Positions 1 to 64,000 of a DNA stretch of 64,000 bases are shown one piece after another. The position numbers and the translations under genes were made by a program. The DNA lies in the NCBI GenBank assembly GCA_022711395.1, contig JAKLFA010000004.1, positions 204,996 to 268,995 of the forward strand, written 5' to 3'. Source of the stretch: Candidatus Omnitrophota bacterium (lineage in GTDB: Bacteria > Omnitrophota > Gorgyraeia > Zapsychrales > JANLHA01). Numbering within the stretch: position 1 is the stretch's first letter; every line of letters begins with the position of its first letter. The notes under the pieces are model-generated. The model made no database searches. It was not told the origin of the DNA and saw nothing but the letters and a program-made list of their open reading frames with translations.

Positions 1-12
1 GCCTCGATCGAA

Positions 13-609
13 ATGAACTCTCCCCCGTTCTGCTCAAAATGCAGCCGCCCCCTCAAAAAACCGGCCCGCGCTTTTTGTCATAATTGCCAGCGTTCAAACT
101 TTCATTTTGACAACGTCTACGCGGCCTGCCGCTATAGCGAGCCCTTTCAGCGTCTACTTCATTTATATAAATACGGAAACCTCACCGCGATCCGCAAAAT
201 CTTCGCCTCGCGCATGATCGAATTCATCGACACGCACCAAATTCCCGTTAAAGACTATCAGCTTATCCTGGCGGTGCCTCTACACCCTGTGCGACAGCGT
301 GAGCGGGGGTATAATCAAAGCGAGCTGCTGGCAGCCGAATTAGCCGGGCATTACAGGATCCCTTTTCGCAACAACATCCTGAAAAGAACCCTTTACAGCC
401 CGAATCAAGCCCGAGTAAGCCCAAAACAACGCTGGACAAACGTTGAGTCGGCCTTTAAAATAGGGTCTCATAGTTGTATTACTAATACTAATATTTTACT
501 GGTGGATGACCTTATAACGACCGGGGCGACTCTTTCTTCGCTGTCCGGGGTGCTAAAAGCGGGTGGGGCCAAAAAGGTCAGCGCCCTCACAGCCGCGATC
601 GCGGAATAA
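13..609 (+). CDS. comFC: ComF-family phosphoribosyltransferase (ComFC-like); N-terminus may lie outside the window
   Basis: N-terminal CxxC...CxxC zinc finger (CSKCSRP...CHNCQ). C-terminal PRTase motif LLVDDLITTGAT. The reading frame is open back to position 1. Confidence 0.7.
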   Translation: MNSPPFCSKCSRPLKKPARAFCHNCQRSNFHFDNVYAACRYSEPFQRLLHLYKYGNLTAIRKIFASRMIEFIDTHQIPVKDYQLILAVPLHPVRQRERGYNQSELLAAELAGHYRIPFRNNILKRTLYSPNQARVSPKQRWTNVESAFKIGSHSCITNTNILLVDDLITTGATLSSLSGVLKAGGAKKVSALTAAIAE

Positions 610-611
610 TC

Positions 612-1703
612 ATGCGCATTTTACGCAATTACATCCTGAAGGAATGCATCCTCCCGTTTTTTCTGGCCCTGGCCGTCCTTTCCTGTGTTTTCTTGCTGGG
701 CTACACCGTAAAACTCGCCCACCTTGTGATCAATAAGGGCGTCCCCCTTCTGGTCGTGGGGAAAATGTTTTTGCTGTTGATCCCGGTCCTTCTGCAATAC
801 ACCATGCCCATCGCCTGTCTGATCGCCGTGATCCTGGCTTTCAGCCGGTTGTCGGCGGACAATGAGATCATCGCCATCCGCGCCAGCGGTATCCATATTC
901 AACGTCTGATCGTTCCTTTGGTCGCGGTCGGTTTCATCTTAAGCCTCGTGGCCTTTCTTCTGAATGATAAAGTCGTCCCGTTCGCTCATCACCAGCAAAA
1001 GCTGCTCGAAAAAACGCTCGGGTTTGAAAACCCCACGGCGTTGCTGGAGCCCGGAACGTTCATCAAAGCGTTCAAAGGCCAAACGATCTTCATCCACCGT
1101 GTCGAGGGAAATAAATTCTACAACATCACGATCTGGCAGCCTCAACCGGACGGACGGCCCACCCGGACAATCATTGCCAACCGGGGCGAATTCACCAAAA
1201 GCCCGGATGGAAAACAGCTGATCCTGAAATTGATCGAAGGGGTCTCAGATGAGATCGATCCTAAAAATTCAGAAAATTTTTATAAACTCAACTTTAAGAC
1301 CCTTTTTATCACGCTAAACGTCAGCACGGGCCAGGAGAAGATCGAAAAAAAACCAAAAAGCATGTCCTTAAAAGAACTTATTGAAGAACGGCATGCCCAA
1401 GAGCAGCTTCTAGTGGACACCTCCCGCCTGGAAACCGAGTATTTCCGCAAGCTGTCCTGGTCCTTTGCGCCATTGATCTTCGTGACCTTGGGATTTCCTC
1501 TAGCGGTGATCACCAACCGCCGGGAGCGTTCAGCCAATGTCATTTTGGCCATCGTGGCCGCCAGCACCTATTACCTTTTGGCTTTGACCTGTGAGGCTTT
1601 AAGCATCGAGCAAAAGGCCCCGGCGTATTTGATCATGTGGACACCAAACCTGATCGGGCTTATCGCCGCGATCTACTTCAATCACAAATTATGCGAATCG
1701 TAG
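612..1703 (+). CDS. lptF: LPS export ABC permease, LptF/LptG (YjgP/YjgQ) family
   Basis: MRILRNYILKE start typical of YjgP/YjgQ permeases. Multiple TM segments. The start lies 3 nt after the comF stop. Confidence 0.8.
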   Translation: MRILRNYILKECILPFFLALAVLSCVFLLGYTVKLAHLVINKGVPLLVVGKMFLLLIPVLLQYTMPIACLIAVILAFSRLSADNEIIAIRASGIHIQRLIVPLVAVGFILSLVAFLLNDKVVPFAHHQQKLLEKTLGFENPTALLEPGTFIKAFKGQTIFIHRVEGNKFYNITIWQPQPDGRPTRTIIANRGEFTKSPDGKQLILKLIEGVSDEIDPKNSENFYKLNFKTLFITLNVSTGQEKIEKKPKSMSLKELIEERHAQEQLLVDTSRLETEYFRKLSWSFAPLIFVTLGFPLAVITNRRERSANVILAIVAASTYYLLALTCEALSIEQKAPAYLIMWTPNLIGLIAAIYFNHKLCES

Positions 1704-2791
1704 ACCGATACATCCTGAAATCCATTGTTTTTACGTTCCTGATCACGATCTTTGTGTTCTGCCTGCTGTTCATCCTGGTCGATTCTGCCTCAAACCTCGA
1801 TGAATTCATTGACCGCAAGGCCTCGATCGAGGTCATCGCCCGATATTACCTGTCCTATCTTCCCGTGATCATCGTCCAGACCGCTTCGATCGCCTGTTTG
1901 ATCTCATGCCTTTTGACCTTCGCGAGCTTAAACACCCATAATGAACTGATCGCCCTGCGCGCCGGAGGAATGAACTTTTGGAAACTGGCGCGGCCGGCTT
2001 TGTGCTTCGGGCTGCTGATCTCAGCGGCGACATTTTATCTCAACGAGCGTTACATCCCCATGGCCGAATCCCTGGCCCGGCAGATCAAAGAAGAAAACCT
2101 CTCTCTTGATGCCGAGCAGTCCTCCAGCAAGGCAAAGATCAAGAACCTGTCTTTTTACGGCCTGAAGAACAGACTATACTTTATTGATTCTTTCGATCCG
2201 GTCACGTTCGATCTGGAGGGCGTCACGATCATCAGCTTTGACAACCTTCAGAACATCAAGGAAAAGGTCGTCGCCCTGGAGGGCTCCTGGACGGGCTTGG
2301 CATGGAAGTTCAAACAAGTCCATATCACCCCCTATCAGCAGATCGAAGAAGGCCCGACGCAGGTCAAGGTCTATGAAGAAAAGTTGATGGATATCAAAGA
2401 GACCCCGAAAGACTTCCTCCGCCAGCGCACCAATGTAAGGTTCATGAACCTGCGCCAATTGCGCGAATATATCGATCGCTTCTCCAACAGCGGAGCGATA
2501 CGGGCCGTGGATAGCCTCAAGGTCGATTTCTTTGAAAAGATCTCTTTTCCTCTGACGCCGGTGATCCTTCTTCTTCTCGGCCTGCCTCTGGTCATGGCGA
2601 CCGGAAACCGCAAAGCCCAAAATTTCGCGGCATTGGGAATCGCGATCGCGATAGGATTCTTATATTATGTCGCTAATGCTGTGGGGATCGCATTAGGAAA
2701 AGGCGGGTTTCTGCCTCCGGAAGTGGCTGCCAATATAGCGCCGTTCTTCTTCTCGCTGGCAGCCTTCTATTTCATCAGAACACACTTCTAA
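1691..2791 (+). CDS. lptG: LPS export ABC permease, LptF/LptG family, second subunit
   Basis: Internal start MRIVDRYILKS is the canonical family N-terminus. It overlaps the stop of the upstream permease. TM segments plus a periplasmic domain. Confidence 0.8.
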   Translation: MRIVDRYILKSIVFTFLITIFVFCLLFILVDSASNLDEFIDRKASIEVIARYYLSYLPVIIVQTASIACLISCLLTFASLNTHNELIALRAGGMNFWKLARPALCFGLLISAATFYLNERYIPMAESLARQIKEENLSLDAEQSSSKAKIKNLSFYGLKNRLYFIDSFDPVTFDLEGVTIISFDNLQNIKEKVVALEGSWTGLAWKFKQVHITPYQQIEEGPTQVKVYEEKLMDIKETPKDFLRQRTNVRFMNLRQLREYIDRFSNSGAIRAVDSLKVDFFEKISFPLTPVILLLLGLPLVMATGNRKAQNFAALGIAIAIGFLYYVANAVGIALGKGGFLPPEVAANIAPFFFSLAAFYFIRTHF

Positions 2792-2798
2792 TTCCGCA

Positions 2799-3983
2799 CT
2801 ACTTTTTCTTCTTATAAACTCTCGGAAGGCGATTGCCTAAAGAGCAGACGATCTCATAGTTGATGGTCTGCGCCAAGCGGGCCAGCTCATCGGCAGAAAT
2901 CTCCTGCTTTTTCTGCTTACCCAGGATAACCGCCTCATCCCCGATCCTGACCTGCCCCGCCCTGGAAACGTCTGCCACAAGCTGGTCCATGGTCACCCGG
3001 CCCAGAACGGGGCAGCGGCAACCGTTGATAAGGACCGAAGATTTATTGGAAAAAGCGCGCATGTATCCGTCGTTATAACCGATCGGCAGTGTCGCCACCC
3101 TCATTTTGTGAGGAGCAATAAATGTCTGCCCGTAACTGACGCTTTGCCCTTTTTCAATATCCTTAACATACAGGACCCTGGCCTTCACGCTCATGGCCGG
3201 ATTCAATTTCAGAATTGCACTGGTCTTTTCAGACGGATAAAGACCGTAAAGCATCAGGCCCGGACGGACCAGGTTGAAGACCGATGCCTCAAAACCACCG
3301 AGGCCGGCGCTGTTGGCGGCATGAGCATAAGGGATCACTTCCCCGTTCTGGTCCAGGGCCAGGATCAGCTGCTTGAATTGATGGATCTGATGCTGAGTGA
3401 AGGTTGTATTCGTATCCGCGACGGGAAAGTGGGTATAAACCCCTTCGACCTTCACATGCGGAAGCTTTCTCACATGATGGATAAAGTCAGCCGCCTGCGT
3501 GTGCCAAACCCCGAGCCTGCCCATGCCGGTATCGACCTTGATGTGGACCACCGCCTTTTTTCTGAGCGAACGGGCGCAGGTGTTCAAGCTTTCGGCTGCC
3601 ACGCGCGTGCAGACCGTGGCGGTCAGATCATGATCCACAATATCCCTGATCTGGTTCGCCAAAGGACTTTCCAGGACAAGGATCGGCTTTTTAATCCCAT
3701 GCCGCCTTAATGTTATGCCTTCATGAACTTCCGAAACACCGAAAAGATCCACACCCAGCTTCTTGATCTGATCCACGACCTGAAGCATGCCATGCCCATA
3801 ACCATCCGCCTTGACGACAGCCAGGACCTTGGGGCTCTGCAGGCTGGTTTCTGGGACAGCCGCCACATCGCGGCATTCTATCTTCTTCTTATTGGCGAGC
3901 TTCTGGATGGCTGAAAAATTATGCCTGATCGCGTCTAAATCGACCTCGACCCAGGCAGTATGTTTATGCTTTTTAACAGGCAC
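2799..3983 (-). CDS. alr: alanine racemase
   Basis: VKADGYGHG PLP-lysine motif and overall Alr architecture. Confidence 0.85.
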   Translation of the reverse strand: MPVKKHKHTAWVEVDLDAIRHNFSAIQKLANKKKIECRDVAAVPETSLQSPKVLAVVKADGYGHGMLQVVDQIKKLGVDLFGVSEVHEGITLRRHGIKKPILVLESPLANQIRDIVDHDLTATVCTRVAAESLNTCARSLRKKAVVHIKVDTGMGRLGVWHTQAADFIHHVRKLPHVKVEGVYTHFPVADTNTTFTQHQIHQFKQLILALDQNGEVIPYAHAANSAGLGGFEASVFNLVRPGLMLYGLYPSEKTSAILKLNPAMSVKARVLYVKDIEKGQSVSYGQTFIAPHKMRVATLPIGYNDGYMRAFSNKSSVLINGCRCPVLGRVTMDQLVADVSRAGQVRIGDEAVILGKQKKQEISADELARLAQTINYEIVCSLGNRLPRVYKKKK

Positions 3984-4022
3984 ATCCGTCTCCTTTGCAT
4001 ATGCGCGGCTTCCAAAGCCGTT

Positions 4023-4718
4023 CTATCTTTTGACCTGACAATCCTGCGGATAAAGGTAAAGAGGAACCAGCGTGTTAATGTTGTCCGCGTCCTTTTTCTC
4101 AAAACGAGGCAACGCCAGCAAAGCGATCTGCCTTGCCGAAGGATACCAAAATTTTTCATCAAGGAAGGCCGGCTTGAACCCCGCGTTCCTGACCTTTGCC
4201 CTGCGGACGATCTCATCCTTATGGATCAAGATCCCGTCTCCGGCAAAAACGACCCTGCCGCCCATCTTACTTAGAAGATCATCCAGGCCGGTCAATAGGA
4301 ATTCTGAACACCGCGCGTTCTGCCCATCCTTGCGCTCATAAAGGGCGCTATAGACCATGTCCCGTTTGGCGTCAACGATCACGCACAGCTGTTCTTTTTC
4401 CTTGAGTTTGATCGATGCGGCGATCGCATCAAAACTGGCAACCCCCACCACCGGCTTGTTAAGGGCCAACGCCAACCCTTTGACCGTGGCAAAGCCAACA
4501 CGCAAGCTGGTGAAAGATCCCGGACCCAGTCCGACCGCGATCCCGTCGATATCTTGGGGCTTAAGACGCGCCGCCTTAAAAACGGCCTTAAGTGCGGGGA
4601 TCATCTTGGATGACAGAACCTTGTCATTCTTGATCACGCGCAAAGCCAGGACGTTCTGCCCATCCATTAGCCCGACGCTGAAATGTTTACTGGATGTATC
4701 GAGAGATAAGATTTTCAT
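4023..4718 (-). CDS. tsaB: tRNA t6A biosynthesis protein TsaB (YeaZ)
   Basis: MKILSLDTSS... inactive Kae1/YgjD-like fold. ATG confirmed at 4716-4718. Confidence 0.8.
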   Translation of the reverse strand: MKILSLDTSSKHFSVGLMDGQNVLALRVIKNDKVLSSKMIPALKAVFKAARLKPQDIDGIAVGLGPGSFTSLRVGFATVKGLALALNKPVVGVASFDAIAASIKLKEKEQLCVIVDAKRDMVYSALYERKDGQNARCSEFLLTGLDDLLSKMGGRVVFAGDGILIHKDEIVRRAKVRNAGFKPAFLDEKFWYPSARQIALLALPRFEKKDADNINTLVPLYLYPQDCQVKR

Positions 4719-4726
4719 ATTCTTGA

Positions 4727-5197
4727 TCACCTGATCCTGACCGCGCTCAGGAGCTGTTCATAGCGTTCTCCAACCGCCTTAAGCCGTATGTCGCGCACAT
4801 CCTCTCCGGTGTGCTCTAAATAAATATCCAGCCGCTCTTTAGGAAGCAGGGGGCCTAAGCGCTCTGACCACTCAATAATGGAAACGCCGCTGCCATAAAA
4901 AAATTCTTCGTATCCAATGTCAAACAGTTCTTGTTCTCTTTCCAAACGGTAAAGATCAAAATGAAAAATCGTCCTCTTGGCCTGGTCATAAACGTTGAGA
5001 AACACAAAAGTCGGGCTCGTCACGTCCTCTTCATGAGCCCCTAACCCGGACGCCAGCCCCTTAACCAGCGTCGTCTTTCCGCTGCCGAGATCTCCGAACA
5101 AACAAATAACATCCCCCGGCTTAACGAGTTTCGCCAGACGCTTGCCGATGTCCCGCGTTTCTTTGAATGATTGAGTGATAAATTGAAGTTGTTTCAT
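4727..5197 (-). CDS. tsaE: tRNA t6A biosynthesis ATPase TsaE (YjeE)
   Basis: P-loop GDLGSGKTT and YjeE-like length. Adjacent to tsaB. Confidence 0.8.
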   Translation of the reverse strand: MKQLQFITQSFKETRDIGKRLAKLVKPGDVICLFGDLGSGKTTLVKGLASGLGAHEEDVTSPTFVFLNVYDQAKRTIFHFDLYRLEREQELFDIGYEEFFYGSGVSIIEWSERLGPLLPKERLDIYLEHTGEDVRDIRLKAVGERYEQLLSAVRIR

Positions 5198-5218
5198 GCC
5201 CTTACGGCCGCCATACGG

Positions 5219-6124
5219 TTAAAAATGTTCAAACCCCTTGGGCTCGATCTGTCGCTTGCGCCCTTTTTCATCCACCAAGAACATTCCCGGCTTCGAACAG
5301 ATCGTTCCGATCTCAAAAAACCTGTATTTTTTACAGCGTCTCAAGGCATCCGCTTTCTGCGCGGGGACCGTAAAAAGCAGCTCAAAATCCTCACCATCAT
5401 GAAGGGCCTGATCCAAACTTGCGTCCTTAGCCAACGGAATATCCGTCGTCCGGATCACCGCCCCGAATCCGCTTTGCTCTAAAATATGGCCGAGATCTCC
5501 CGCCAGCCCGTCTGAAACATCAATCATGGCGTTGGGCCGGGCATGTTCGAGCAAATACTGCGCCTCGTTCACTCTCGGTGTGAAACAAGCGTGTTTACGG
5601 TTCTTGAACGAATTGCCGAGGCTGCCGGTCACAAAGATACAATCTCCCTTTTTGGCGCCGGCGCGATAGATCACCTGGTCCTTCTTTACCTTTCCAAGAA
5701 GGGCAACGTTGATGATCAGACGGTTGGACCGCGTCATATCCCCGCCCACCAGGCTGACATGATATTCCTTCGCCAGATCGTTGAAACCTTGTCCGATGTC
5801 CTCCAAAAAAGACCGGGAGGTATTATACGGTGCTCCGGTCGACACGACCGCGTATGTCGGGATGCCTCCCATGGCCGCGATATCACTGATCGAGCAGGCG
5901 AGCGCTTTTCGCCCGATCTCCTGTGGCGCCATGATCGTCCGCAAAAAATGAACTCCTTCAATGAGCATGTCCGTAGTGTAAAGCAGGTAGTCCTTCCCCC
6001 CGCAGTCCAGAACAGCCGCGTCATCCCCCACTCCCTTGATCACGCCCTCCTCGGTATGCGCCCGTGCAGCGATCCGGTCAATGAACCCAAACTCACCGAT
6101 ATCCGCAAGAGTTTGAATGGCCAT
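5219..6124 (-). CDS. thiL: thiamine-monophosphate kinase (PurM-like)
   Basis: N-terminal IGEFGFIDRI...GDDAAVL motif typical of ThiL. Confidence 0.75.
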   Translation of the reverse strand: MAIQTLADIGEFGFIDRIAARAHTEEGVIKGVGDDAAVLDCGGKDYLLYTTDMLIEGVHFLRTIMAPQEIGRKALACSISDIAAMGGIPTYAVVSTGAPYNTSRSFLEDIGQGFNDLAKEYHVSLVGGDMTRSNRLIINVALLGKVKKDQVIYRAGAKKGDCIFVTGSLGNSFKNRKHACFTPRVNEAQYLLEHARPNAMIDVSDGLAGDLGHILEQSGFGAVIRTTDIPLAKDASLDQALHDGEDFELLFTVPAQKADALRRCKKYRFFEIGTICSKPGMFLVDEKGRKRQIEPKGFEHF

Positions 6125-6145
6125 TGGGAACTCCTTTATTGAGAT

Positions 6146-7180
6146 TTATGAAAATATTTTTTTGATCGTTTTGTTAAAAGGCTTTTTTATAATGCCGCGC
6201 TCCGTCACAAATGCTGTGATCAGATCATGAGGGGTCACATCAAAGGCCGGGTTGAACACCGACACCGTTTTAGGGGCGATCGGACGCCCAGCCAGCTGAC
6301 GAACCTCTTGAGGGTCGCGCTCTTCGATCGGAATGTCGTTCCCTTTCAAGATCGCAAGATCGAACGTGGTCCGCGGGGCCACAACATAAAACGGGATCCT
6401 GTGATGTTTTGCCAGGACCGCCAGACCATAGGTTCCGATCTTATTGGCGGCATCACCATTGGCGGCGATCCGGTCCGCTCCGGTAAAGACCGCCCGGATG
6501 CCTTTGTCCCTCATTACGACAGAGGCCATGTTATCGGTGATCAGGGTCGTAGCAATACGCGCGTGGGTCAATTCCCAAGCCGTCAAGCGGGCGCCCTGCA
6601 AAAGCGGCCGTGTTTCGCAAGCGAAAACCTCAAATCGTTTGTCCGCCTTTTGAGCGGAATAAAAAACCCCTAAAGCCGTCCCATAGTCGACAGTGGCCAG
6701 GGCGCCAGCGTTGCAAATGGTCATCAGCCGGTCCCCGTTACGGATCAATCTCGCCCCATGATCCCCCATCGCGCGGCAGACCGCCCGGTCCGTCTCATAA
6801 ATTTCGAACGCCTTTTTCCGGATCACATCCTTTAATTTCGTAACAGAAGCTGACGGATATAACCAAGGCACCATGCGCATCGCTTCAAGTGAATGAAAAA
6901 GATTCACTGCCGTAGGGCGAGAGGTGGCAAGATAATCACAAACCTTGTTTAAGGAACTGATAAAAAGCTCTCGATCTTCCCCTTTAAAATCTTGCGTCCC
7001 CATCAGGACCCCGAACGCCGCAGCCGCACCCAACGCCGGCGCCCCACGAACCTCCAGCCGGCGGATCGCCAGCCAAAGCGTCCTTAACAAGCGGCAATCC
7101 TTATAAACCAGTTTTTGCGGAAGCTTCGTCTGATCGATAATACGAACGGCCTTATTTTTGAATTGGATCGTCTTGATCAT
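6146..7180 (-). CDS. mtnA: S-methyl-5-thioribose-1-phosphate isomerase / eIF-2B-like family
   Basis: GAPALGAAAAFG motif and eIF-2B alpha/beta/delta family architecture. Confidence 0.7.
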   Translation of the reverse strand: MIKTIQFKNKAVRIIDQTKLPQKLVYKDCRLLRTLWLAIRRLEVRGAPALGAAAAFGVLMGTQDFKGEDRELFISSLNKVCDYLATSRPTAVNLFHSLEAMRMVPWLYPSASVTKLKDVIRKKAFEIYETDRAVCRAMGDHGARLIRNGDRLMTICNAGALATVDYGTALGVFYSAQKADKRFEVFACETRPLLQGARLTAWELTHARIATTLITDNMASVVMRDKGIRAVFTGADRIAANGDAANKIGTYGLAVLAKHHRIPFYVVAPRTTFDLAILKGNDIPIEERDPQEVRQLAGRPIAPKTVSVFNPAFDVTPHDLITAFVTERGIIKKPFNKTIKKIFS

Positions 7181-8688
7181 GTTTTCTCTGTTTCGATCCG
7201 CGGAAAAAGCGGTTCATGGGCCTTCAATTGGACGCCGGGCTTAAGGCCTCCCCATAAAATGTCCGCGCGGTCATCGCCCAGAACATCCAAGACCTGACGG
7301 GTCTTTTCCGGCATCACCGGGCTCAAGAACACCGCAGCGATCCGCAGCGCCTCGGTCGCGGTATAAAGGATCGTCCCCGTTCGAGCGAGATCTGTTTTGA
7401 CGACTTTCCAGGGAGCCTGCCGTTCAATATAGGTATTGACATTTCTGACCAGTGCCATGGTCTGTTCGATCGCATCATGAATACGCATCTGGCCGATCAG
7501 ATCTGGAATCTTCTCCGGAAGAGTGCGGCTTGCGAAATCCTGAATTTGCTCGTCCTCCACAAGACGTTGCGCGGGCTGCGGGACGGTCCCGCCAAAATAT
7601 TTCCCGATCAAACCGCTTACACGGTTCAAAAGGTTCCCGAAATCATTGGCCAGATCGCTGTTATACCTTTTCACAAAAGATTCGACCGAAAAATTCGAGT
7701 CCATCCCCAGCACCATCTCGCGCATCAGGTAATACCGCACCGCATCCACGCCGTATTCATCAACCAGCCCTAATGGATCAACGATATTCCCCAGCGACTT
7801 GCTCATCTTGGTGTCCCCGGTGAGCCACCATCCATGGGCAAAGATCATCCGCGGCAGCTCGACGCCCAGTGAAAAGAGCATCGTCGGCCAATAGATCGCA
7901 TGCGTCATCAGGATGTCTTTACCGATCAGCTGAACGGTCACCGGCCACCATTCCCGAAAGCGCGCTTCATCCGACCCCCACCCCATGGCAGAGATGTAAT
8001 TCATTAACGCGTCGAACCAGACATAAGTCACATAATCCTTATCGAATGGGAGTTCGATCCCCCAGCTTAACCGGGATTTCGGCCGTGAAATGCACAGGTC
8101 CCCCAAAGGCTGGCGCAAAAATCCCAAGATCTCATTGCGCCGGCTTTCGGGCTGGATAAAGCCGGGATTGTTTTCAACATGATCGATCAGACGATTCTGA
8201 TACTTGCTCATACGGAAAAAATAATTCTTTTCCTTAAGTTTTTTGACATCCCGGAACTGCCCAGACTGCATTTCAGTCTCGGTGATGAACCGTTCTTCCG
8301 CGACTGAATACCATCCTTCATATTCATCAGCATAGACATCTCCGTTGTCAAAGACCTTCTGCAAGGCCAACTGAACGATCCTCTTATGCCGGTCTTCCGT
8401 TGTGCGTATAAAATCATCATACTGGATCTCAAGCCGCTGCCACAGCGTCTTAAACCGCGGAGCCATCTCATCGGCATGGAGTTGAGGCTCAAGCCCCCGT
8501 TTCTCAGCGGCCTGCTGGACTTTCTGCCCGTGTTCATCCACGCCGGTAAGAAAAAAAGACTTCTGCCCCTGCGTGCGGTGATACCGTGTCAGGACATCCG
8601 CCAGGATCGTCGTGTAGGCATGACCGATATGGGGCTTGTCATTGACGTAATAGATCGGGGTCGTTACATAAAAATGATTGTCCTGCAT
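7177..8688 (-). CDS. metG: methionyl-tRNA synthetase (short form, no C-terminal tRNA-binding domain)
   Basis: HIGH-type motif PHIGHAYT and KMSKS motif. 503 aa. Confidence 0.9.
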   Translation of the reverse strand: MQDNHFYVTTPIYYVNDKPHIGHAYTTILADVLTRYHRTQGQKSFFLTGVDEHGQKVQQAAEKRGLEPQLHADEMAPRFKTLWQRLEIQYDDFIRTTEDRHKRIVQLALQKVFDNGDVYADEYEGWYSVAEERFITETEMQSGQFRDVKKLKEKNYFFRMSKYQNRLIDHVENNPGFIQPESRRNEILGFLRQPLGDLCISRPKSRLSWGIELPFDKDYVTYVWFDALMNYISAMGWGSDEARFREWWPVTVQLIGKDILMTHAIYWPTMLFSLGVELPRMIFAHGWWLTGDTKMSKSLGNIVDPLGLVDEYGVDAVRYYLMREMVLGMDSNFSVESFVKRYNSDLANDFGNLLNRVSGLIGKYFGGTVPQPAQRLVEDEQIQDFASRTLPEKIPDLIGQMRIHDAIEQTMALVRNVNTYIERQAPWKVVKTDLARTGTILYTATEALRIAAVFLSPVMPEKTRQVLDVLGDDRADILWGGLKPGVQLKAHEPLFPRIETEKT

Positions 8689-8691
8689 AGC

Positions 8692-9561
8692 CTATCCCTC
8701 GTCTCCATTCATAACGATATCATCGTCCTGTCCGATCAATTCTTCTTCCGCCGTCTCCGACGGCCCTGTTTCAGCCGCAGGATATTCGATCCTGACCGTT
8801 TTTCCTTCCAGCAGATCGATCACGGCAAACCGCTTCAGGATGTTCACGTCCCGGACGCGGCCGCGGCCATCAGGCGTCGTGACCTTATCCCCTACCCGGG
8901 GAAGCCCTTTGGAAAGTTCACGGTAGACCTTAAATTCGTAGGCCATGCAACACTTGATGCGGCCGCACACCCCTGAGATCCTTGATGGGTTTAGTGGCAG
9001 CGCCTGGTCTTTGGCCATCTTGATGGACAGGGGGAAAAATTTCTTGATATAACACGAACAGCACAACTCGCAGCCGCACACGCCAAAACCTTTGACCATC
9101 TTCGCCTTGTCTCTTACAGGGATCTGCCGCAGCTCGATGCGGACACGGAAGATCTTGGCCAGATCTTTGACCAGGGCACGAAAATCCACGCGCTGGTCCG
9201 CCGTGAAATAAAAAATGATCTTGCTGCAATCAAACGTGTATTCCGCCTTAAAGATCCTCATATCCAGTTTGCGCTCGTTGACCTTGCGGACGCAAGCGTT
9301 GATCGCGTCTTTGGCCTTGCCGAGATTGTTGCTGATCTGGTTACGGTCCCCTTCTGTGACCTTTCGCAAGATCTTTCCGACCGGTTTAATGGCCTCATCC
9401 AAATTCTCTTCGTGTTCCGGATGGGACACGACGCGCCCAAATTCCGTGCCGCGGTCCACTTCCAAGATCACATAATCATCCCGGAGGCATTCCACGCCGT
9501 TAAGTTCAGCGTATTCCACCGGTCTAAAATGTCCAAGTTGGACCTGTACTAATTTGCCCAT
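8692..9561 (-). CDS. ricT: PSP1 C-terminal domain protein (YaaT/RicT-like)
   Basis: PSP1-type sequence with cysteine-rich segment. Conserved position upstream of holB-tmk as in Bacillus yaaT. Confidence 0.7.
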   Translation of the reverse strand: MGKLVQVQLGHFRPVEYAELNGVECLRDDYVILEVDRGTEFGRVVSHPEHEENLDEAIKPVGKILRKVTEGDRNQISNNLGKAKDAINACVRKVNERKLDMRIFKAEYTFDCSKIIFYFTADQRVDFRALVKDLAKIFRVRIELRQIPVRDKAKMVKGFGVCGCELCCSCYIKKFFPLSIKMAKDQALPLNPSRISGVCGRIKCCMAYEFKVYRELSKGLPRVGDKVTTPDGRGRVRDVNILKRFAVIDLLEGKTVRIEYPAAETGPSETAEEELIGQDDDIVMNGDEG

Positions 9562-10499
9562 AGCTGCTCCTTTAACAACATCAAAGGGATCTTCACGTTC
9601 AGATTCTCATCGATCATCTTGCGGGTCTTGACGATCGTTTGAAGAATGCCTTTAAGCTGTTCATCTGTGTAGTGCGATGCCTGCTGTTGCAGGTCCTTCA
9701 GCCGGTCAGCATGCACCACCCGTTCATCCCCGGCCCCCGCTTTTAAAAGTAAAATGTCCCGACACCAGCTCATCAAAATACTTAACGCCTCTTTTCCCTC
9801 ATCACCGTCCGATGACAAAAACTTAAGGTCCGCTTCCGCTATTTCTCCGCGGGTAAACTGGTCAATGATACTGTTCTTTTTTTTCAAAAAACCCTTTTCC
9901 CGCAGCTCATACGCGCGTCCCCGGCACCCTTCCGAGAACTGAGCCAAACAGCTGGCCTCCTCCCGCGGCAATCCGTCCCTGATCATCATCGCCATCAAGG
10001 CTTCACGGGGCAGAGCCGAAAATATCACGGCCTGACACCTTGAGCGTATGGTCGGCAAAACACGTTCCTTTACCGCTGAGGTCAGAATAAGCAGACTCTC
10101 TTTTGTGGGCTCTTCCAGCGTTTTTAATAAAGCGTTCGCCGCTTCGGTCGTCAAGGTCTCTGCATCCTTCAAAATAAAGACCTTGCACCTGGCCTCAAAA
10201 GCCCTCAGTTGGACCCTGCCGATCAGTTCCCTGATCTGGTCGATCTTGACCGATGCCTCGTCGCCGCGTTCAACCATCATCACATCCGGATGATTGCCTT
10301 TCCCGATCTTAAGGCACGAAGGACATTGCCCGCAAAATCCCGATTCGCCAGGGTCTTCACTCTGGCAATTCAACATGCTGGCGACGGCCAAGGCCGTCTC
10401 GATCTTCCCGGATCCTTTAGGGCCCACAAAAAGATACGCGTGGGCCAGACACCCGCGGTCCCGCATATCTTGAAAATGTTTGATGACATTCTGGTTCAT
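9549..10499 (-). CDS. holB: DNA polymerase III delta-prime subunit
   Basis: HAYLFVGPKGSGK Walker A and C-x2-C-x?-C zinc module. ATG at 10497-10499 preferred over the upstream TTG. Confidence 0.8.
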   Translation of the reverse strand: MNQNVIKHFQDMRDRGCLAHAYLFVGPKGSGKIETALAVASMLNCQSEDPGESGFCGQCPSCLKIGKGNHPDVMMVERGDEASVKIDQIRELIGRVQLRAFEARCKVFILKDAETLTTEAANALLKTLEEPTKESLLILTSAVKERVLPTIRSRCQAVIFSALPREALMAMMIRDGLPREEASCLAQFSEGCRGRAYELREKGFLKKKNSIIDQFTRGEIAEADLKFLSSDGDEGKEALSILMSWCRDILLLKAGAGDERVVHADRLKDLQQQASHYTDEQLKGILQTIVKTRKMIDENLNVKIPLMLLKEQLWAN

Positions 10500-10510
10500 C
10501 TTCTCCGCCG

Positions 10511-11134
10511 CTATTGTTGAGAAAGGCAATGTTCGATATGCGCCTTGACTTCCTGAAAGATCTCCTCTTTGCCCCGGTCGACCCGGATGACCCTAAACCG
10601 CCCCGGGTCCTCTTTAGCCAATTGCAGATACCCAGAGCGCACCCGTTTGTGATAATCCAAGGACCGTTGTTCAATACGGTCCTTATTCTGTCCGGCGCGA
10701 CGCAGTCCCTCTTCCGTCTCAATGTCGAACAATAAGGTCATATCCGGCCGAACTTTCTGCGTGGAAAAGGCCCCGATATCTTGAATGGTCTTGAGGTCCA
10801 TCCCGTGGCCATAACCCTGATAAACGATCGTCGAATCCAAAAAGCGGTCGCACAGGACGACCTTCCCGCAGGCCAGGGCAGGACGGATCACTTCCCCGAC
10901 CAATTGAGCGCGCGCCGCCATATATAAAAGCACCTCACATTCATTATTCATCTCCGTGTTCTTAACATCCAGCAGGACCTTGCGGATCAGTTCGCTGATC
11001 TTCACCCCGCCGGGCTCACGGATCAAAAGGACATCCAACCCCTTTTTCTTAAGCTCAGTTTCGATCAAAGCGATCTGCGTGCTTTTCCCTGATCCTTCTG
11101 AGCCTTCGAACGTGATAAAAAGACCTTTTTTCAT
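10511..11134 (-). CDS. tmk: thymidylate kinase
   Basis: ITFEGSEGSGKST P-loop and DRF/LID motifs. ATG at 11132-11134 abuts the cysS stop. Confidence 0.9.
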   Translation of the reverse strand: MKKGLFITFEGSEGSGKSTQIALIETELKKKGLDVLLIREPGGVKISELIRKVLLDVKNTEMNNECEVLLYMAARAQLVGEVIRPALACGKVVLCDRFLDSTIVYQGYGHGMDLKTIQDIGAFSTQKVRPDMTLLFDIETEEGLRRAGQNKDRIEQRSLDYHKRVRSGYLQLAKEDPGRFRVIRVDRGKEEIFQEVKAHIEHCLSQQ

Positions 11135-12543
11135 AAACGTCTCCAACTCTGCCCGTCTTTTGTATCCTGCACAAGGATCCCCCGCTGCTGAAGAACATCC
11201 CGCAAACGGTCCGATTCGGCAAAATTCCGTTCCTTCCTGGCCTGGGCCCGCTGCTCTAAAAGCGCCAAGACTTCCGGCTCAACCTCTTGGGCTGCTGGAA
11301 CAGAAAGTTCCAGGTTGAAGATGTCCTTTAAAAAGACCGTAATATGCTTTAGCGCCCCGGTGACGATCCCCGCAAAGGAATCCAATTCTTTTTTCTGGTC
11401 GATGAATTTATTCACATCGTTCATGAATTCAAACAGGACCCCCATGGCCTTGGCCGTGTTGAAATCATCGTCCATGGCCGCCAAGAATTCCGCCGCGCGG
11501 TCTTCCACCCATTTACAGGAAACGGCCTGGGCCCCAGCCGCGGCCCGCGTCGCCCGGTCAAGAAAATTGAGAAAATGCTGCCGTTGCTTTTCAACATCAG
11601 CCATCTTCTCTTCTGAAAAATCGATCACGCTCCCATAATGGGACGAAAGGAAGAACAACTTCAGCGGATCAGCCCCATATCGATCGATCGCCGCTTCGAT
11701 GGTGATGAAATTACCCAATGACTTTGACATCTTTTGACGGTTAATGGTCAAAAGCCCGTGATGAATCCAATACTTGGCAAACGGCTCGCCCGTAAACCCC
11801 TCCGACTGGGCGATCTCATTTTCATGATGCGGAAAGACCAAATCCATCCCTCCGCCGTGAATATCCAGCGTCTGGCAGTCCAGATGCTTCAGGCTCATGC
11901 ACGAACATTCAATATGCCAACCGGGCCGGCCCCGTCCCCAAGGACTGTTCCAGAACGGCTCAGCTTCTTTGGATTTCTTCCAAAGAGCGAAATCCAACGG
12001 GTCCCGTTTCTTTTCGTCTTTTTCGATACGGACCGCCTCCTGCATCATTTCGATGCTCTGGCCTGAAAGTTTTCCATATTCCTCAAAATCGCGAACACAA
12101 AAATACACGTCCCCATCGACTTCATAAGCCAGCCCTTTGATGATCAAGCCTTCAATGAACGTGATCATCTCAGAGATATTCTCCGGGTCCGTAGCCCTGG
12201 GTTCATGCTGAACAGGCTCAAGTCCCAGCCGCTTAAGATCCGTGTAATAATCCGCGATATTTTTTTCCGCGACCTCTTGCGCTGTTACGTTCAATTCCTG
12301 CGCCTTTTTGATGATCTTGTCATCGATATCGGTAATGTTGCGGACAAAATGAACGTCATATCCTCGGAACACCAGATAACGGCGGATCACATCAAAAACA
12401 TAAACACTGCGGGCGTGACCGATATGGCATTTGTCATAGACGGTGACCCCGCACGTATACATATTGACCCGTTTGCCTTTCGGATCGAGAGGGGCAAACG
12501 GCTCCTTGCATTTTGTCAGCGTGTTGTAAATTTGAACGGTCAC
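11131..12543 (-). CDS. cysS: cysteinyl-tRNA synthetase
   Basis: HIGHARS and KMSKS motifs. GTG start. Confidence 0.9.
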   Translation of the reverse strand: MTVQIYNTLTKCKEPFAPLDPKGKRVNMYTCGVTVYDKCHIGHARSVYVFDVIRRYLVFRGYDVHFVRNITDIDDKIIKKAQELNVTAQEVAEKNIADYYTDLKRLGLEPVQHEPRATDPENISEMITFIEGLIIKGLAYEVDGDVYFCVRDFEEYGKLSGQSIEMMQEAVRIEKDEKKRDPLDFALWKKSKEAEPFWNSPWGRGRPGWHIECSCMSLKHLDCQTLDIHGGGMDLVFPHHENEIAQSEGFTGEPFAKYWIHHGLLTINRQKMSKSLGNFITIEAAIDRYGADPLKLFFLSSHYGSVIDFSEEKMADVEKQRQHFLNFLDRATRAAAGAQAVSCKWVEDRAAEFLAAMDDDFNTAKAMGVLFEFMNDVNKFIDQKKELDSFAGIVTGALKHITVFLKDIFNLELSVPAAQEVEPEVLALLEQRAQARKERNFAESDRLRDVLQQRGILVQDTKDGQSWRRL

Positions 12544-12555
12544 TTCTCCCTGCTC

Positions 12556-13287
12556 CTATGCGGCAATATCCGGCTCATCCAGATTCTCGTCACGAACCGA
12601 TATCTGGGCTTTCTGCTCAAGTTTCATGATTCTTTGATGAAAGTCACGCAAATTCTGCGAGACCGGGTCCAAGACATGGACATGGTCCATCAAGATATCG
12701 ATCTTACGCCCCTCCTGACGGGTGACGCGGCCAGGAACTCCGACAACCGTTGTATTGGAAGGAACATTCTTAAGCACCACCGCGTTGGCCCCGATATAGG
12801 AATTCGGACCGATCTCGATATTCCCGAGGACCTTGGCGCCAGCGCCGACGACAATGTTATCCCCTAAGGTCGGGTGACGTTTTCCGGTCTCTTTTCCGGT
12901 CCCCCCTAAGGTCACGCCTTGAAACAAGACCACATCATTTCCGACGATCGCGGTCTCGCCGATCACAACACCCATCCCGTGGTCAATGAACAGACCCTTT
13001 CCGATCTGCGCGCCCGGATGGATCTCGATCCCGGTGAAAAATCGCGCTATCTGCGAAATAAAGCGCGGAAAGAACGGAACATTCTTTTTCCACAAAAAAT
13101 GTGCTAAACGGTGCCAGATCACCGCATGCAGACCCGGATATAACAAAAGGATCTCCAGCGTGCTTTTGGCGGCAGGATCCCGCTCCTTTGTTATCTGGAT
13201 CTCATGTTCGAACGCCTTGGAGACCCACAACACCAGCACCACTGCCCCTAAGACCAGTGCGATCAACGTGTTCATCATCCACCTCAT
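12556..13287 (-). CDS. cysE: serine O-acetyltransferase (hexapeptide repeat), with a hydrophobic N-terminal extension
   Basis: High similarity to short-form CysE (DPAAKS..., [11 protein letters not shown], hexapeptide repeats). Confidence 0.85.
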
Positions 13288-13395
13288 TTCCGAATATTTC
13301 TCACGACTGTTTTTTGTTCATAAACAATATAACCAGCAGAACCACCCCGATGATCACCCATAGCATGATCATGATCTCCTCCTGACAAGTGCGCC

Positions 13396-13881
13396 TTAAT
13401 CACCATCCCTCTTCAGCAAAGCCGTCGCGTAACACGCGATCCCCTCCCGGCGGCCTATAAAGCCCATTCCTTCCGATGTGGTGGCCTTGATATTGGCCGA
13501 ACGCAGGTCGATATCAAGGACCCGGGCAATGTTCTCCGCCATGCCCATCTTAAAATGCTTCAAGTTCGGCTCTTCCGCCAGAATGACCGCATCCACGTTG
13601 CTGACAGTAAACTTTTCTTTCCGCACATGTTCCATGACGATCCTTAACAGTTCCAGGCTTGAAATGTCCTTATACTTCGGGTCGGTGTTGGGAAAGTGTT
13701 CCCCGATGTCCCCTCTCCCCATAGCGCCCAAAATAGCATCGCAGACCGCATGCAAAACGACATCGGCATCCGAATGGCCTTCCAAACCGAACTCATACGG
13801 GATCTGCACCCCTCCCAGGAAAAGACGCCTGCCTTTGGTGAATTTGTGCACATCATATCCAACCCCGACGCGTGCTGACAT
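13396..13881 (-). CDS. ispF: 2-C-methyl-D-erythritol 2,4-cyclodiphosphate synthase
   Basis: GYDVHKF...GHSDADV...HA motifs. ATG at 13879-13881 with an AAAGGAGG SD. Confidence 0.9.
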   Translation of the reverse strand: MSARVGVGYDVHKFTKGRRLFLGGVQIPYEFGLEGHSDADVVLHAVCDAILGAMGRGDIGEHFPNTDPKYKDISSLELLRIVMEHVRKEKFTVSNVDAVILAEEPNLKHFKMGMAENIARVLDIDLRSANIKATTSEGMGFIGRREGIACYATALLKRDGD

Positions 13882-13891
13882 GGCCCCTCCT

Positions 13892-14566
13892 TTAAAATAG
13901 AAGCTGCTCGGCGAAGACAAGGTCTTCGCGCGTTGTGATCTTGATATTACGGTAAGAGCCCTCGATCACTTTGACCGAGACTCCCTGTTTTTCCACCATG
14001 GCGGAATCATCCGTCGGATCGTCGCCCTGCCATTGGCGATGCGCCTGTTCAATAACGGAGCGCTCAAAAACCTGCGGTGTCTGAACGTCCCAGAGTTCCT
14101 GCCGTTGCAACGTAGCTGTCACGGTCATCGTTTTTTGATCAACAACCTTGATCGTCGGCTTTACCCTCACCGCCAAGATCGCCGCAGAACATCTCTCTGC
14201 CTCCTCCACGGCCCTGTTGACCTCTTCCGGTCCGACCAAGGGCCTCGCCCCATCATGAATGGCCACAATACGTGTGTCGTCATCCAGTGATGCCAATCCG
14301 CGCCCTACCGATTCCCGGCGGGTCTTGCCGCCGGGCACGATGCGCCTGACCTTCTTACAGCCAAATTCTTCGATGACGGTCTGCATACGCTGCAGAAACT
14401 GCGGATGCGCCACAACGATCAGGCTCTCCAGACTTTGGCTTTGAGCAAGCGCGCGAAGCGAATGAACGATCAGCGGTTCTCCATTTAAAAGAGCGAACGG
14501 CTTGGGGATATCGCTTTTAAAACGAAGTCCCTCTCCCGCCGCGACAACGATACCCTGCGCTTTCAT
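13892..14566 (-). CDS. ispD: 2-C-methyl-D-erythritol 4-phosphate cytidylyltransferase
   Basis: IVAAGEGLRF motif. Internal ATG at 14564-14566 gives a ~224-aa IspD. The longer track ORF would run into yacL. Confidence 0.85.
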   Translation of the reverse strand: MKAQGIVVAAGEGLRFKSDIPKPFALLNGEPLIVHSLRALAQSQSLESLIVVAHPQFLQRMQTVIEEFGCKKVRRIVPGGKTRRESVGRGLASLDDDTRIVAIHDGARPLVGPEEVNRAVEEAERCSAAILAVRVKPTIKVVDQKTMTVTATLQRQELWDVQTPQVFERSVIEQAHRQWQGDDPTDDSAMVEKQGVSVKVIEGSYRNIKITTREDLVFAEQLLF

Positions 14567-14570
14567 AGAT

Positions 14571-15551
14571 TCATCCTTTAAGATCAGCGAACGCCATCCG
14601 GCCGCTCTGTGTCTGCAGGACAGATTTGATCTCGACCTGGACATCCTGGCCGATCCGGCCGGCCGCCGCCGACACAACGACCATTGAACCGTCATCACTA
14701 TAACCGATCGCCTGACCAGGTTCTTTCCCCTCTTTGACCAAGCGGATGCGTAAAGACTCGCCGGCCGCGAACGACGAACGCAAGGCGGCCGCCAGTTCAT
14801 GGATATTCAACACATCGATCCCCTGAACATCCGCGACAGAGCTCAAATTATGATCGGTCGTGCAAATATCAGCACCCAGCACCTTCGCCATGCGGACCAG
14901 CTTTGAGTCCACGCCAGTGCTTAAAGGCAGATCTTCTTCATGAATATGGATCATAAGACGCGCGTCCTCTTTCATCCGTCGGATCACATCCAGTCCGCGG
15001 CGTCCTTTTTGCTGCTTTATTTCATCCCTGGAATCAGCCAGCGTTTGCAGTTCATCCAGGACAAAACGTGGCACCACCAGCCGCCTTGCAAAAAAATTCG
15101 TTAAGGCAATATCAAAGATCCTTCCATCAATGACCGCGCTGGTATCCAGAAGAACAGGCCTGTCGTCGATATCCTGCCTTTTAAAACGCACATAAGGAAT
15201 GATCAAATTGAACTCATCCTTTCCCCGCAGGGCCATCACCGCGCCCAAATATGAAAAGATGATCGTTAATGAAAGCCGCGCCACAGACTGAACGGAGACC
15301 GACAGCGGTAAAAGGGCCAGCACATCCGAAAGCAGTTTGGCCATAAAAAGGCCCAAGAGCAGGCCGAAGACCATGCTCGATAATCCACGGACAGAAACCG
15401 ACCGTGCGCTGCGCTCTACCAAAAACAGCAAAAATGCCACCGCCGCCCCGATGCTCAGGCCCATCAGCGGCAGATCATAGATCAACCCGACGTAATACCC
15501 CACAAAAATAGCGATCACGAAGAAAAAAGCCCGGATAAAGAATAAAGTCAT
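14571..15551 (-). CDS. yacL: membrane-anchored PIN and TRAM domain protein (YacL-like)
   Basis: N-terminal TM helices, central PIN domain (VLLDTSAVIDGRI) and C-terminal TRAM-like domain. Same position as Bacillus yacL next to radA/ispD. Confidence 0.7.
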   Translation of the reverse strand: MTLFFIRAFFFVIAIFVGYYVGLIYDLPLMGLSIGAAVAFLLFLVERSARSVSVRGLSSMVFGLLLGLFMAKLLSDVLALLPLSVSVQSVARLSLTIIFSYLGAVMALRGKDEFNLIIPYVRFKRQDIDDRPVLLDTSAVIDGRIFDIALTNFFARRLVVPRFVLDELQTLADSRDEIKQQKGRRGLDVIRRMKEDARLMIHIHEEDLPLSTGVDSKLVRMAKVLGADICTTDHNLSSVADVQGIDVLNIHELAAALRSSFAAGESLRIRLVKEGKEPGQAIGYSDDGSMVVVSAAAGRIGQDVQVEIKSVLQTQSGRMAFADLKG

Positions 15552-15572
15552 CGTTTCATTCCTTGGTCGAGA

Positions 15573-16946
15573 TTATGAAGAACCTGAAACTATATCAAGG
15601 GCTTCCCGCACGCCCGTCACAGCGATCAATTCAAGGCCTGCAGGACCCGGCGGATTGCGCTTGGTCATATTATGCTTGGGGACCACGGCCCGCTTAAACC
15701 CCAGTTTTGCCGCCTCGTTCAAACGGATCGGAAGCTGAACGACACTTCGGACCTCCGCGGACAATCCCACCTCCCCCAAAAAGACAATATCCTTGGGGAT
15801 CACCCGGTCCAAAAAGGCCGACGCTACAGCGACCACAACCCCCAGGTCCGCAGCGGGGTCCGCGACCCTGACGCCTCCGACAATATTCACAAAAATATCC
15901 TTATCCTGAATATTAAGGTCCAAACGTTTTTCCAGGACCGCCGTTAATAGCGCCAGGCGGTTGGCGTCAAAGCCTTGAGCCTTTTGCCGGACGACGCCAA
16001 AACTGGAACGGCTCACCAGTCCTTGGACCTCGACCAGAAAAGGGCGGCTCCCTTCCAGAATAGGGACGACCACTGACCCGGAGGTATGCTGAGGGCGCTC
16101 AGCCAAAAAGATCTCAGACGGATTCTCGACTTCCAGTAATCCCTGGCCGGTCATTTCAAAGACCCCAAGTTCATTCGTCGAGCCGAAACGGTTCTTCATG
16201 CTCCGGATCACGCGGTAAGTCGTATAGCGCTCCCCTTCAAAATACAGAACCGTATCCACTATATGTTCAAGGACACGCGGCCCGGCGATCGCGCCGTCTT
16301 TGGTCACATGGCCAATAATAAACAATGCCATCCCCATGGATTTAGCCAGTTGTGTCAGAACGGCGGCGCATTCACGGACCTGGCTGACACTGCCTGGACT
16401 TGACGGGATATCCGGATGATAAACCACCTGGATCGAATCGATCACCGCCACATCCGGCTTTAAATTCTGAATGTGCTGCTGAATCGTGCTCAGATCGACC
16501 TGATTAACGATAAAAAGCCCTTTATGATCAGCAGCTCCCAGACGCTCAGCCCTCATTTTGGTCTGCTGGGTCGATTCTTCCCCGCTGACATACAAAACTT
16601 TTCTGCCCTGGCTCACGATCCCAGCCATGGCCTGCAGCATCAGCGTGGATTTTCCGATCCCCGGGTCGCCCCCGAGCAAGGTCACGGAACCAGGCACCAA
16701 TCCTCCGCCCAAGACACGATCCAATTCAGGCATACCGACCATCAAGCGATCTTCCTGACCAGCTTTCAGCTCATGCAGCTGAACAGGACGGTCATCCAGC
16801 AGGACCCCGCTGCGCGGCGCTTTTGGCTTTACGGCGACGGATTCTTCAACAAAAGAATTCCAGCTGTCACACGCCGTGCAGCGGCCAACCCAGCGGCTGG
16901 ACTGCATTCCGCAATTCTGGCACACATAAACAGTTTTTGCCTTCGA
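15573..16946 (-). CDS. radA: DNA repair protein RadA/Sms
   Basis: N-terminal C4 zinc finger (CQNCG...CTAC). Walker A GDPGIGKST. KNRFG motif. C-terminal Lon-like domain. Confidence 0.9.
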   Translation of the reverse strand, partial: SKAKTVYVCQNCGMQSSRWVGRCTACDSWNSFVEESVAVKPKAPRSGVLLDDRPVQLHELKAGQEDRLMVGMPELDRVLGGGLVPGSVTLLGGDPGIGKSTLMLQAMAGIVSQGRKVLYVSGEESTQQTKMRAERLGAADHKGLFIVNQVDLSTIQQHIQNLKPDVAVIDSIQVVYHPDIPSSPGSVSQVRECAAVLTQLAKSMGMALFIIGHVTKDGAIAGPRVLEHIVDTVLYFEGERYTTYRVIRSMKNRFGSTNELGVFEMTGQGLLEVENPSEIFLAERPQHTSGSVVVPILEGSRPFLVEVQGLVSRSSFGVVRQKAQGFDANRLALLTAVLEKRLDLNIQDKDIFVNIVGGVRVADPAADLGVVVAVASAFLDRVIPKDIVFLGEVGLSAEVRSVVQLPIRLNEAAKLGFKRAVVPKHNMTKRNPPGPAGLELIAVTGVREALDIVSGSS

Positions 16947-16953
16947 CATTTCC

Positions 16954-17916
16954 CTAAAACTCCATCCGCCGCTCAACGCCCAGCATGTCTGAATCTCCGC
17001 CCATGCGTTCTTCCCCGCGGCGCTTTAGATACTTAAACTCCGTCACACCGTCCTGGCGGTCACCCTGATATTTCTTCAATGTCCACTCCAAACGCTTCCC
17101 CTTCTTCTGCACCAAAGGCTTACGGACAAAAGACCGGATCTGCTCTGCGAAACGCTCGGGCTCTTTAAGATTGATCTTTCCTTCCAAGCCAAAGGCGAAC
17201 CCGTCGGTCTGGGAGATCTGAGAATCAACCACGTAAATTTCCGGGTAGGTCCCATCGATATTCAGGTTCATGCTGGAATATCCAAGTTCCTGAATCTTTC
17301 CGTTAAATGAGTGCAGCTCCCCCTTAACGCGTAGATTAGAAAATCGTTCCGTCAACTGCAGAATGCCTCCTAACGTGCCTTCCACGTCCACGTTCTGAAA
17401 TCCCAAGAACGGCAACACCGTTCTCAGGTCTAAGTTGGCGAACTGAACCTTCATGTTCGACGTCCAGGATTCGAACATATGAATTTTACCGCTGAGAACG
17501 ATCCCGCCAAGCGCCGCCCGATCAAAGGCCAGGACTCCCTTGTCATAAGTCCCGCTGGCCTTCATATCTTCAAATGGGATATTATTCAACAGCGTATAAC
17601 GGCTCTCCAGCCGCCATTTGAACTGATCCCCTGAAAAATTCTTCTGTTTCAAAGGTTCAGCCGTAAAATCAAGAAACGTCGATATATCAAAGAACCCGCT
17701 GTCCCACTTTTTAATATTCACCGTCGCCGCATAACCACCATGCTCAAGCTTTCGTAATTCAAAAAAGACCGGGTCATCGCTGCCCGAAACGAGAGCTTCT
17801 CCATACACCATGTTCTTGTTAAAATCAAACTGAGCCTTAAAAGGCACCTGCCGTGACCAGCAGACCGAAGAAAAGCTGCAGAACATCCAGACTATCAGAA
17901 AAAATTTTTTTATCAT
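16954..17916 (-). CDS. hypothetical secreted protein (signal peptide, beta-rich), no family recognised
   Basis: ORF with N-terminal signal peptide MIKKFFLIVWMFCSFSSVCWS. Tightly packed between radA and clpC. Confidence 0.5.
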   Translation of the reverse strand: MIKKFFLIVWMFCSFSSVCWSRQVPFKAQFDFNKNMVYGEALVSGSDDPVFFELRKLEHGGYAATVNIKKWDSGFFDISTFLDFTAEPLKQKNFSGDQFKWRLESRYTLLNNIPFEDMKASGTYDKGVLAFDRAALGGIVLSGKIHMFESWTSNMKVQFANLDLRTVLPFLGFQNVDVEGTLGGILQLTERFSNLRVKGELHSFNGKIQELGYSSMNLNIDGTYPEIYVVDSQISQTDGFAFGLEGKINLKEPERFAEQIRSFVRKPLVQKKGKRLEWTLKKYQGDRQDGVTEFKYLKRRGEERMGGDSDMLGVERRMEF

Positions 17917-17963
17917 ACATGAATTCAACGGGCCGCGTTATGAAAAAGCCCATCTTTCAATGA

Positions 17964-20384
17964 TCACTCAAATTTTAACTGATCGCCGGCACGGGTAACT
18001 TTGATCTTTTTCTGCGTGTTATGCCGGCCAGCTATGATTTCTTCCGCCAGCGGGTCTTCCAAATAACGCTGGATCGTCCGCTTTAAAGGCCTTGCCCCGA
18101 AAACAGGATCAAACCCTTTTTCAATGAGCAGGGTCAGGGCCTCCGGCGTCAACTCGACCTCGATATCGCGGTCCTTAAGCCTTGCCGAAACACCGCGGAT
18201 CTCGATCTCAACGATCTTTTCCAGGTCTTCCCGCGTCAGGGATTTAAAGACAATAATATCATCGATCCGGTTCAAGAACTCCGGCTTAAAGACCTTCTTC
18301 ACCTCATCCAACAAACGGTCGCGCATCTCTTCATAACCGGCATCTTCCGTCTGAGCCACAAAACCCAGCGATCCCCTGCGGCGAAGCATGTCCGCGCCGA
18401 CATTAGAGGTCATCAAGATGATCGTGTTACGAAAATCAACCTTGCGCCCGAAACTGTCCGTCAAACGCCCATCCTCAAGCACCTGCAAAAGAATGTTAAA
18501 AACATCCGGATGGGCTTTTTCGATCTCATCCAAAAGCACCACCGAATACGGTTTGCGCCGCACCTTCTCGGTCAATTGCCCGCCTTCTTCGTAACCGACG
18601 TATCCAGGCGGCGCCCCGATCAGGCGTGACACATTATATTTATCCATGTATTCCGACATGTCCACCTGGATCAGCGCATCCTCATCGCCGAACATGAATT
18701 CCGCCAGGACGCGGGCCAGTAAGGTCTTTCCTACACCAGTCGGCCCAAGAAAAACAAAGGACCCGATCGGCCGGCGAGGGTCCTTGATCCCAGCCCTTGA
18801 ACGGCGCACGGCGCGGGCGATCGCGCTGATCGCTTCCTTCTGACCGACCACGATCTCCTTCATTTTTTCTTCCATCTTTAAGAGCCTCTCGCTCTCATTC
18901 TGCTCCAGGCGCAAAAGCGGGATCTTAGTCCACTGGGAAACCACGCGCGCGATGTCCTCTTCCCCGATCGTCACGGAAATATTGTCACGCTCCTTGGCCC
19001 ACCCTTCTCTGACCTTCTCAAGTTTCTCGCGGACCTCACGTTCCTCATCGCGCATCCGGGCGGCCTTCTCAAAATTCTGGCTCTTGATATACGCTTCTTT
19101 TTCCTGCTTCAACTGTTCAATACGGGTCTCCAGTTCCTTGATCTCCGGAGGGACTTCCATGGTCTTAAGGCGGGCCCTTGAGCCAGCTTCATCAAGAACG
19201 TCCACCGCCTTGTCCGGCAAAGCCCTTCCTGAAATATAACGTTCAGAAAGCTTGACCGCGGCGCTGATCGCCTCATCAGAGAATTTGACCCTGTGATGAG
19301 CCTCATATTTGTCCCGCAAGCCCTTCAAGATCAGGATCGCTTCCTCCTCCGAAGGCGGATCGACAATGATCGTTTGAAAACGACGTTCAAGCGCAGCGTC
19401 TTTTTCAATATGCTTCCGGTATTCATCCATTGTTGTGGCGCCGATGCACTGGATCTCCCCTCGGGCAAGAGCGGGTTTCAGGATATTGGCCGCATCGATC
19501 GCCCCTTCGGCAGCCCCGGCACCCACCAGTGTATGGATCTCATCAACGAACAGGATGATCTTGCCCGAACGCTTGATCTCATCCATGATCGCCTTAATAC
19601 GTTCTTCGAACTGCCCGCGGTATTTTGTTCCCGCGATCATCATGGCCAAATCCAGAACAACGATCGTCTTATTGCGCAAGATCTCCGGAACATCCCCTCT
19701 TACGATCAACTGGGCCAAGCCCTCCACGATCGCGGTTTTCCCGACGCCAGCCTCGCCCAAAAGCACAGGATTGTTCTTCGTGCGGCGGCTCAGGATTTGA
19801 ACGATCCGTTCGATCTCCTGCTGACGTCCGATCACAGGATCCAGCTTTCCCTCACGAGCGAATTGATTCAAGTTTCGTCCATACGCATCGATCGCAGGGG
19901 TCTTGCCTGCGGTCTTTTCTTCTTCCTGCATACCGAACCCCGCGACACCGGAACCCAGGATCTCCATGATCTCGGCGCGCAGCCGATCAAGATCCAACCC
20001 CAAATTCAAAAGCACCCGATACGCCATGCCTTCGCCCTCCTTGACCAGGCCAAGAAGAAGGTGTTCTGTGCCGATATAATTATGTCCAAGGGCCCGCGCT
20101 TCTTCCGCGGAAAGCTCTAAAGCCTTTTTAGAACGCGGCGTAAAAGGGATATCCCCCACGACCTGTGTTTGGGGCCCTGGCTGCACGAGCTTTTCGACCT
20201 CAATGCGTATCGTCTCAAGATCTACGCCCAATTTCTGCAGGACAGCGGCCGCAACCCCTTCGCCTTCTTTGACCAATCCCAGAAGAAGATGCTCCGTGCC
20301 GATATAGTCATGGTTGAAGCTGCGCGCCTCTTCTTTTGCGAAGATAATGACTTTCCGCGCCCGTTCAGTGAATCGATTAAACAT
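17964..20384 (-). CDS. clpC: ATP-dependent Clp protease ATP-binding subunit ClpC
   Basis: Two Clp-N repeats, two AAA+ modules ([16 protein letters not shown]) and a UVR motif in the linker. Confidence 0.9.
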
Positions 20385-21440
20385 TTATGAAACCTCCCCT
20401 AATTTGTTTCGGATTAAATTTGCACGCTTAATATCCCGCGCCGCTGGAGACAGCTTGTTGCCGTCGATCTTCTGCAAATGGGCCGGCTGGATCATGATCA
20501 TAAGCTCATTCAAGATCTGCACGTTCAAACGCGTCAAAATATTCAGTTCAGCCCCCAAACGGATCATGGATAACAGTTCAACGGCCTCCTGGCTGGACAT
20601 AATATGGGCGTTTTTCAATATCCCCAGTGAGCGGAAGATCTTGTCTTCCAGAAGAGGCCGGTTCTGCACGACAAGCGCCTGACGGGCCTGCTCCTCCTGC
20701 TCAATGACCTGACGGATCAGACCATTGATGTTCTGTAAGATGTCCTCTTCGCTATGGCCCAGTGAGCCCTGATTGGAGATCTGATAAAAATTCCCGATCG
20801 CCTGCGTGCCTTCGCCGTAAAAACCGCGGGAAGCAAAATTCAGCTTTGCGATCGCCGTCAGCACCTTATTGATCTGCTTGGTCATCACCAGCGCCGGCAG
20901 ATGCAGCATGACCGAACCCCGCATCGCGGTACCTGTGTTCGTAGGGCAGGCGGTCAAATACCCCCAAGCCGGAGAGAACGCAAAGTGCAGTTCTTCCGAA
21001 AGACGGTCATCGATCGCGCTGATGATCTTCCAAGCTTCAAAAAGATTAAGCCCGGAGTTCATGACCTGGATCCGCAAATGATCTTCTTCATTGACCATAA
21101 CCGACAAGACTTCTTCGGCGGACACGATCACAGCCTTCCCTTCGGCGTTTGACGCATGCTCATGGCTCATCAAATGGCGTTCAACCAGAAACTCCTTATC
21201 CACGTCATCCAGCTCGTTCATCCGGAAGACCGTTGAATTCTTAAAATGATCGATTTTCTTAATGGCCTTTTCAACGGAATCCAGGATTCCCTGCAGATGT
21301 TTTTTGGAAGCGCGGTTTGGAAACGGCACTTGGATAAAATTACGGGCCAGCCGCACGCGCGTCGACATCACAGCCCCTGATGAAGGGCCCGTGCCCCGCA
21401 GCCACTCACCGGTACGTGAAATGAGGTCGTTGAGTTCCAT
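20385..21440 (-). CDS. mcsB: protein-arginine kinase McsB
   Basis: ATP:guanido phosphotransferase-like sequence immediately upstream of clpC. Confidence 0.85.
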   Translation of the reverse strand: MELNDLISRTGEWLRGTGPSSGAVMSTRVRLARNFIQVPFPNRASKKHLQGILDSVEKAIKKIDHFKNSTVFRMNELDDVDKEFLVERHLMSHEHASNAEGKAVIVSAEEVLSVMVNEEDHLRIQVMNSGLNLFEAWKIISAIDDRLSEELHFAFSPAWGYLTACPTNTGTAMRGSVMLHLPALVMTKQINKVLTAIAKLNFASRGFYGEGTQAIGNFYQISNQGSLGHSEEDILQNINGLIRQVIEQEEQARQALVVQNRPLLEDKIFRSLGILKNAHIMSSQEAVELLSMIRLGAELNILTRLNVQILNELMIMIQPAHLQKIDGNKLSPAARDIKRANLIRNKLGEVS

Positions 21441-21448
21441 GTCTCTGA

Positions 21449-21973
21449 CTATCCTCCCTGTTCCATCGCGCGGATACGGTCGCGCAGTTCAGCCGCGCGC
21501 TCATAATCCTCGCACAGGACAGCCTGTTGTAGTTGTTTCTTCAGCACGTCCATATCATTGACCGGAGGCTGCGCGCTTTCCACCGGAGTTGCCAAAACCT
21601 TAGGGCTTTTCCCGGAATGATGGCTGGCGCCATGGATCTTTTTAAGCAGCGATGCCAGTTTCCCACGGAAATGTGAATAGCAGTCACTGCAGCCCAAACG
21701 GCCGTGCTTCTTGAAATCCGCATAGGTCATCCCGCAATTGGCGCAGCTCTCGATCTTTACCGCGGCTTCAGACGGCGGCGCCGCCGGGGACGTCTTATTA
21801 AAATCAGAAAGACCGGCCAACAGGTCCGCCAAGCCGAACTGCTGTTCCATCTGAACACTTTTCGCCTTAGCGCATTCTTCACAGAGATGCAGCTCGGAGA
21901 TCTGGCCATCGACAAGCTCAGTCAAATGAACCGTAGCCTTTTTCTTTCCACAATCATCGCATCGCATACCCAT
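21449..21973 (-). CDS. mcsA: McsA (protein-arginine kinase activator; zinc fingers plus UVR motif)
   Basis: CDDCGKK / CEEC / CANCG / CSDC zinc-finger pairs and a C-terminal UVR motif. AAAGGAGAATG SD. Confidence 0.75.
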   Translation of the reverse strand: MGMRCDDCGKKKATVHLTELVDGQISELHLCEECAKAKSVQMEQQFGLADLLAGLSDFNKTSPAAPPSEAAVKIESCANCGMTYADFKKHGRLGCSDCYSHFRGKLASLLKKIHGASHHSGKSPKVLATPVESAQPPVNDMDVLKKQLQQAVLCEDYERAAELRDRIRAMEQGG

Positions 21974-21999
21974 TCTCCTTTAAGATCCGCCCGCTGGAT

Positions 22000-22863
22000 T
22001 TAATAACGCACTCCGTCCGTTCTGGTCGCTTCTTTAAAAAGGGCCAGCATTTTTTTCGTCATATCACCCGGTTTCCCGGAGCCGATCACGCGCCCATCCA
22101 CCTTCACGACAGGGATGATCTCAGCGGCTGTTCCGGTCAGAAAACACTCTTCACAATTATAGATCTCATGACGGGTGATCTGCCCTTCAAAGACATTCAA
22201 CCCGCATTGAGAGGCCAACTCCAAGACCACGTCTCTCGTGATGCCTTTAAGCCGCCCGTGCGAAGGCGTCGAAAGGGTCCCGTTCTTCACGATAAAAATA
22301 TTATCTCCGGTGCACTCCGCCACATAGCCGCTTCCATCCAGCATAATGGCCTCAGAAAATCCTGAATTGCTGGCTTCGATTTTCGCGAGGATGTTATTCA
22401 AATAATTCAAAGACTTCAGCTGAGGATTCAAGGCTTCCGGATGATTACGGACCGTCGGAACGGTGATGATCGCCATTCCATTCTCATACAAATCCTTCGA
22501 GTAAAGCGTGATCTTGTCCGTGATGATCACGATCAGGGGTTTACCGATACACTTTCTGGGGTCAAGCCCAAGATCCCCTTCACCACGGGTGATCACCAAA
22601 CGGATATAGGCGTCACGCAGGCCGTTCTCTTTAAGCGTGTCAACGACCGCCTGGATCATCTGCTCACGGGTCAAAGGAATATCGATCATCAATGTATGTG
22701 CTGTTTCATAAAGACGGTCAATATGTTCTTTCAACCGAAAGACCAGACCATCATAAGAGCGGATCCCTTCAAAGGCCCCGTCCCCATAAAGAAAACCGTG
22801 GTCAAACACGGACACTTTCGCGTCGGCTTTTTCGATAAATTTTCCGTTCATGTAGATCTTCAT
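22000..22863 (-). CDS. ilvE: class IV aminotransferase (branched-chain amino acid or D-alanine aminotransferase)
   Basis: FDHGFLYGDGAFEGIR and EHIDRLY motifs of fold-type IV PLP enzymes. Confidence 0.7.
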   Translation of the reverse strand: MKIYMNGKFIEKADAKVSVFDHGFLYGDGAFEGIRSYDGLVFRLKEHIDRLYETAHTLMIDIPLTREQMIQAVVDTLKENGLRDAYIRLVITRGEGDLGLDPRKCIGKPLIVIITDKITLYSKDLYENGMAIITVPTVRNHPEALNPQLKSLNYLNNILAKIEASNSGFSEAIMLDGSGYVAECTGDNIFIVKNGTLSTPSHGRLKGITRDVVLELASQCGLNVFEGQITRHEIYNCEECFLTGTAAEIIPVVKVDGRVIGSGKPGDMTKKMLALFKEATRTDGVRY

Positions 22864-23609
22864 AATACCCTCACCTTTTCCAAAGAGTTTTTGACATGGT
22901 TTGCGGTCATTTCTCCGTCTTTTAAATAAATCACCCGCTGAGCCTGCGCGGCGATCTTCTCATCGTGGGTCACGATAACAAGCGTCTGGCCCTGGGTTCG
23001 GTTCAACTGCATTAAAAGTTTTATAATTTCTTCCCCGCTGTGAGAATCCAGGTTACCCGTCGGCTCATCGCAGAAAAGAACATCGGGCTGGTTCATCAAG
23101 GCCCTTGCGATCGCTACCCGCTGCTGCTCACCGCCTGAAAGTTCGCTGGGCCGGTGATGCGCCCGCTGGCTCAAACGGACTTCATTTAAAAGCTCCATGC
23201 CCCGGTCGCGCAAAGCACGGGTCATTCCGCAATTCTGTTTGATCATCCCGGGCAAGACGATATTCTCCAAAGCTGTGAACTCCGGCAGCAAATGATAGAA
23301 CTGAAAGATAAAACCAATGCGTTCGTTTCTAAATTGCGACCGATTACGCTCTTTCATCCGGTAAACATCTTCACCAAAAAACAGCACTCGTCCTTGGGTT
23401 GGCTCATCCAGCCCTCCCAGAATGTGCAGCAGCGTCGACTTTCCGGCCCCTGATGGCCCAACGACCGCAACCACTTCTTTAGGCTCGATTCTAAGCGTCA
23501 CTCCTCGAAGGACATGGACTTCCTTTGACGCATCGGTATAGATCTTATGTAAATTCTCTGCTTCAAGCATCGGATCGCTCTTCTGTTGATTATTCATAAC
23601 GCAGTGCAT
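22860..23609 (-). CDS. lolD: lipoprotein-releasing system ATP-binding protein LolD
   Basis: ABC ATPase motifs ([17 protein letters not shown]). Paired with a LolC/E-type FtsX permease. An alternative start at MLEAENL is possible. Confidence 0.75.
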
Positions 23610-24786
23610 CCACCGTCTTTAAACTTGCCGCCTTCCATGACGGATAAATGGTCGCCAAAAACGTGATCACCAAGGCCGAAGCGACAATGATCATCAGATC
23701 GCTCAATTGCAGGTCGACCGGAACATGTTCGATCGCGTAGATCTCCGCCGGGACCTTGACATAATGCGATAAGACATAGCTGACACCAAACCCTCCCGCC
23801 ACACCCAGGACCGTCCCCAAAAACCCGATCAAAATACCCTGCTTGGTGAAGATCCTCCGGATCGAGGCGCGCGTGGCCCCGAAGGAACGCAGGATCCCGA
23901 TGTCGTGAACTTTCGCGGTCACGGTCACGATCAATGTGCTGACGATATTAAATGACGCGACCAGAACCATGAACGCCAAGATCAAAAAGAGCCCCCATTT
24001 CTCGAGGAACAACGCCTCAAACAAGTTCCGATTGACATCGATCCAGCTCTTGGCGATAAAGGCAAAGCCGATCTTTTCATAGATCTTCTTTTTTATGTCT
24101 TCCACCGCATAGGGGTCTTTGACCTTCACTCCAATACCGCTTACCCCGCCTTCAAAGTCAAAGATCTGCTGAGCCTTGGCCAAATGGACCAGGATCAGGT
24201 TCATATCCAGGTCGACCATCCCACTTTTAAAAATCCCGACGATCTTAAGCGGATAGCGCCACCCCCGCCCTTCGATGCCTGATCCAGGCGCGATCACGGA
24301 GATCTCATCACCCAACCGGTAACCAAAATATCTCGCTAGTTCCTGACCAATGATCACGCCGTCGTCCTTGAGGTCTAAAAGTTTCCCCTCCACAAGGTAC
24401 TCCTGGATCTTGGTGATCGAAGCCTCGGTCTGCGGGTCCACCCCCCGGATCAATTCCCCAATGGCGCGTCCATTACCGGTTTCCAAAAAAATATTTCCCT
24501 GGATAAACGGGGATGTGGCCACAACCCCTTCGACCGATTCTACCTCTTTCTGCACGGCTTGATAATCTTGAACGCCGACCTCTTTTTCTAAAACAATGTG
24601 CGGTGTTGTGCCGATGATCTTCTCACGCAGATTGTTGCCGAAGCCCGTCATGATCCCCGTAACAACGATCAACGCCATCACGCCGATCGCCACACCTCCG
24701 ACCGAAACAATGTTCAAAAAGGACATGAACCGTCCCCGGCATGTCGTCAAATAACGCAAACTGATAAAATTCTCAAATTGCGGCAT
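23590..24786 (-). CDS. lolC: lipoprotein-releasing system permease LolC/LolE (FtsX family)
   Basis: MacB/FtsX-type topology: N-terminal TM, large periplasmic domain and three C-terminal TMs. Confidence 0.7.
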   Translation of the reverse strand: MPQFENFISLRYLTTCRGRFMSFLNIVSVGGVAIGVMALIVVTGIMTGFGNNLREKIIGTTPHIVLEKEVGVQDYQAVQKEVESVEGVVATSPFIQGNIFLETGNGRAIGELIRGVDPQTEASITKIQEYLVEGKLLDLKDDGVIIGQELARYFGYRLGDEISVIAPGSGIEGRGWRYPLKIVGIFKSGMVDLDMNLILVHLAKAQQIFDFEGGVSGIGVKVKDPYAVEDIKKKIYEKIGFAFIAKSWIDVNRNLFEALFLEKWGLFLILAFMVLVASFNIVSTLIVTVTAKVHDIGILRSFGATRASIRRIFTKQGILIGFLGTVLGVAGGFGVSYVLSHYVKVPAEIYAIEHVPVDLQLSDLMIIVASALVITFLATIYPSWKAASLKTVDALRYE

Positions 24787-26263
24787 GGGGATCCTTTGCT
24801 TCACCGGATTCTACCGTATCGGCCTGCGGCTTTAACAGCGGGAAGAGTATCACATCACGGATAGAAGGGGAATCCGTCAGCAGCATCACGATCCTGTCGA
24901 TCCCGATGCCCAAACCGCCTGCTGGAGGCATTCCGTATTCCAAAGCAGCGATAAAATCCTCATCAAAAGTCCGCAATCCCGTCTCCGTGTCGTCCGTCAG
25001 ATCTTCCAAGAACCGCGCCTTCTGCTCGCGCGGGTCGTTCAACTCTGAATAAGCGTTGCCGATCTCCATGCCGGCCACAAAACATTCAAACCGTTCCGAG
25101 ATCGCCGGCTGTTCCTTTTTGACTTTGGCCAACGGGCACAAGAACGTGAAATAGTCCGTAAAAAATACCGGGTTCATGGTCTTATCTTCTTCCAAAATAT
25201 CTTCCACGATCTTCATGACCGCCGAACGCGTCAGCATATCGATCTTGACCTTGTCGCCCTTGATCTTTTTCACCTTGGCGAGCATGGTTTCTGCCGTATC
25301 CTCCGGGTCAATATCGAACCGTTCCTTAACGATCCCCGCAAAACTCCGGCGTTCCCACGGAGGCGTGAAATCAACTTCAGCTCCCTGGTAAGGGACTTTA
25401 TAAGAGCCATGCAATTCATACGCCGCCCCACTCACCAATCCTTCCATCAAATCCATCATATCCTCGAAATTGCCGTACGATTGATATGCCTCGAGCATGG
25501 TGAATTCCGGATTATGCCTGGTCGAAATCCCTTCATTCCTGAAGTTCCGGTTGATCTCATAAACACGGTCAAATCCACCGACCAAAAGCCTTTTCAAATA
25601 CAGCTCGGGGGCTATCCGCAAATACACATCCATGTCATAGGTATTGTGCTTGCTTTTAAAAGGCCTGCCGCGGGCCCCTCCAGCCATAGGCTGAAGCATT
25701 GGCGTTTCCACTTCAATGAATTTTCGTTCATCCAAATAGCGACGGATAAACGAAATAACACGGCTGCGCTTTAAAAAGATCTCCCGCACCTCGGTATTGG
25801 CGATCAGATCCACATACCGTTGACGGTAACGGATCTCCACATCCTTAAGGCCGTGCCATTTTTCAGGTAAACACATCAAAGATTTACTGAGGATCGTCAC
25901 TTCTTTTACGCGAATGCTCTGCTCACCCATCTTTGTGATAAAAAGCTCTCCGGATACTCCAATAATATCCCCAATATCCAAAAGCTGGACCATTTCAAAA
26001 TCCTTATCCGTCAAATTATCCTTGCGGACAAAAAGCTGTATCTTTCCAGTCATGTCCCTCAGGTCCATGAACATGACTTTCCCATGCTTACGGTTGGCCA
26101 TAACACGGCCAGCCACTTTAACAGATCGGTTCTCTTCAAAATGTGCTAAAACATTACCCACCGCCTCAACATTCTGAAAACGGCTCCCATACGGATTAAT
26201 CCCCTGCTGAACAAGCGTGGCAATCTTTTCTTCTCTAACTTGCTTTATTTCATCTATTTCCAT
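24773..26263 (-). CDS. lysS: lysyl-tRNA synthetase, class II
   Basis: N-terminal OB anticodon-binding domain and class II motifs. Confidence 0.9.
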   Translation of the reverse strand: MEIDEIKQVREEKIATLVQQGINPYGSRFQNVEAVGNVLAHFEENRSVKVAGRVMANRKHGKVMFMDLRDMTGKIQLFVRKDNLTDKDFEMVQLLDIGDIIGVSGELFITKMGEQSIRVKEVTILSKSLMCLPEKWHGLKDVEIRYRQRYVDLIANTEVREIFLKRSRVISFIRRYLDERKFIEVETPMLQPMAGGARGRPFKSKHNTYDMDVYLRIAPELYLKRLLVGGFDRVYEINRNFRNEGISTRHNPEFTMLEAYQSYGNFEDMMDLMEGLVSGAAYELHGSYKVPYQGAEVDFTPPWERRSFAGIVKERFDIDPEDTAETMLAKVKKIKGDKVKIDMLTRSAVMKIVEDILEEDKTMNPVFFTDYFTFLCPLAKVKKEQPAISERFECFVAGMEIGNAYSELNDPREQKARFLEDLTDDTETGLRTFDEDFIAALEYGMPPAGGLGIGIDRIVMLLTDSPSIRDVILFPLLKPQADTVESGEAKDPHAAI

Positions 26264-26323
26264 AAAATCAACCTTCCATATTTATAAATTAATACTAAAA
26301 ATAATATTTTTATCCTATTTTAA

Positions 26324-26352
26324 TATTAGGATTATATAGAAAAAGGTCTGGC
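26324..26352 (-). promoter_or_regulatory. sigma70-type promoter for lysS: TTGACA-17-TATAAT, perfect consensus
   Basis: Minus-strand read TTGACAcgccagacctttttctaTATAAT, followed by an AT-rich ~60-nt leader and a GGAAGG SD. Confidence 0.6.
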
Positions 26353-26421
26353 GTGTCAATCAAAAGCAATGAAGCTTTGACGAAAAAAAGCCTGTTTAAA
26401 AGAATCTTAACTTATTGTTTT

Positions 26422-27240
26422 TCAGATAGATACGATACAAATGCCTGCCTGATCGGCAAGCTGGATGGTTTTTTCATAATCAAGAATCAAAGTCCGCTGA
26501 GCCTCAACAGCTAAACAGCTGCTTTTTGATCGGCGCATTGTCCGGATCGTTCGCGGACCAACAACAGGAACATCAAAACGCACATCCTGCTGGGGCTTAC
26601 TTGTCTTAATGACCACAGCCCCCTGCCGGGCGATCCGACCACCCCTCAGGATACAACGGTCCGTCCCCTCCATGGCCTCGATCGCAACGATCGCTTTGGA
26701 TTTGATCACAACGGTCTGCCCGACATCCAATCCGCCCATCGCTTTGGCGATCGTCCGCCCGAATTCCAGGTCCGCCAGCTCACTTTCCGTTGGCCCACGG
26801 CGGGTCAGTGTTCCCCGGGGGGCCAGAAATTGTTTCAAAAGCAATGTGGAATCCAAAACCTTCAGACCATTCTTATCAAGAAGCTCCGTTACGGCTGAAA
26901 AGATCGTATCAGCTTTACGGTCCTGCAGGGCGGAAAAAAAACGCTGCAATTCAGGGTCAGACTGCACCCGCTTGTCAAAAAGGTTACGCTGGCTGACCTG
27001 CCCGGCCATGATCACTTGACTGACGCCATGTGATTTGAAATACGCAAATCCTTGGCGCAGGTCGCCGATCCCGAACCAGGCGAGCTTGTCAGCGCAAAAA
27101 TATAACACAGGCGATGTATCGCCCTTGATCGCAGCGGCCACGACCCGAAACCCCTGCCGACGGGCAGCCAGCGAAAAAAGGATGGGAAACCGCCCATTCC
27201 CCGCGATAAGCCCTATAGACTGTTGTTCAGAAACCATAAT
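26422..27240 (-). CDS. lpxI: UDP-2,3-diacylglucosamine pyrophosphatase LpxI (DUF1009)
   Basis: IGLIAGNGRFP N-terminal motif and ~270-aa length. Located in the lpx cluster. The internal start MVSEQQ is preferred. Confidence 0.65.
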   Translation of the reverse strand: MMVSEQQSIGLIAGNGRFPILFSLAARRQGFRVVAAAIKGDTSPVLYFCADKLAWFGIGDLRQGFAYFKSHGVSQVIMAGQVSQRNLFDKRVQSDPELQRFFSALQDRKADTIFSAVTELLDKNGLKVLDSTLLLKQFLAPRGTLTRRGPTESELADLEFGRTIAKAMGGLDVGQTVVIKSKAIVAIEAMEGTDRCILRGGRIARQGAVVIKTSKPQQDVRFDVPVVGPRTIRTMRRSKSSCLAVEAQRTLILDYEKTIQLADQAGICIVSI

Positions 27241-27244
27241 GATC

Positions 27245-28048
27245 TTATGCCGCTGATTGCGCGCCCGGCAGAAGGCCCCGCTCGCTTTTTTCGACAAAAC
27301 GGACCAAATGCTCAAGCTCCGGGCACATTGTGAGTTCCGATTGAATTTTTTCAAGAGCATGGGATTTTGACAACCCCGAACGAAACAGATATTTGAAAGC
27401 GGATTTTAATATATGCTGCGCATCTTTTGAAACTCCCGCGCGACGCAAACCGATCAAATTAAGCCCATACACTTTCGCGTCACCGTCAGCGCACATCCCA
27501 AAAGGCGGCGCATCCTGGGTCACACGGCTGCATCCCCCAACCATGGCCAGGCGCCCCACACGCACGAACTGATGGATGCCGGTCAATCCTCCTATAACGG
27601 CATTGTCCTCAATAGTGACATGACCGGCCAGTGTGGCAAGGTTCGCAAAGACACAATTGTTCCCGACGACACAATCATGGGCGACATGCGTATACGCCAT
27701 GAATAGATTCCCGTCACCAATGACCGTCTTTCCACTGCAGTCCAGCGTTCCCGGGTTCATGGTCACGCATTCCCGGATCACGTTGCGCTTGCCGATCTCA
27801 AGATAGACCTCATCGCCCTCATGAAACTTTTTATCCTGGGGGATCGTGCCGATCACCGCTCCAGGAAAGATCTGCGTGTAAGCTCCGACGCGAGTCCGTC
27901 CCTCCACATGACAATGGCTGGAAATCTTAACGCCTTCTTCCAGGATGACGTGATCTGCAATGACCGAATAAGGACCGATCTCCACATGATCCCCTAATAT
28001 GGCTCCCGGGTCGATAATCGCTGTTGGATGTATTTTTTGTCCGCTCAT
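27245..28048 (-). CDS. lpxA: acyl-ACP--UDP-GlcNAc O-acyltransferase
   Basis: Left-handed beta-helix hexapeptide repeats and an LpxA-type N-terminus (IHPTAIIDPGA). Confidence 0.85.
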   Translation of the reverse strand: MSGQKIHPTAIIDPGAILGDHVEIGPYSVIADHVILEEGVKISSHCHVEGRTRVGAYTQIFPGAVIGTIPQDKKFHEGDEVYLEIGKRNVIRECVTMNPGTLDCSGKTVIGDGNLFMAYTHVAHDCVVGNNCVFANLATLAGHVTIEDNAVIGGLTGIHQFVRVGRLAMVGGCSRVTQDAPPFGMCADGDAKVYGLNLIGLRRAGVSKDAQHILKSAFKYLFRSGLSKSHALEKIQSELTMCPELEHLVRFVEKSERGLLPGAQSAA

Positions 28049-28075
28049 ACAAACGTCCTTCACCGTAATGATCAT

Positions 28076-29398
28076 TTATTCCGTTAAAAATTTCTCATCA
28101 AGAAACGCGAACATCATTTCTGCTTCGCAAACCACTTCCCCGTTGACTCGAGAGACCCCTTTTGTGGAAGCGGTCCTTCCGCGGTCGCGGATAACCTCGA
28201 CCTCCATGACCAGCTGATCGCCCGGCTCAACGGTCTTACGGAATTTCGCGTTGTTGATCGAAAAGAACAGTCCAACGTGAGATTTATGCGCATCCGCTTT
28301 CCGCAACAGGATCCCGCTCACTTGGGCTAAGGCCTCGATCATCAAAACACCCGGCATGACAGGTCTCGTCGGAAAATGACCGGTAAAAAAATTATCGTTT
28401 GCCGTCACATTCTTGATCCCCACCGCACGCTCACCAACTTTCAGCTCCAGGATCCGGTCCACTAAAAGGAACGGGTAGCGATGCGGCAAACATTTCATAA
28501 TTGCATGAATATCCATCGATCCTTGGTCTTCTGGCATTCTTGTCCCCCCATTTGAATTCATACATTCCTGAACGATCTTTTCCATCAAGGCGACGTTCAA
28601 AGCGTGCCCGCTGCGGTGCGCCTTAATATGCCCCTTGATCGGGCTGCCCAGCAAATACAAATCCCCAATCACGTCCAACGTTTTATGGCGCGCAAATTCA
28701 TCCTCGAAACGAAGCGTGTTCTCAATCACCCCATGGTCTCCGACGACGAGCGTGTTCTTGAAATTCGCCCCCCTTCCGAGACCGGCAGCCTGCAATGACT
28801 GGGCTTCCGTCGCAAGACAAAAAGTTCTTGCCGGCGCCACCTCGACAGCAAAGACTTCAGGCGTCAGCACAACATCGAACGTCTGCCTCCTCAGCATCGG
28901 ATGATCATAATCCAGCGTATAGGTGATCCGTAACTCATCAGCCGGTTCGATACTGATCGAGGCGTTCTTCCCTTCCACGGATATCAATTTCGAAACCGTT
29001 ATGAAAGACCTGTCGGCGTCCTGCTCAACGATCCCGACAGACTGGATCGCTTCAACAAAATCTTTCGCGCTCCCATCCATTCCGGGCATCTCCGGCCCGT
29101 CAAGTTCTATGATCAGATTGTCCAGCTGCAGCCCACAACAAACGCTCATCAAATGTTCGACCGTATGAATCGCCTCCGGCCCATGACCGACGGTCGTGCA
29201 CCGCACAACACTATTATCCACATAAATATTTTTAGGGACAAGCGAAATGACCGGATGCCCATCGATATCCATTCGCCGAAAAGAAATTCCCGCTTTCGCC
29301 GGTGCCGGTTTAAGGGTGACCGTCACCGTCCGTCCGGTATGAAGCCCAACGCCGGTCAAAGAGACCTGCCTGCCAATCGTTCGCTGTTTGCTGCTCAT
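28076..29398 (-). CDS. lpxC-fabZ: bifunctional LpxC deacetylase / FabZ dehydratase fusion
   Basis: N-terminal LpxC (VSLTGVGLHTG) fused to a C-terminal FabZ hot-dog domain (FFTGHFPTRPVMPGVL). Confidence 0.85.
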   Translation of the reverse strand: MSSKQRTIGRQVSLTGVGLHTGRTVTVTLKPAPAKAGISFRRMDIDGHPVISLVPKNIYVDNSVVRCTTVGHGPEAIHTVEHLMSVCCGLQLDNLIIELDGPEMPGMDGSAKDFVEAIQSVGIVEQDADRSFITVSKLISVEGKNASISIEPADELRITYTLDYDHPMLRRQTFDVVLTPEVFAVEVAPARTFCLATEAQSLQAAGLGRGANFKNTLVVGDHGVIENTLRFEDEFARHKTLDVIGDLYLLGSPIKGHIKAHRSGHALNVALMEKIVQECMNSNGGTRMPEDQGSMDIHAIMKCLPHRYPFLLVDRILELKVGERAVGIKNVTANDNFFTGHFPTRPVMPGVLMIEALAQVSGILLRKADAHKSHVGLFFSINNAKFRKTVEPGDQLVMEVEVIRDRGRTASTKGVSRVNGEVVCEAEMMFAFLDEKFLTE

Positions 29399-29406
29399 GT
29401 TCTTCC

Positions 29407-30450
29407 CTAAGACGACATCTTTTTTTCAAGTTCCGCAATGCGTTCCTTCAGATCACGGATCGTCCGGACATGTTCCGGCAAATCCTTCAGGCACGCATTA
29501 ACCCTTTTGGCATGCATATGCGGCTGGGCCGGACTTCCAAAGAAAATAGACTTCGGAGGAATCGAACTCGCAACGCCCGATTGAGCAGCAACCATTGTTC
29601 CTGATCCAACCGTCAAATGGCCGGCAACGCCAACCTGCCCGCCAAGGACGACATAATCTTCAATGACCGTACTCCCGGAAATCCCAACCTGTGAAACAAT
29701 AATACAACCCCGCCCAATGCGGACATTATGCGCGATCTGAACCAAATTATCGATCTTCGTCCCCGCCCCGATAATTGTTTTGTCAAAACGGGCCCTGTCG
29801 ATCGTCACATTGGCGCCGATTTCAACGTCATCATGGATCTCGACGGTCCCGATCTGAGGGATCTTGTGATGGACCCCGCCTTCGGTCACAAACCCGAACC
29901 CGTCTGAGCCAATGACCGTTCCGCTGTGAACAATGACCCGGTCGCCAAGAACACCTTGCTCTCGGATGGTCACATTCGGATAGATCAAACAATCCTTACC
30001 GATGCGTGTTTGATACCCAACAAATGTCCCGGCCCCGATCGTTGTTGCACTGCCGATTTCAACTCCATCCTCTATGACAACATACGGGCCGATGTTCACA
30101 TCTTTTGAAAGCCGAGCCCCTTCCGCCACCATAGCCGTCGGGTGCACTCCGTTAACAGGATCAGGATGCTTCTCCACAAAGAGCAAAAGGGCTTTAGAGA
30201 ACGCCAAAGAAGGGTTATCGGTCTTTATAAAATTCTTGCCAGCAACATCCTCAATATCCTGGGCAACAATGACCGCAGAGGCCTTGGTCTTTTCTAAGAG
30301 GCCGGCATATTTCATGTTCGCCAAAAACGTCAGGTCCCCGATCTGGGCTTCCTGCAGGCCCGAAAACCCTCGAATGACCACCGAAGGATCTCCGGAAACT
30401 TTTCCACCGACGAATTTTGCGATTTCTGCTAAAGTCTTGGTCGTAGACAC
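29407..30450 (-). CDS. lpxD: UDP-3-O-acylglucosamine N-acyltransferase
   Basis: LpxD N-terminal domain followed by hexapeptide repeats. Confidence 0.85.
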   Translation of the reverse strand: MSTTKTLAEIAKFVGGKVSGDPSVVIRGFSGLQEAQIGDLTFLANMKYAGLLEKTKASAVIVAQDIEDVAGKNFIKTDNPSLAFSKALLLFVEKHPDPVNGVHPTAMVAEGARLSKDVNIGPYVVIEDGVEIGSATTIGAGTFVGYQTRIGKDCLIYPNVTIREQGVLGDRVIVHSGTVIGSDGFGFVTEGGVHHKIPQIGTVEIHDDVEIGANVTIDRARFDKTIIGAGTKIDNLVQIAHNVRIGRGCIIVSQVGISGSTVIEDYVVLGGQVGVAGHLTVGSGTMVAAQSGVASSIPPKSIFFGSPAQPHMHAKRVNACLKDLPEHVRTIRDLKERIAELEKKMSS

Positions 30451-30468
30451 ATCTTCCCCAATATAGTT

Positions 30469-30523
30469 TTACGGCCATCGCTCCTTTAAATGCGCAAAAT
30501 CCGAAAAGGAAGCCATGGCCGTA
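30469..30523. promoter_or_regulatory. 10-bp perfect inverted repeat (TTACGGCCAT / ATGGCCGTAA) spaced by ~35 nt in the skp-lpxD intergenic region
   Basis: Direct reading of the sequence. Confidence 0.5.
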
Positions 30524-30537
30524 ATCTGATACAAAAT

Positions 30538-31050
30538 TTACTTCTTATAACCGCTGTTCAAGATCTCAAGGATCGCGTCCGTCACGTTCATCGAATCTTG
30601 ACCGTAGATCAGGACCCGATCATTCAGGATAAAATCAAATCCTTCTTTTTTGGCGTATCCGCTCACAGCATCTTCCACTTCCAAAAGGATCTCACGGATC
30701 TTATCATCCCGTTTTTTTGTCAGGTCCGTTCCTTTTGCCTGGTCGAAATCACGCAATTCCGTGATGAGCTTGTCGATCTCATCTTGCTGCTTCTGTTTTT
30801 CTTCTTCCTTTAAAAGCGCCAGCTTTCCCTGCAGCTCCTGGATCTTCTCGATCTTAGTATTGCGTTCCTTTTGATAGGCATCATGCTCAGCCTCAAGGAC
30901 CTTATCATATTCCTTGGTCTTTTCATAATTATCAAACGTCTTGCTCAGATCAAGATATCCGATCTTTTGAGCTTGCGCCGCACCAGCCATCGCAAACGAA
31001 AAAATGAAGGCCGTTGCCAACATCACCATCAATACTTTCTTCACGTTCAA
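30538..31050 (-). CDS. skp: periplasmic chaperone Skp (OmpH)
   Basis: Signal peptide and Skp-like coiled-coil sequence. Located between bamA and lpxD as in many diderms. Confidence 0.75.
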   Translation of the reverse strand: MNVKKVLMVMLATAFIFSFAMAGAAQAQKIGYLDLSKTFDNYEKTKEYDKVLEAEHDAYQKERNTKIEKIQELQGKLALLKEEEKQKQQDEIDKLITELRDFDQAKGTDLTKKRDDKIREILLEVEDAVSGYAKKEGFDFILNDRVLIYGQDSMNVTDAILEILNSGYKK

Positions 31051-31070
31051 CCTCCTTATAAGTTGTAAAA

Positions 31071-33389
31071 TTAAAATCCCCTGCTGACGCTAAAATAGAA
31101 CTTCCCGGACCGGGACTCCTCTCCGGGCTCATCATCCAACGGATAACCATAATCAAGATTGACCGGACCGATCGGCGTCTTAAGACGGAACCCCACACCC
31201 GTTCCAGATTTATACCCGCCATTGCCAAAATCATCGATCTGCGCCCACACGTTACCGACATCGTAAAAGACCGCGAATTTCAAAAATTCAACCAAAGGGA
31301 TCGTCCACTCCACGTTTCCCACCAGCAAGGATTCCCCACCGATCGGGTCATTGGTCAAAGAATCCAGCGGACCGACTTTCCGTTCATCATACCCGCGGAT
31401 CGACCTGGCGCCCCCGGCAAAAAACCGTTCAAAAATCGGCACTGAATCTGAGCTGCCATACTCCGTGACCATCCCTGCCCGTAAACGGAATTCCAAAACC
31501 GAATCATATCTTAAAGGCACATGGTAGCTGCCTCTTCCTGACAAACGGTAGAAATCTTTATCGAAACCGAACGGCCCACCCGCCACATCCAACGTACTGC
31601 TGACCATATATCCCTTGGTCGGGTTCAACGTACTGTCACGAATATCACGTGTCAAAGTAAAGCCCATGCTGCTGACGGTACTCTCTCCAGCTTCCGCTTT
31701 CAGATCGTTTGAAGCCGCCGGATCCACATCTGAAATATCGGCATTCTCCAAACGGTAATTCGTATTCCCATATACGTATTCCGCGATCTGTTTTCCGAGC
31801 CGCAAATTGAGCCCTTTCCGCCGCTCATCATAAGAATAACCCGTATCTGATTCACGATCACGCTCCGCCAAATACAGATCAAAACCACCCGAGATCGGAT
31901 AATCCATGATCCACGGTTCCGTGAAGCTTAACTGAAAATTGTTGCGAGATGAACCGGATTCCGCACGGAAAGACAGGTCCTGGCCGCCCCCTGTAAATGT
32001 AGGCCAGTTCGTGAAATCAAAATTCTTTTGTTCAATTTCAAAGAACCCCACCAAATTATCGACCGTGCTGTAACCTCCGCCGAAATTAAACGATCCTGTT
32101 TTGGCTTCCTCAACCTGAACGATCAAGTTCTTACGCTCCGGCACGTCTGTATCTTCAATATCATACGTGATATCAGAAAAATACCCCAGATCGGTCAGGC
32201 GCTCCTTGCTGCGGCGCAACTTTGAACCGTCAAAACGATCACCGGGAAACAGCTTCAATTCCCGACGGACAACAATGTCACGGGTCCTCGTATTGCCCTG
32301 GATCTTGATCTTATTGATAAAAGCCAGTTCGCCTTCGACCACTTCCACCTGGACCCCAACACGCCCGGTCTCAGGATTAAGCGCTGTGGATTCTCTCAAT
32401 TGCGCAAAAATATAACCTTGATCAAAATAGACAGTGCGGATCTCCGCCAAGTCCAAGCTTAATTTGTCCCGGCTGAAAACATTGCCTTCCTTAATATACT
32501 TCATCGCCTTAAGGATATCTTCCTTTGAAATAATATCATTGCCCTTGATCGTAACACTGTCGACAAAGTACTGTTTGCCTTCCTCAATAAAGATCTTTAC
32601 AAAGATCTTTCCTTTTTTATAGTCCTCAAATTCCTGACGGACCTTGACATCAATAAACCCTTCTTTTTCATAAAATCCCTTGATCCGGGCGATATCCTCT
32701 TCCAAGACCTGTTCTTTCAGATAACCGGAAGTGAAAATCCCGTCCGGTCGGCTTTTAATAACGCGCATCAGCCTCTTGCGGTTAAACTTTTCATTACCAA
32801 AAAATTTGATCTGCCGAACCTTGACCCTTACACCCTCATCGATCACAAAATGCAATTTCACTTTATTGTTCAGCTTATCCGTTTCTTCTTCAAGCCGGAC
32901 AGTGGCAAGGGTCAAGCCCTTCTTTTCATAAAGGTCCTTGATCACCTTCTCATCATCCTTAAGCGCTTTACGGTCCAAAAATTTGCCTTTTTTGGTTTGC
33001 ATCTTCTTTAAAAGATACGCCGGCTTGTAATAACGCAACTTGGAAAATGTGATCTCCTCAACGACTGGCTTTTCCTCAACATTAAAGATGACCTTAAAGC
33101 CGTTTTCGTGGTCCTGACGGTCCACCCTCACATCGGAAAAGAACCCGGTATTATAAAGCCTCTTTAAATCATCCGAAACAACGTTCTGGATATACTCTTC
33201 ATTGACGCGGGTCTTGATCTTGGCAAGGATCGTGGCCAGAGAAATGGTCTTATTTCCCGTAACTTCAATAGCAGTAACCATTTTCTTCTCTGAAGAAACA
33301 GCCGGATTGACCTCTGGCTGCTGGGCGTGCACAAAAGAAGATGAAATTACTACAAGTCCTATGGCAATAGCTATCAAGGATTTCTGCAT
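31071..33389 (-). CDS. bamA: outer membrane protein assembly factor BamA
   Basis: Signal peptide MQKSLIAIAIGLVVISSSFVHA, POTRA repeats and a C-terminal beta-barrel ending in an aromatic residue (F). Confidence 0.85.
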   Translation of the reverse strand: MQKSLIAIAIGLVVISSSFVHAQQPEVNPAVSSEKKMVTAIEVTGNKTISLATILAKIKTRVNEEYIQNVVSDDLKRLYNTGFFSDVRVDRQDHENGFKVIFNVEEKPVVEEITFSKLRYYKPAYLLKKMQTKKGKFLDRKALKDDEKVIKDLYEKKGLTLATVRLEEETDKLNNKVKLHFVIDEGVRVKVRQIKFFGNEKFNRKRLMRVIKSRPDGIFTSGYLKEQVLEEDIARIKGFYEKEGFIDVKVRQEFEDYKKGKIFVKIFIEEGKQYFVDSVTIKGNDIISKEDILKAMKYIKEGNVFSRDKLSLDLAEIRTVYFDQGYIFAQLRESTALNPETGRVGVQVEVVEGELAFINKIKIQGNTRTRDIVVRRELKLFPGDRFDGSKLRRSKERLTDLGYFSDITYDIEDTDVPERKNLIVQVEEAKTGSFNFGGGYSTVDNLVGFFEIEQKNFDFTNWPTFTGGGQDLSFRAESGSSRNNFQLSFTEPWIMDYPISGGFDLYLAERDRESDTGYSYDERRKGLNLRLGKQIAEYVYGNTNYRLENADISDVDPAASNDLKAEAGESTVSSMGFTLTRDIRDSTLNPTKGYMVSSTLDVAGGPFGFDKDFYRLSGRGSYHVPLRYDSVLEFRLRAGMVTEYGSSDSVPIFERFFAGGARSIRGYDERKVGPLDSLTNDPIGGESLLVGNVEWTIPLVEFLKFAVFYDVGNVWAQIDDFGNGGYKSGTGVGFRLKTPIGPVNLDYGYPLDDEPGEESRSGKFYFSVSRGF

Positions 33390-33423
33390 GATGAATCGAT
33401 TATACGGTCTCCCTAAACGCATG

Positions 33424-34755
33424 TCAATCAACATGTGCAAGATTTTCAAAACGAACAAATTCTTTTAAGAATGCCAGCTTAAACGACCCCACTGGACCGT
33501 TACGCTGCTTGGCGATAATGACCTCCGCCTTGCCCCTGTTCTCCTCCGTAGGCATATAATATTCTTCACGCACCAACAAAATCACCACATCCGCATCCTG
33601 CTCAATGGCGCCGGACTCTCTTAAGTCAGACAGCTGCGGCTTATGGTCCTGGCGGCTTTCGACCGCACGGGAAAGCTGGCTCAAAGCCACGATCGGGACC
33701 TTCAGTTCACGGGCCAGAGCCTTAATCGAACGAGAAATCTCGGAGATCTCCTGTTGGCGGCTGTCCGCACGGGTATGCCCCCTCATCAGCTGCAAATAAT
33801 CCAGAACGATCAGTTGGATGTCATGCTGCGATTTCAAACGGCGGGCCTTTGCCCTCAACTCGAGCGCGGAAATTGCCGGCGTGTCATCTATAAAAATCCT
33901 GGCGTTTGAAAGTTTTCCGGCGGCCTTGGTCAGCAGCGGCCAATCCGACGGCGAAAGAAATCCGGTCCGCACTTTGTGCGCATCCACACGGGCCTGAGAG
34001 CACAACATGCGCTGCACGAGCTGCTCTTTGGACATCTCGAGGCTGAAGATCGCCACCGGTTTCTGCACATCAATGCCGACGTGCTCGATAATGGAACCCG
34101 CCAGGGCGCTTTTTCCCATGGAAGGACGCCCGGCCAGAATGATCAGATCCGACGATTGAAGCCCTGAGGTCATCCGGTCAAAATCGATAAAACCAGTCGC
34201 AACACCGGTCACCTTCTCTTTTTTCTGGAAAAGCTTGTCAATGTTCTCAATGCTATGTTTGACCAGGTCCTTGATATCCGAAGCGCTTTGCCGGTGTTTG
34301 ACCTCAGAGATCTCGAAGATCAACTCTTCAGCCCGGTCCACGATTTGATCAACGTCCGAACCGCTCGCATAGCAAGTGTTCACGATCTCCGTCGCGTTCT
34401 TGATCAGGTTACGCAGGATCCCCTTGGACTTAACAATATCCGCATAATGCTCGACATTCGCGGACGTTGGAACGATCTCCGCGAGCTGTGACAAATACGG
34501 CAGTCCGCCGACCCGTTCAAGATTCCCATCTCCCCTTAAACGGTCCGAAAGCGTGATCAAATCAACATTTTTTCTCTGATTGTATAACTCAAGAATCGCC
34601 TGGAAAATAATGCGGTGAGCGTCCTCATAGAACCAAGCTGAGTCCAGCGTCTCAAGAGCGACGCCGATCGCTTCTTCATCGATCAGCATCGCTCCCAAAA
34701 CAGATTGTTCAGCTTCGATATTTTGCGGTGGAACTTTTATTTCTTGGCTACCCAT
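33424..34755 (-). CDS. dnaB: replicative DNA helicase DnaB
   Basis: N-terminal DnaB domain (NIEAEQSVLGAML), Walker A GRPSMGKS. No intein. Confidence 0.9.
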   Translation of the reverse strand: MGSQEIKVPPQNIEAEQSVLGAMLIDEEAIGVALETLDSAWFYEDAHRIIFQAILELYNQRKNVDLITLSDRLRGDGNLERVGGLPYLSQLAEIVPTSANVEHYADIVKSKGILRNLIKNATEIVNTCYASGSDVDQIVDRAEELIFEISEVKHRQSASDIKDLVKHSIENIDKLFQKKEKVTGVATGFIDFDRMTSGLQSSDLIILAGRPSMGKSALAGSIIEHVGIDVQKPVAIFSLEMSKEQLVQRMLCSQARVDAHKVRTGFLSPSDWPLLTKAAGKLSNARIFIDDTPAISALELRAKARRLKSQHDIQLIVLDYLQLMRGHTRADSRQQEISEISRSIKALARELKVPIVALSQLSRAVESRQDHKPQLSDLRESGAIEQDADVVILLVREEYYMPTEENRGKAEVIIAKQRNGPVGSFKLAFLKEFVRFENLAHVD

Positions 34756-35180
34756 ACTCGGACTTTAGCCTTTACATCCGGATGAAGCTGGACGCCAATA
34801 TCGTAAATGCCCAGCTCATCGATCGGTTTTTCCAGTTCGATGGCCTTTTTATCGATCTCAAAACCGTCATCGCTGAATGCCTTCGCAATGTCGGCCTCCG
34901 TGATCGAACCATACATCTTCTCAAGGTCGTTGACCTCAACAGTGATGGTGATCGAAGCCTTCTCCAGCTTCTCGGCCAGCCCCAGAGCCTCGCCCTTCTT
35001 CTGCTCATACTCCTGGGCCTGCTTCGCTTTCTGCTGCTCGATCTTTTTCACGTTCCCAGGTGTCGCAACAAAAGCCATGTTCCGTGGAAAAAGATAGTTA
35101 CGCGCATAGCCGTCCTTGACCTTGACCACGTCCCCGATCTTCCCGAGCTTTTTAATGGTTTGACAAAGAATGACTTCCAT
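34737..35180 (-). CDS. rplI: 50S ribosomal protein L9
   Basis: MEVILCQTIKKLGKIGDVVKVKDGYARNYLFP. Confidence 0.9.
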   Translation of the reverse strand: MEVILCQTIKKLGKIGDVVKVKDGYARNYLFPRNMAFVATPGNVKKIEQQKAKQAQEYEQKKGEALGLAEKLEKASITITVEVNDLEKMYGSITEADIAKAFSDDGFEIDKKAIELEKPIDELGIYDIGVQLHPDVKAKVRVWVAKK

Positions 35181-35251
35181 GACCCGTCCTTTATTTATAC
35201 ATTAGACGATTAACAGATTCCTCAACTCAATCTTGGAACGGAACCCTTCCG

Positions 35252-35503
35252 TTACTTTCGCTTAGCCGCTCCGACCGGCAACAAGCCCAAATACCTGGCC
35301 CGTTTGATCGCATTCGAGATCTGCCGTTGCTGCTGAGCCGTGACGCCACTTAACCGACGGGATATGATCTTTCCCCGGTCCGTTAAATATTTCTTGATGA
35401 GATCCACGTCCTTATAGGAGATCTGCAGATCCTTCTCAATCACGTATTTAACCGATCGCTTCCTCGGTTTCAGGATTTTTTTTCGAAACGTTTTCTTAAC
35501 CAA
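35252..35503 (-). CDS. rpsR: 30S ribosomal protein S18
   Basis: [29 protein letters not shown]. Confidence 0.9.
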
Positions 35504-35537
35504 TTTCCCCTCCTTAACACATCGATATCAAATCAGT

Positions 35538-35966
35538 TTATTCATCCCAAGCTACATCTTCTGGCATAATGGCCTGATCATCCGCTGAATGATCCAAAGA
35601 CAGGCCATCACCTGATCCGTCTTCACCCTGCCCCGGTGAAAATTTACCCAAGAACTGAACCCGCTCCGCACGCACATCGATCGTGCTGCGTTTCTGCCCG
35701 TCGGTTGTCTCCCATGAACGGGATTGAAGCACTCCTTCTACAAAAATAGGGCTTCCTTTTTTAAGGTGCTGACAGCACGCCTCTGCCTGTTTGTCCCATA
35801 CCGTTACCGTCAAAAAGCAGACGTCTTCTTTCAGCTCACCTGTTTTGTCCCGAAAACGGCGGTTGACCGCAAGGCCTAAATTCGCGACGGGCACGCCTGC
35901 CGGCGTGTATCTCAATTCCGGGTCGCGCGTCAGGTTCCCGATCAAAAACGTTTTGTTCAAATTCGC
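35538..35966 (-). CDS. ssb: single-stranded DNA-binding protein
   Basis: OB-fold MANLNKTFLIGNLTRDPELRYTPAG and an acidic C-terminal tip. Internal start chosen so that it does not overlap rpsF. Confidence 0.85.
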   Translation of the reverse strand, partial: ANLNKTFLIGNLTRDPELRYTPAGVPVANLGLAVNRRFRDKTGELKEDVCFLTVTVWDKQAEACCQHLKKGSPIFVEGVLQSRSWETTDGQKRSTIDVRAERVQFLGKFSPGQGEDGSGDGLSLDHSADDQAIMPEDVAWDE

Positions 35967-36046
35967 CATTGTCCCCTCCTGCCACGTAATAATGTTAACC
36001 CACAAACTCTGTTCTTCCGGCTTTGAACCGGCATGACCGACCGGTC

Positions 36047-36328
36047 CTATGCGACAATCAGCGACCTCAAAACACGCTCGTTTAACTTCAAAGCACGTCT
36101 CAATTCCGCATTTTTGGCAGGGTTGCCTTCGTAATTGATCATATAATATGTTCCCTCGGAACACTTTTTCATACGAAAAGACATCCGGTGCTTATCAACC
36201 CACACCTGGCTGTTGATCACTTTTCCATCGCACTTTTGAATGGCCTCGCCGATCTCTTTGACCACAGCGTCCTTCTGTTCCTGCGGAAGCGTCGCGTCCA
36301 CAATGACCACTAATTCATACTTATTCAT
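36047..36328 (-). CDS. rpsF: 30S ribosomal protein S6
   Basis: MNKYELVVIVDATLPQEQ... S6 sequence. Conserved rpsF-ssb-rpsR order. Confidence 0.85.
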   Translation of the reverse strand: MNKYELVVIVDATLPQEQKDAVVKEIGEAIQKCDGKVINSQVWVDKHRMSFRMKKCSEGTYYMINYEGNPAKNAELRRALKLNERVLRSLIVA

Positions 36329-36911
36329 TATCCTTCCTTTTGTTGAATTGACTCATAACCTTTTCTATATCCGTTTCTTCAACCCACGCCCGGCAACAAT
36401 CAGAAGCTTCAGAAATGATAGCATCCAGCTCTCGCCGTTCTTCTGCAGAAAAGGCCGATAATACATAATCTGCCGGGTCTTGCCGGGAAGGCGGATTGCC
36501 CACTCCCAAGCGCAGCCTCATAAAATCCTGCGTCCCCAGATTTTCAATAATCGATTTCAATCCGTTATGGCCGCCGTCACTGCCTTTTGACCTTAAACGC
36601 AACTGGCCAAATTCCAGGCTGAAATCATCGCAAACAACCAAGCTTTCTGCTGGCTCCACTTTATAATATGAAAGTGCTCCGGCAACGGCCTGCCCGGACA
36701 GATTCATATAGGTCATCGGCATCAGCACGACAACCTTAACTTCCCCTAAACGGAACTGCGCCTCAAGCCCCCTGCAACAGCGGCTTGAAGAAAAGGACGC
36801 CTTCGCATCCTCCACAAAACGGCTCACAACCAAAAACCCCAAGTTGTGCCGCGTCCATTCATATTCTGCGCCGGGGTTACCCAACCCAGCGATCAACTTT
36901 GTCTGCAACAC
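36321..36911 (-). CDS. pth: peptidyl-tRNA hydrolase
   Basis: GLGNPGAEYEWTRHNLGF motif. Confidence 0.9.
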   Translation of the reverse strand: MLQTKLIAGLGNPGAEYEWTRHNLGFLVVSRFVEDAKASFSSSRCCRGLEAQFRLGEVKVVVLMPMTYMNLSGQAVAGALSYYKVEPAESLVVCDDFSLEFGQLRLRSKGSDGGHNGLKSIIENLGTQDFMRLRLGVGNPPSRQDPADYVLSAFSAEERRELDAIISEASDCCRAWVEETDIEKVMSQFNKRKDNE

Positions 36912-36935
36912 TCCTCCGGTCCCTTATTTGGTGTC

Positions 36936-37619
36936 CTACTTACCGCCACCTTCCGCCTTGCCTTCCCCTTCATCCGCTTTCGCCTTCTCCTTCTTGATCA
37001 CTTCAGGCTCCGCCCCCGGCTCGACCGCCGCAGGCGTTTCCTCTTCACGGCGAGGAGGGATAACTGAGAACACGATCGCCTCCGGGTCATGTTTGGTCTC
37101 AACCCCTTTAGGCAACTGAATGTTGGAAACACAGATCACTTGGCCGATCTCAAGCGCGGCAACATCGACCTCGATCTGCTCGGGAATATCCATCGGCAAA
37201 CAAACGATATCGAGTTCCCAAAGAATGTGTTCCAAAGAACCTTTGTCACGCTTCACCCCGATAGGTTCGCCCTTGGGCGCTAACGGAACGCGGACTTCGA
37301 TCTTTTCTTTCAAAGAAATGCGTTTAAAATCAACATGGATGATCTGGTCCGTGACATAATCATGCTGTTCTTCTTTAACGATCGCGGAATAATCACGAAC
37401 TCCCTTTTCACCCTCTTTGACATTGAGATGGAACAAAACCTCGCCATGATGCTGACGTCGCACGCGCTCATAGGTCCTGCGATCCACCTGTACCGGAGTC
37501 GGCTCCTGGTCCCCTCCATAAACGATCCCGGGGATCACGTCCCCTGTGCGCCGAAGGCCTTTTACCTTTTGGCCGCCGACTTCACTGCGAATTTGCACAT
37601 CAATTTTAACTTCTTCCAT
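36936..37619 (-). CDS. rplY: 50S ribosomal protein L25 / general stress protein Ctc
   Basis: L25 N-terminal domain plus Ctc-type C-terminal domain and a Lys/Glu/Ala-rich tail. Confidence 0.85.
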   Translation of the reverse strand: MEEVKIDVQIRSEVGGQKVKGLRRTGDVIPGIVYGGDQEPTPVQVDRRTYERVRRQHHGEVLFHLNVKEGEKGVRDYSAIVKEEQHDYVTDQIIHVDFKRISLKEKIEVRVPLAPKGEPIGVKRDKGSLEHILWELDIVCLPMDIPEQIEVDVAALEIGQVICVSNIQLPKGVETKHDPEAIVFSVIPPRREEETPAAVEPGAEPEVIKKEKAKADEGEGKAEGGGK

Positions 37620-37664
37620 TGCTCACTTCCTACCTTTGTATCGAACGGTTAAACGGAACTTGGT

Positions 37665-38609
37665 TTACTCAAACAAACAACTGATCGAAGCCTCATTATG
37701 AATACGATAAATCGCGTCCGCCAATAGAGGAGCGATCGTCACCGTAGTGATCTTCGGATTCGATTTTGTCTTTCGAAATGGGATGCTGTCTGTAATGACC
37801 ACTTCTTTCAGCACGGAACAATCCTGAATACGCTGAAGCGCGCTTCCCGAAAGAACACCGTGGCTGATCGCCGCATAGACCTCAAGAGCACCTTTCTTCC
37901 GCAAGCTTTCTGCTGCTTCAACCAAAGACCCTGCGGTGGCAACAATATCATCAACGATGACCGCGATCTTGTTTCGCACAGAACCCAAAATATGCATGAC
38001 CTCGGTCTTTTCAGGGCTCATCCGGCGTTTATCAACGACCGCAAGCGACGCCCCCAGCCGTTTCGAATAAGCGCGGGCCATTTTGATGCTCCCCACATCC
38101 GGAGAGACCACCACCAATTTTCGCCGGTCAAGGTTCTTGGTGCGGAAATAGTCACACAAAGAATGGATCGCATAAAGATGATCCACTGGAATATCAAAGA
38201 AGCCCTGAATCTGGCTGGCGTGAAGGTCCATGGTCAAAACACGGTTGGCCCCCGCCCCATGAATAAGATTAGCGACCAACTTCGCGGTGATCGGAACGCG
38301 TGGTTTATCCTTGCGGTCCTGACGGGCATATCCGTAATACGGCAATACCGCGGTGATCCGTTTAGCGGAAGCCCGGCGCGCCGCGTCGATCAGGACCAAA
38401 AGTTCCATCAGGTTATCATTGGCCGGCGGACAGGTCGGCTGAACAATGAACGTGTCCTTCCCCCGGATATTTTCCAAGATCTGAACGCGGATCTCTCCTT
38501 CGCTAAAACGGCCGACCAGAGCCTTCGTCAAAGAAATATGAAGATTCGTGCAGATCCTTTTTCCCAGCTCCGGATTTGCATTGCCGACCACAATAGCTAA
38601 ACCATCCAT
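37665..38609 (-). CDS. prs: ribose-phosphate pyrophosphokinase
   Basis: PRPP synthetase motifs including the PRPP-binding site VDDIVATAGS. Confidence 0.9.
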   Translation of the reverse strand: MDGLAIVVGNANPELGKRICTNLHISLTKALVGRFSEGEIRVQILENIRGKDTFIVQPTCPPANDNLMELLVLIDAARRASAKRITAVLPYYGYARQDRKDKPRVPITAKLVANLIHGAGANRVLTMDLHASQIQGFFDIPVDHLYAIHSLCDYFRTKNLDRRKLVVVSPDVGSIKMARAYSKRLGASLAVVDKRRMSPEKTEVMHILGSVRNKIAVIVDDIVATAGSLVEAAESLRKKGALEVYAAISHGVLSGSALQRIQDCSVLKEVVITDSIPFRKTKSNPKITTVTIAPLLADAIYRIHNEASISCLFE

Positions 38610-38626
38610 GAACCCTCTCCTTACTG

Positions 38627-39886
38627 TTATATTTTTCGCTTTCCGATGATCTTCCCAGGAACGCCGACCATCACGTGATGATCAGGAAGCGTCTTTTCCT
38701 TGGCCACGACGCATCCCGCACCGGTGACCGCCTGTTTTCCGATCTTCACCGGAGCCACCAAAATAGAATCTGATCCGATAAAAGCCCCATCCCCCAAACG
38801 GGTCAGGTGCTTTTCCTTCCCGTCAAAATTCGCGGTCACGACGCCAGCACCGATATTGACCTCGCGGCCAGCGACCGTGTCCCCCAAAAAGCTGAAATGC
38901 TTCATAAAGCTCTGGTCACCGATCGTGGAACGCGACACCTCTGTAAAATTACCGATCTCCACGTTATTGCCGATCTTGGTTCCTGGGCGGAAATGGGCGA
39001 ACGGCCCGATCACGCAATCTTTGCCGATCACAACGTTCTCTTCGATCACCGTGAACGGTTTGATCAGCGTTCCCCTGCCAATCTTGACATCGGCATCGAT
39101 GAAGGTCGTGGCTGGATCCACGATCGAGATCCCGTCCAACATAAACTTTTGCAGGATCCTTTGCCGCAAAACAGCTGCCGCACTGGCCAATTCTGCCTGT
39201 GTATTGATCCCCCAGCCTTCTTGAGGGCTGTCCGTTTCCATCGTTTCAATTTTCAAATTGCGCGCCGCCATGATCTCAACAACGTCTGTCAGATAAAATT
39301 CCTTCTTCTTGGGGTTCATTTTAACCAGCGGTAATGTTTTTAAAAGCGATTCATTCTTAAAACAATACACCCCGACATTGATCTCTAAAATGGACCGTTC
39401 GGACTCCAAGAGGTCTTTGTCCTCCCGGATAGCGATCGCTTGGCCATCCGTCGTGCGAAGGATCCGTCCATACCCCGAAGGATTTCCCACCACCGCTGTC
39501 AAGACCGTACAGCTGGCCCCGGTCTGACGGTGTTTCTTCACCAAGGCCTTCAGCGTTTCCGCCTTCAACAACGGCGTGTCTCCGCACAGGACAAGAACAT
39601 CTCCTCTAAAATCTTTCAAAAACCCTTCGACGCGCCTGACCGCATCCGCCGTCCCCAAAAGCTCCTTTTGAAGGACCGGCTCAACGCCTTCTCCCAAAAT
39701 CTTTTGCACTTTCTCAGCCTCATGGCCTACCACAACATACGATGTCAAAGAACCAGCCGACTGGACGGCCTTAAGCACATAGGACAACATCGGACGGCCG
39801 CATACGGGATGAAGGACCTTCGGCAGATCAGACTTCATCCGCGTCCCTTTTCCTGCCGCCAAAATGATCGCCCTTAATTCTTTCAT
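38627..39886 (-). CDS. glmU: bifunctional GlcNAc-1-P uridyltransferase / GlcN-1-P acetyltransferase
   Basis: ILAAGKGTRMKS nucleotidyltransferase motif and a C-terminal hexapeptide-repeat domain. Confidence 0.85.
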   Translation of the reverse strand: MKELRAIILAAGKGTRMKSDLPKVLHPVCGRPMLSYVLKAVQSAGSLTSYVVVGHEAEKVQKILGEGVEPVLQKELLGTADAVRRVEGFLKDFRGDVLVLCGDTPLLKAETLKALVKKHRQTGASCTVLTAVVGNPSGYGRILRTTDGQAIAIREDKDLLESERSILEINVGVYCFKNESLLKTLPLVKMNPKKKEFYLTDVVEIMAARNLKIETMETDSPQEGWGINTQAELASAAAVLRQRILQKFMLDGISIVDPATTFIDADVKIGRGTLIKPFTVIEENVVIGKDCVIGPFAHFRPGTKIGNNVEIGNFTEVSRSTIGDQSFMKHFSFLGDTVAGREVNIGAGVVTANFDGKEKHLTRLGDGAFIGSDSILVAPVKIGKQAVTGAGCVVAKEKTLPDHHVMVGVPGKIIGKRKI

Positions 39887-39908
39887 TTTAAAAAACTGAG
39901 TCGAAATA

Positions 39909-39979
39909 CTGCCCGGCCTGGATTCGAACCAGGAATGCGAGATCCAAATTCTCGAGTGTTACCATTACACTACCAGGCA
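39909..39979 (-). tRNA. tRNA-Gln (anticodon UUG)
   Basis: Manual cloverleaf fold: 7-bp acceptor stem (U1:A72, as in E. coli tRNA-Gln), D-arm GTGT/ACAC, anticodon stem CGAGA/TCTCG with loop ATTTGGA, T-arm CCTGG-TTCGAAT-CCAGG, discriminator G. Confidence 0.8.
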
Positions 39980-40013
39980 AAAACTCTTGCCTTTTTTAAA
40001 CGGTTCGTTCGCT

Positions 40014-40391
40014 CTATTTGTCTGCGGGATTTTCGGCCTCATAGGCCTTTAGCACTTCGGACTGTAAATAATCTCGGAACTCCTGAGTGATCGGATGAGC
40101 AATATCCCGATGTTCTGCCTTTGCATCACGGGCCAAGTCCTCTTCCGACGCCGGCTTTAGTTCCGCCCCGCATTGATTACAATATTTGCTCCCGACTTCA
40201 TTCTTAAAGCTGCACCTAGGACAAGGGGTTTTCATCTTCCGTGACGGCATGGCAATGAACATTCCGGTCGAGCCCTGGATAATCTTGATATTGCGGATCA
40301 CAAATGCCCCATCAAAGGTCACCGTGGCATAGGCCTTAAGCTTCTTATCCTGTCCTTCTTTCGAAAAAACGCGGACTTCCGTAATCTTCAT
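40014..40391 (-). CDS. spoVG: SpoVG-family protein with an internal C4 zinc-ribbon insertion
   Basis: SpoVG core on both sides (MKITEVRVF...GMFIAMPSRK and ...RDIAHPITQEFRDYL). Interrupted by CPRCSFKNEVGSKYCNQCG plus an acidic linker. Confidence 0.75.
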   Translation of the reverse strand: MKITEVRVFSKEGQDKKLKAYATVTFDGAFVIRNIKIIQGSTGMFIAMPSRKMKTPCPRCSFKNEVGSKYCNQCGAELKPASEEDLARDAKAEHRDIAHPITQEFRDYLQSEVLKAYEAENPADK

Positions 40392-40403
40392 CAGGAGCCT
40401 CCT

Positions 40404-41354
40404 TTAAAGAGTTCGTACGGCAAAAACCTGACTATAGTACTTGCTTAAAATACTCCGCCACTTTTCAGCCTCCGCTTTGGATGCCATCAATCCAAATAAC
40501 GAGGGGCCGCTTCCAGAGAACGAAACTCCTTGTAATCCCAACGCTTTTAAGCGTTCTTTAATGTCCGCCAGTCTTGGACAGACTGAAATAATCCCTTGTT
40601 CCAAATCATTGGAAAGAAGATCCCTAGACTTATTAATATCTTTTTCCAATAAAGAATGGATAAGGATATTAGCATTATCGGATGTCTTTGTCAACCTTTC
40701 GATTTTTTTAGCGGTTCCAGCCCGAAAATGCCTCTTTTTGCCATAAACAGAGCCGGAATTTCTGTTAAAAACCGAAATACTGGTCACTTCCAAATTCAAG
40801 GCCCCATACACCTTTGGGGTCGGCATTTTGATCTTAGGAACCACCAAAACGTGCCATATCTTTTGCCTTAAAGACACCGGCCGGATACGCTCCCCGCGCC
40901 GCTCGCCAATGGCCCAATTTACATCCCAAATAAAAAACGGCACATCACTGCCGATGCGGGCTGCACAGTCCAAAAGTTGTTTGCGGGATAAGCGAAGATT
41001 CCATAACCGGTTCAAGGCAAAAAGCGTTGTCGCCGCATTACTGGACCCCCCAGCCAGACCAGCCGCCACAGGAATATTTTTTTTGATCCTGACCTCAACA
41101 CCCTTGGTCACACCACAATATTGCTGCAAAAGAGACGCCGCTTTGTGAACAAGGTTCTGGCTTGTGCACGGCACGCCGGGGTGATCACAAAGTATGCGGA
41201 TCTCCTGCGAAGGAAGAATTCGAAAATGCATCTGATCACAGAGGCTGATACGCTCAAAAAGCGTGTGGATATTGTGAAACCCATCTGCCCGTCTGTTGAT
41301 CACTTTTAAGATGAGATTGACTTTAGCTGGCGAGTATAACTGTAACGCGTTCAT
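40404..41354 (-). CDS. ispE: 4-diphosphocytidyl-2-C-methyl-D-erythritol kinase
   Basis: GHMP kinase with PAKVNLILKV N-terminus and PVAAGLAGGSSNAA motif. Confidence 0.85.
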   Translation of the reverse strand: MNALQLYSPAKVNLILKVINRRADGFHNIHTLFERISLCDQMHFRILPSQEIRILCDHPGVPCTSQNLVHKAASLLQQYCGVTKGVEVRIKKNIPVAAGLAGGSSNAATTLFALNRLWNLRLSRKQLLDCAARIGSDVPFFIWDVNWAIGERRGERIRPVSLRQKIWHVLVVPKIKMPTPKVYGALNLEVTSISVFNRNSGSVYGKKRHFRAGTAKKIERLTKTSDNANILIHSLLEKDINKSRDLLSNDLEQGIISVCPRLADIKERLKALGLQGVSFSGSGPSLFGLMASKAEAEKWRSILSKYYSQVFAVRTL

Positions 41355-42349
41355 AATGTCGGCAAAGGCTTATTATCTTCTAATTTGATTGCATCAGGGC
41401 CCTGGGGATCTCCTTCCTGAAAAACACCTAACGCTCGCTGCCAATATTCATCGGCCTTGGCTGAATCCCCCATTGCATGGTACACCTGAGAAATATGCTT
41501 ATAAATTTCCGGGTCTTCCAGAACATTCAAGGCTTTCAGCAGATACTCCAAGGCCTTTTGATGATCGCCCTGCTTGAAATAGACCCACCCTAAACTATCA
41601 AGATACGCGCCGTTCTGGGGATCGATTAAAAGAGCCTGCTCGATCATGACCTTCGCTTCATCAAGCTTAACCCCTTTCTCGGCGTATAAATACCCCAAAG
41701 AATTCAAACAACTGTCATTGGCCGGATCATATTGCAGCGTCATTTCGAACAGTTCCATGGCCTTCTGTTCATTCTTGGTCTCAAGATAGAGCGCTCCCAG
41801 AAGGAACATCACGTCCGAATTGTCCGGCTCCAAAGACAGGACCGCCTCAAACTGCTGAATGGCCTTGTCATATTCTTTCTGCGAATAATACAACTGCGCC
41901 AGATACCCGTAAATCTCGACGTTTTCCGGCTGCGCCGCAACAAAAGAGCTCAGGATCGCTTCATACTGTTTGGCTGCCTGATCATAATCTTTCTGGGTTG
42001 AATAAATCAACGCCAGCAGATAGCGCGCCTGGACATTATCCTTGTCGAACTCTAACGCTTTGGTCAGGTCATCAATGGCCTTCTGAAGCTTGCCGAGCCG
42101 CGCATAATCAGCCCCAAGACGAAGGCGGACAGCATAATTATCCCCGTAACCGACAGACTTTTGAAATTCCTCGATCGCTTTATCGGTCTCCCCATAAAGG
42201 TCATAAATGATCCCCATCGCATACAACGCTAAACTTTTGGCCTTGGCTTCCTGGTCTTCCAGCGCCCAGACCGATGGACCAAATGCCAACCCCATAGCCC
42301 ATACGATCAAACCGATCACGATGATTTTGAAAAGCCGATGAGTGACCAT
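41351..42349 (-). CDS. exported/membrane-anchored TPR-repeat protein
   Basis: N-terminal hydrophobic segment followed by tandem 34-residue TPR-like repeats. Confidence 0.65.
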   Translation of the reverse strand: MVTHRLFKIIVIGLIVWAMGLAFGPSVWALEDQEAKAKSLALYAMGIIYDLYGETDKAIEEFQKSVGYGDNYAVRLRLGADYARLGKLQKAIDDLTKALEFDKDNVQARYLLALIYSTQKDYDQAAKQYEAILSSFVAAQPENVEIYGYLAQLYYSQKEYDKAIQQFEAVLSLEPDNSDVMFLLGALYLETKNEQKAMELFEMTLQYDPANDSCLNSLGYLYAEKGVKLDEAKVMIEQALLIDPQNGAYLDSLGWVYFKQGDHQKALEYLLKALNVLEDPEIYKHISQVYHAMGDSAKADEYWQRALGVFQEGDPQGPDAIKLEDNKPLPTL

Positions 42350-42435
42350 CTCAGAGATCCCAAGTGAGGATTCAAAAACAAATACAGAGGAGGCTCAACA
42401 GCCAAAGAACGGTGTTGAGCCTCTCAACGAACAGA

Positions 42436-42537
42436 TTACGACCAATCTCTCTTCTTGATATGACGCAGTGACTTTCTAAGTTTTTTACGCTTATGGGTCG
42501 TGATTTTTCTTCGCTTACGCTTCTTTCCGCAAGGCAT
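42436..42537 (-). CDS. 33-aa highly basic protein, possibly ribosomal protein bS22-like
   Basis: ATG with GGGAGAG SD. Translation: MPCGKKRKRRKITTHKRKKLRKSLRHIKKRDWS. Below the 60-aa cutoff of the ORF track. Confidence 0.4.
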   Translation of the reverse strand: MPCGKKRKRRKITTHKRKKLRKSLRHIKKRDWS

Positions 42538-42557
42538 AGCTTTATCTCTCTCCCTCT

Positions 42558-43433
42558 TTAAAAGATGATTTTGTTTAACGAATATTCGATAATTCCCTGT
42601 GCGCCGGCCGTTTTCAGCGCCGGGATCATGCTTCGCACTTTACTTTCATGGATCACGGTCTCGACAGCCAGCCAGCCTTCCTGGCTTAAATGCGAGATCG
42701 TGGGGTTTTGCAAGGACGTAAGCTGCTTCAAGACCTTTTCGAGGTTCTTTTCTTCAACGTTCATTTTCAATCCGACCATCCCGTCAGCGTCGATCGCTCC
42801 TTTTAATAACATCGTGATCTGGTCCATCTTGTTCTTTTTCCAAGCGTCTTTGGCCGACTGACGATTAGCTATAAACTGTGTCGTGGATTCGCAGATCGTA
42901 GAGACGATCCGTAGTTTGTTCGCCCGCAAACTGCTCCCTGTTTCGGTCAATTCGACCACCGCGTCCACCAGCCCTGAGGCGACCTTCGCCTCGGTGGCAC
43001 CCCAACTGAACTCCACATCCGCTTTGACATTGTTTTCTTTCAAATACTGTTTCGTAACATTCACGAGCTCCGTAGCGATCCGTTTTCCCTCCAAATCCTT
43101 GACGGATTTGATCTTGGAATCCTCCGGAACGGCCAAAACCCAGCGGACCTTAACTGCTGACTGTTTGGCATAAACCAAATCCGCAAGCGGAAGGACCTTC
43201 GAACTGTTTTCAAGGGTCCAGTCCGCCCCTGTGATCCCGCAGTCCAGAACGCCATCTTCCACATAACGAGAAATCTCCTGGGCCCTCAAAAGGACAGGCT
43301 CGATCTCAGCATCATCAATAGAAGGAAAATACGACCGGCCAGAAATATAGATCTTGAATCCCGCCCGCTCAAAAACCTTGAACGTCGCCTCCTGCAAGCT
43401 TCCTTTTGGCAAGCCGAGTTTTAGTGTCCCCAT
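42558..43433 (-). CDS. hisG: ATP phosphoribosyltransferase, long form with C-terminal regulatory domain
   Basis: HisG N-terminal sequence at ~290 aa. No other his genes adjacent. Confidence 0.85.
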
Positions 43434-43503
43434 AATAGTCCCCTCTATAATGCGTGCAATATTATATATTATAATTTTTTATGTTTAAATAAAAATGAAG
43501 CGT

Positions 43504-43532
43504 TATTATAACCACAACTTAAAAAAATGTAA
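43504..43532 (-). promoter_or_regulatory. sigma70-type promoter for hisG: TTTACA-17-TATAAT
   Basis: Minus-strand read TTTACAtttttttaagttgtggtTATAAT, about 70 nt upstream of the hisG ATG. Confidence 0.5.
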
Positions 43533-43582
43533 AGTTTTTTTCCAAAGCTTCAACCACGCAACCATATCTCAAAAATGCCTTC

Positions 43583-43611
43583 TTGCCAAACCATGAATTG
43601 GTCTTTATAAT
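43583..43611 (+). promoter_or_regulatory. sigma70-type promoter for the ppiD-like gene: TTGCCA-17-TATAAT
   Basis: TTGCCAaaccatgaattggtcttTATAAT, about 35 nt upstream of an AAAGGAG SD. Confidence 0.55.
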
Positions 43612-43646
43612 AGCTCTCCATTCAGACAAAAAAGGAGCCCTGGTCA

Positions 43647-45100
43647 TGATGAAGTTCTTGCGAAAAGAAGGCGTTATGAAAACCCTTCTATGGATCGTAG
43701 CGATCGTTATCGTTCTTTCTTTCGGCATTTTCAGCAATGCCTATCTTCTGGAAGAACGCAGCTCCAAGCTCAAATACGCCGGACGGATCTTCGGGGAAAA
43801 GGTCCAGATCAAAGATTTCATGAACCAGCTGGAATTCCTGGACGCCTATTACATGATCACGGTGCCCGGCTACGAAAACCTCCGGCCCCAGATCGGCATT
43901 GAGGCCCGCACATGGGAACGCTTGATCCTTCTACATGAAGTTAAAAAAGAACGGATCACAGTCAAAGACGACGAAGTTGTTTCCACCATCAAGAACTTTT
44001 TCTCCGCCAACGGATCTTTCAATGCCGAATGGTATCGGTCAACGCTTCAAAGACTGCAAATCTCGGCTTCCAAATTTGAGGAAGGCATCCGCCAAACGCT
44101 GGCGATCGAAAAGTTGTTCGAACTGAAGACCTTAGGGCTCTCAGTAAACGATGAAGAGCTTTTGGCAGCCTATACGCAAAAAAATGAACAAGCACAAGTC
44201 TCTTACGCTTCGTTCGCAACATCCTCATATTTAACAACAGTTACCGCTGATGAAATCGCCGTTAAATCATTTTTTATTGATCATAAGGCTGAATTCGCTC
44301 AGCCGCCGTCCATACAGGTCCATTACCTGACTTTCGCCTCCTCTGAAGAGAACGCTCAAGAACCATATGACCGTGCTTTAGACGCCTCAAACCGTCTTTT
44401 TCAGGGAGAAAGCATCTATTCCATCGCCCAATCCATGAATATGAAGGTAGCAGAGACCGGCTTTTTCAACACGAACAACGTTGATATCGCTCTCGGTTGG
44501 CCTCTATCAACGATCGAACGACTCTACGACATGCAGCCGCTGGAAGGCGCCGAATTCGTCCCCATGAAATCGGGCGGATATCAGATCCTTCAGGTCAAAG
44601 CCAAGCGCGATGCCTATCTGCCGGCCTTTGAAGAGGTCAAGCAACAAGCCACCCAGGCTTGGCAGGAAACCCAGGCCAAGGCCCTTGCCAAAAAAGATGC
44701 GGATGCCAAGCGCGCAGAGATCATTTCCGTGCTTGAACAGACTCCCGGCCAAACCTTTGAACAGGCTGCCTCGAATCTGGGGATCGCCCTGCAGGAAACG
44801 CCTGTCTTCAAACGCAACGACTATCTTCCAGCGCTCGGCATCGCCACTGAGCTGCAGGAATCTGCTTTTCAAATCAACGATGGATCCGTCAGCGATGTGA
44901 TCGAAACGCCGACCGGTTACGCGTTCTTCAAAGTCGTCCAACGCATTGCCATTGATATGACGGCCTTTGAGAAGGAACGCGAGTCTATGCGCATGGAAGT
45001 CCTCAGAAAAAAACAAACAACCGCCTTTAACTCCTATTTCACAGATGTTCTTTCCAAAGCGAACCTGGAAGACAAGATCTCCGAATGGATGAAAAAATAA
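43647..45100 (+). CDS. periplasmic chaperone / PPIase, PpiD/SurA-like (membrane-anchored)
   Basis: N-terminal TM anchor, SurA-N-like chaperone region and a C-terminal parvulin-like segment. Confidence 0.65.
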
Positions 45101-45124
45101 ACCGCAGCACATCGGATACAAACA

Positions 45125-45154
45125 AAAATCCCCGCTTATAAACGGGGATTTTTG
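45125..45154. terminator. bidirectional intrinsic terminator between the convergent ppiD-like and trx-like genes
   Basis: AAAAATCCCCG-cttataaa-CGGGGATTTTT hairpin flanked by A-run and T-run. Confidence 0.6.
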
Positions 45155-45181
45155 TTTGGTCAAAAAAATCAATATCCAACC

Positions 45182-45679
45182 TCAATTCAACAACTTCTCA
45201 TAATCATCAGGCAGGTGATGCTCAACGGTGCGGATCTTTCCATCAGCGCCGATAAAATAAAAGGTCGGCACCCCAGGAATAACATAATCATCTGTTGTCC
45301 TTCCGTCCGTATCGACCAGAACATTCAGCTCCAGGCCATTGCGGTCCATGAACGCCTTCACCTGTTTCGGGCCTTCTTCCAGATCGATCAAGATCACCTC
45401 GATCCCTTTTTTATGGATTTCTTCGATCTGTTGGTTCAAAGCGCTCAGCTGAGTCCGGCAATGCGGGCACCATGTCGCCCAAAAAAAGAGGATCGCCGGG
45501 CGCCCTTCCCGGATTTGGGACAAAGTCCATTCCTGGCCGTCTAAATCCTTCAATGTAAATTCAGCCGCCTGTTTCCCGATCAAAGGATTACCGAACAGAT
45601 TGAACTGCGCAAGGGAAACCGTGGTCATGACCGCTGTCATGACAAGCGCCATTCCTCCATATTTCAACACTCTTCTCAT
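45182..45679 (-). CDS. exported thiol-disulfide oxidoreductase, TlpA/ResA-like thioredoxin fold
   Basis: Signal peptide and WATWCPHC active site. Confidence 0.75.
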   Translation of the reverse strand: MRRVLKYGGMALVMTAVMTTVSLAQFNLFGNPLIGKQAAEFTLKDLDGQEWTLSQIREGRPAILFFWATWCPHCRTQLSALNQQIEEIHKKGIEVILIDLEEGPKQVKAFMDRNGLELNVLVDTDGRTTDDYVIPGVPTFYFIGADGKIRTVEHHLPDDYEKLLN

Positions 45680-45688
45680 ACATCCTCC

Positions 45689-46009
45689 TCATCCCTGTGG
45701 TGATGTTTCATCCTGAAGCCATTTCAAATATTCCTCGTTTCCTTCAACGACCGGCAAAGCGATGATCTCCGGCACAGAATAAGAATGCGCGCCGCGCACG
45801 GTTCTGACCACGTCTTCAAACAGAGCTTTACGCGTCTTTAAGATCAGCAACACTTCTAAAGCGTTCTCTCGTTTGCCCTGCCAACAGAACACGGAACGGA
45901 CACCATCGACAATATTTGCGCAGGCGATCAAGCGTCCGTCCAAAAGCAGCCCGCTGATCTTTTCTGCCTCCTCACGGCTTGCGCACGTCACGAAAATCAC
46001 GCAATATTC
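45689..46009 (-). CDS. cutA: divalent-cation tolerance protein CutA
   Basis: CutA1 sequence (LIACANIVDGVRSVFCWQGK...VPEIIALPV). Internal start MEYCVIF. Confidence 0.8.
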   Translation of the reverse strand, partial: EYCVIFVTCASREEAEKISGLLLDGRLIACANIVDGVRSVFCWQGKRENALEVLLILKTRKALFEDVVRTVRGAHSYSVPEIIALPVVEGNEEYLKWLQDETSPQG

Positions 46010-46062
46010 CATCCCCCGCCCCTTATCTGTCGTTTTTACCGCTTTGATCCTAACAGACTGTC

Positions 46063-46758
46063 CTATTCCAACCGCAAGATCGACAAATGACGCCCGGCCT
46101 TTTCTTTCTGCCTGCGATAGGAAAACAGGTCTTCCGAACAGCACGTGCATCGACCAACATCCAAAATATTTTCTTCCAAAACACCTTCCCGCAGCAGTTT
46201 CATCCGGCATGCCCCCTGCAGGTCCAAATACCAATTACCGTTCTGAGGTATAACATATTCCGGAAAGATCCCGCAGAATTCCTGCCCAACCTGATAACAG
46301 CAACTGCGGATCGATGGCCCCAGCGCCGCTTTCATGCCGCCAGCGGAGGCTCCAAACTTTTTCCGCATCATTTCGATTGTTTTTGCGATGATATCATCTG
46401 CCGCGCTCCGCCAGCCCGCGTGCGCAAGTCCTATGGCCCCGGCCTTTTTGTCATACAAAAAAACCGGAACACAATCCGCTGTCCGGATCGTCAGGATCAG
46501 CGATGGATCAGATGTGATCACCGCATCCGCGTCAGCAACGACCCCTTCATCAACATAAGCCGCATCAACCGTCAGCACGCCATCTCCGTGCACCTGGTGA
46601 ATATGCGCAACCCGACGCGGATCCATGTTCAAAAAACGCAAATAACTGCTCTGATCTTCTGTCAGGACAACGGATTTCTCAGGCCGTTTAAAATCCACGG
46701 AAACGTCCGTGAAAAACGCCTTGACCTCCGGTCCTAAAAAATAGCTTAGATCCTTCAT
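46063..46758 (-). CDS. pgeF: YfiH/PgeF family (LACC1-like) protein
   Basis: DUF152-type motifs HQVHG, ADCVPV and GLAHAGWRS. Confidence 0.8.
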   Translation of the reverse strand: MKDLSYFLGPEVKAFFTDVSVDFKRPEKSVVLTEDQSSYLRFLNMDPRRVAHIHQVHGDGVLTVDAAYVDEGVVADADAVITSDPSLILTIRTADCVPVFLYDKKAGAIGLAHAGWRSAADDIIAKTIEMMRKKFGASAGGMKAALGPSIRSCCYQVGQEFCGIFPEYVIPQNGNWYLDLQGACRMKLLREGVLEENILDVGRCTCCSEDLFSYRRQKEKAGRHLSILRLE

Positions 46759-46853
46759 AGAGAATTGATTGTATCAAGAGAATATTGGAAAGTCTAGCCG
46801 GCCGGCATGAAAAAATAAAATCCGCGAACGCCTTCATAAACCGCGAATCCAAC

Positions 46854-48050
46854 CTAGGGTTCAAGCTCAACATCGATGGCCGGGTCCTTCTCCAGAAGTT
46901 CAACGGTGGACGTTGAAGGCAGCTCCTGGACCTTGTTCAATTTGCGTTCGATCGTCCGGCTTTTGCTGGCAGCCTCTTCGATCGTGTTGCTGGCCTCTTG
47001 CAGCTTTTTTTGTGTCCGCTTAAGGATCTCACCGAATTTAGAGAATTCGGTCCTGATAACGCCCAGCTGTTGCCATACCTCACTGGCCCGTTTTTCCACG
47101 GTCAGAGCCCGAAACCCGACCTGCAGACTGTTCAGCAACGCCGCGATCGTTGTAGGCCCGGCCGCCACGATCCGAAAATCCCTTTGCAAAGAATCGCACA
47201 ACCCGGGCCGCCTGATCACTTCAGCGAACAGCCCTTCGGTCGGCAAGAACATGAGAGCGAAATCCGTCGTATGCGGCGGATCAATGTATTTTTCCTGGAT
47301 CTTTTTGGCTTCCAGTTTGATGCGCTGTTCCAAAGCTTTCGATGCCTCCTCGACAAGGGCCTTATCCCCGGAATCCTGTGCTTCCTGAAGCCGCTGATAA
47401 TCCTCAACCGGAAACTTGGCGTCGATCGGCAACCTGACTCCTTCAGGAAAAAGGATCGCGAACTCCACCGGATCCTTGCTGCCCACTTTTGTGACGACAT
47501 TCTTTTCGAACTGTTCAGGCGTCAAGATCTGTTCCAAAAGATTTCCCAACTGAACCTCACCCCACGTTCCGCGGGTCTTCACATTGGTCAGTACCTTTTT
47601 AAGGTCTCCGACCCCCACGGCCAGATTGCGCATTTCCCCCAAACCTTCACGAACCTTGGAAAGCTGCTCGTCAACCAGTTTAAATGATTCCCCCAACCGC
47701 TTTTCAAGCGTTGAATGGAGGTTCTCATCCACCGTCTGCCTCATCTGCTCAAGCTTGGCGTTATTGTCCTTCTGAATGAACTCCAGGCGCTTTTCGACCG
47801 ACTCCCGCACTGATTCAAAACCCTGCCGCAGGGAATCCCCAAAACCTTTCAATGTATCGCGCAACTCTTCACGGTTCCTGGCAATATCCTCGCGAACAAT
47901 GCGCTCAGTCCGTTCCTGATTTTTCGAGACCTCGTTAAAATGGTGCTGATAATCCGTCCGAGAAAAACGCGTCCAAAGCAGGATCGCCAACGCCAGATTC
48001 AAAACAAGAAGACCGATAGTGAACAGTTCCATAGATGACCCTTTGATCAA
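46854..48050 (-). CDS. rmuC: DNA recombination protein RmuC
   Basis: N-terminal TM, long coiled coil and a C-terminal RmuC nuclease-like domain. Confidence 0.8.
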   Translation of the reverse strand: MIKGSSMELFTIGLLVLNLALAILLWTRFSRTDYQHHFNEVSKNQERTERIVREDIARNREELRDTLKGFGDSLRQGFESVRESVEKRLEFIQKDNNAKLEQMRQTVDENLHSTLEKRLGESFKLVDEQLSKVREGLGEMRNLAVGVGDLKKVLTNVKTRGTWGEVQLGNLLEQILTPEQFEKNVVTKVGSKDPVEFAILFPEGVRLPIDAKFPVEDYQRLQEAQDSGDKALVEEASKALEQRIKLEAKKIQEKYIDPPHTTDFALMFLPTEGLFAEVIRRPGLCDSLQRDFRIVAAGPTTIAALLNSLQVGFRALTVEKRASEVWQQLGVIRTEFSKFGEILKRTQKKLQEASNTIEEAASKSRTIERKLNKVQELPSTSTVELLEKDPAIDVELEP

Positions 48051-48119
48051 ATGTATTGAAAAAGATTGATTGATTCTAACAGGAGAATAAAAAGAAGTCC
48101 AGGACTAGAAGCTGGCGCA

Positions 48120-49961
48120 CTACCGGCTTTGGGGGAAAAACTGCTGCACGTCAAAATTCTCATGAACGAGTTTTTTCATCTTCTCATCGCAAGCGGGATC
48201 AAGAGCCGGAACGACCCCTTCCCGGGGAACGATCGTGCAGATCTCATTGCGGTTCCCAACAATGCTCGAGAGCTCTTCCAAGGTCGTTATGCCCTGCGCT
48301 ACCTTATCGAACCCCTCTTCAATAAGCGGCCGGAATCCGTATTTCACCGCGTGATCACGTATATCTTCCTCGCTGGCATTAGCATTGACCAGGCGTCTGA
48401 TATCCGAATTAAACGGCAGGATTTCATAGATCGCCGTCCGCCTCTGGAAACCTGTGTGTTTACATTCGGGGCAGCCTGCGCCTTTGACAAAACGGACGTG
48501 AGGATATTGCTGGATCAAATTCCTGAACATATCCAAAAAGAACACCGCCGGTTCATACTCGACCAGACAATGCTGGCAGTTGACCCTGACCAGCCTCTGC
48601 GCCAGGACACCCAAGATCGAGGACGCGATCAAAAACGGATCGATCCCGATATTGCGTAAGCGGGTCACAGAAGAAACGGAACAATTGGTATGCAGCGTGG
48701 TCAAGACCAAATGCCCGGTCAAGGAAGCCCGAAACGCCATATCAGCGGTTTCGCTGTCACGGATCTCGCCGACCAGGATGCAATCCGGGTCCTGCCGTAA
48801 CGCCGTCCTCATCCCGCTGGCGAACGTCACGCCGATGCGCTCATTGACCTGCGTCTGGATGATCCCGTCGATCATGTATTCCACGGGATCCTCAATGGTC
48901 ATGATATTTTTTTCGGCGGATTTGATACGATTTAAAAGCGCATATAGCGTTGACGTCTTTCCCGCCCCGGTCGGGCCGCAGACAACGATCATGCCTTGCG
49001 GTTGCTTGATCATTTTATGGATAAGATTGATCTGGTTGATCCGGAATCCCATGTTGCTTAAGTCCGCTTTCAATTCATTGGAATCCAGGATACGCAAGAC
49101 CACTTTCTCTCCAAAAATCGTGTTCATGAACGAAAGCCGCAAGTCCACAGGCTTGCCCATTACATCCAAATGGACCTTCCCGTCCTGCGGCCGGCGGCAT
49201 TCCGAAATATCAAGGTCGGACATGATCTTCAGCCGCGAGACAAGGTGCCGCTGGATACTCTTGGGCATCTGCCGCTTGACCTGCAGGATCCCGTCGATAC
49301 GATACCGCAGTTCAACATAATGTGTTTTGGGTTCAATGTGGATGTCGCTGGCCTTTTCCTGGATCGCCGTATAAATGATGGTATTGACCAAATTCACAAT
49401 AGGGGATTTCTGGGCGTTTAAAATAGCGCTCTGCTCATTGAGCTGCTCATCATCCACCTCCAATTTATCAATCGAAAACTCCACGATGCCATCCAAAGCG
49501 GAGTTTAGTTCCTGCTCATTAAAATACTGATCGATCTTTTTACGGATCTGGGAACGGCTGGCCAACACGATTTCGATCGCCTGAGGCACCAGGGCCCGCA
49601 ACTCGTCCAGGACCATAATGTCATAAGAATTGGTCATGGCGATCCTTATGGATCCGTTCTGGCCAAACGAAACCGGAAGGACCCCATGACGTTTAATAAA
49701 CGCTGTAGGGATCATTTGAAGGATGGTCGGATCAATTTCGCACTCATAAAGATCAATAAGCGGAAGGTTTGTATCCTGCGATAAAAGCTTCATCAACTTT
49801 TCTTCTTCAACAAACTGAAGGTCCAACAAAGCATCCAAAAGAGTGGTGTTTTCTTTGGCTTTATGAAGGCGGGCCTGTTCAAACTGGGACGCACTCAACA
49901 GCTGCGTGTTAATAAGTTCATCAATGACGCGCTTCACTCTCTCTCCCCCACCTGCAAGCAC
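48120..49961 (-). CDS. GspE/PilB-family secretion ATPase with N-terminal T2SSE_N (MshEN-like) domain and a tetracysteine motif
   Basis: Walker A GPTGAGKTST. CxxC...CxxC segment. N-terminal GspII_E_N-type region. Confidence 0.8.
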   Translation of the reverse strand: MLAGGGERVKRVIDELINTQLLSASQFEQARLHKAKENTTLLDALLDLQFVEEEKLMKLLSQDTNLPLIDLYECEIDPTILQMIPTAFIKRHGVLPVSFGQNGSIRIAMTNSYDIMVLDELRALVPQAIEIVLASRSQIRKKIDQYFNEQELNSALDGIVEFSIDKLEVDDEQLNEQSAILNAQKSPIVNLVNTIIYTAIQEKASDIHIEPKTHYVELRYRIDGILQVKRQMPKSIQRHLVSRLKIMSDLDISECRRPQDGKVHLDVMGKPVDLRLSFMNTIFGEKVVLRILDSNELKADLSNMGFRINQINLIHKMIKQPQGMIVVCGPTGAGKTSTLYALLNRIKSAEKNIMTIEDPVEYMIDGIIQTQVNERIGVTFASGMRTALRQDPDCILVGEIRDSETADMAFRASLTGHLVLTTLHTNCSVSSVTRLRNIGIDPFLIASSILGVLAQRLVRVNCQHCLVEYEPAVFFLDMFRNLIQQYPHVRFVKGAGCPECKHTGFQRRTAIYEILPFNSDIRRLVNANASEEDIRDHAVKYGFRPLIEEGFDKVAQGITTLEELSSIVGNRNEICTIVPREGVVPALDPACDEKMKKLVHENFDVQQFFPQSR

Positions 49962-50175
49962 AATAAAAAATCACAAAACTTGCAGAATTTAGCGCAAAAA
50001 AAGTATAAATTTACTGTTTTGCTGTTCCTGTGTTGATTTTTTGAGACTTAAGTGCTTATTTTAAAACATATTTTGTCTCAAGCAAAAAACCTAAAGAATA
50101 CAAACATTTAAAATCAATGATCTTTTTAAATGTTTTTTAAAATCACCGTAATGATAACAGCAAGAAATATGCCTA

Positions 50176-51336
50176 TCATCCCTTTAATACGGCCAATGGC
50201 ATAAGCTCTATGACAGGATCGACCAGATCCTTCTGCTCTTCCATCACAAGATGGATATCTTTGTAGGCGCTTGAGGCTTCATCCAGGTCATTTTTTGAAC
50301 GAATAGAGTGTAAAATTCCCTGAATTTGAAGTTTTTCCTGTTCCGCGATCAGATCAAGGACTTTTCGTGCCTTATGACGGCTCATCAGCCGGCCTGCCCC
50401 ATGGGAACAAGAACAAAAACTTTCGGGGTTTCCCTTTCCTTTAACAATATAAGACACGGTCCCCTGAGAACCCGGAATAATGCCGACCTGATCCTTATAC
50501 GCTGCTGTGGCCCCCTTGCGGTGGACCCAAACCTTTTGACCAAAATGCTCTTCAAGAGAAGCATAATTATGATGGATATTGATGATCTGGCCGAATTCAC
50601 AGGGCGCAATATCCACAAAACATTGCTCAACATATTCAAGCATCAGCTCCCGGTTGCGGAAAGCGAATTCCAGGGCGAAATTCATGGCCTGAACATACTC
50701 ATCAAACTCTTTGCAATCATTGGGCAAAAAGGCCAAACCCCCTTCTCCGTGATATTGAGGAAGGTGAGGAAAACGCTTGGCGTTTATGCTCTGGGCTTTT
50801 TGATTATATTCCTTGGCGATCTTGTAGCCAAAATTACGGCTCCCGGAATGCACCATGATCCAGACAAAGCCATCTGAACCTTTTTGGATCTCGATAAAAT
50901 GATTTCCTCCTCCCAAAGAGCCGATCTGTCGGCGCGCGGAATCCAGCTCTCGTTCGATGACCGGAACTTGCGGCGCCCGCGAAAACCCATCCCACTTCTG
51001 GGCCTTTTTGTGATGTTCAAAACCTAAAGGAATCCTATGACGGATGGCAGAAAGGATTTTTTTAAGTTCCTCTTTGGAAATGTCCCTCAAAGAACTGCGC
51101 ACAACGCTCATGCCACACCCAATATCAACACCGACAGCGTTGGGGATGACCGCATCAACACAGGCCGCCACTCCACCGATAGGCATTCCATAGCCGGCGT
51201 GCGTGTCCGGCATGAGGCAAACGTGCTTAAACACGAACGGCAAAGCGGCCACATCACGGGCCTGGTCCAGCGCGTCCTGTTCGGGATGTTCACACCAGCT
51301 TTTGATCGGGACTTTTGCTCCCTGTATGACCTTCAT
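50176..51336 (-). CDS. rtcB: RNA ligase RtcB
   Basis: PDTHAGYG, HNYA and SHGAGR motifs. The start (MKVIQG) lies directly at the dinB stop. Confidence 0.8.
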   Translation of the reverse strand: MKVIQGAKVPIKSWCEHPEQDALDQARDVAALPFVFKHVCLMPDTHAGYGMPIGGVAACVDAVIPNAVGVDIGCGMSVVRSSLRDISKEELKKILSAIRHRIPLGFEHHKKAQKWDGFSRAPQVPVIERELDSARRQIGSLGGGNHFIEIQKGSDGFVWIMVHSGSRNFGYKIAKEYNQKAQSINAKRFPHLPQYHGEGGLAFLPNDCKEFDEYVQAMNFALEFAFRNRELMLEYVEQCFVDIAPCEFGQIINIHHNYASLEEHFGQKVWVHRKGATAAYKDQVGIIPGSQGTVSYIVKGKGNPESFCSCSHGAGRLMSRHKARKVLDLIAEQEKLQIQGILHSIRSKNDLDEASSAYKDIHLVMEEQKDLVDPVIELMPLAVLKG

Positions 51337-52523
51337 GACCTTTTTTCCTCGTCCCTGTCCGGACAAGCCCCGGCCCGGCGAATAGAATCATTGCCAAACC
51401 GGTCCTGAATATCATCAAGCGCCTGATGAATGGCTTCCCGGCGCTGATCTTTTACATTCGAAAACAGGCTCTCCTGGACATAAGCGTCCTCAAAATTAGA
51501 AACGCGCACCCCTACCAAGCGGATCGCCTCATTTTTCCGGTAATGCCGCAAGAACAGCTCTTTGGCCGTTCTAAAAATAACGTCCGCGTGATTGGTCCGC
51601 TCTGAAATGGTCAAGGCGTGGGAATGCGTATAGAAGCCTTTTAAACGCACTTTCAGAGTTATGGTCCGCCCCTTTAATTGATGGTTTCTGAGACGGCGTG
51701 AGACCTTTTCCGAAAGCCTTAAAATAGTATCCAGGGCATATTGGCGGTCTTGTGTGTCCTCATCAAATGTCTCTTCATTGGAAACCGATTTGATCTCATC
51801 CGAGACCTCCACGGGACGATCGTCGATCCCGTGGGATAGATGATAAAGATGTTCCCCCAGCGCGCCAAAGTGTTGCTGTAAAAAAGGCTGGCTCTGTCCG
51901 GCCAGATCCCCGACCGTCAGGATATTAAACGCTTTCAACACCTCCGCCGTCTTAGGTCCGACTCCCCACAGACGCTCGACAGACAAAGGCAAAAGGAACT
52001 CGTTGACTCCGGCAGGATCGACCTCCACCAGCCCGTCGGGCTTCTTCAGGTCTGAGGCGATCTTGGCCAGCATTTTGTTGGGCGCGATCCCCACCGAAGC
52101 GGTCAAACCCGTCCTGGCCAGCACGCTGTCTTTTAATTTTCTGGCAGCTTCCGCCGGTGTGCCAAATAAATGGCAGCAGCCACCCATATCCAAAAAGGCT
52201 TCATCAATGCTGACGGGTTCAATATCCGGCGTGAACTGCTCAAAGACCTCAAAAACATCCTCGGACGCCCGCTGATAACGCTCCATATCCGGAAGAAGAT
52301 AAACACCGCCAGGGCAACGGCGGTACGCCTCTGTGATCGGCATGGCGGAACGCACTCCAAAGGCTCGGGCTTCATACGAACAGGTCGAAACAACTCCCCT
52401 GCCCTTGCCCTCCTTCGGATCAGCCCCAACGATCACGGGCTTGCCTTTTAAAGAAGGCTGGTCGCGCTGCTCCACGCTCGCGAAGAACGCGTCCAAATCG
52501 ACATGAAAAATGATCCTTGTTTT
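51333..52523 (-). CDS. dinB: DNA polymerase IV (Y-family translesion polymerase)
   Basis: IIFHVDLDAFFASVE catalytic motif, SIDEAFLD, and little-finger domain. Confidence 0.85.
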   Translation of the reverse strand, partial: KTRIIFHVDLDAFFASVEQRDQPSLKGKPVIVGADPKEGKGRGVVSTCSYEARAFGVRSAMPITEAYRRCPGGVYLLPDMERYQRASEDVFEVFEQFTPDIEPVSIDEAFLDMGGCCHLFGTPAEAARKLKDSVLARTGLTASVGIAPNKMLAKIASDLKKPDGLVEVDPAGVNEFLLPLSVERLWGVGPKTAEVLKAFNILTVGDLAGQSQPFLQQHFGALGEHLYHLSHGIDDRPVEVSDEIKSVSNEETFDEDTQDRQYALDTILRLSEKVSRRLRNHQLKGRTITLKVRLKGFYTHSHALTISERTNHADVIFRTAKELFLRHYRKNEAIRLVGVRVSNFEDAYVQESLFSNVKDQRREAIHQALDDIQDRFGNDSIRRAGACPDRDEEKRS

Positions 52524-52680
52524 CATCGTAAGTATTGTATGAAGCACCTTGAGATCCGTCAAATGCCCGCTGAAGAACCGAACAAAAAACAAAAACACCC
52601 GTTTTCGATCTTACAAACGGAGCTCCTTTGATGAATAATTTTTCCGACGGAAAAATTAAAAATTTTCATCAACATAACGC

Positions 52681-52708
52681 TTGCATCAAAAAAACATTTT
52701 GATATAAT
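52681..52708 (+). promoter_or_regulatory. sigma70 promoter with extended -10: TTGCAT-N14-TGaTATAAT
   Basis: TTGCATcaaaaaaacattttGATATAAT about 40 nt upstream of an AAAGGAG SD for the 73-aa ORF. Confidence 0.55.
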
Positions 52709-52749
52709 CAATTTCCTTTTTAGGACCGAACGTTTCAAAGGAGATCACC

Positions 52750-52971
52750 ATGTCACAAATCACATATAATCTATTGAAAGATCCTTGCGCCCATTATGAG
52801 ATCCGCAAACATAAATGGTTTTTAAGCGAAAAGGCCGGCCGCGAGATCGGGTTCGCCACCGCCGCCGTCGATTGGGTTGCCAATTACGGGGATGCTTGGA
52901 GGCTGTATCGTTTCAGTGCTCTTTTCAAGCCCGAGCATCACCAGGCGGAAGCTCTAAGCGGCCGTTCTTAG
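52750..52971 (+). CDS. small conserved-looking protein (73 aa) with HKWFLSEKAGREIG motif; possibly a DUF4032-like module
   Basis: Strong promoter plus SD. The motif resembles the W(Y/F)LSE(K/Q)AGRD(I/V)G signature of a DUF family, recalled from memory. Confidence 0.5.
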   Translation: MSQITYNLLKDPCAHYEIRKHKWFLSEKAGREIGFATAAVDWVANYGDAWRLYRFSALFKPEHHQAEALSGRS

Positions 52972-53657
52972 CCGTTTGATCCTGCGAAAAAATTCCGGAG
53001 GCCGGTCCGGCAGGAATCTTTTAAAGGACAGCCTGCGCAAACCGGACGGGCGCGGCAATGTTCCTTGGCCAGACGGACGATCAAGGCGTGATATTCATTA
53101 TACAAACGGACGTCCTCCGTCAGGCGATCCATGAACAACAGCCTCACCTGATCGTAAGACGCTTCGCTTTCGATCACGCCATACCGGTGAAAAATCCGTT
53201 TGGTATAGGCGTCCACAACAAACGTCGGCCGGTCAAAGGCATATAAAAGAATGGAATCGGCCGTCTCGGGGCCGACTCCGTTGACGCTTAAGACCTTTTC
53301 CCGCGCTTCCTCCACAGGGATACTCCGCAACGCGCGCCAGTCCGAGTTCATCCCTTCAACAAAGAACCGGACAAAGTTCTTGAGCCTGCGCGCCTTCACG
53401 TTGAAATACCCCGCGGGCCGGATATGACGGGCGATCACTACATCATCCGTCCGGTGCAGTTTTTTGAAATTCAAAAGCTTGGCCTTGCGCAAATTGGCCA
53501 ATGCTTTTTCCACGTTCTGCCAGTTGGTGTTCTGTGTGAGGATGGCCCCGATGATGATCTCTGTCTTTGTCCGGCCCGGCCACCAGCCCTGAGGCCCAAA
53601 ATGAGAGAACATCTTGCGATAGATCGAATAGAATTCTTGAGGACGAACGGTATGCAT
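52968..53657 (-). CDS. endonuclease III-like HhH-GPD DNA glycosylase with 4Fe-4S cluster
   Basis: HhH motif LSVNGVGPETADSIL, catalytic Asp and a C-x5-C-x2-C-x5-C cluster. Start at MHTV chosen to avoid overlap with the upstream lipoprotein. Confidence 0.7.
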   Translation of the reverse strand: MHTVRPQEFYSIYRKMFSHFGPQGWWPGRTKTEIIIGAILTQNTNWQNVEKALANLRKAKLLNFKKLHRTDDVVIARHIRPAGYFNVKARRLKNFVRFFVEGMNSDWRALRSIPVEEAREKVLSVNGVGPETADSILLYAFDRPTFVVDAYTKRIFHRYGVIESEASYDQVRLLFMDRLTEDVRLYNEYHALIVRLAKEHCRARPVCAGCPLKDSCRTGLRNFFAGSNG

Positions 53658-53692
53658 AAAAGACAAAAAAGGCCCTGCGCTGATCGCCGCCT

Positions 53693-54121
53693 TTAGCGTG
53701 AAGCGTCCGCGCCTTCGTGGACCCAATCCAAAAGGTTCCCTTGGAAATCGAAGTACAAATAGACCTTATCGGTATCCTTGTATTTCGTCGCGTAGCGGTA
53801 AAGCCACTCTTCCACCGGACGGGCGTCGCGTTCCGTAACGCGCGAAAAGACCGGGCTTCCGAACTCCCGCCGGACGCGGACGGCTGTTTTATACTCCTTA
53901 AACCCTCCCCCGCTGATGCTGGCGAGCAGGGCATCGAACTGCTGGTTCTGCTTTTTAACTTCTTCGGAAAGATCGGATTGCTCCTGAGAATATCTCTTCA
54001 GCGTTAACAGCTGCGGCAAATGCTGCATCTTTTTCACAAAAGAACATCCTGAAAAAAAGACACACAGCACAAAGCACAAAACGTAAACCACAATGTGTTT
54101 CTGAAAAGAAAATGGCCTCAC
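53693..54121 (-). CDS. hypothetical lipoprotein
   Basis: Signal peptide with lipobox FFSGC. Confidence 0.5.
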   Translation of the reverse strand: MRPFSFQKHIVVYVLCFVLCVFFSGCSFVKKMQHLPQLLTLKRYSQEQSDLSEEVKKQNQQFDALLASISGGGFKEYKTAVRVRREFGSPVFSRVTERDARPVEEWLYRYATKYKDTDKVYLYFDFQGNLLDWVHEGADASR

Positions 54122-54199
54122 GTCCCCACCTTTGTTTTAAAACCATTCTATCCTAACAAAAAAGATCGTTCCGCTCCAGAAGAAATTCGCTGCCCCTGA

Positions 54200-56155
54200 T
54201 CATTCCGACGGGCCTTTCTGGATCGTTTCGAATTCCTCTTTCAATTCATTGATCTGCATCGAGAGGGCTCGCTGTTCTTTCGGGATATCCTTCAAACGGC
54301 TTCCATATTCTTTCAAAAGCTCAGGGTCTTTTCCATACGAATTGCCGATCACGCGGGCCTTGACATAACTCTCGGTGTCGAGGTCCTTGATCTGTTTTTC
54401 CAGACGGCTGATCTCCGTCTTGATCTGTGACAGGCGCTTTAACGCGGCCTTGTGCTTGTCCCTGCTTAACCTGGCCTTCTGATTTTCCGGCTGTTCCCGA
54501 TCCTTTTTTTTCTGGGCCGCTGAAAGATCTTTCACCTTTTGGGAAACGCGCTCATTCATGCCGGCATGCGGAATATTTCCCTGCTTCTTATCTAAATAAT
54601 ATTCTAACCCGCCGGGATAACTTTTGATCTGGCCGTCATTGACCTCAATAATATGGTCCGCGACTTCTTTGACAAAGAACAGGTCATGGCTTATGAAGCA
54701 CAACGTCCCTTCGTAGGCTTTGAACGCTTTGGTCAGCGCCTCCACCCCGTGGATGTCCAAATGCGTCGTGGGTTCGTCCAGCAGAATAAAATTCGGCGGA
54801 TTGATCAAAAGCTTCGCTAGAATCAGCCGGCTCTTTTCCCCGCCGGAAAGGACCTTGACCAGTTTAAAAACATCGTCTCCGTGAAAATTAAAAAGCCCTA
54901 AAAGAGAGCGCATCTGCCCGGCCGGGATGGAAGAGGAACTGGCAGAGCCCAGTTCATCAAGGACCGTGCGGTTGGGGTTCAGAACATCCAGGCGCGTCTG
55001 TGAAAAGTAACCGCGCTTGACATTGTGCCCCAGTTTGATCGAACCCTGATCCGGGCTGAGGACCCCGGCCAACATCTTTAAAAGCGTCGATTTTCCGGCG
55101 CCATTAGGACCGACGAGGCAGAGCTTCTGCCCACGGATCAATTCCATGTTCAGATCTTGATAGACCGTCTTGGGCCCATACGTTTTCCCGATCTTCTCAA
55201 GGCTGGCCACCATATAACCGCTCTGTTCGGTCACCGGGACTTCAAAATCTTTGATGCTTTGATATTCCTGGGCAAGTTCGGGAGTATCCATCCGCTCCAG
55301 CATCTTACGTTTATTGCGCACAGCCGCCGCCCGGTTGGGCTGAGCGTGAAAGCGCTGGGTAAAACGTTCCAGTTGCTGACGTTTTTTTTCGATCACCTTA
55401 CGCTGACGTTCCAGATGTTTCTGTTCAATGCCTTTTTGGCTTTCATAAGCTTCGTAATTTCCTTTGACCTTGGAGACCTGGCCGTTCTCAAGAAGGATCG
55501 TGTAATTGGTCACATCGTTCAAAAAAACCTTATCATGAGAGATCATCACGAAGGTCCCCTGATACGCCGCTAAAAAATCCTTAAGCCACAGCGTGGCGCT
55601 CAGATCCAGATAGTTCGTGGGCTCATCCAGCAGCAGCAGATCATACGGATAAACTAACAACCGTGCCAAAAGCGTGCGCATCTGCCATCCGCCGCTCATC
55701 TGCAGAATCGGCTTGTGAAAATCCTTTTCCGAAAATCCGAGGCCCATAAGGATCTTCTCGGCTTTATGCTCAATGTCATAGATCCCCAAGACTTCCAGCT
55801 CCTGGGTCACGTCGCCGTAACGCGCGCTCGCCGCCAAGCCCTTCTCTTCCAGATGCCTCTTTTCATGAAGCAGGGACTTGATCCTGTCATCGCCGATAGT
55901 GACCTCTTCTAGCACGGTCCGGTCGGATTTGAAGGTCGCCTCCTGCGGAAGGTATCCGATCCGCAGGTTCTTCTGCCGCTGAACGTCGCCTTCTGTGGAT
56001 TCCAGTTCTCCGCGGAGGATCGAGAACAGCGTGCTTTTCCCTGATCCATTCGGTCCGGTCAGGCCAATTTTTTCGCCGGGAAAAATGCTTAACGAAACGT
56101 CCTTGAACAAAAACCGTCCCGTAAAATTCTTTGATAAATTCGTGATCGTGATCAT
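54200..56155 (-). CDS. ABC-F family ATPase (Uup/EttA-like) with C-terminal coiled-coil
   Basis: Two ABC cassettes (GPNGSGKST, GPNGAGKST) and no TM domain. Confidence 0.85.
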   Translation of the reverse strand: MITITNLSKNFTGRFLFKDVSLSIFPGEKIGLTGPNGSGKSTLFSILRGELESTEGDVQRQKNLRIGYLPQEATFKSDRTVLEEVTIGDDRIKSLLHEKRHLEEKGLAASARYGDVTQELEVLGIYDIEHKAEKILMGLGFSEKDFHKPILQMSGGWQMRTLLARLLVYPYDLLLLDEPTNYLDLSATLWLKDFLAAYQGTFVMISHDKVFLNDVTNYTILLENGQVSKVKGNYEAYESQKGIEQKHLERQRKVIEKKRQQLERFTQRFHAQPNRAAAVRNKRKMLERMDTPELAQEYQSIKDFEVPVTEQSGYMVASLEKIGKTYGPKTVYQDLNMELIRGQKLCLVGPNGAGKSTLLKMLAGVLSPDQGSIKLGHNVKRGYFSQTRLDVLNPNRTVLDELGSASSSSIPAGQMRSLLGLFNFHGDDVFKLVKVLSGGEKSRLILAKLLINPPNFILLDEPTTHLDIHGVEALTKAFKAYEGTLCFISHDLFFVKEVADHIIEVNDGQIKSYPGGLEYYLDKKQGNIPHAGMNERVSQKVKDLSAAQKKKDREQPENQKARLSRDKHKAALKRLSQIKTEISRLEKQIKDLDTESYVKARVIGNSYGKDPELLKEYGSRLKDIPKEQRALSMQINELKEEFETIQKGPSE

Positions 56156-56158
56156 ATG

Positions 56159-56896
56159 TTATGCGTTTATCTTAACGCCTTCTTTTAATTGTTTCACTTC
56201 CTCCAAGCTCAGATGACGCCACTTCCCCCGCGCCAATCCCCCCAGCCGCAGCGGCCCATGCTGGATCCGTTTCAGATACACGACCTTACGCCCCAGTGAT
56301 TCGCACATCCGCCGGATCTGACGCTTACGCCCCTCATGGATCAAAAGTTCGAACCGTGTCTTGCCAGATTTGACAGAACGCCGGCTAAGCTGAGCTGGAG
56401 ATGTCTTCCTTCCATCCAAAGAAATCCCGGCGCATAATTTTTTTGCGTCCTGCTCGGTCAAAGCTCCTTCCACCCAGACCTCGTAGCGCTTACCGACATC
56501 GAACTTAGGATGCGTCAACGCGTATAGGAAATCTCCGTCATTGGTCAAAAGAAGAAGCCCCTCTGTGTCCTTATCCAGGCGACCGACCGGATTCAGCCCT
56601 TTTAAAGACGGAGGTAACAGGTCCGTGACGATCCTTTTGGCGAACTGGTCCGCCCTGGAGGTCACAAAGCCGGCGGGCTTATGCAGCATCACGTATTCAT
56701 GACGCTGAACGCGCACGGTCCGGCCGCCGGCGCAGACCCTGTCGCGGTCCGCCACAATGGGAAACGAAGGTTCGAACACGGTCTTTCCGTTGACCGTGAC
56801 CATCCCTGAACGGATCAGGTCCATAGCTTTGCGCCGGGAACAAAAACCGGAATGCGAAATAAAAACCTGCAACCGCTCACTGCTTTCTTTCATCAT
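56159..56896 (-). CDS. pseudouridine synthase, RsuA/RluB family (S4 domain)
   Basis: N-terminal S4 domain and PUS core GRLDKDTEGLLLLTNDG. Confidence 0.8.
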   Translation of the reverse strand: MMKESSERLQVFISHSGFCSRRKAMDLIRSGMVTVNGKTVFEPSFPIVADRDRVCAGGRTVRVQRHEYVMLHKPAGFVTSRADQFAKRIVTDLLPPSLKGLNPVGRLDKDTEGLLLLTNDGDFLYALTHPKFDVGKRYEVWVEGALTEQDAKKLCAGISLDGRKTSPAQLSRRSVKSGKTRFELLIHEGRKRQIRRMCESLGRKVVYLKRIQHGPLRLGGLARGKWRHLSLEEVKQLKEGVKINA

Positions 56897-57688
56897 CTAC
56901 CGCCTTTGACGTAACGCTTCATAAACAAGGATCGCGGCCGTATTGCTCACATTGAGCGAATCAGCCTTCCCCAGCATCGGAATGGACATCTGAATATCGG
57001 CATGCTGAACCCAAAGATCGCTTAGGCCCTTATCTTCAGACCCCAGCACGATCGCTACCGCTCCGGTCAAGTCCGTCATGTAATAGCTCTGCTGTCCTTC
57101 GGGCGTCGCCGCGATGATCCGGATCTTGCGTTCCTTGAGGAATTGGCATGTCTCAAAAGCGCTGGCCTGCATGATCCTCATGGAAAAAATAGTCCCCGTG
57201 CTTGAACGAATAACGTTCGGATTATAAATATCCGTCCTGAGATCGGTCACGATTACCGCATCAACGCCGGCACCGTCGCAGCTTCGTAAGATCGCCCCCA
57301 AATTGCCAGGTTTTTCGATCTGATCCAGGATAACGACCAAGGGGTCCGCTTTCAATGCTGCCGGGTCCAGGCCCTGCCGGGGGATCCGGCACGTGGCCAG
57401 GACCCCTTCGGTGCGGTCCCCGAAACACATCTTTTCAAAAACAGAAGTAGAAACTTCCACCAATTCCCGCCCCCAGGAACGCACCTCATCACAAACAGCC
57501 TGCCCTCCGAAAACTTTCAGGTCATCGAAACACACAAAGATCTCATTAAGCTCGATCCCGCTTTGATAGGCCCTCCGGACCTCTCTTAAGCCATCAACAA
57601 CCGTCAGCCCGAACAGATCGCGGTATTTACGATGTTTGAGCTTAACGGTCCTCTTAACACGGGGATTGGTCGTACTGGTGATCATGCT
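56897..57688 (-). CDS. rlmB: SpoU/TrmH-family rRNA 2'-O-methyltransferase (RlmB-like)
   Basis: SPOUT motifs (ILDQIEKPGNLGAILRS, LGSEDKG, NVSNTAAI). Internal start MITSTTNP. Confidence 0.7.
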   Translation of the reverse strand, partial: SMITSTTNPRVKRTVKLKHRKYRDLFGLTVVDGLREVRRAYQSGIELNEIFVCFDDLKVFGGQAVCDEVRSWGRELVEVSTSVFEKMCFGDRTEGVLATCRIPRQGLDPAALKADPLVVILDQIEKPGNLGAILRSCDGAGVDAVIVTDLRTDIYNPNVIRSSTGTIFSMRIMQASAFETCQFLKERKIRIIAATPEGQQSYYMTDLTGAVAIVLGSEDKGLSDLWVQHADIQMSIPMLGKADSLNVSNTAAILVYEALRQRR

Positions 57689-58899
57689 TTGGCCGCTTTC
57701 TTTAAAATATCCGCGATCCCCTGATTGATCCGAAAATTCTCCGTCGACCAAGACTGGATGATCTTTGCGCGGTGATCCCGCCAAAGATCCGCATAGGTTT
57801 CCCACCCGGCCTTGGGCCCCGGGCGGTTCACCCAAAGGTCATTGGGCATATAACTGTAAATCCCGTCTGGGAACATATGGCTCTTGACCGCCTTGAACGT
57901 CCAGTACGTCCAGTGGAATCCCTCCTGCGCGAAACAATCCAAGACATCAACAAGCCAAAGGTCCTCTCCCCATAAACCGGCACGGGAATTGACCCCGAAC
58001 TCTCCCACATAGACAGCCCTTTTCTTTTTGCGCGCAAAACGGGCGTAGCGCCCCACCATGCGCTGAAGGGTATTCCGGTCAAAAACGCCTTTTTTGGAAC
58101 GTAACGGATATTTCAACTCTGGCACCGAATTAAAAACAAATTCGATCGGATGATAGAAATGGATGCTCCAAACCAAATTCTCATCATCAAAATCATCCAA
58201 ACTTTGAAGATCGGTCGCCCAGCGGTTCCCCTCCACGAACACGATCTGACGTGAACCCGCTGCCCGAATGGCCCGGATCGCCTGCTTATAAAAAGAATTC
58301 ATCATGCGGGGGTCATGGATCACGGCCTCATTGAGAAGATCATATCCGGCGACAGCCACATGGTCTTTATAACGATCCGCCAAAAATCCCCAAATAGCGC
58401 AGGCCCGTTTTTGTCCTTGTGCCGAATTCCAGAATCCGGCCTTACCTAAAGAATCCGAGTGCCAGTCATGGTTCTGGGAACCGGGCGCGGCGTGCATATC
58501 CAGAAGGACCTTCAGCCCGCAATCCTTCGCCCACCGCAAGGCGCGGTCAATATGCGCCACCCCGTCGGGATCCATCTTAAAAGGAGCCGCTTCGATCAGC
58601 CCATAATGAAACGGCAGGCGGATACAGTTAAAACCCAGCGCCTTGATCCGTTCAAAATCCGAACGCTGGATGAATCGCTGGCAGAACGACCGTTCAAGGT
58701 CCTCAAGGGCCTTCTTCCCCAAACGCAGGGCGAAATCCTTTTTGAAATTCCGCACGGCGATATTGCGGGCGCCCATGATATAACCCTCCATCATCAGCCA
58801 GCCGCCAAGATTAACGCCTTTTAGCCGCACCGGACCTTTTTCATTACGGATCACACCGTTGACAACGCTGAGATGGCCGCTCATGTCCCACCCTTTCAA
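57682..58899 (-). CDS. glycoside hydrolase family 5 enzyme, no signal peptide
   Basis: GVNLGGWL, NE acid/base (DLLNEAV) and GEFG nucleophile motifs. Confidence 0.7.
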   Translation of the reverse strand: MKGWDMSGHLSVVNGVIRNEKGPVRLKGVNLGGWLMMEGYIMGARNIAVRNFKKDFALRLGKKALEDLERSFCQRFIQRSDFERIKALGFNCIRLPFHYGLIEAAPFKMDPDGVAHIDRALRWAKDCGLKVLLDMHAAPGSQNHDWHSDSLGKAGFWNSAQGQKRACAIWGFLADRYKDHVAVAGYDLLNEAVIHDPRMMNSFYKQAIRAIRAAGSRQIVFVEGNRWATDLQSLDDFDDENLVWSIHFYHPIEFVFNSVPELKYPLRSKKGVFDRNTLQRMVGRYARFARKKKRAVYVGEFGVNSRAGLWGEDLWLVDVLDCFAQEGFHWTYWTFKAVKSHMFPDGIYSYMPNDLWVNRPGPKAGWETYADLWRDHRAKIIQSWSTENFRINQGIADILKKAAKA

Positions 58900-59711
58900 T
58901 CTGAGAAATACTTTTTCAAAAAGACCCTCACGCCGCCTTCAAAAGTTTCCATCGAATCCGAATACCCTTCGTTATGTGTCCCGGAAATCTTTAAAAGCTC
59001 CTTCGGAGCGGGTGCGGCATCATAAAGCCTTAAAGCCATTTTATACGGGACCAATTCATCAAATGGGGAATGAATGATCAGTTTCGGAACCGTGACCCGT
59101 TTGATCTTGGATAACGTGTCCATACGCGTTTTGACCATAAAGCGCGGAGCGATCGGCAGGATCTTTTTTGCCATATCCGGCGCTGAAGTGAATGTCGATT
59201 CCAGGATCAGGCCGTTGACATGACGTTTCGTCGCCAGATCAGCAGCGGCGGCACCTCCCAAAGAAACCCCGTAGGCGATGATCCTGTCCTGACGAATGTC
59301 CGGCCGCGCCTTGATATGATCAAATGCCGCCTGGGCGTCCAGATAGATCCCCTGTTCACTGGGAGCCCCTTCGCTTTTTCCATATCCCCGATAATCGATG
59401 ACAAAAACATTGATCCCGATACGATGAAGGATCTTCAGGCGCTCGATACGGTCGCTGATATTGCCGGCATTGCCATGAAAAAAGATCAGCGTTGCGGCCC
59501 GTTCAGGATGCTGAGAAGCCTTCACAAGCCATCCATTAAGTTTGACCTTATCTTCTGTCTCAAAAAAAATATCCTCAAACTCTAACCCGGCATCAGACGG
59601 AAAGGCATCGACCATGATCGATGGCAGAAAAACTGTCCGCCGTTCCGTCATCCGCACGTAACCAAAAAGGCTGAAAAACGCCACAACGATCAACAATACG
59701 GCCTTTAGCAT
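58896..59711 (-). CDS. membrane-anchored alpha/beta hydrolase (BEM46/ABHD-like)
   Basis: N-terminal TM, HGNAGN oxyanion region and GVSLGG nucleophile elbow. Confidence 0.7.
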   Translation of the reverse strand: MLKAVLLIVVAFFSLFGYVRMTERRTVFLPSIMVDAFPSDAGLEFEDIFFETEDKVKLNGWLVKASQHPERAATLIFFHGNAGNISDRIERLKILHRIGINVFVIDYRGYGKSEGAPSEQGIYLDAQAAFDHIKARPDIRQDRIIAYGVSLGGAAAADLATKRHVNGLILESTFTSAPDMAKKILPIAPRFMVKTRMDTLSKIKRVTVPKLIIHSPFDELVPYKMALRLYDAAPAPKELLKISGTHNEGYSDSMETFEGGVRVFLKKYFSD

Positions 59712-59726
59712 ATGTTCGTCCTGTGA

Positions 59727-60146
59727 TTATGAAGTTTTTTCTTTATCGGTCTTACGCTGGGGGATCAACGATACCATCAGATTGATCGCGCGAATGATCT
59801 CTTCCATATGGCAGGGCTTGGTCAAATAATGATCGGCCTGAAGCGTGATGCCGCGCTTCATGCTTTCGAGCTCATCGTGGGCTGAAACAATGATGACCGG
59901 CTGCCATTTATCCGAAGGAGGGTTAGCGCGAAGCCGCTCAAGGACCTCGAAGCCATGCAGACCGGGCATGGTCAGGTCCAGGACGATCACGTCCGGATTT
60001 TCCAAACAGATCTTGTTCCAGGCAGACTCCCCGTCAGAGGCCTCGACCACCTCAAAACCGGCCTCAGCCACCTTCTTGGCCATGATGTCCAGAACATCCT
60101 GTTCATCATCCGCCATCAAAACTTTGATCGAAGGCTCCATGTCCAT
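59727..60146 (-). CDS. stand-alone response-regulator receiver domain (CheY-like)
   Basis: DD acidic pocket, phospho-Asp (VLDLTMP) and conserved T/K positions. No output domain. Confidence 0.75.
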   Translation of the reverse strand: MDMEPSIKVLMADDEQDVLDIMAKKVAEAGFEVVEASDGESAWNKICLENPDVIVLDLTMPGLHGFEVLERLRANPPSDKWQPVIIVSAHDELESMKRGITLQADHYLTKPCHMEEIIRAINLMVSLIPQRKTDKEKTS

Positions 60147-60149
60147 CCC

Positions 60150-60620
60150 CTATTTCTTGATCGATGTGTATCGGTCCATGTCAAAATGGATCTCTTGGTC
60201 GGGTTTGACGATCTTATCGATCGCCACGCCTGCCTTGGCAAAGAATTGCGTCGCTAACGTGTCATGAAAGTCGGAAAATGTCACGACCCGTTTGACCCCG
60301 GCGGCGATAAGAGCCTTGGAGCATGTCGTGCAAGGCATCGTCGTGACATACGCCGTCGAACCGTCAACGGAATTTCCGTTCCTGGCGGCCTGCATCAACG
60401 CGTTCATCTCAGCGTGGTTGGTCCGCATGCAGTGATTGTCCACCACAAGGCAGCCCACATCCTCACAATGGTCATCCCCGGGGATCGACCCGTTATATCC
60501 GGTCGCGATCACGTTCTTCCCTTTGACCAAGACGCATCCGCAATGCATACGGGGGCATGTCGCCCGTTCAGAGGCCAGCATCGCAAGTTTCATGAAATAT
60601 TGATCCCAATCTGGTCGCAC
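60150..60620 (-). CDS. comEB: dCMP deaminase (ComEB-like zinc deaminase)
   Basis: HAEMNA and PCTTC zinc-binding motifs. Confidence 0.8.
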   Translation of the reverse strand: MRPDWDQYFMKLAMLASERATCPRMHCGCVLVKGKNVIATGYNGSIPGDDHCEDVGCLVVDNHCMRTNHAEMNALMQAARNGNSVDGSTAYVTTMPCTTCSKALIAAGVKRVVTFSDFHDTLATQFFAKAGVAIDKIVKPDQEIHFDMDRYTSIKK

Positions 60621-60712
60621 CCTGCTCCTCCTTGTATAAACACCTTCAAATGTTCAAGACCCTTGTTATCTTAGCAAAAGCCCCCTTGTTTGAAAAGAAG
60701 GGCTGCGATTTT

Positions 60713-61450
60713 TTACGGTAAATATTCGTGCTTGATGTTCCGCAAACTTTTCAGGATGTTCTTTTTGACCGCGTGATCATCGGCTTCCAGCTGGGAAACG
60801 ATCCCCTTAAAAAATGTGCGCTTGGAGGCGCGGTCATTGGGGCACTGCCCTTCAAAACGCATGGTCTTGCCCTGTTCCAAAAGCCGGATAATGTCCTTTT
60901 CATGAACATAGGCCAACGGACGGATGATCGTGATCGCCCCTTCGAACATTTCCTGATTAGGGCACATCGCGCCGATCTCCCCCCGATAACACATGTTCAT
61001 CAGGATCGTCTCTACGATATCATCCAGATGATGGCCCAGCGCGATCTTGCGGCATCCATTCTTATCCGCCAGCTGAAAAAGCGTCTTCCGCCGCAGCTGG
61101 GAGCAATAATAACAGTTCACATCGCTCCAGTCGCCACCCTGCAGGATATCCGCCGGCTCAACGATGAGCGGAACGCCGATGTTCTTAAAATGTTTTTTCA
61201 TCTGATCAACAGGAAATCCGGGAACCCCCATGTCCACGTAAAGGGCCAGAAGCTCGTATTTGACCGGCGCAAAACGCTGCCGGTAGCGCAGCATTTCCAG
61301 AAGCGTCATGCTGTCCTTGCCTCCAGAGACCGCGACAAGGATCCTGTCCCCGTCCGAGATCATGCCATAATCGCCGATCGCATCCCCGACCTTGCGGGAA
61401 ATATAATAATACAGGTCTTCTTCGTTTTTTTGTTTGGGTAAACTGGACAT
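60713..61450 (-). CDS. ttcA: tRNA 2-thiocytidine synthetase TtcA (PP-loop ATPase)
   Basis: SGGKDS PP-loop and CxxC cysteine pairs. Confidence 0.8.
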   Translation of the reverse strand: MSSLPKQKNEEDLYYYISRKVGDAIGDYGMISDGDRILVAVSGGKDSMTLLEMLRYRQRFAPVKYELLALYVDMGVPGFPVDQMKKHFKNIGVPLIVEPADILQGGDWSDVNCYYCSQLRRKTLFQLADKNGCRKIALGHHLDDIVETILMNMCYRGEIGAMCPNQEMFEGAITIIRPLAYVHEKDIIRLLEQGKTMRFEGQCPNDRASKRTFFKGIVSQLEADDHAVKKNILKSLRNIKHEYLP

Positions 61451-61466
61451 AGACGCAACTTGACGG

Positions 61467-61880
61467 TCAGCTTTGTTCCCCTGCCGTGAATTCGCTTTCG
61501 TTGATCGCCTTACGGATCGCGCTTAAAAGTTCAGGGAGATAGATCGGCTTGGCGACCGCCCGGTACTCATGCCCGTGGATCTCGATCCGCTTCTTGCCCT
61601 CTTCCTCTAAAAGGACCGACATAAAAACGATCGGAATATCTTTCGTTATTGACTCTTCTTTTAATGATTTCGCCAAATCCCCGCCGCTCTGGTCCGGGAT
61701 CATGATATCCAAAAGGATCAGGTCCGGCCGGTTGGCCTTGGCCAGCTCAAAACCCTTACGGGATTCAAGGGCTGTCAACACCTCATAGCCATGGGCTTTC
61801 GGCAATCGCTTCTCTAAAAGCCTTAAGATCCCGGGATCATCATCCACGATCAAAATCGTTCTTTTTTTGTTCTGCGTCAT
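61467..61880 (-). CDS. stand-alone response-regulator receiver domain (CheY-like)
   Basis: ILIVDDDPGIL...DLILLDIMIPD receiver motifs. No output domain. Confidence 0.75.
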   Translation of the reverse strand: MTQNKKRTILIVDDDPGILRLLEKRLPKAHGYEVLTALESRKGFELAKANRPDLILLDIMIPDQSGGDLAKSLKEESITKDIPIVFMSVLLEEEGKKRIEIHGHEYRAVAKPIYLPELLSAIRKAINESEFTAGEQS

Positions 61881-62384
61881 CTATTGCTTCTCATAAAGGC
61901 CGATCAATTCCGATTGGTCCAGGATATGCCCTTCCATCGCCTTTAAAACTTCCGCTTTTGTCAATCCCGGCGCCAGCAGCAAATCCGTATCTAAAGCATA
62001 TAATTTAAAAAAATAACGGTGTTTGCCCGATGGGGGGCACGGCCCGCCATAATCTTTTCTCTGAAAATCATTCATCCCCTGGATGCCCGGGATCTCTCCC
62101 TTCTGGATACTGTTGCGAGGCTCGATCCCGTAAACGACCCAGTGTATCCAGGTCCCAACCGGGGCGTCTGGGTCATCAACGATCAGGACCAACTGGCGCG
62201 TCCCTTCCGGAATATTGGCAATGCGTAGTTCCGGGCTGATGTCCTCTCCCTGGCAGGTAAACTCCTGCGGGATCATCGTGCCGTTCTCAAAACTTGGACT
62301 GGTCAATTCCATCGCCCATCCCTCTGTTGAGGAACATATCAAAAAAATCAAAAGAGCCGCAAAACAAAACCTGTTCATAAACAT
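61881..62384 (-). CDS. exported PEBP-family protein (YbhB/YbcL-like)
   Basis: Signal peptide and PEBP motifs DPDAP...HW...Y. Confidence 0.75.
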   Translation of the reverse strand: MFMNRFCFAALLIFLICSSTEGWAMELTSPSFENGTMIPQEFTCQGEDISPELRIANIPEGTRQLVLIVDDPDAPVGTWIHWVVYGIEPRNSIQKGEIPGIQGMNDFQRKDYGGPCPPSGKHRYFFKLYALDTDLLLAPGLTKAEVLKAMEGHILDQSELIGLYEKQ

Positions 62385-62397
62385 TCCCTTTCATCAT

Positions 62398-62799
62398 TTA
62401 TAATTTCTCGATCAAGACATCGATCAATCCGATCTTTGTTGAGCTAATGACCCGAAAGGCCTTCTTCGTAAGATCAATGACCCGACCCTGACGAACATAC
62501 CGTCTATGCGGCCCGCGGTCATTGACCCGGACAACAACGGATTGACCATTGGCCTTGTTAGTGACCTTCAGCATGGTCCCAAAACCCACACCCCACATGG
62601 CAGCCGTCATCGCTTCATCATTAAAGATCTCATTATTAGCCGTTGTGACGCGGACACCCGGATCATTGCGCGAATACCATGAAGCCTGACCGTGAAGCGG
62701 AAATTCGAACGTGATGGGGGCCGATGAGACCGAATAATACCACCATCCCGCCACGACCATCAGCGCGATAAGCCTCGCGCGAACTTTTCCATCCATCAT
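62398..62799 (-). CDS. RlpA-like double-psi beta-barrel protein with N-terminal TM/signal
   Basis: GQASWYS...VRVNDRGP motif pattern of DPBB/RlpA. Confidence 0.65.
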   Translation of the reverse strand: MMDGKVRARLIALMVVAGWWYYSVSSAPITFEFPLHGQASWYSRNDPGVRVTTANNEIFNDEAMTAAMWGVGFGTMLKVTNKANGQSVVVRVNDRGPHRRYVRQGRVIDLTKKAFRVISSTKIGLIDVLIEKL

Positions 62800-62933
62800 C
62801 CATTGACCCTATCTTGAAGTGGCCTTATTGTAACGTGGAATCCCAAACTCAACAAGCATATTCTCCAAAACAAACCTCAAATTCCTTTGTTTTTTGCAAG
62901 TTGTTCTTAATTAAAAATTTACAACATCTTCAC

Positions 62934-62962
62934 TTGCCCATCCCTTTAAGGCAATATATACT
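62934..62962 (+). promoter_or_regulatory. sigma70-type promoter for the PIN-PhoH gene: TTGCCC-17-TATACT
   Basis: TTGCCCatccctttaaggcaataTATACT about 20 nt upstream of an AGGA SD. Confidence 0.5.
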
Positions 62963-62981
62963 TTAAATAGGACGAACTTCT

Positions 62982-64000
62982 ATGAGCCCAAAACCGAAAA
63001 AAATCTTTGTTCTGGATACAAACGTCATTCTTCATGACAGTTCCTGCCTTTATCATTTCAAGGAACATGACATTGCTCTTCCCATCGCTGTTATTGAAGA
63101 ACTGGACCAGTTTAAGAAGGGCAACGAAACGATCCACTATCACGCGAGAAACTTTCTGCGTATGATCGATAAGCTCAGTGAAGACCATTTGTTTAATGGC
63201 GGGGTTTCGATCGGACCGAAACACGGGAAGCTTTCCATCCTGCTGCAGCAAACCGTCAACAAGACCCTGGCCGCGCATTTCTCGCAGGACAAACCGGACA
63301 ACAAGATCCTGAACGCCGCCTACTGTCTGTCCAAAAAGGACACGAAACGCAAGGTTGTCCTCGTCAGCAAAGACGTCAATCTTCGAATGAAGGCGAAAGC
63401 CGTCGGCCTTGTCGCTGAGGACTATACTAGCGATTATGTGCATGATATTTCAGAGATCTATAAAGGCTATCGCTTTGAAGAAAACGTTTCTGTTGAAGTG
63501 ATCGACAAAATGTACGCCAGGCCGTTTTTGATCAGCCCCAAAGAATTAAAGACCAAAAAAAAGTTCCTCCCCAATGAATATGTCATTATGCGTAATGACC
63601 AAAAGTCGGCATTGGGGCACTATGACGCAGAGACCGGGAATATCCACCGTATTCAAAAATTATCCGCCAACGGCATCAAGCCCCGCAACGCGGAACAGGC
63701 CTTTGCCCTTCATGCTCTTCTCAATGAAAACATCAAACTCGTCACGATCTCCGGCAAAGCCGGGACCGGGAAAACCCTCCTGGCTCTGGCAGCGGCGCTC
63801 GCCTGCCGGAACAATTACGGCGAGGTCTTTATCGCGAGGCCGGTCATGCCCTTAAGCGGAAAGGACCTGGGCTATCTGCCGGGGAGTATCACCGAAAAAC
63901 TCAACCCTTATATGCAGCCTCTGTATGACAATCTTGGTGTCGTCCGCAAGGAGCGCATTGAATCAGACCGCAAAAGCAGCAAAGTCATTAAACTTTTGGA
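62982..64000 (+). CDS. PhoH-like ATPase with N-terminal PIN domain (YlaK-like); C-terminus beyond window
   Basis: PIN start KIFVLDTNVILHD and PhoH Walker A GKAGTGKT. The frame is open to the window end. Not in the ORF track because no stop is reached. Confidence 0.8.
   Translation, partial: MSPKPKKIFVLDTNVILHDSSCLYHFKEHDIALPIAVIEELDQFKKGNETIHYHARNFLRMIDKLSEDHLFNGGVSIGPKHGKLSILLQQTVNKTLAAHFSQDKPDNKILNAAYCLSKKDTKRKVVLVSKDVNLRMKAKAVGLVAEDYTSDYVHDISEIYKGYRFEENVSVEVIDKMYARPFLISPKELKTKKKFLPNEYVIMRNDQKSALGHYDAETGNIHRIQKLSANGIKPRNAEQAFALHALLNENIKLVTISGKAGTGKTLLALAAALACRNNYGEVFIARPVMPLSGKDLGYLPGSITEKLNPYMQPLYDNLGVVRKERIESDRKSSKVIKLL

Follow-up and report, generated by a model that had tools for sequence, protein, structure and literature searches.

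Phylum-wide conserved gene order in a co-directional housekeeping array from an Omnitrophota chromosome segment

Genes of the array and its flanks

The window, by which we mean the whole 64,000-nucleotide stretch of DNA analysed, carries between 2799 and 43433 an array of 42 CDS and one tRNA-Gln gene, all on the minus strand, the orientation that an earlier note on this DNA had described. This one-strand run of 42 housekeeping genes over 40 kb was confirmed to be real. The array is ~97% coding, with ~1.2 kb of non-coding DNA in 40.6 kb. Fourteen gene junctions overlap, the widest intergenic gap measures 208 bp, and several blocks are set apart by gaps of 108–208 bp. Family-supported long ORFs were on the minus strand without exception; the plus-strand ORFs were shadow ORFs, each inside a minus-strand gene with a strong family match. 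Gene identities were checked against NCBIfam or Pfam, which verified all gene names given earlier.

In the direction of transcription, the array begins with hisG (42558–43433; HisG and HisG_C domains) and a gene for a TPR protein (41351–42349), which is paired with ispE also in other phyla. Then follow ispE, spoVG, tRNA-Gln (39908–39980), glmU, prs, ctc/rplY and pth (36321–41354). The spoVG of the window carries a Zn-ribbon insert. Next are rpsF, ssb, rpsR, rplI and dnaB (33424–36328), and an outer-membrane/lipid A block of bamA, skp, lpxD, an lpxC/fabZ fusion, lpxA and lpxI (26422–33389), in which bamA starts with an ATG at 33389 and encodes a signal peptide. They are followed by lysS, a lolC/E-like permease, a lolD-like ATPase and ilvE (22000–26263), the two lol-like genes scoring slightly under the equivalog cut-offs, and by mcsA, mcsB and clpC (17964–21973). 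An orphan ORF of 324 aa with an N-terminal hydrophobic segment (16954–17928), for which family searches gave no match, lies between clpC and radA, and not between radA and yacL, where an unknown gene had been placed before. The remaining genes are radA, yacL (PIN/TRAM), ispD, ispF, cysE and cysS (11131–16976), with radA adjoining yacL at a gap of 21 bp; tmk, holB, ricT/yaaT and metG (7177–11146); and mtnA, thiL, tsaE, tsaB and alr (2799–7180).

A gene with a phosphoribosyltransferase domain (ComF-like), lptF (612–1703) and lptG (1691–2791) occupy 13–2791 on the plus strand. The earlier note had counted lptFG within the array, but they lie outside it. On the other side, a lone opposite-strand gene for a PpiD/SurA_N-like rotamase (43583–45100, plus strand) breaks the run, and the one-strand pattern, previously drawn as ending at 43.4 kb, continues beyond it with 20 minus-strand genes (45182–62799). 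Their products are AhpC/TSA, CutA, Cu-oxidase_4, RmuC, a T2SSE ATPase, RtcB, DinB, HhH-GPD, ABC-F, an RluB-like protein, a SpoU methylase, GH5, a hydrolase, two response regulators, a dCMP deaminase, a TtcA-like protein, PEBP and DPBB. A plus-strand gene with PIN and PhoH-like domains (62982–64000) extends past the window's end, and an ORF on the minus strand at 62946–63443 was rejected as spurious.

In the mcsA-mcsB-clpC cassette, McsB scored 441.6 bits against the NCBIfam protein arginine kinase model NF002194 (cut-off 385), and its homologues were annotated with PF00217 and PF27454 (ATP-gua_Ptrans and McsB_C). McsA reached 155.5 bits with NF053706, under the cut-off of 210, and had a UVR motif and four CxxC motifs. 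ClpC had two Clp_N repeats, each with GTEH, a short UVR-bearing middle domain and an LGF loop. No ctsR was found upstream of mcsA, where ilvE ends 26 bp before the mcsA start.

Lineage and conservation of the gene order

The DNA comes from a Candidatus Omnitrophota bacterium, a diderm of the PVC group and of an already known candidate phylum. Placement used a neighbour-joining tree of one gene, dnaB, together with database labels. The best DnaB matches were Omnitrophota MAGs (60–72% identity), and in the tree the window nested in the Omnitrophota clade, far from the clade of Bacillota and Negativicutes (51–55% identity only). An RmuC 100% identical over 98% of the window ORF carries the NCBI label Candidatus Omnitrophota bacterium. 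There were >100 McsB clusters at 70–99% identity, and all of those with an organism name were Omnitrophota. The diderm markers of the window are bamA, skp, lpxD, lpxC/fabZ, lpxA, lpxI, lptFG and the lolCD-like pair. From the LPS and outer-membrane genes the earlier note had read a diderm, perhaps of a candidate phylum, which held, or a relative of Negativicutes or Halanaerobiales, which the DnaB tree and the RmuC label contradict.

A diderm member or sister of Bacillota, with a gene order owed to ancestry shared with Bacillus, is thus very improbable. Several blocks do agree with the B. subtilis order, local strand bias is ~90%, and the Firmicute-like metagenome loci L093 and L112 have mcsA-mcsB-clpC-radA-yacL-ispD-ispF-cysS. 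However, besides the DnaB clade and the NCBI label, McsB was only 31–45% identical in Firmicute-like loci. These loci also have gaps of ~1.3 kb between radA and yacL and of at least 1.9 kb between ispF and cysE, both missing from the window. Four Negativicutes loci (L051, L061, L069, L082) had only (ssb-rpsR)-rplI-dnaB in common with the window, and in them bamA was not beside dnaB. The comparison proposed earlier, covering these four Negativicutes loci and, since none was retrieved, no locus of Halanaerobiales, thus found no shared order around dnaB beyond this short stretch.

All 388 homologues detected in 31 of 31 Omnitrophota loci were collinear with the window and in the same orientation. 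The gene following dnaB was bamA throughout Omnitrophota (27 of 27 loci) and in none of 11 other loci. Five further loci on long contigs extended the collinearity to ~57 kb. Three of them (L171–L173, contigs of 0.88–3.36 Mb) ran from skp to holB in unchanged order with a single orientation, including the ilvE-mcsA-mcsB-clpC junction, likewise without ctsR. At the position of the orphan, L171 and L173 had a gene of equal size that also lacked a family match, and L172 had none. The other two (L174, L175) ran from a response regulator through RmuC and the opposite-strand ppiD to hisG through pth, and the genes at 45182–62799 were largely collinear with them. The ppiD-like gene kept its opposite orientation in L174, L175 and L010. 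Two more loci (L095, L110) had radA through metG, and L095 added mtnA. In one locus of unassigned lineage (L176) gene orientation was mixed.

In two metagenome contigs (L091, L092; RadA 63–65% identity) clpC was not upstream of radA, so that not every member of the phylum has this order. Except for these two, Omnitrophota appear, from the loci compared, to have fixed old clusters side by side in an invariant order. An order that had seemed unusual is the norm in this lineage, and its blocks are old clusters common to many diderms; the array is in these respects largely ordinary.

The sequence is metagenome-derived, so a chimeric contig or a binning artefact joining Firmicutes and Gram-negative fragments had to be considered. 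We regard this as hardly credible, since the dnaB-bamA and pth-rpsF junctions recurred in four independent assemblies (JGI, ENA, Logan), the flanks had matches in a contig of 323 kb and in more JGI contigs, the same order was present in >30 MAGs from unrelated studies, and GC content and skew were homogeneous.

An ancestor of Omnitrophota might also have gained mcsA-mcsB-clpC, perhaps with spoVG, ricT and yacL, by ancient transfer from Bacillota. The phospho-arginine system has been studied almost exclusively in Firmicutes (PMC9604228), and some of the nearest McsB clusters outside Omnitrophota were Bacillota MAGs, at ~46% identity. McsB homologues at 45–50% identity were, however, named Planctomycetota, Dependentiae, Omnitrophota and Bacillota (MAGs included), those labelled Planctomycetota and Dependentiae being equally close. 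The cassette was without ctsR and in the same position between ilvE and radA in all four genomes examined, and the high conservation of McsB within the phylum fits long vertical inheritance. Moreover, spoVG, yacL and radA-ispDF are present in Acidobacteriota and Methylomirabilota. We consider such a transfer unlikely, though less so than an origin within or beside Bacillota.

Strand bias, GC skew and predicted transcription units

Of the 68 genes in the window, 62 were on the minus strand; over 83 kb the count was 79 of 88 (~90%), with 11 more genes past the window also on the minus strand. The leftmost 13 kb of the 83 kb were mixed (6 plus, 6 minus). The chance of 43 co-oriented genes would be ~7e-11 at a bias of 58% and ~2e-5 at 78%, both values assuming that genes are independent, which they are not, because they are in operons.

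The GC skew of the plus strand was negative in each 4-kb window over the 83 kb. At third codon positions it was −0.18 in four plus-strand genes and −0.16 in minus-strand genes, and in intergenic DNA it was −0.17. The skew has the same sign in both gene orientations and between genes, and thus follows the DNA strand and not the coding strand, indicating that the genes most likely occupy the leading strand within a single replichore. Leading strands as a general rule carry more G than C. By this rule the G-rich minus strand is presumably the leading strand in the 83 kb seen, a stretch without ori or ter. The proposal of the earlier note, one replichore with genes preferring the leading strand, is supported by this strand-linked skew, the coding strand being G-rich and so presumably the leading one.

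Transcription units were predicted from consensus matches only. A perfect TTGACA-17-TATAAT promoter was found before bamA (33399–33427, minus strand), its −35 box overlapping the dnaB stop codon and its −10 box ending 9 nt before the bamA ATG. A second one precedes lysS (26331–26359, minus strand); the leader there is 67 nt long, and the Shine-Dalgarno sequence is GGAAGG. We estimated that ~0.01 such 12/12 sites would be expected by chance per 20 kb. Upstream of hisG a promoter-like site matched at 11 of 12 positions (43505–43533, minus strand). Between 2.5 and 22.5 kb, promoter-like and terminator-like sites were not above shuffled controls.

This lack of enrichment, the tiny gaps and the 14 overlapping junctions would suit one or very few giant operons as the cause of co-directionality, in place of a replication-linked strand preference. 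Such operons are improbable as an explanation: unrelated non-essential genes at 45–62.8 kb and the 11 genes beyond the window are on the same strand, the skew is strand-linked with opposite-strand genes included, strong promoters are predicted inside the array before bamA and lysS, and several blocks are separated by 108–208 bp.

As the best explanation, with a probability of about 85%, we propose that the window is a segment of an Omnitrophota chromosome in which core genes form a chain of long operons co-oriented with fork movement. The array would not be one unit but would string together gene clusters of great age: TPR-ispE-spoVG-glmU-prs-ctc-pth, rpsF-ssb-rpsR-rplI-dnaB, bamA-skp-lpxD-fabZ-lpxA, mcsA-mcsB-clpC, radA-yacL-ispD-ispF-cysE-cysS, tmk-holB-ricT-metG and thiL-tsaE-tsaB. 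Bacillota and many other bacterial phyla would have retained these clusters, and in Omnitrophota they would have become adjacent in fixed order. Selection against head-on collisions of replication and transcription, together with few inversions, may keep this order, and several internal promoters of sigma-70 type, preceding hisG, bamA and lysS, probably initiate transcription.

Comparison with known systems

The Bacillus-like blocks are, judging by the loci compared, not Firmicutes-specific. The ispE...pth, rpsF...dnaB and radA...cysS blocks were contiguous in MAGs of Acidobacteriota (L052, L060, L072), Methylomirabilota (L047, L064) and Eremiobacterota (L049, Baltobacteraceae). These six loci read TPR-ispE-(spoVG)-prs-ctc-pth-(rpsF/ssb)-rpsR-rplI-dnaB-radA-yacL-ispD-ispF-(cysS), single members being under the detection threshold in some. 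As in the window, ispE...dnaB is followed by radA...cysS in the same orientation. In these three phyla glmU is missing from the block and radA comes almost directly after dnaB, whereas in Omnitrophota bamA...lpxI, lysS, lolCD, ilvE and mcsAB-clpC are inserted between the two.

E. coli K-12 has bamA-skp-lpxD-fabZ-lpxA(-lpxB), lolB-ispE-prs and rpsF-priB-rpsR-rplI. It thus shares with the window the internal orders bamA-skp-lpxD-(fabZ)-lpxA, ispE-prs and rpsF-(ssb paralogue)-rpsR-rplI. In the window, by contrast, lpxC is fused to fabZ, lpxI takes the place of lpxB, bamA comes immediately after dnaB, and the three clusters adjoin one another, while in E. coli they are megabases apart. The "Firmicutes-type" order of the earlier note holds as a resemblance to Bacillota, but such blocks are found also in the three phyla above, and E. 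coli has parts of them.

For B. subtilis we take the corresponding blocks to be mcsA-mcsB-clpC-radA...yacL-ispD-ispF...cysE-cysS, tmk...holB-yaaT...metS, ispE...spoVG-glmU-prs-ctc-pth, rpsF-ssb-rpsR, rplI-dnaC(dnaB) and thiL-tsaE-tsaB, an order for which the check was indirect only, by way of metagenome loci of Firmicute-like type (L093, L107, L109, L112). In Bacillota these blocks are presumably origin-proximal. The window resembles Bacillota in shared blocks and high strand bias. It differs in having no ctsR, in the merging of its blocks into a single array with outer-membrane genes set among them, and in low protein identity (DnaB 51–55%, McsB 31–46%). Between its blocks (gaps of 4–108 bp) there is also no room for disA or gltX, which in Bacillus presumably lie between the corresponding ones. 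The likeness to the McsA/McsB/ClpC phospho-arginine quality control of Bacillota lies in an McsB above cut-off, the CxxC and UVR motifs of McsA and the domain features of ClpC; here the system is predicted from its genes, in a diderm host and without a CtsR gene.

Published PolC surveys do not list Omnitrophota as PolC-bearing. We put forward tentatively, as a possibility we find more doubtful than likely, that Omnitrophota maintain a Bacillota-level strand bias (~90%), genome-wide or in a distinct high-strand-bias domain resembling that of Gemmatimonadota, plus a phylum-collinear core of at least 57 kb, while absent from published PolC lists, and that in this diderm phylum the segment includes a conserved McsA-McsB-ClpC system without ctsR, predicted to act in phospho-arginine degradation. 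The remaining interest of the locus lies in this local strand bias in a PolC-unlisted phylum and in the phylum-wide ctsR-less mcsA-mcsB-clpC.

[quoted passage not shown] 2024, mBio, PMC11237797). Of the Omnitrophota chromosome only 83 kb are visible here, and no rRNA operon was found in the window. The two resemble each other in a long stretch with nearly all genes on one strand (HSB being defined by >90%, against 62 of 68 in the window), in a gene order kept within the phylum, in enrichment of core genes, in highly expressed genes, and in belonging to a phylum that published lists of PolC-bearing phyla do not include. If the tentative proposal is true, Omnitrophota would offer a second, independent case in which to test what maintains extreme strand bias in the absence of PolC.

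Composition and extent of the one-strand array

The array (2799-43433) contained 42 protein genes, all on the minus strand according to ORF listing, translation, and NCBIfam and Pfam scans, confirming the co-directional run described in the earlier note. A tRNA-Gln (UUG) gene (39908-39980) had the same orientation, and an Rfam scan found nothing beyond this tRNA. In the direction of transcription, the array started with hisG, a TPR protein gene, ispE, spoVG, tRNA-Gln, glmU, prs, ctc/rplY and pth. It continued with rpsF, ssb, rpsR, rplI, dnaB, bamA, skp, lpxD, an lpxC/fabZ fusion, lpxA, lpxI, lysS, a lolC/E-like permease, a lolD-like ATPase, ilvE, mcsA, mcsB, clpC, an orphan 324-aa ORF, radA, yacL (PIN/TRAM), ispD, ispF, cysE, cysS, tmk, holB and ricT/yaaT, and ended with metG, mtnA, thiL, tsaE, tsaB and alr. 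About 97% of it was coding, the widest gap was 208 bp, and genes overlapped at 14 junctions. The plus-strand ORFs within the array were shadow ORFs, each lying inside a well-supported gene. Such a one-strand arrangement is far beyond chance.

The gene content agreed with the earlier description, except that lptF and lptG were on the plus strand (612-2791), outside the array. The unassigned gene was present, but between clpC and radA instead of between radA and yacL. The run had been said to end at 43.4 kb; it is interrupted there by a single opposite-strand gene, ppiD-like (43583-45100, plus), after which 20 functionally unrelated minus-strand genes follow, up to 62799. A gene for a PIN and PhoH-like ATPase (62982-64000, plus) is cut by the end of the window. 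This is the true gene there, and the overlapping ORF on the minus strand (62946-63443) was rejected as spurious.

Several genes had features of their own. The lpxC/fabZ fusion (28076-29398, minus) scored 479 bits against NF009667, over the cut-off. LpxI (26422-27240, minus) carried both Pfam LpxI domains, and its gene came after lpxA, the position of lpxB in E. coli; no lpxB or lpxH was found within the window. The orphan ORF (16954-17928, minus) had a hydrophobic N-terminus and no match in Pfam, NCBIfam or PDB sequences. A family-less gene of its size occupied the same position in two of three neighbourhoods of McsB homologues (L171 and L173, not L172). SpoVG (40014-40391, minus) had an insertion of ~40 aa forming a zinc ribbon, CPxC-x12-CNQC (Pfam DZR, Zn_Ribbon_1), kept in 11 Omnitrophota loci and absent from the Acidobacteriota SpoVG and from locus L029.

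Lineage and conservation of gene order

From Bacillus-type blocks next to LPS and outer-membrane genes, a Firmicutes-like diderm had been proposed, either Negativicutes/Halanaerobiales-like or a candidate phylum. The candidate phylum was right. In a DnaB scan covering one genome per GTDB species, the best matches were Omnitrophota MAGs (60-72% identity), some of them with outdated Planctomycetales labels, followed by Desulfobacterota and Nitrospirota (55-59%), then Bacillota and Negativicutes (51-55%). The dnaB placement suggested in the earlier note, run as a neighbour-joining tree, nested the window in the Omnitrophota clade, beside Omnitrophica WOR_2 and Candidatus Aceula lacicola, with Bacillota and Negativicutes in a separate, distant clade. 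We therefore rejected a diderm Firmicute. A RmuC, 100% identical across 98% of the window’s ORF, also bears the NCBI label “Candidatus Omnitrophota bacterium”, a phylum assigned to the PVC group in the NCBI taxonomy. Exact copies of window proteins were found in several independent metagenome assemblies, and the window corresponds to ~205-269 kb of JGI contig Ga0116241_10000070 (323,448 bp). A chimeric assembly, which could also have joined such blocks to LPS genes, was rejected because the dnaB-bamA and pth-rpsF junctions recur in four independent assemblies.

Gene order was compared by tblastn of all window proteins against 20-kb dnaB neighbourhoods from 80 genomes. All 388 homologues detected in the 31 Omnitrophota loci were collinear with the window and identically oriented. 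The order had been presented as unusual; with 31/31 loci invariant, it is ordinary in this lineage. BamA directly followed dnaB in 27/27 Omnitrophota loci versus 0/11 other loci. Among the McsB-homologue neighbourhoods (L171-L173, on contigs of 0.88-3.36 Mb), the order skp-lpxD-lpxC/fabZ-lpxA-lpxI-lysS-lolC-lolD-ilvE-mcsA-mcsB-clpC-(orphan)-radA-yacL-ispD-ispF-cysE-cysS-tmk-holB was found on one strand. A RadA scan of metagenome contigs gave, among the matches listed, four close relatives, the others being distant (~50% identity); it covered the half from radA to mtnA and supplied Firmicute-like loci for comparison. The stretch from radA through metG was present in loci L095 and L110, extending to mtnA in L095.

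Two neighbourhoods of RmuC homologues (L174 and L175) covered the other side: a response regulator, a hydrolase, (GH5), a SpoU methylase, an RluB-like protein, ABC-F, HhH-GPD, RmuC, Cu-oxidase_4, CutA and AhpC/TSA, then the opposite-strand ppiD, also kept, and hisG through pth. The collinear backbone thus extends over ~57 kb, from about 2.8 to about 60 kb in the window, with proteins roughly 60-70% identical. Exceptions were two contigs (RadA identity 63-65%) lacking clpC upstream of radA, among the matches listed, and an RmuC locus of unknown lineage (L176) with mixed orientation. Between the HhH-GPD gene and RmuC, the window carried a T2SSE/MshEN secretion ATPase, an RtcB RNA ligase and DinB (Pol IV) (48120-52598, minus). 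These were missing at that position in L174 and L175 and so form a lineage-specific insertion into the conserved backbone. A GH5 cellulase-family gene (57682-58899, minus) lay amid the RNA-modification and translation run of SpoU methylase, RluB-like and ABC-F genes, and was kept in L174 but not in L175.

The likeness of the array blocks to the B. subtilis gene map is real but not specific. It is supported by two Firmicute-like metagenome loci (L093, L112) with mcsA-mcsB-clpC-radA-[1.3 kb]-yacL-ispD-ispF-[at least 1.9 kb]-(cysE)-cysS, and by two others (L107, L109) that agree with these up to yacL. The four Negativicutes loci, a comparison also suggested earlier, shared with the window only (ssb-rpsR)-rplI-dnaB. 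Nearer to the window than Bacillus is the arrangement in Acidobacteriota (L052, L060, L072), Methylomirabilota (L047, L064) and an Eremiobacterota family (L049), TPR-ispE-(spoVG)-prs-ctc-pth-(rpsF/ssb)-rpsR-rplI-dnaB-radA-yacL-ispD-ispF-(cysS), a single co-oriented unit in each, with single members undetected in some loci. E. coli K-12 retains bamA-skp-lpxD-fabZ-lpxA, lolB-ispE-prs and rpsF-priB-rpsR-rplI. The order is therefore not specifically Firmicutes-type, and that interpretation arose mostly because Bacillus was the sole comparator. The blocks are widespread old clusters, and finding them together with LPS genes does not point to a diderm Firmicute. As a chromosome segment made of widely conserved clusters, the contig is typical of Omnitrophota, and the invariant array is a handy synteny marker for checking Omnitrophota bins.

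The McsA-McsB-ClpC cassette

The most Firmicutes-flavoured element of the array is mcsA-mcsB-clpC. It is phylum-wide in Omnitrophota, where McsB formed >100 protein clusters with 70-99% identity. The next clusters (45-50% identity) were labelled Omnitrophota, Planctomycetota, Candidatus Dependentiae and Bacillota, and McsB from the Firmicute-like loci had just 31-45% identity to that of the window. CtsR, the repressor of this system in Bacillota, was absent from the cassette in the window and in all relatives examined. For the window McsB (20385-21440, minus), the homologues at 45-50% (P0241-P0250) came, by their annotation, from MAGs of Planctomycetota and Candidatus Dependentiae, besides Bacillota. 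At E <= 1e-30 the family comprised 1827 clusters (50% identity), a much broader distribution than the Gram-positives where it was studied. The phospho-arginine system is treated as a Firmicutes feature, its prevalence elsewhere being unclear (PMC9604228), and our literature search on Omnitrophota with McsB or this system found no paper. Judged from sequence, the phylum-wide ctsR-less cassette would extend the putative phospho-arginine system past those Gram-positives.

Transcription units and strand bias

Two perfect TTGACA-17-TATAAT promoters were found on the minus strand, at the dnaB/bamA junction and upstream of lysS. The -35 element of the bamA promoter (33389-33427, minus) overlaps the dnaB stop codon, and only 9 nt separate its -10 element from the ATG of the signal peptide, suggesting a leaderless or near-leaderless bamA mRNA, as predicted from the DNA. 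Both the longest-ORF start of bamA (TTG at 33458) and the start called by JGI probably lie too far upstream. The lysS promoter lies 67 nt upstream of the gene, which has a GGAAGG Shine-Dalgarno sequence, and an 11/12 promoter-like site precedes hisG. A consensus scan of 2.5-22.5 kb found neither promoters nor terminators above shuffled controls. A single giant operon would account for the compactness and shared strand, but was rejected because of the perfect promoters inside the array before bamA and lysS. Most likely, the array consists of several long operons in a row.

Plus-strand GC skew was negative in every interval, across the 64 kb and across 83 kb with 10-kb flanks. At third codon positions it was -0.18 in four plus-strand genes and -0.16 in minus-strand genes, with -0.17 in intergenic DNA. 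Being alike whatever the gene orientation, the asymmetry is tied to the DNA strand itself instead of the strand that codes, a signature of replication. The leading strand usually has more G than C. By this rule, we infer that the minus strand serves as leading strand and that the region, which shows neither an origin nor a terminus, lies within one replichore. For the earlier one-replichore claim, the strand-linked skew and the G-rich coding strand were observed directly, and the leading-strand identity would follow by the rule.

Minus-strand genes made up 62/68 in the window and 79/88 over 83 kb, ~90% (flanks by JGI gene calls). In the leftmost 13 kb both orientations occurred, the plus strand carrying aceE-aceF-lpdA and comF-lptFG. 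Just left of the window (L085, 1-10000), a pyruvate dehydrogenase operon (E1-E2-E3) was on the opposite strand. GC skew weakened to -0.035 left of the window, suggesting that the strongly biased region may end nearby. Co-orientation with the replication fork would, by established theory, reduce head-on collisions in essential, highly expressed genes, and a low inversion rate may preserve both strand and order.

Literature searches on Omnitrophota with leading strand found nothing, and those with PolC gave, judging by titles, no paper about Omnitrophota replication. In a 2026 preprint on 176 complete Omnitrophota genomes (10.64898/2026.06.07.730766), GC skew, replichore and PolC had no match, and the sole passage on gene order or synteny concerned the ribosomal-protein operon. 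Bacillota-level local strand bias, long collinearity in a PVC phylum and a conserved ctsR-less McsAB-ClpC cassette are apparently undescribed. In published surveys, mean strand bias is 78% in PolC-bearing species versus 58% in others; our 70% figure for other phyla is only indicative, because gene calling by longest ORF is noisy at loci of high GC content. With ~90% local bias and ~57-kb collinearity, Omnitrophota are a candidate for addressing what determines strand bias, an open question (PMC11237797). The closest described kind to the Omnitrophota array is the high-strand-bias region of Gemmatimonadota, which is conserved and rich in core genes in these PolC-negative bacteria (PMC11237797).
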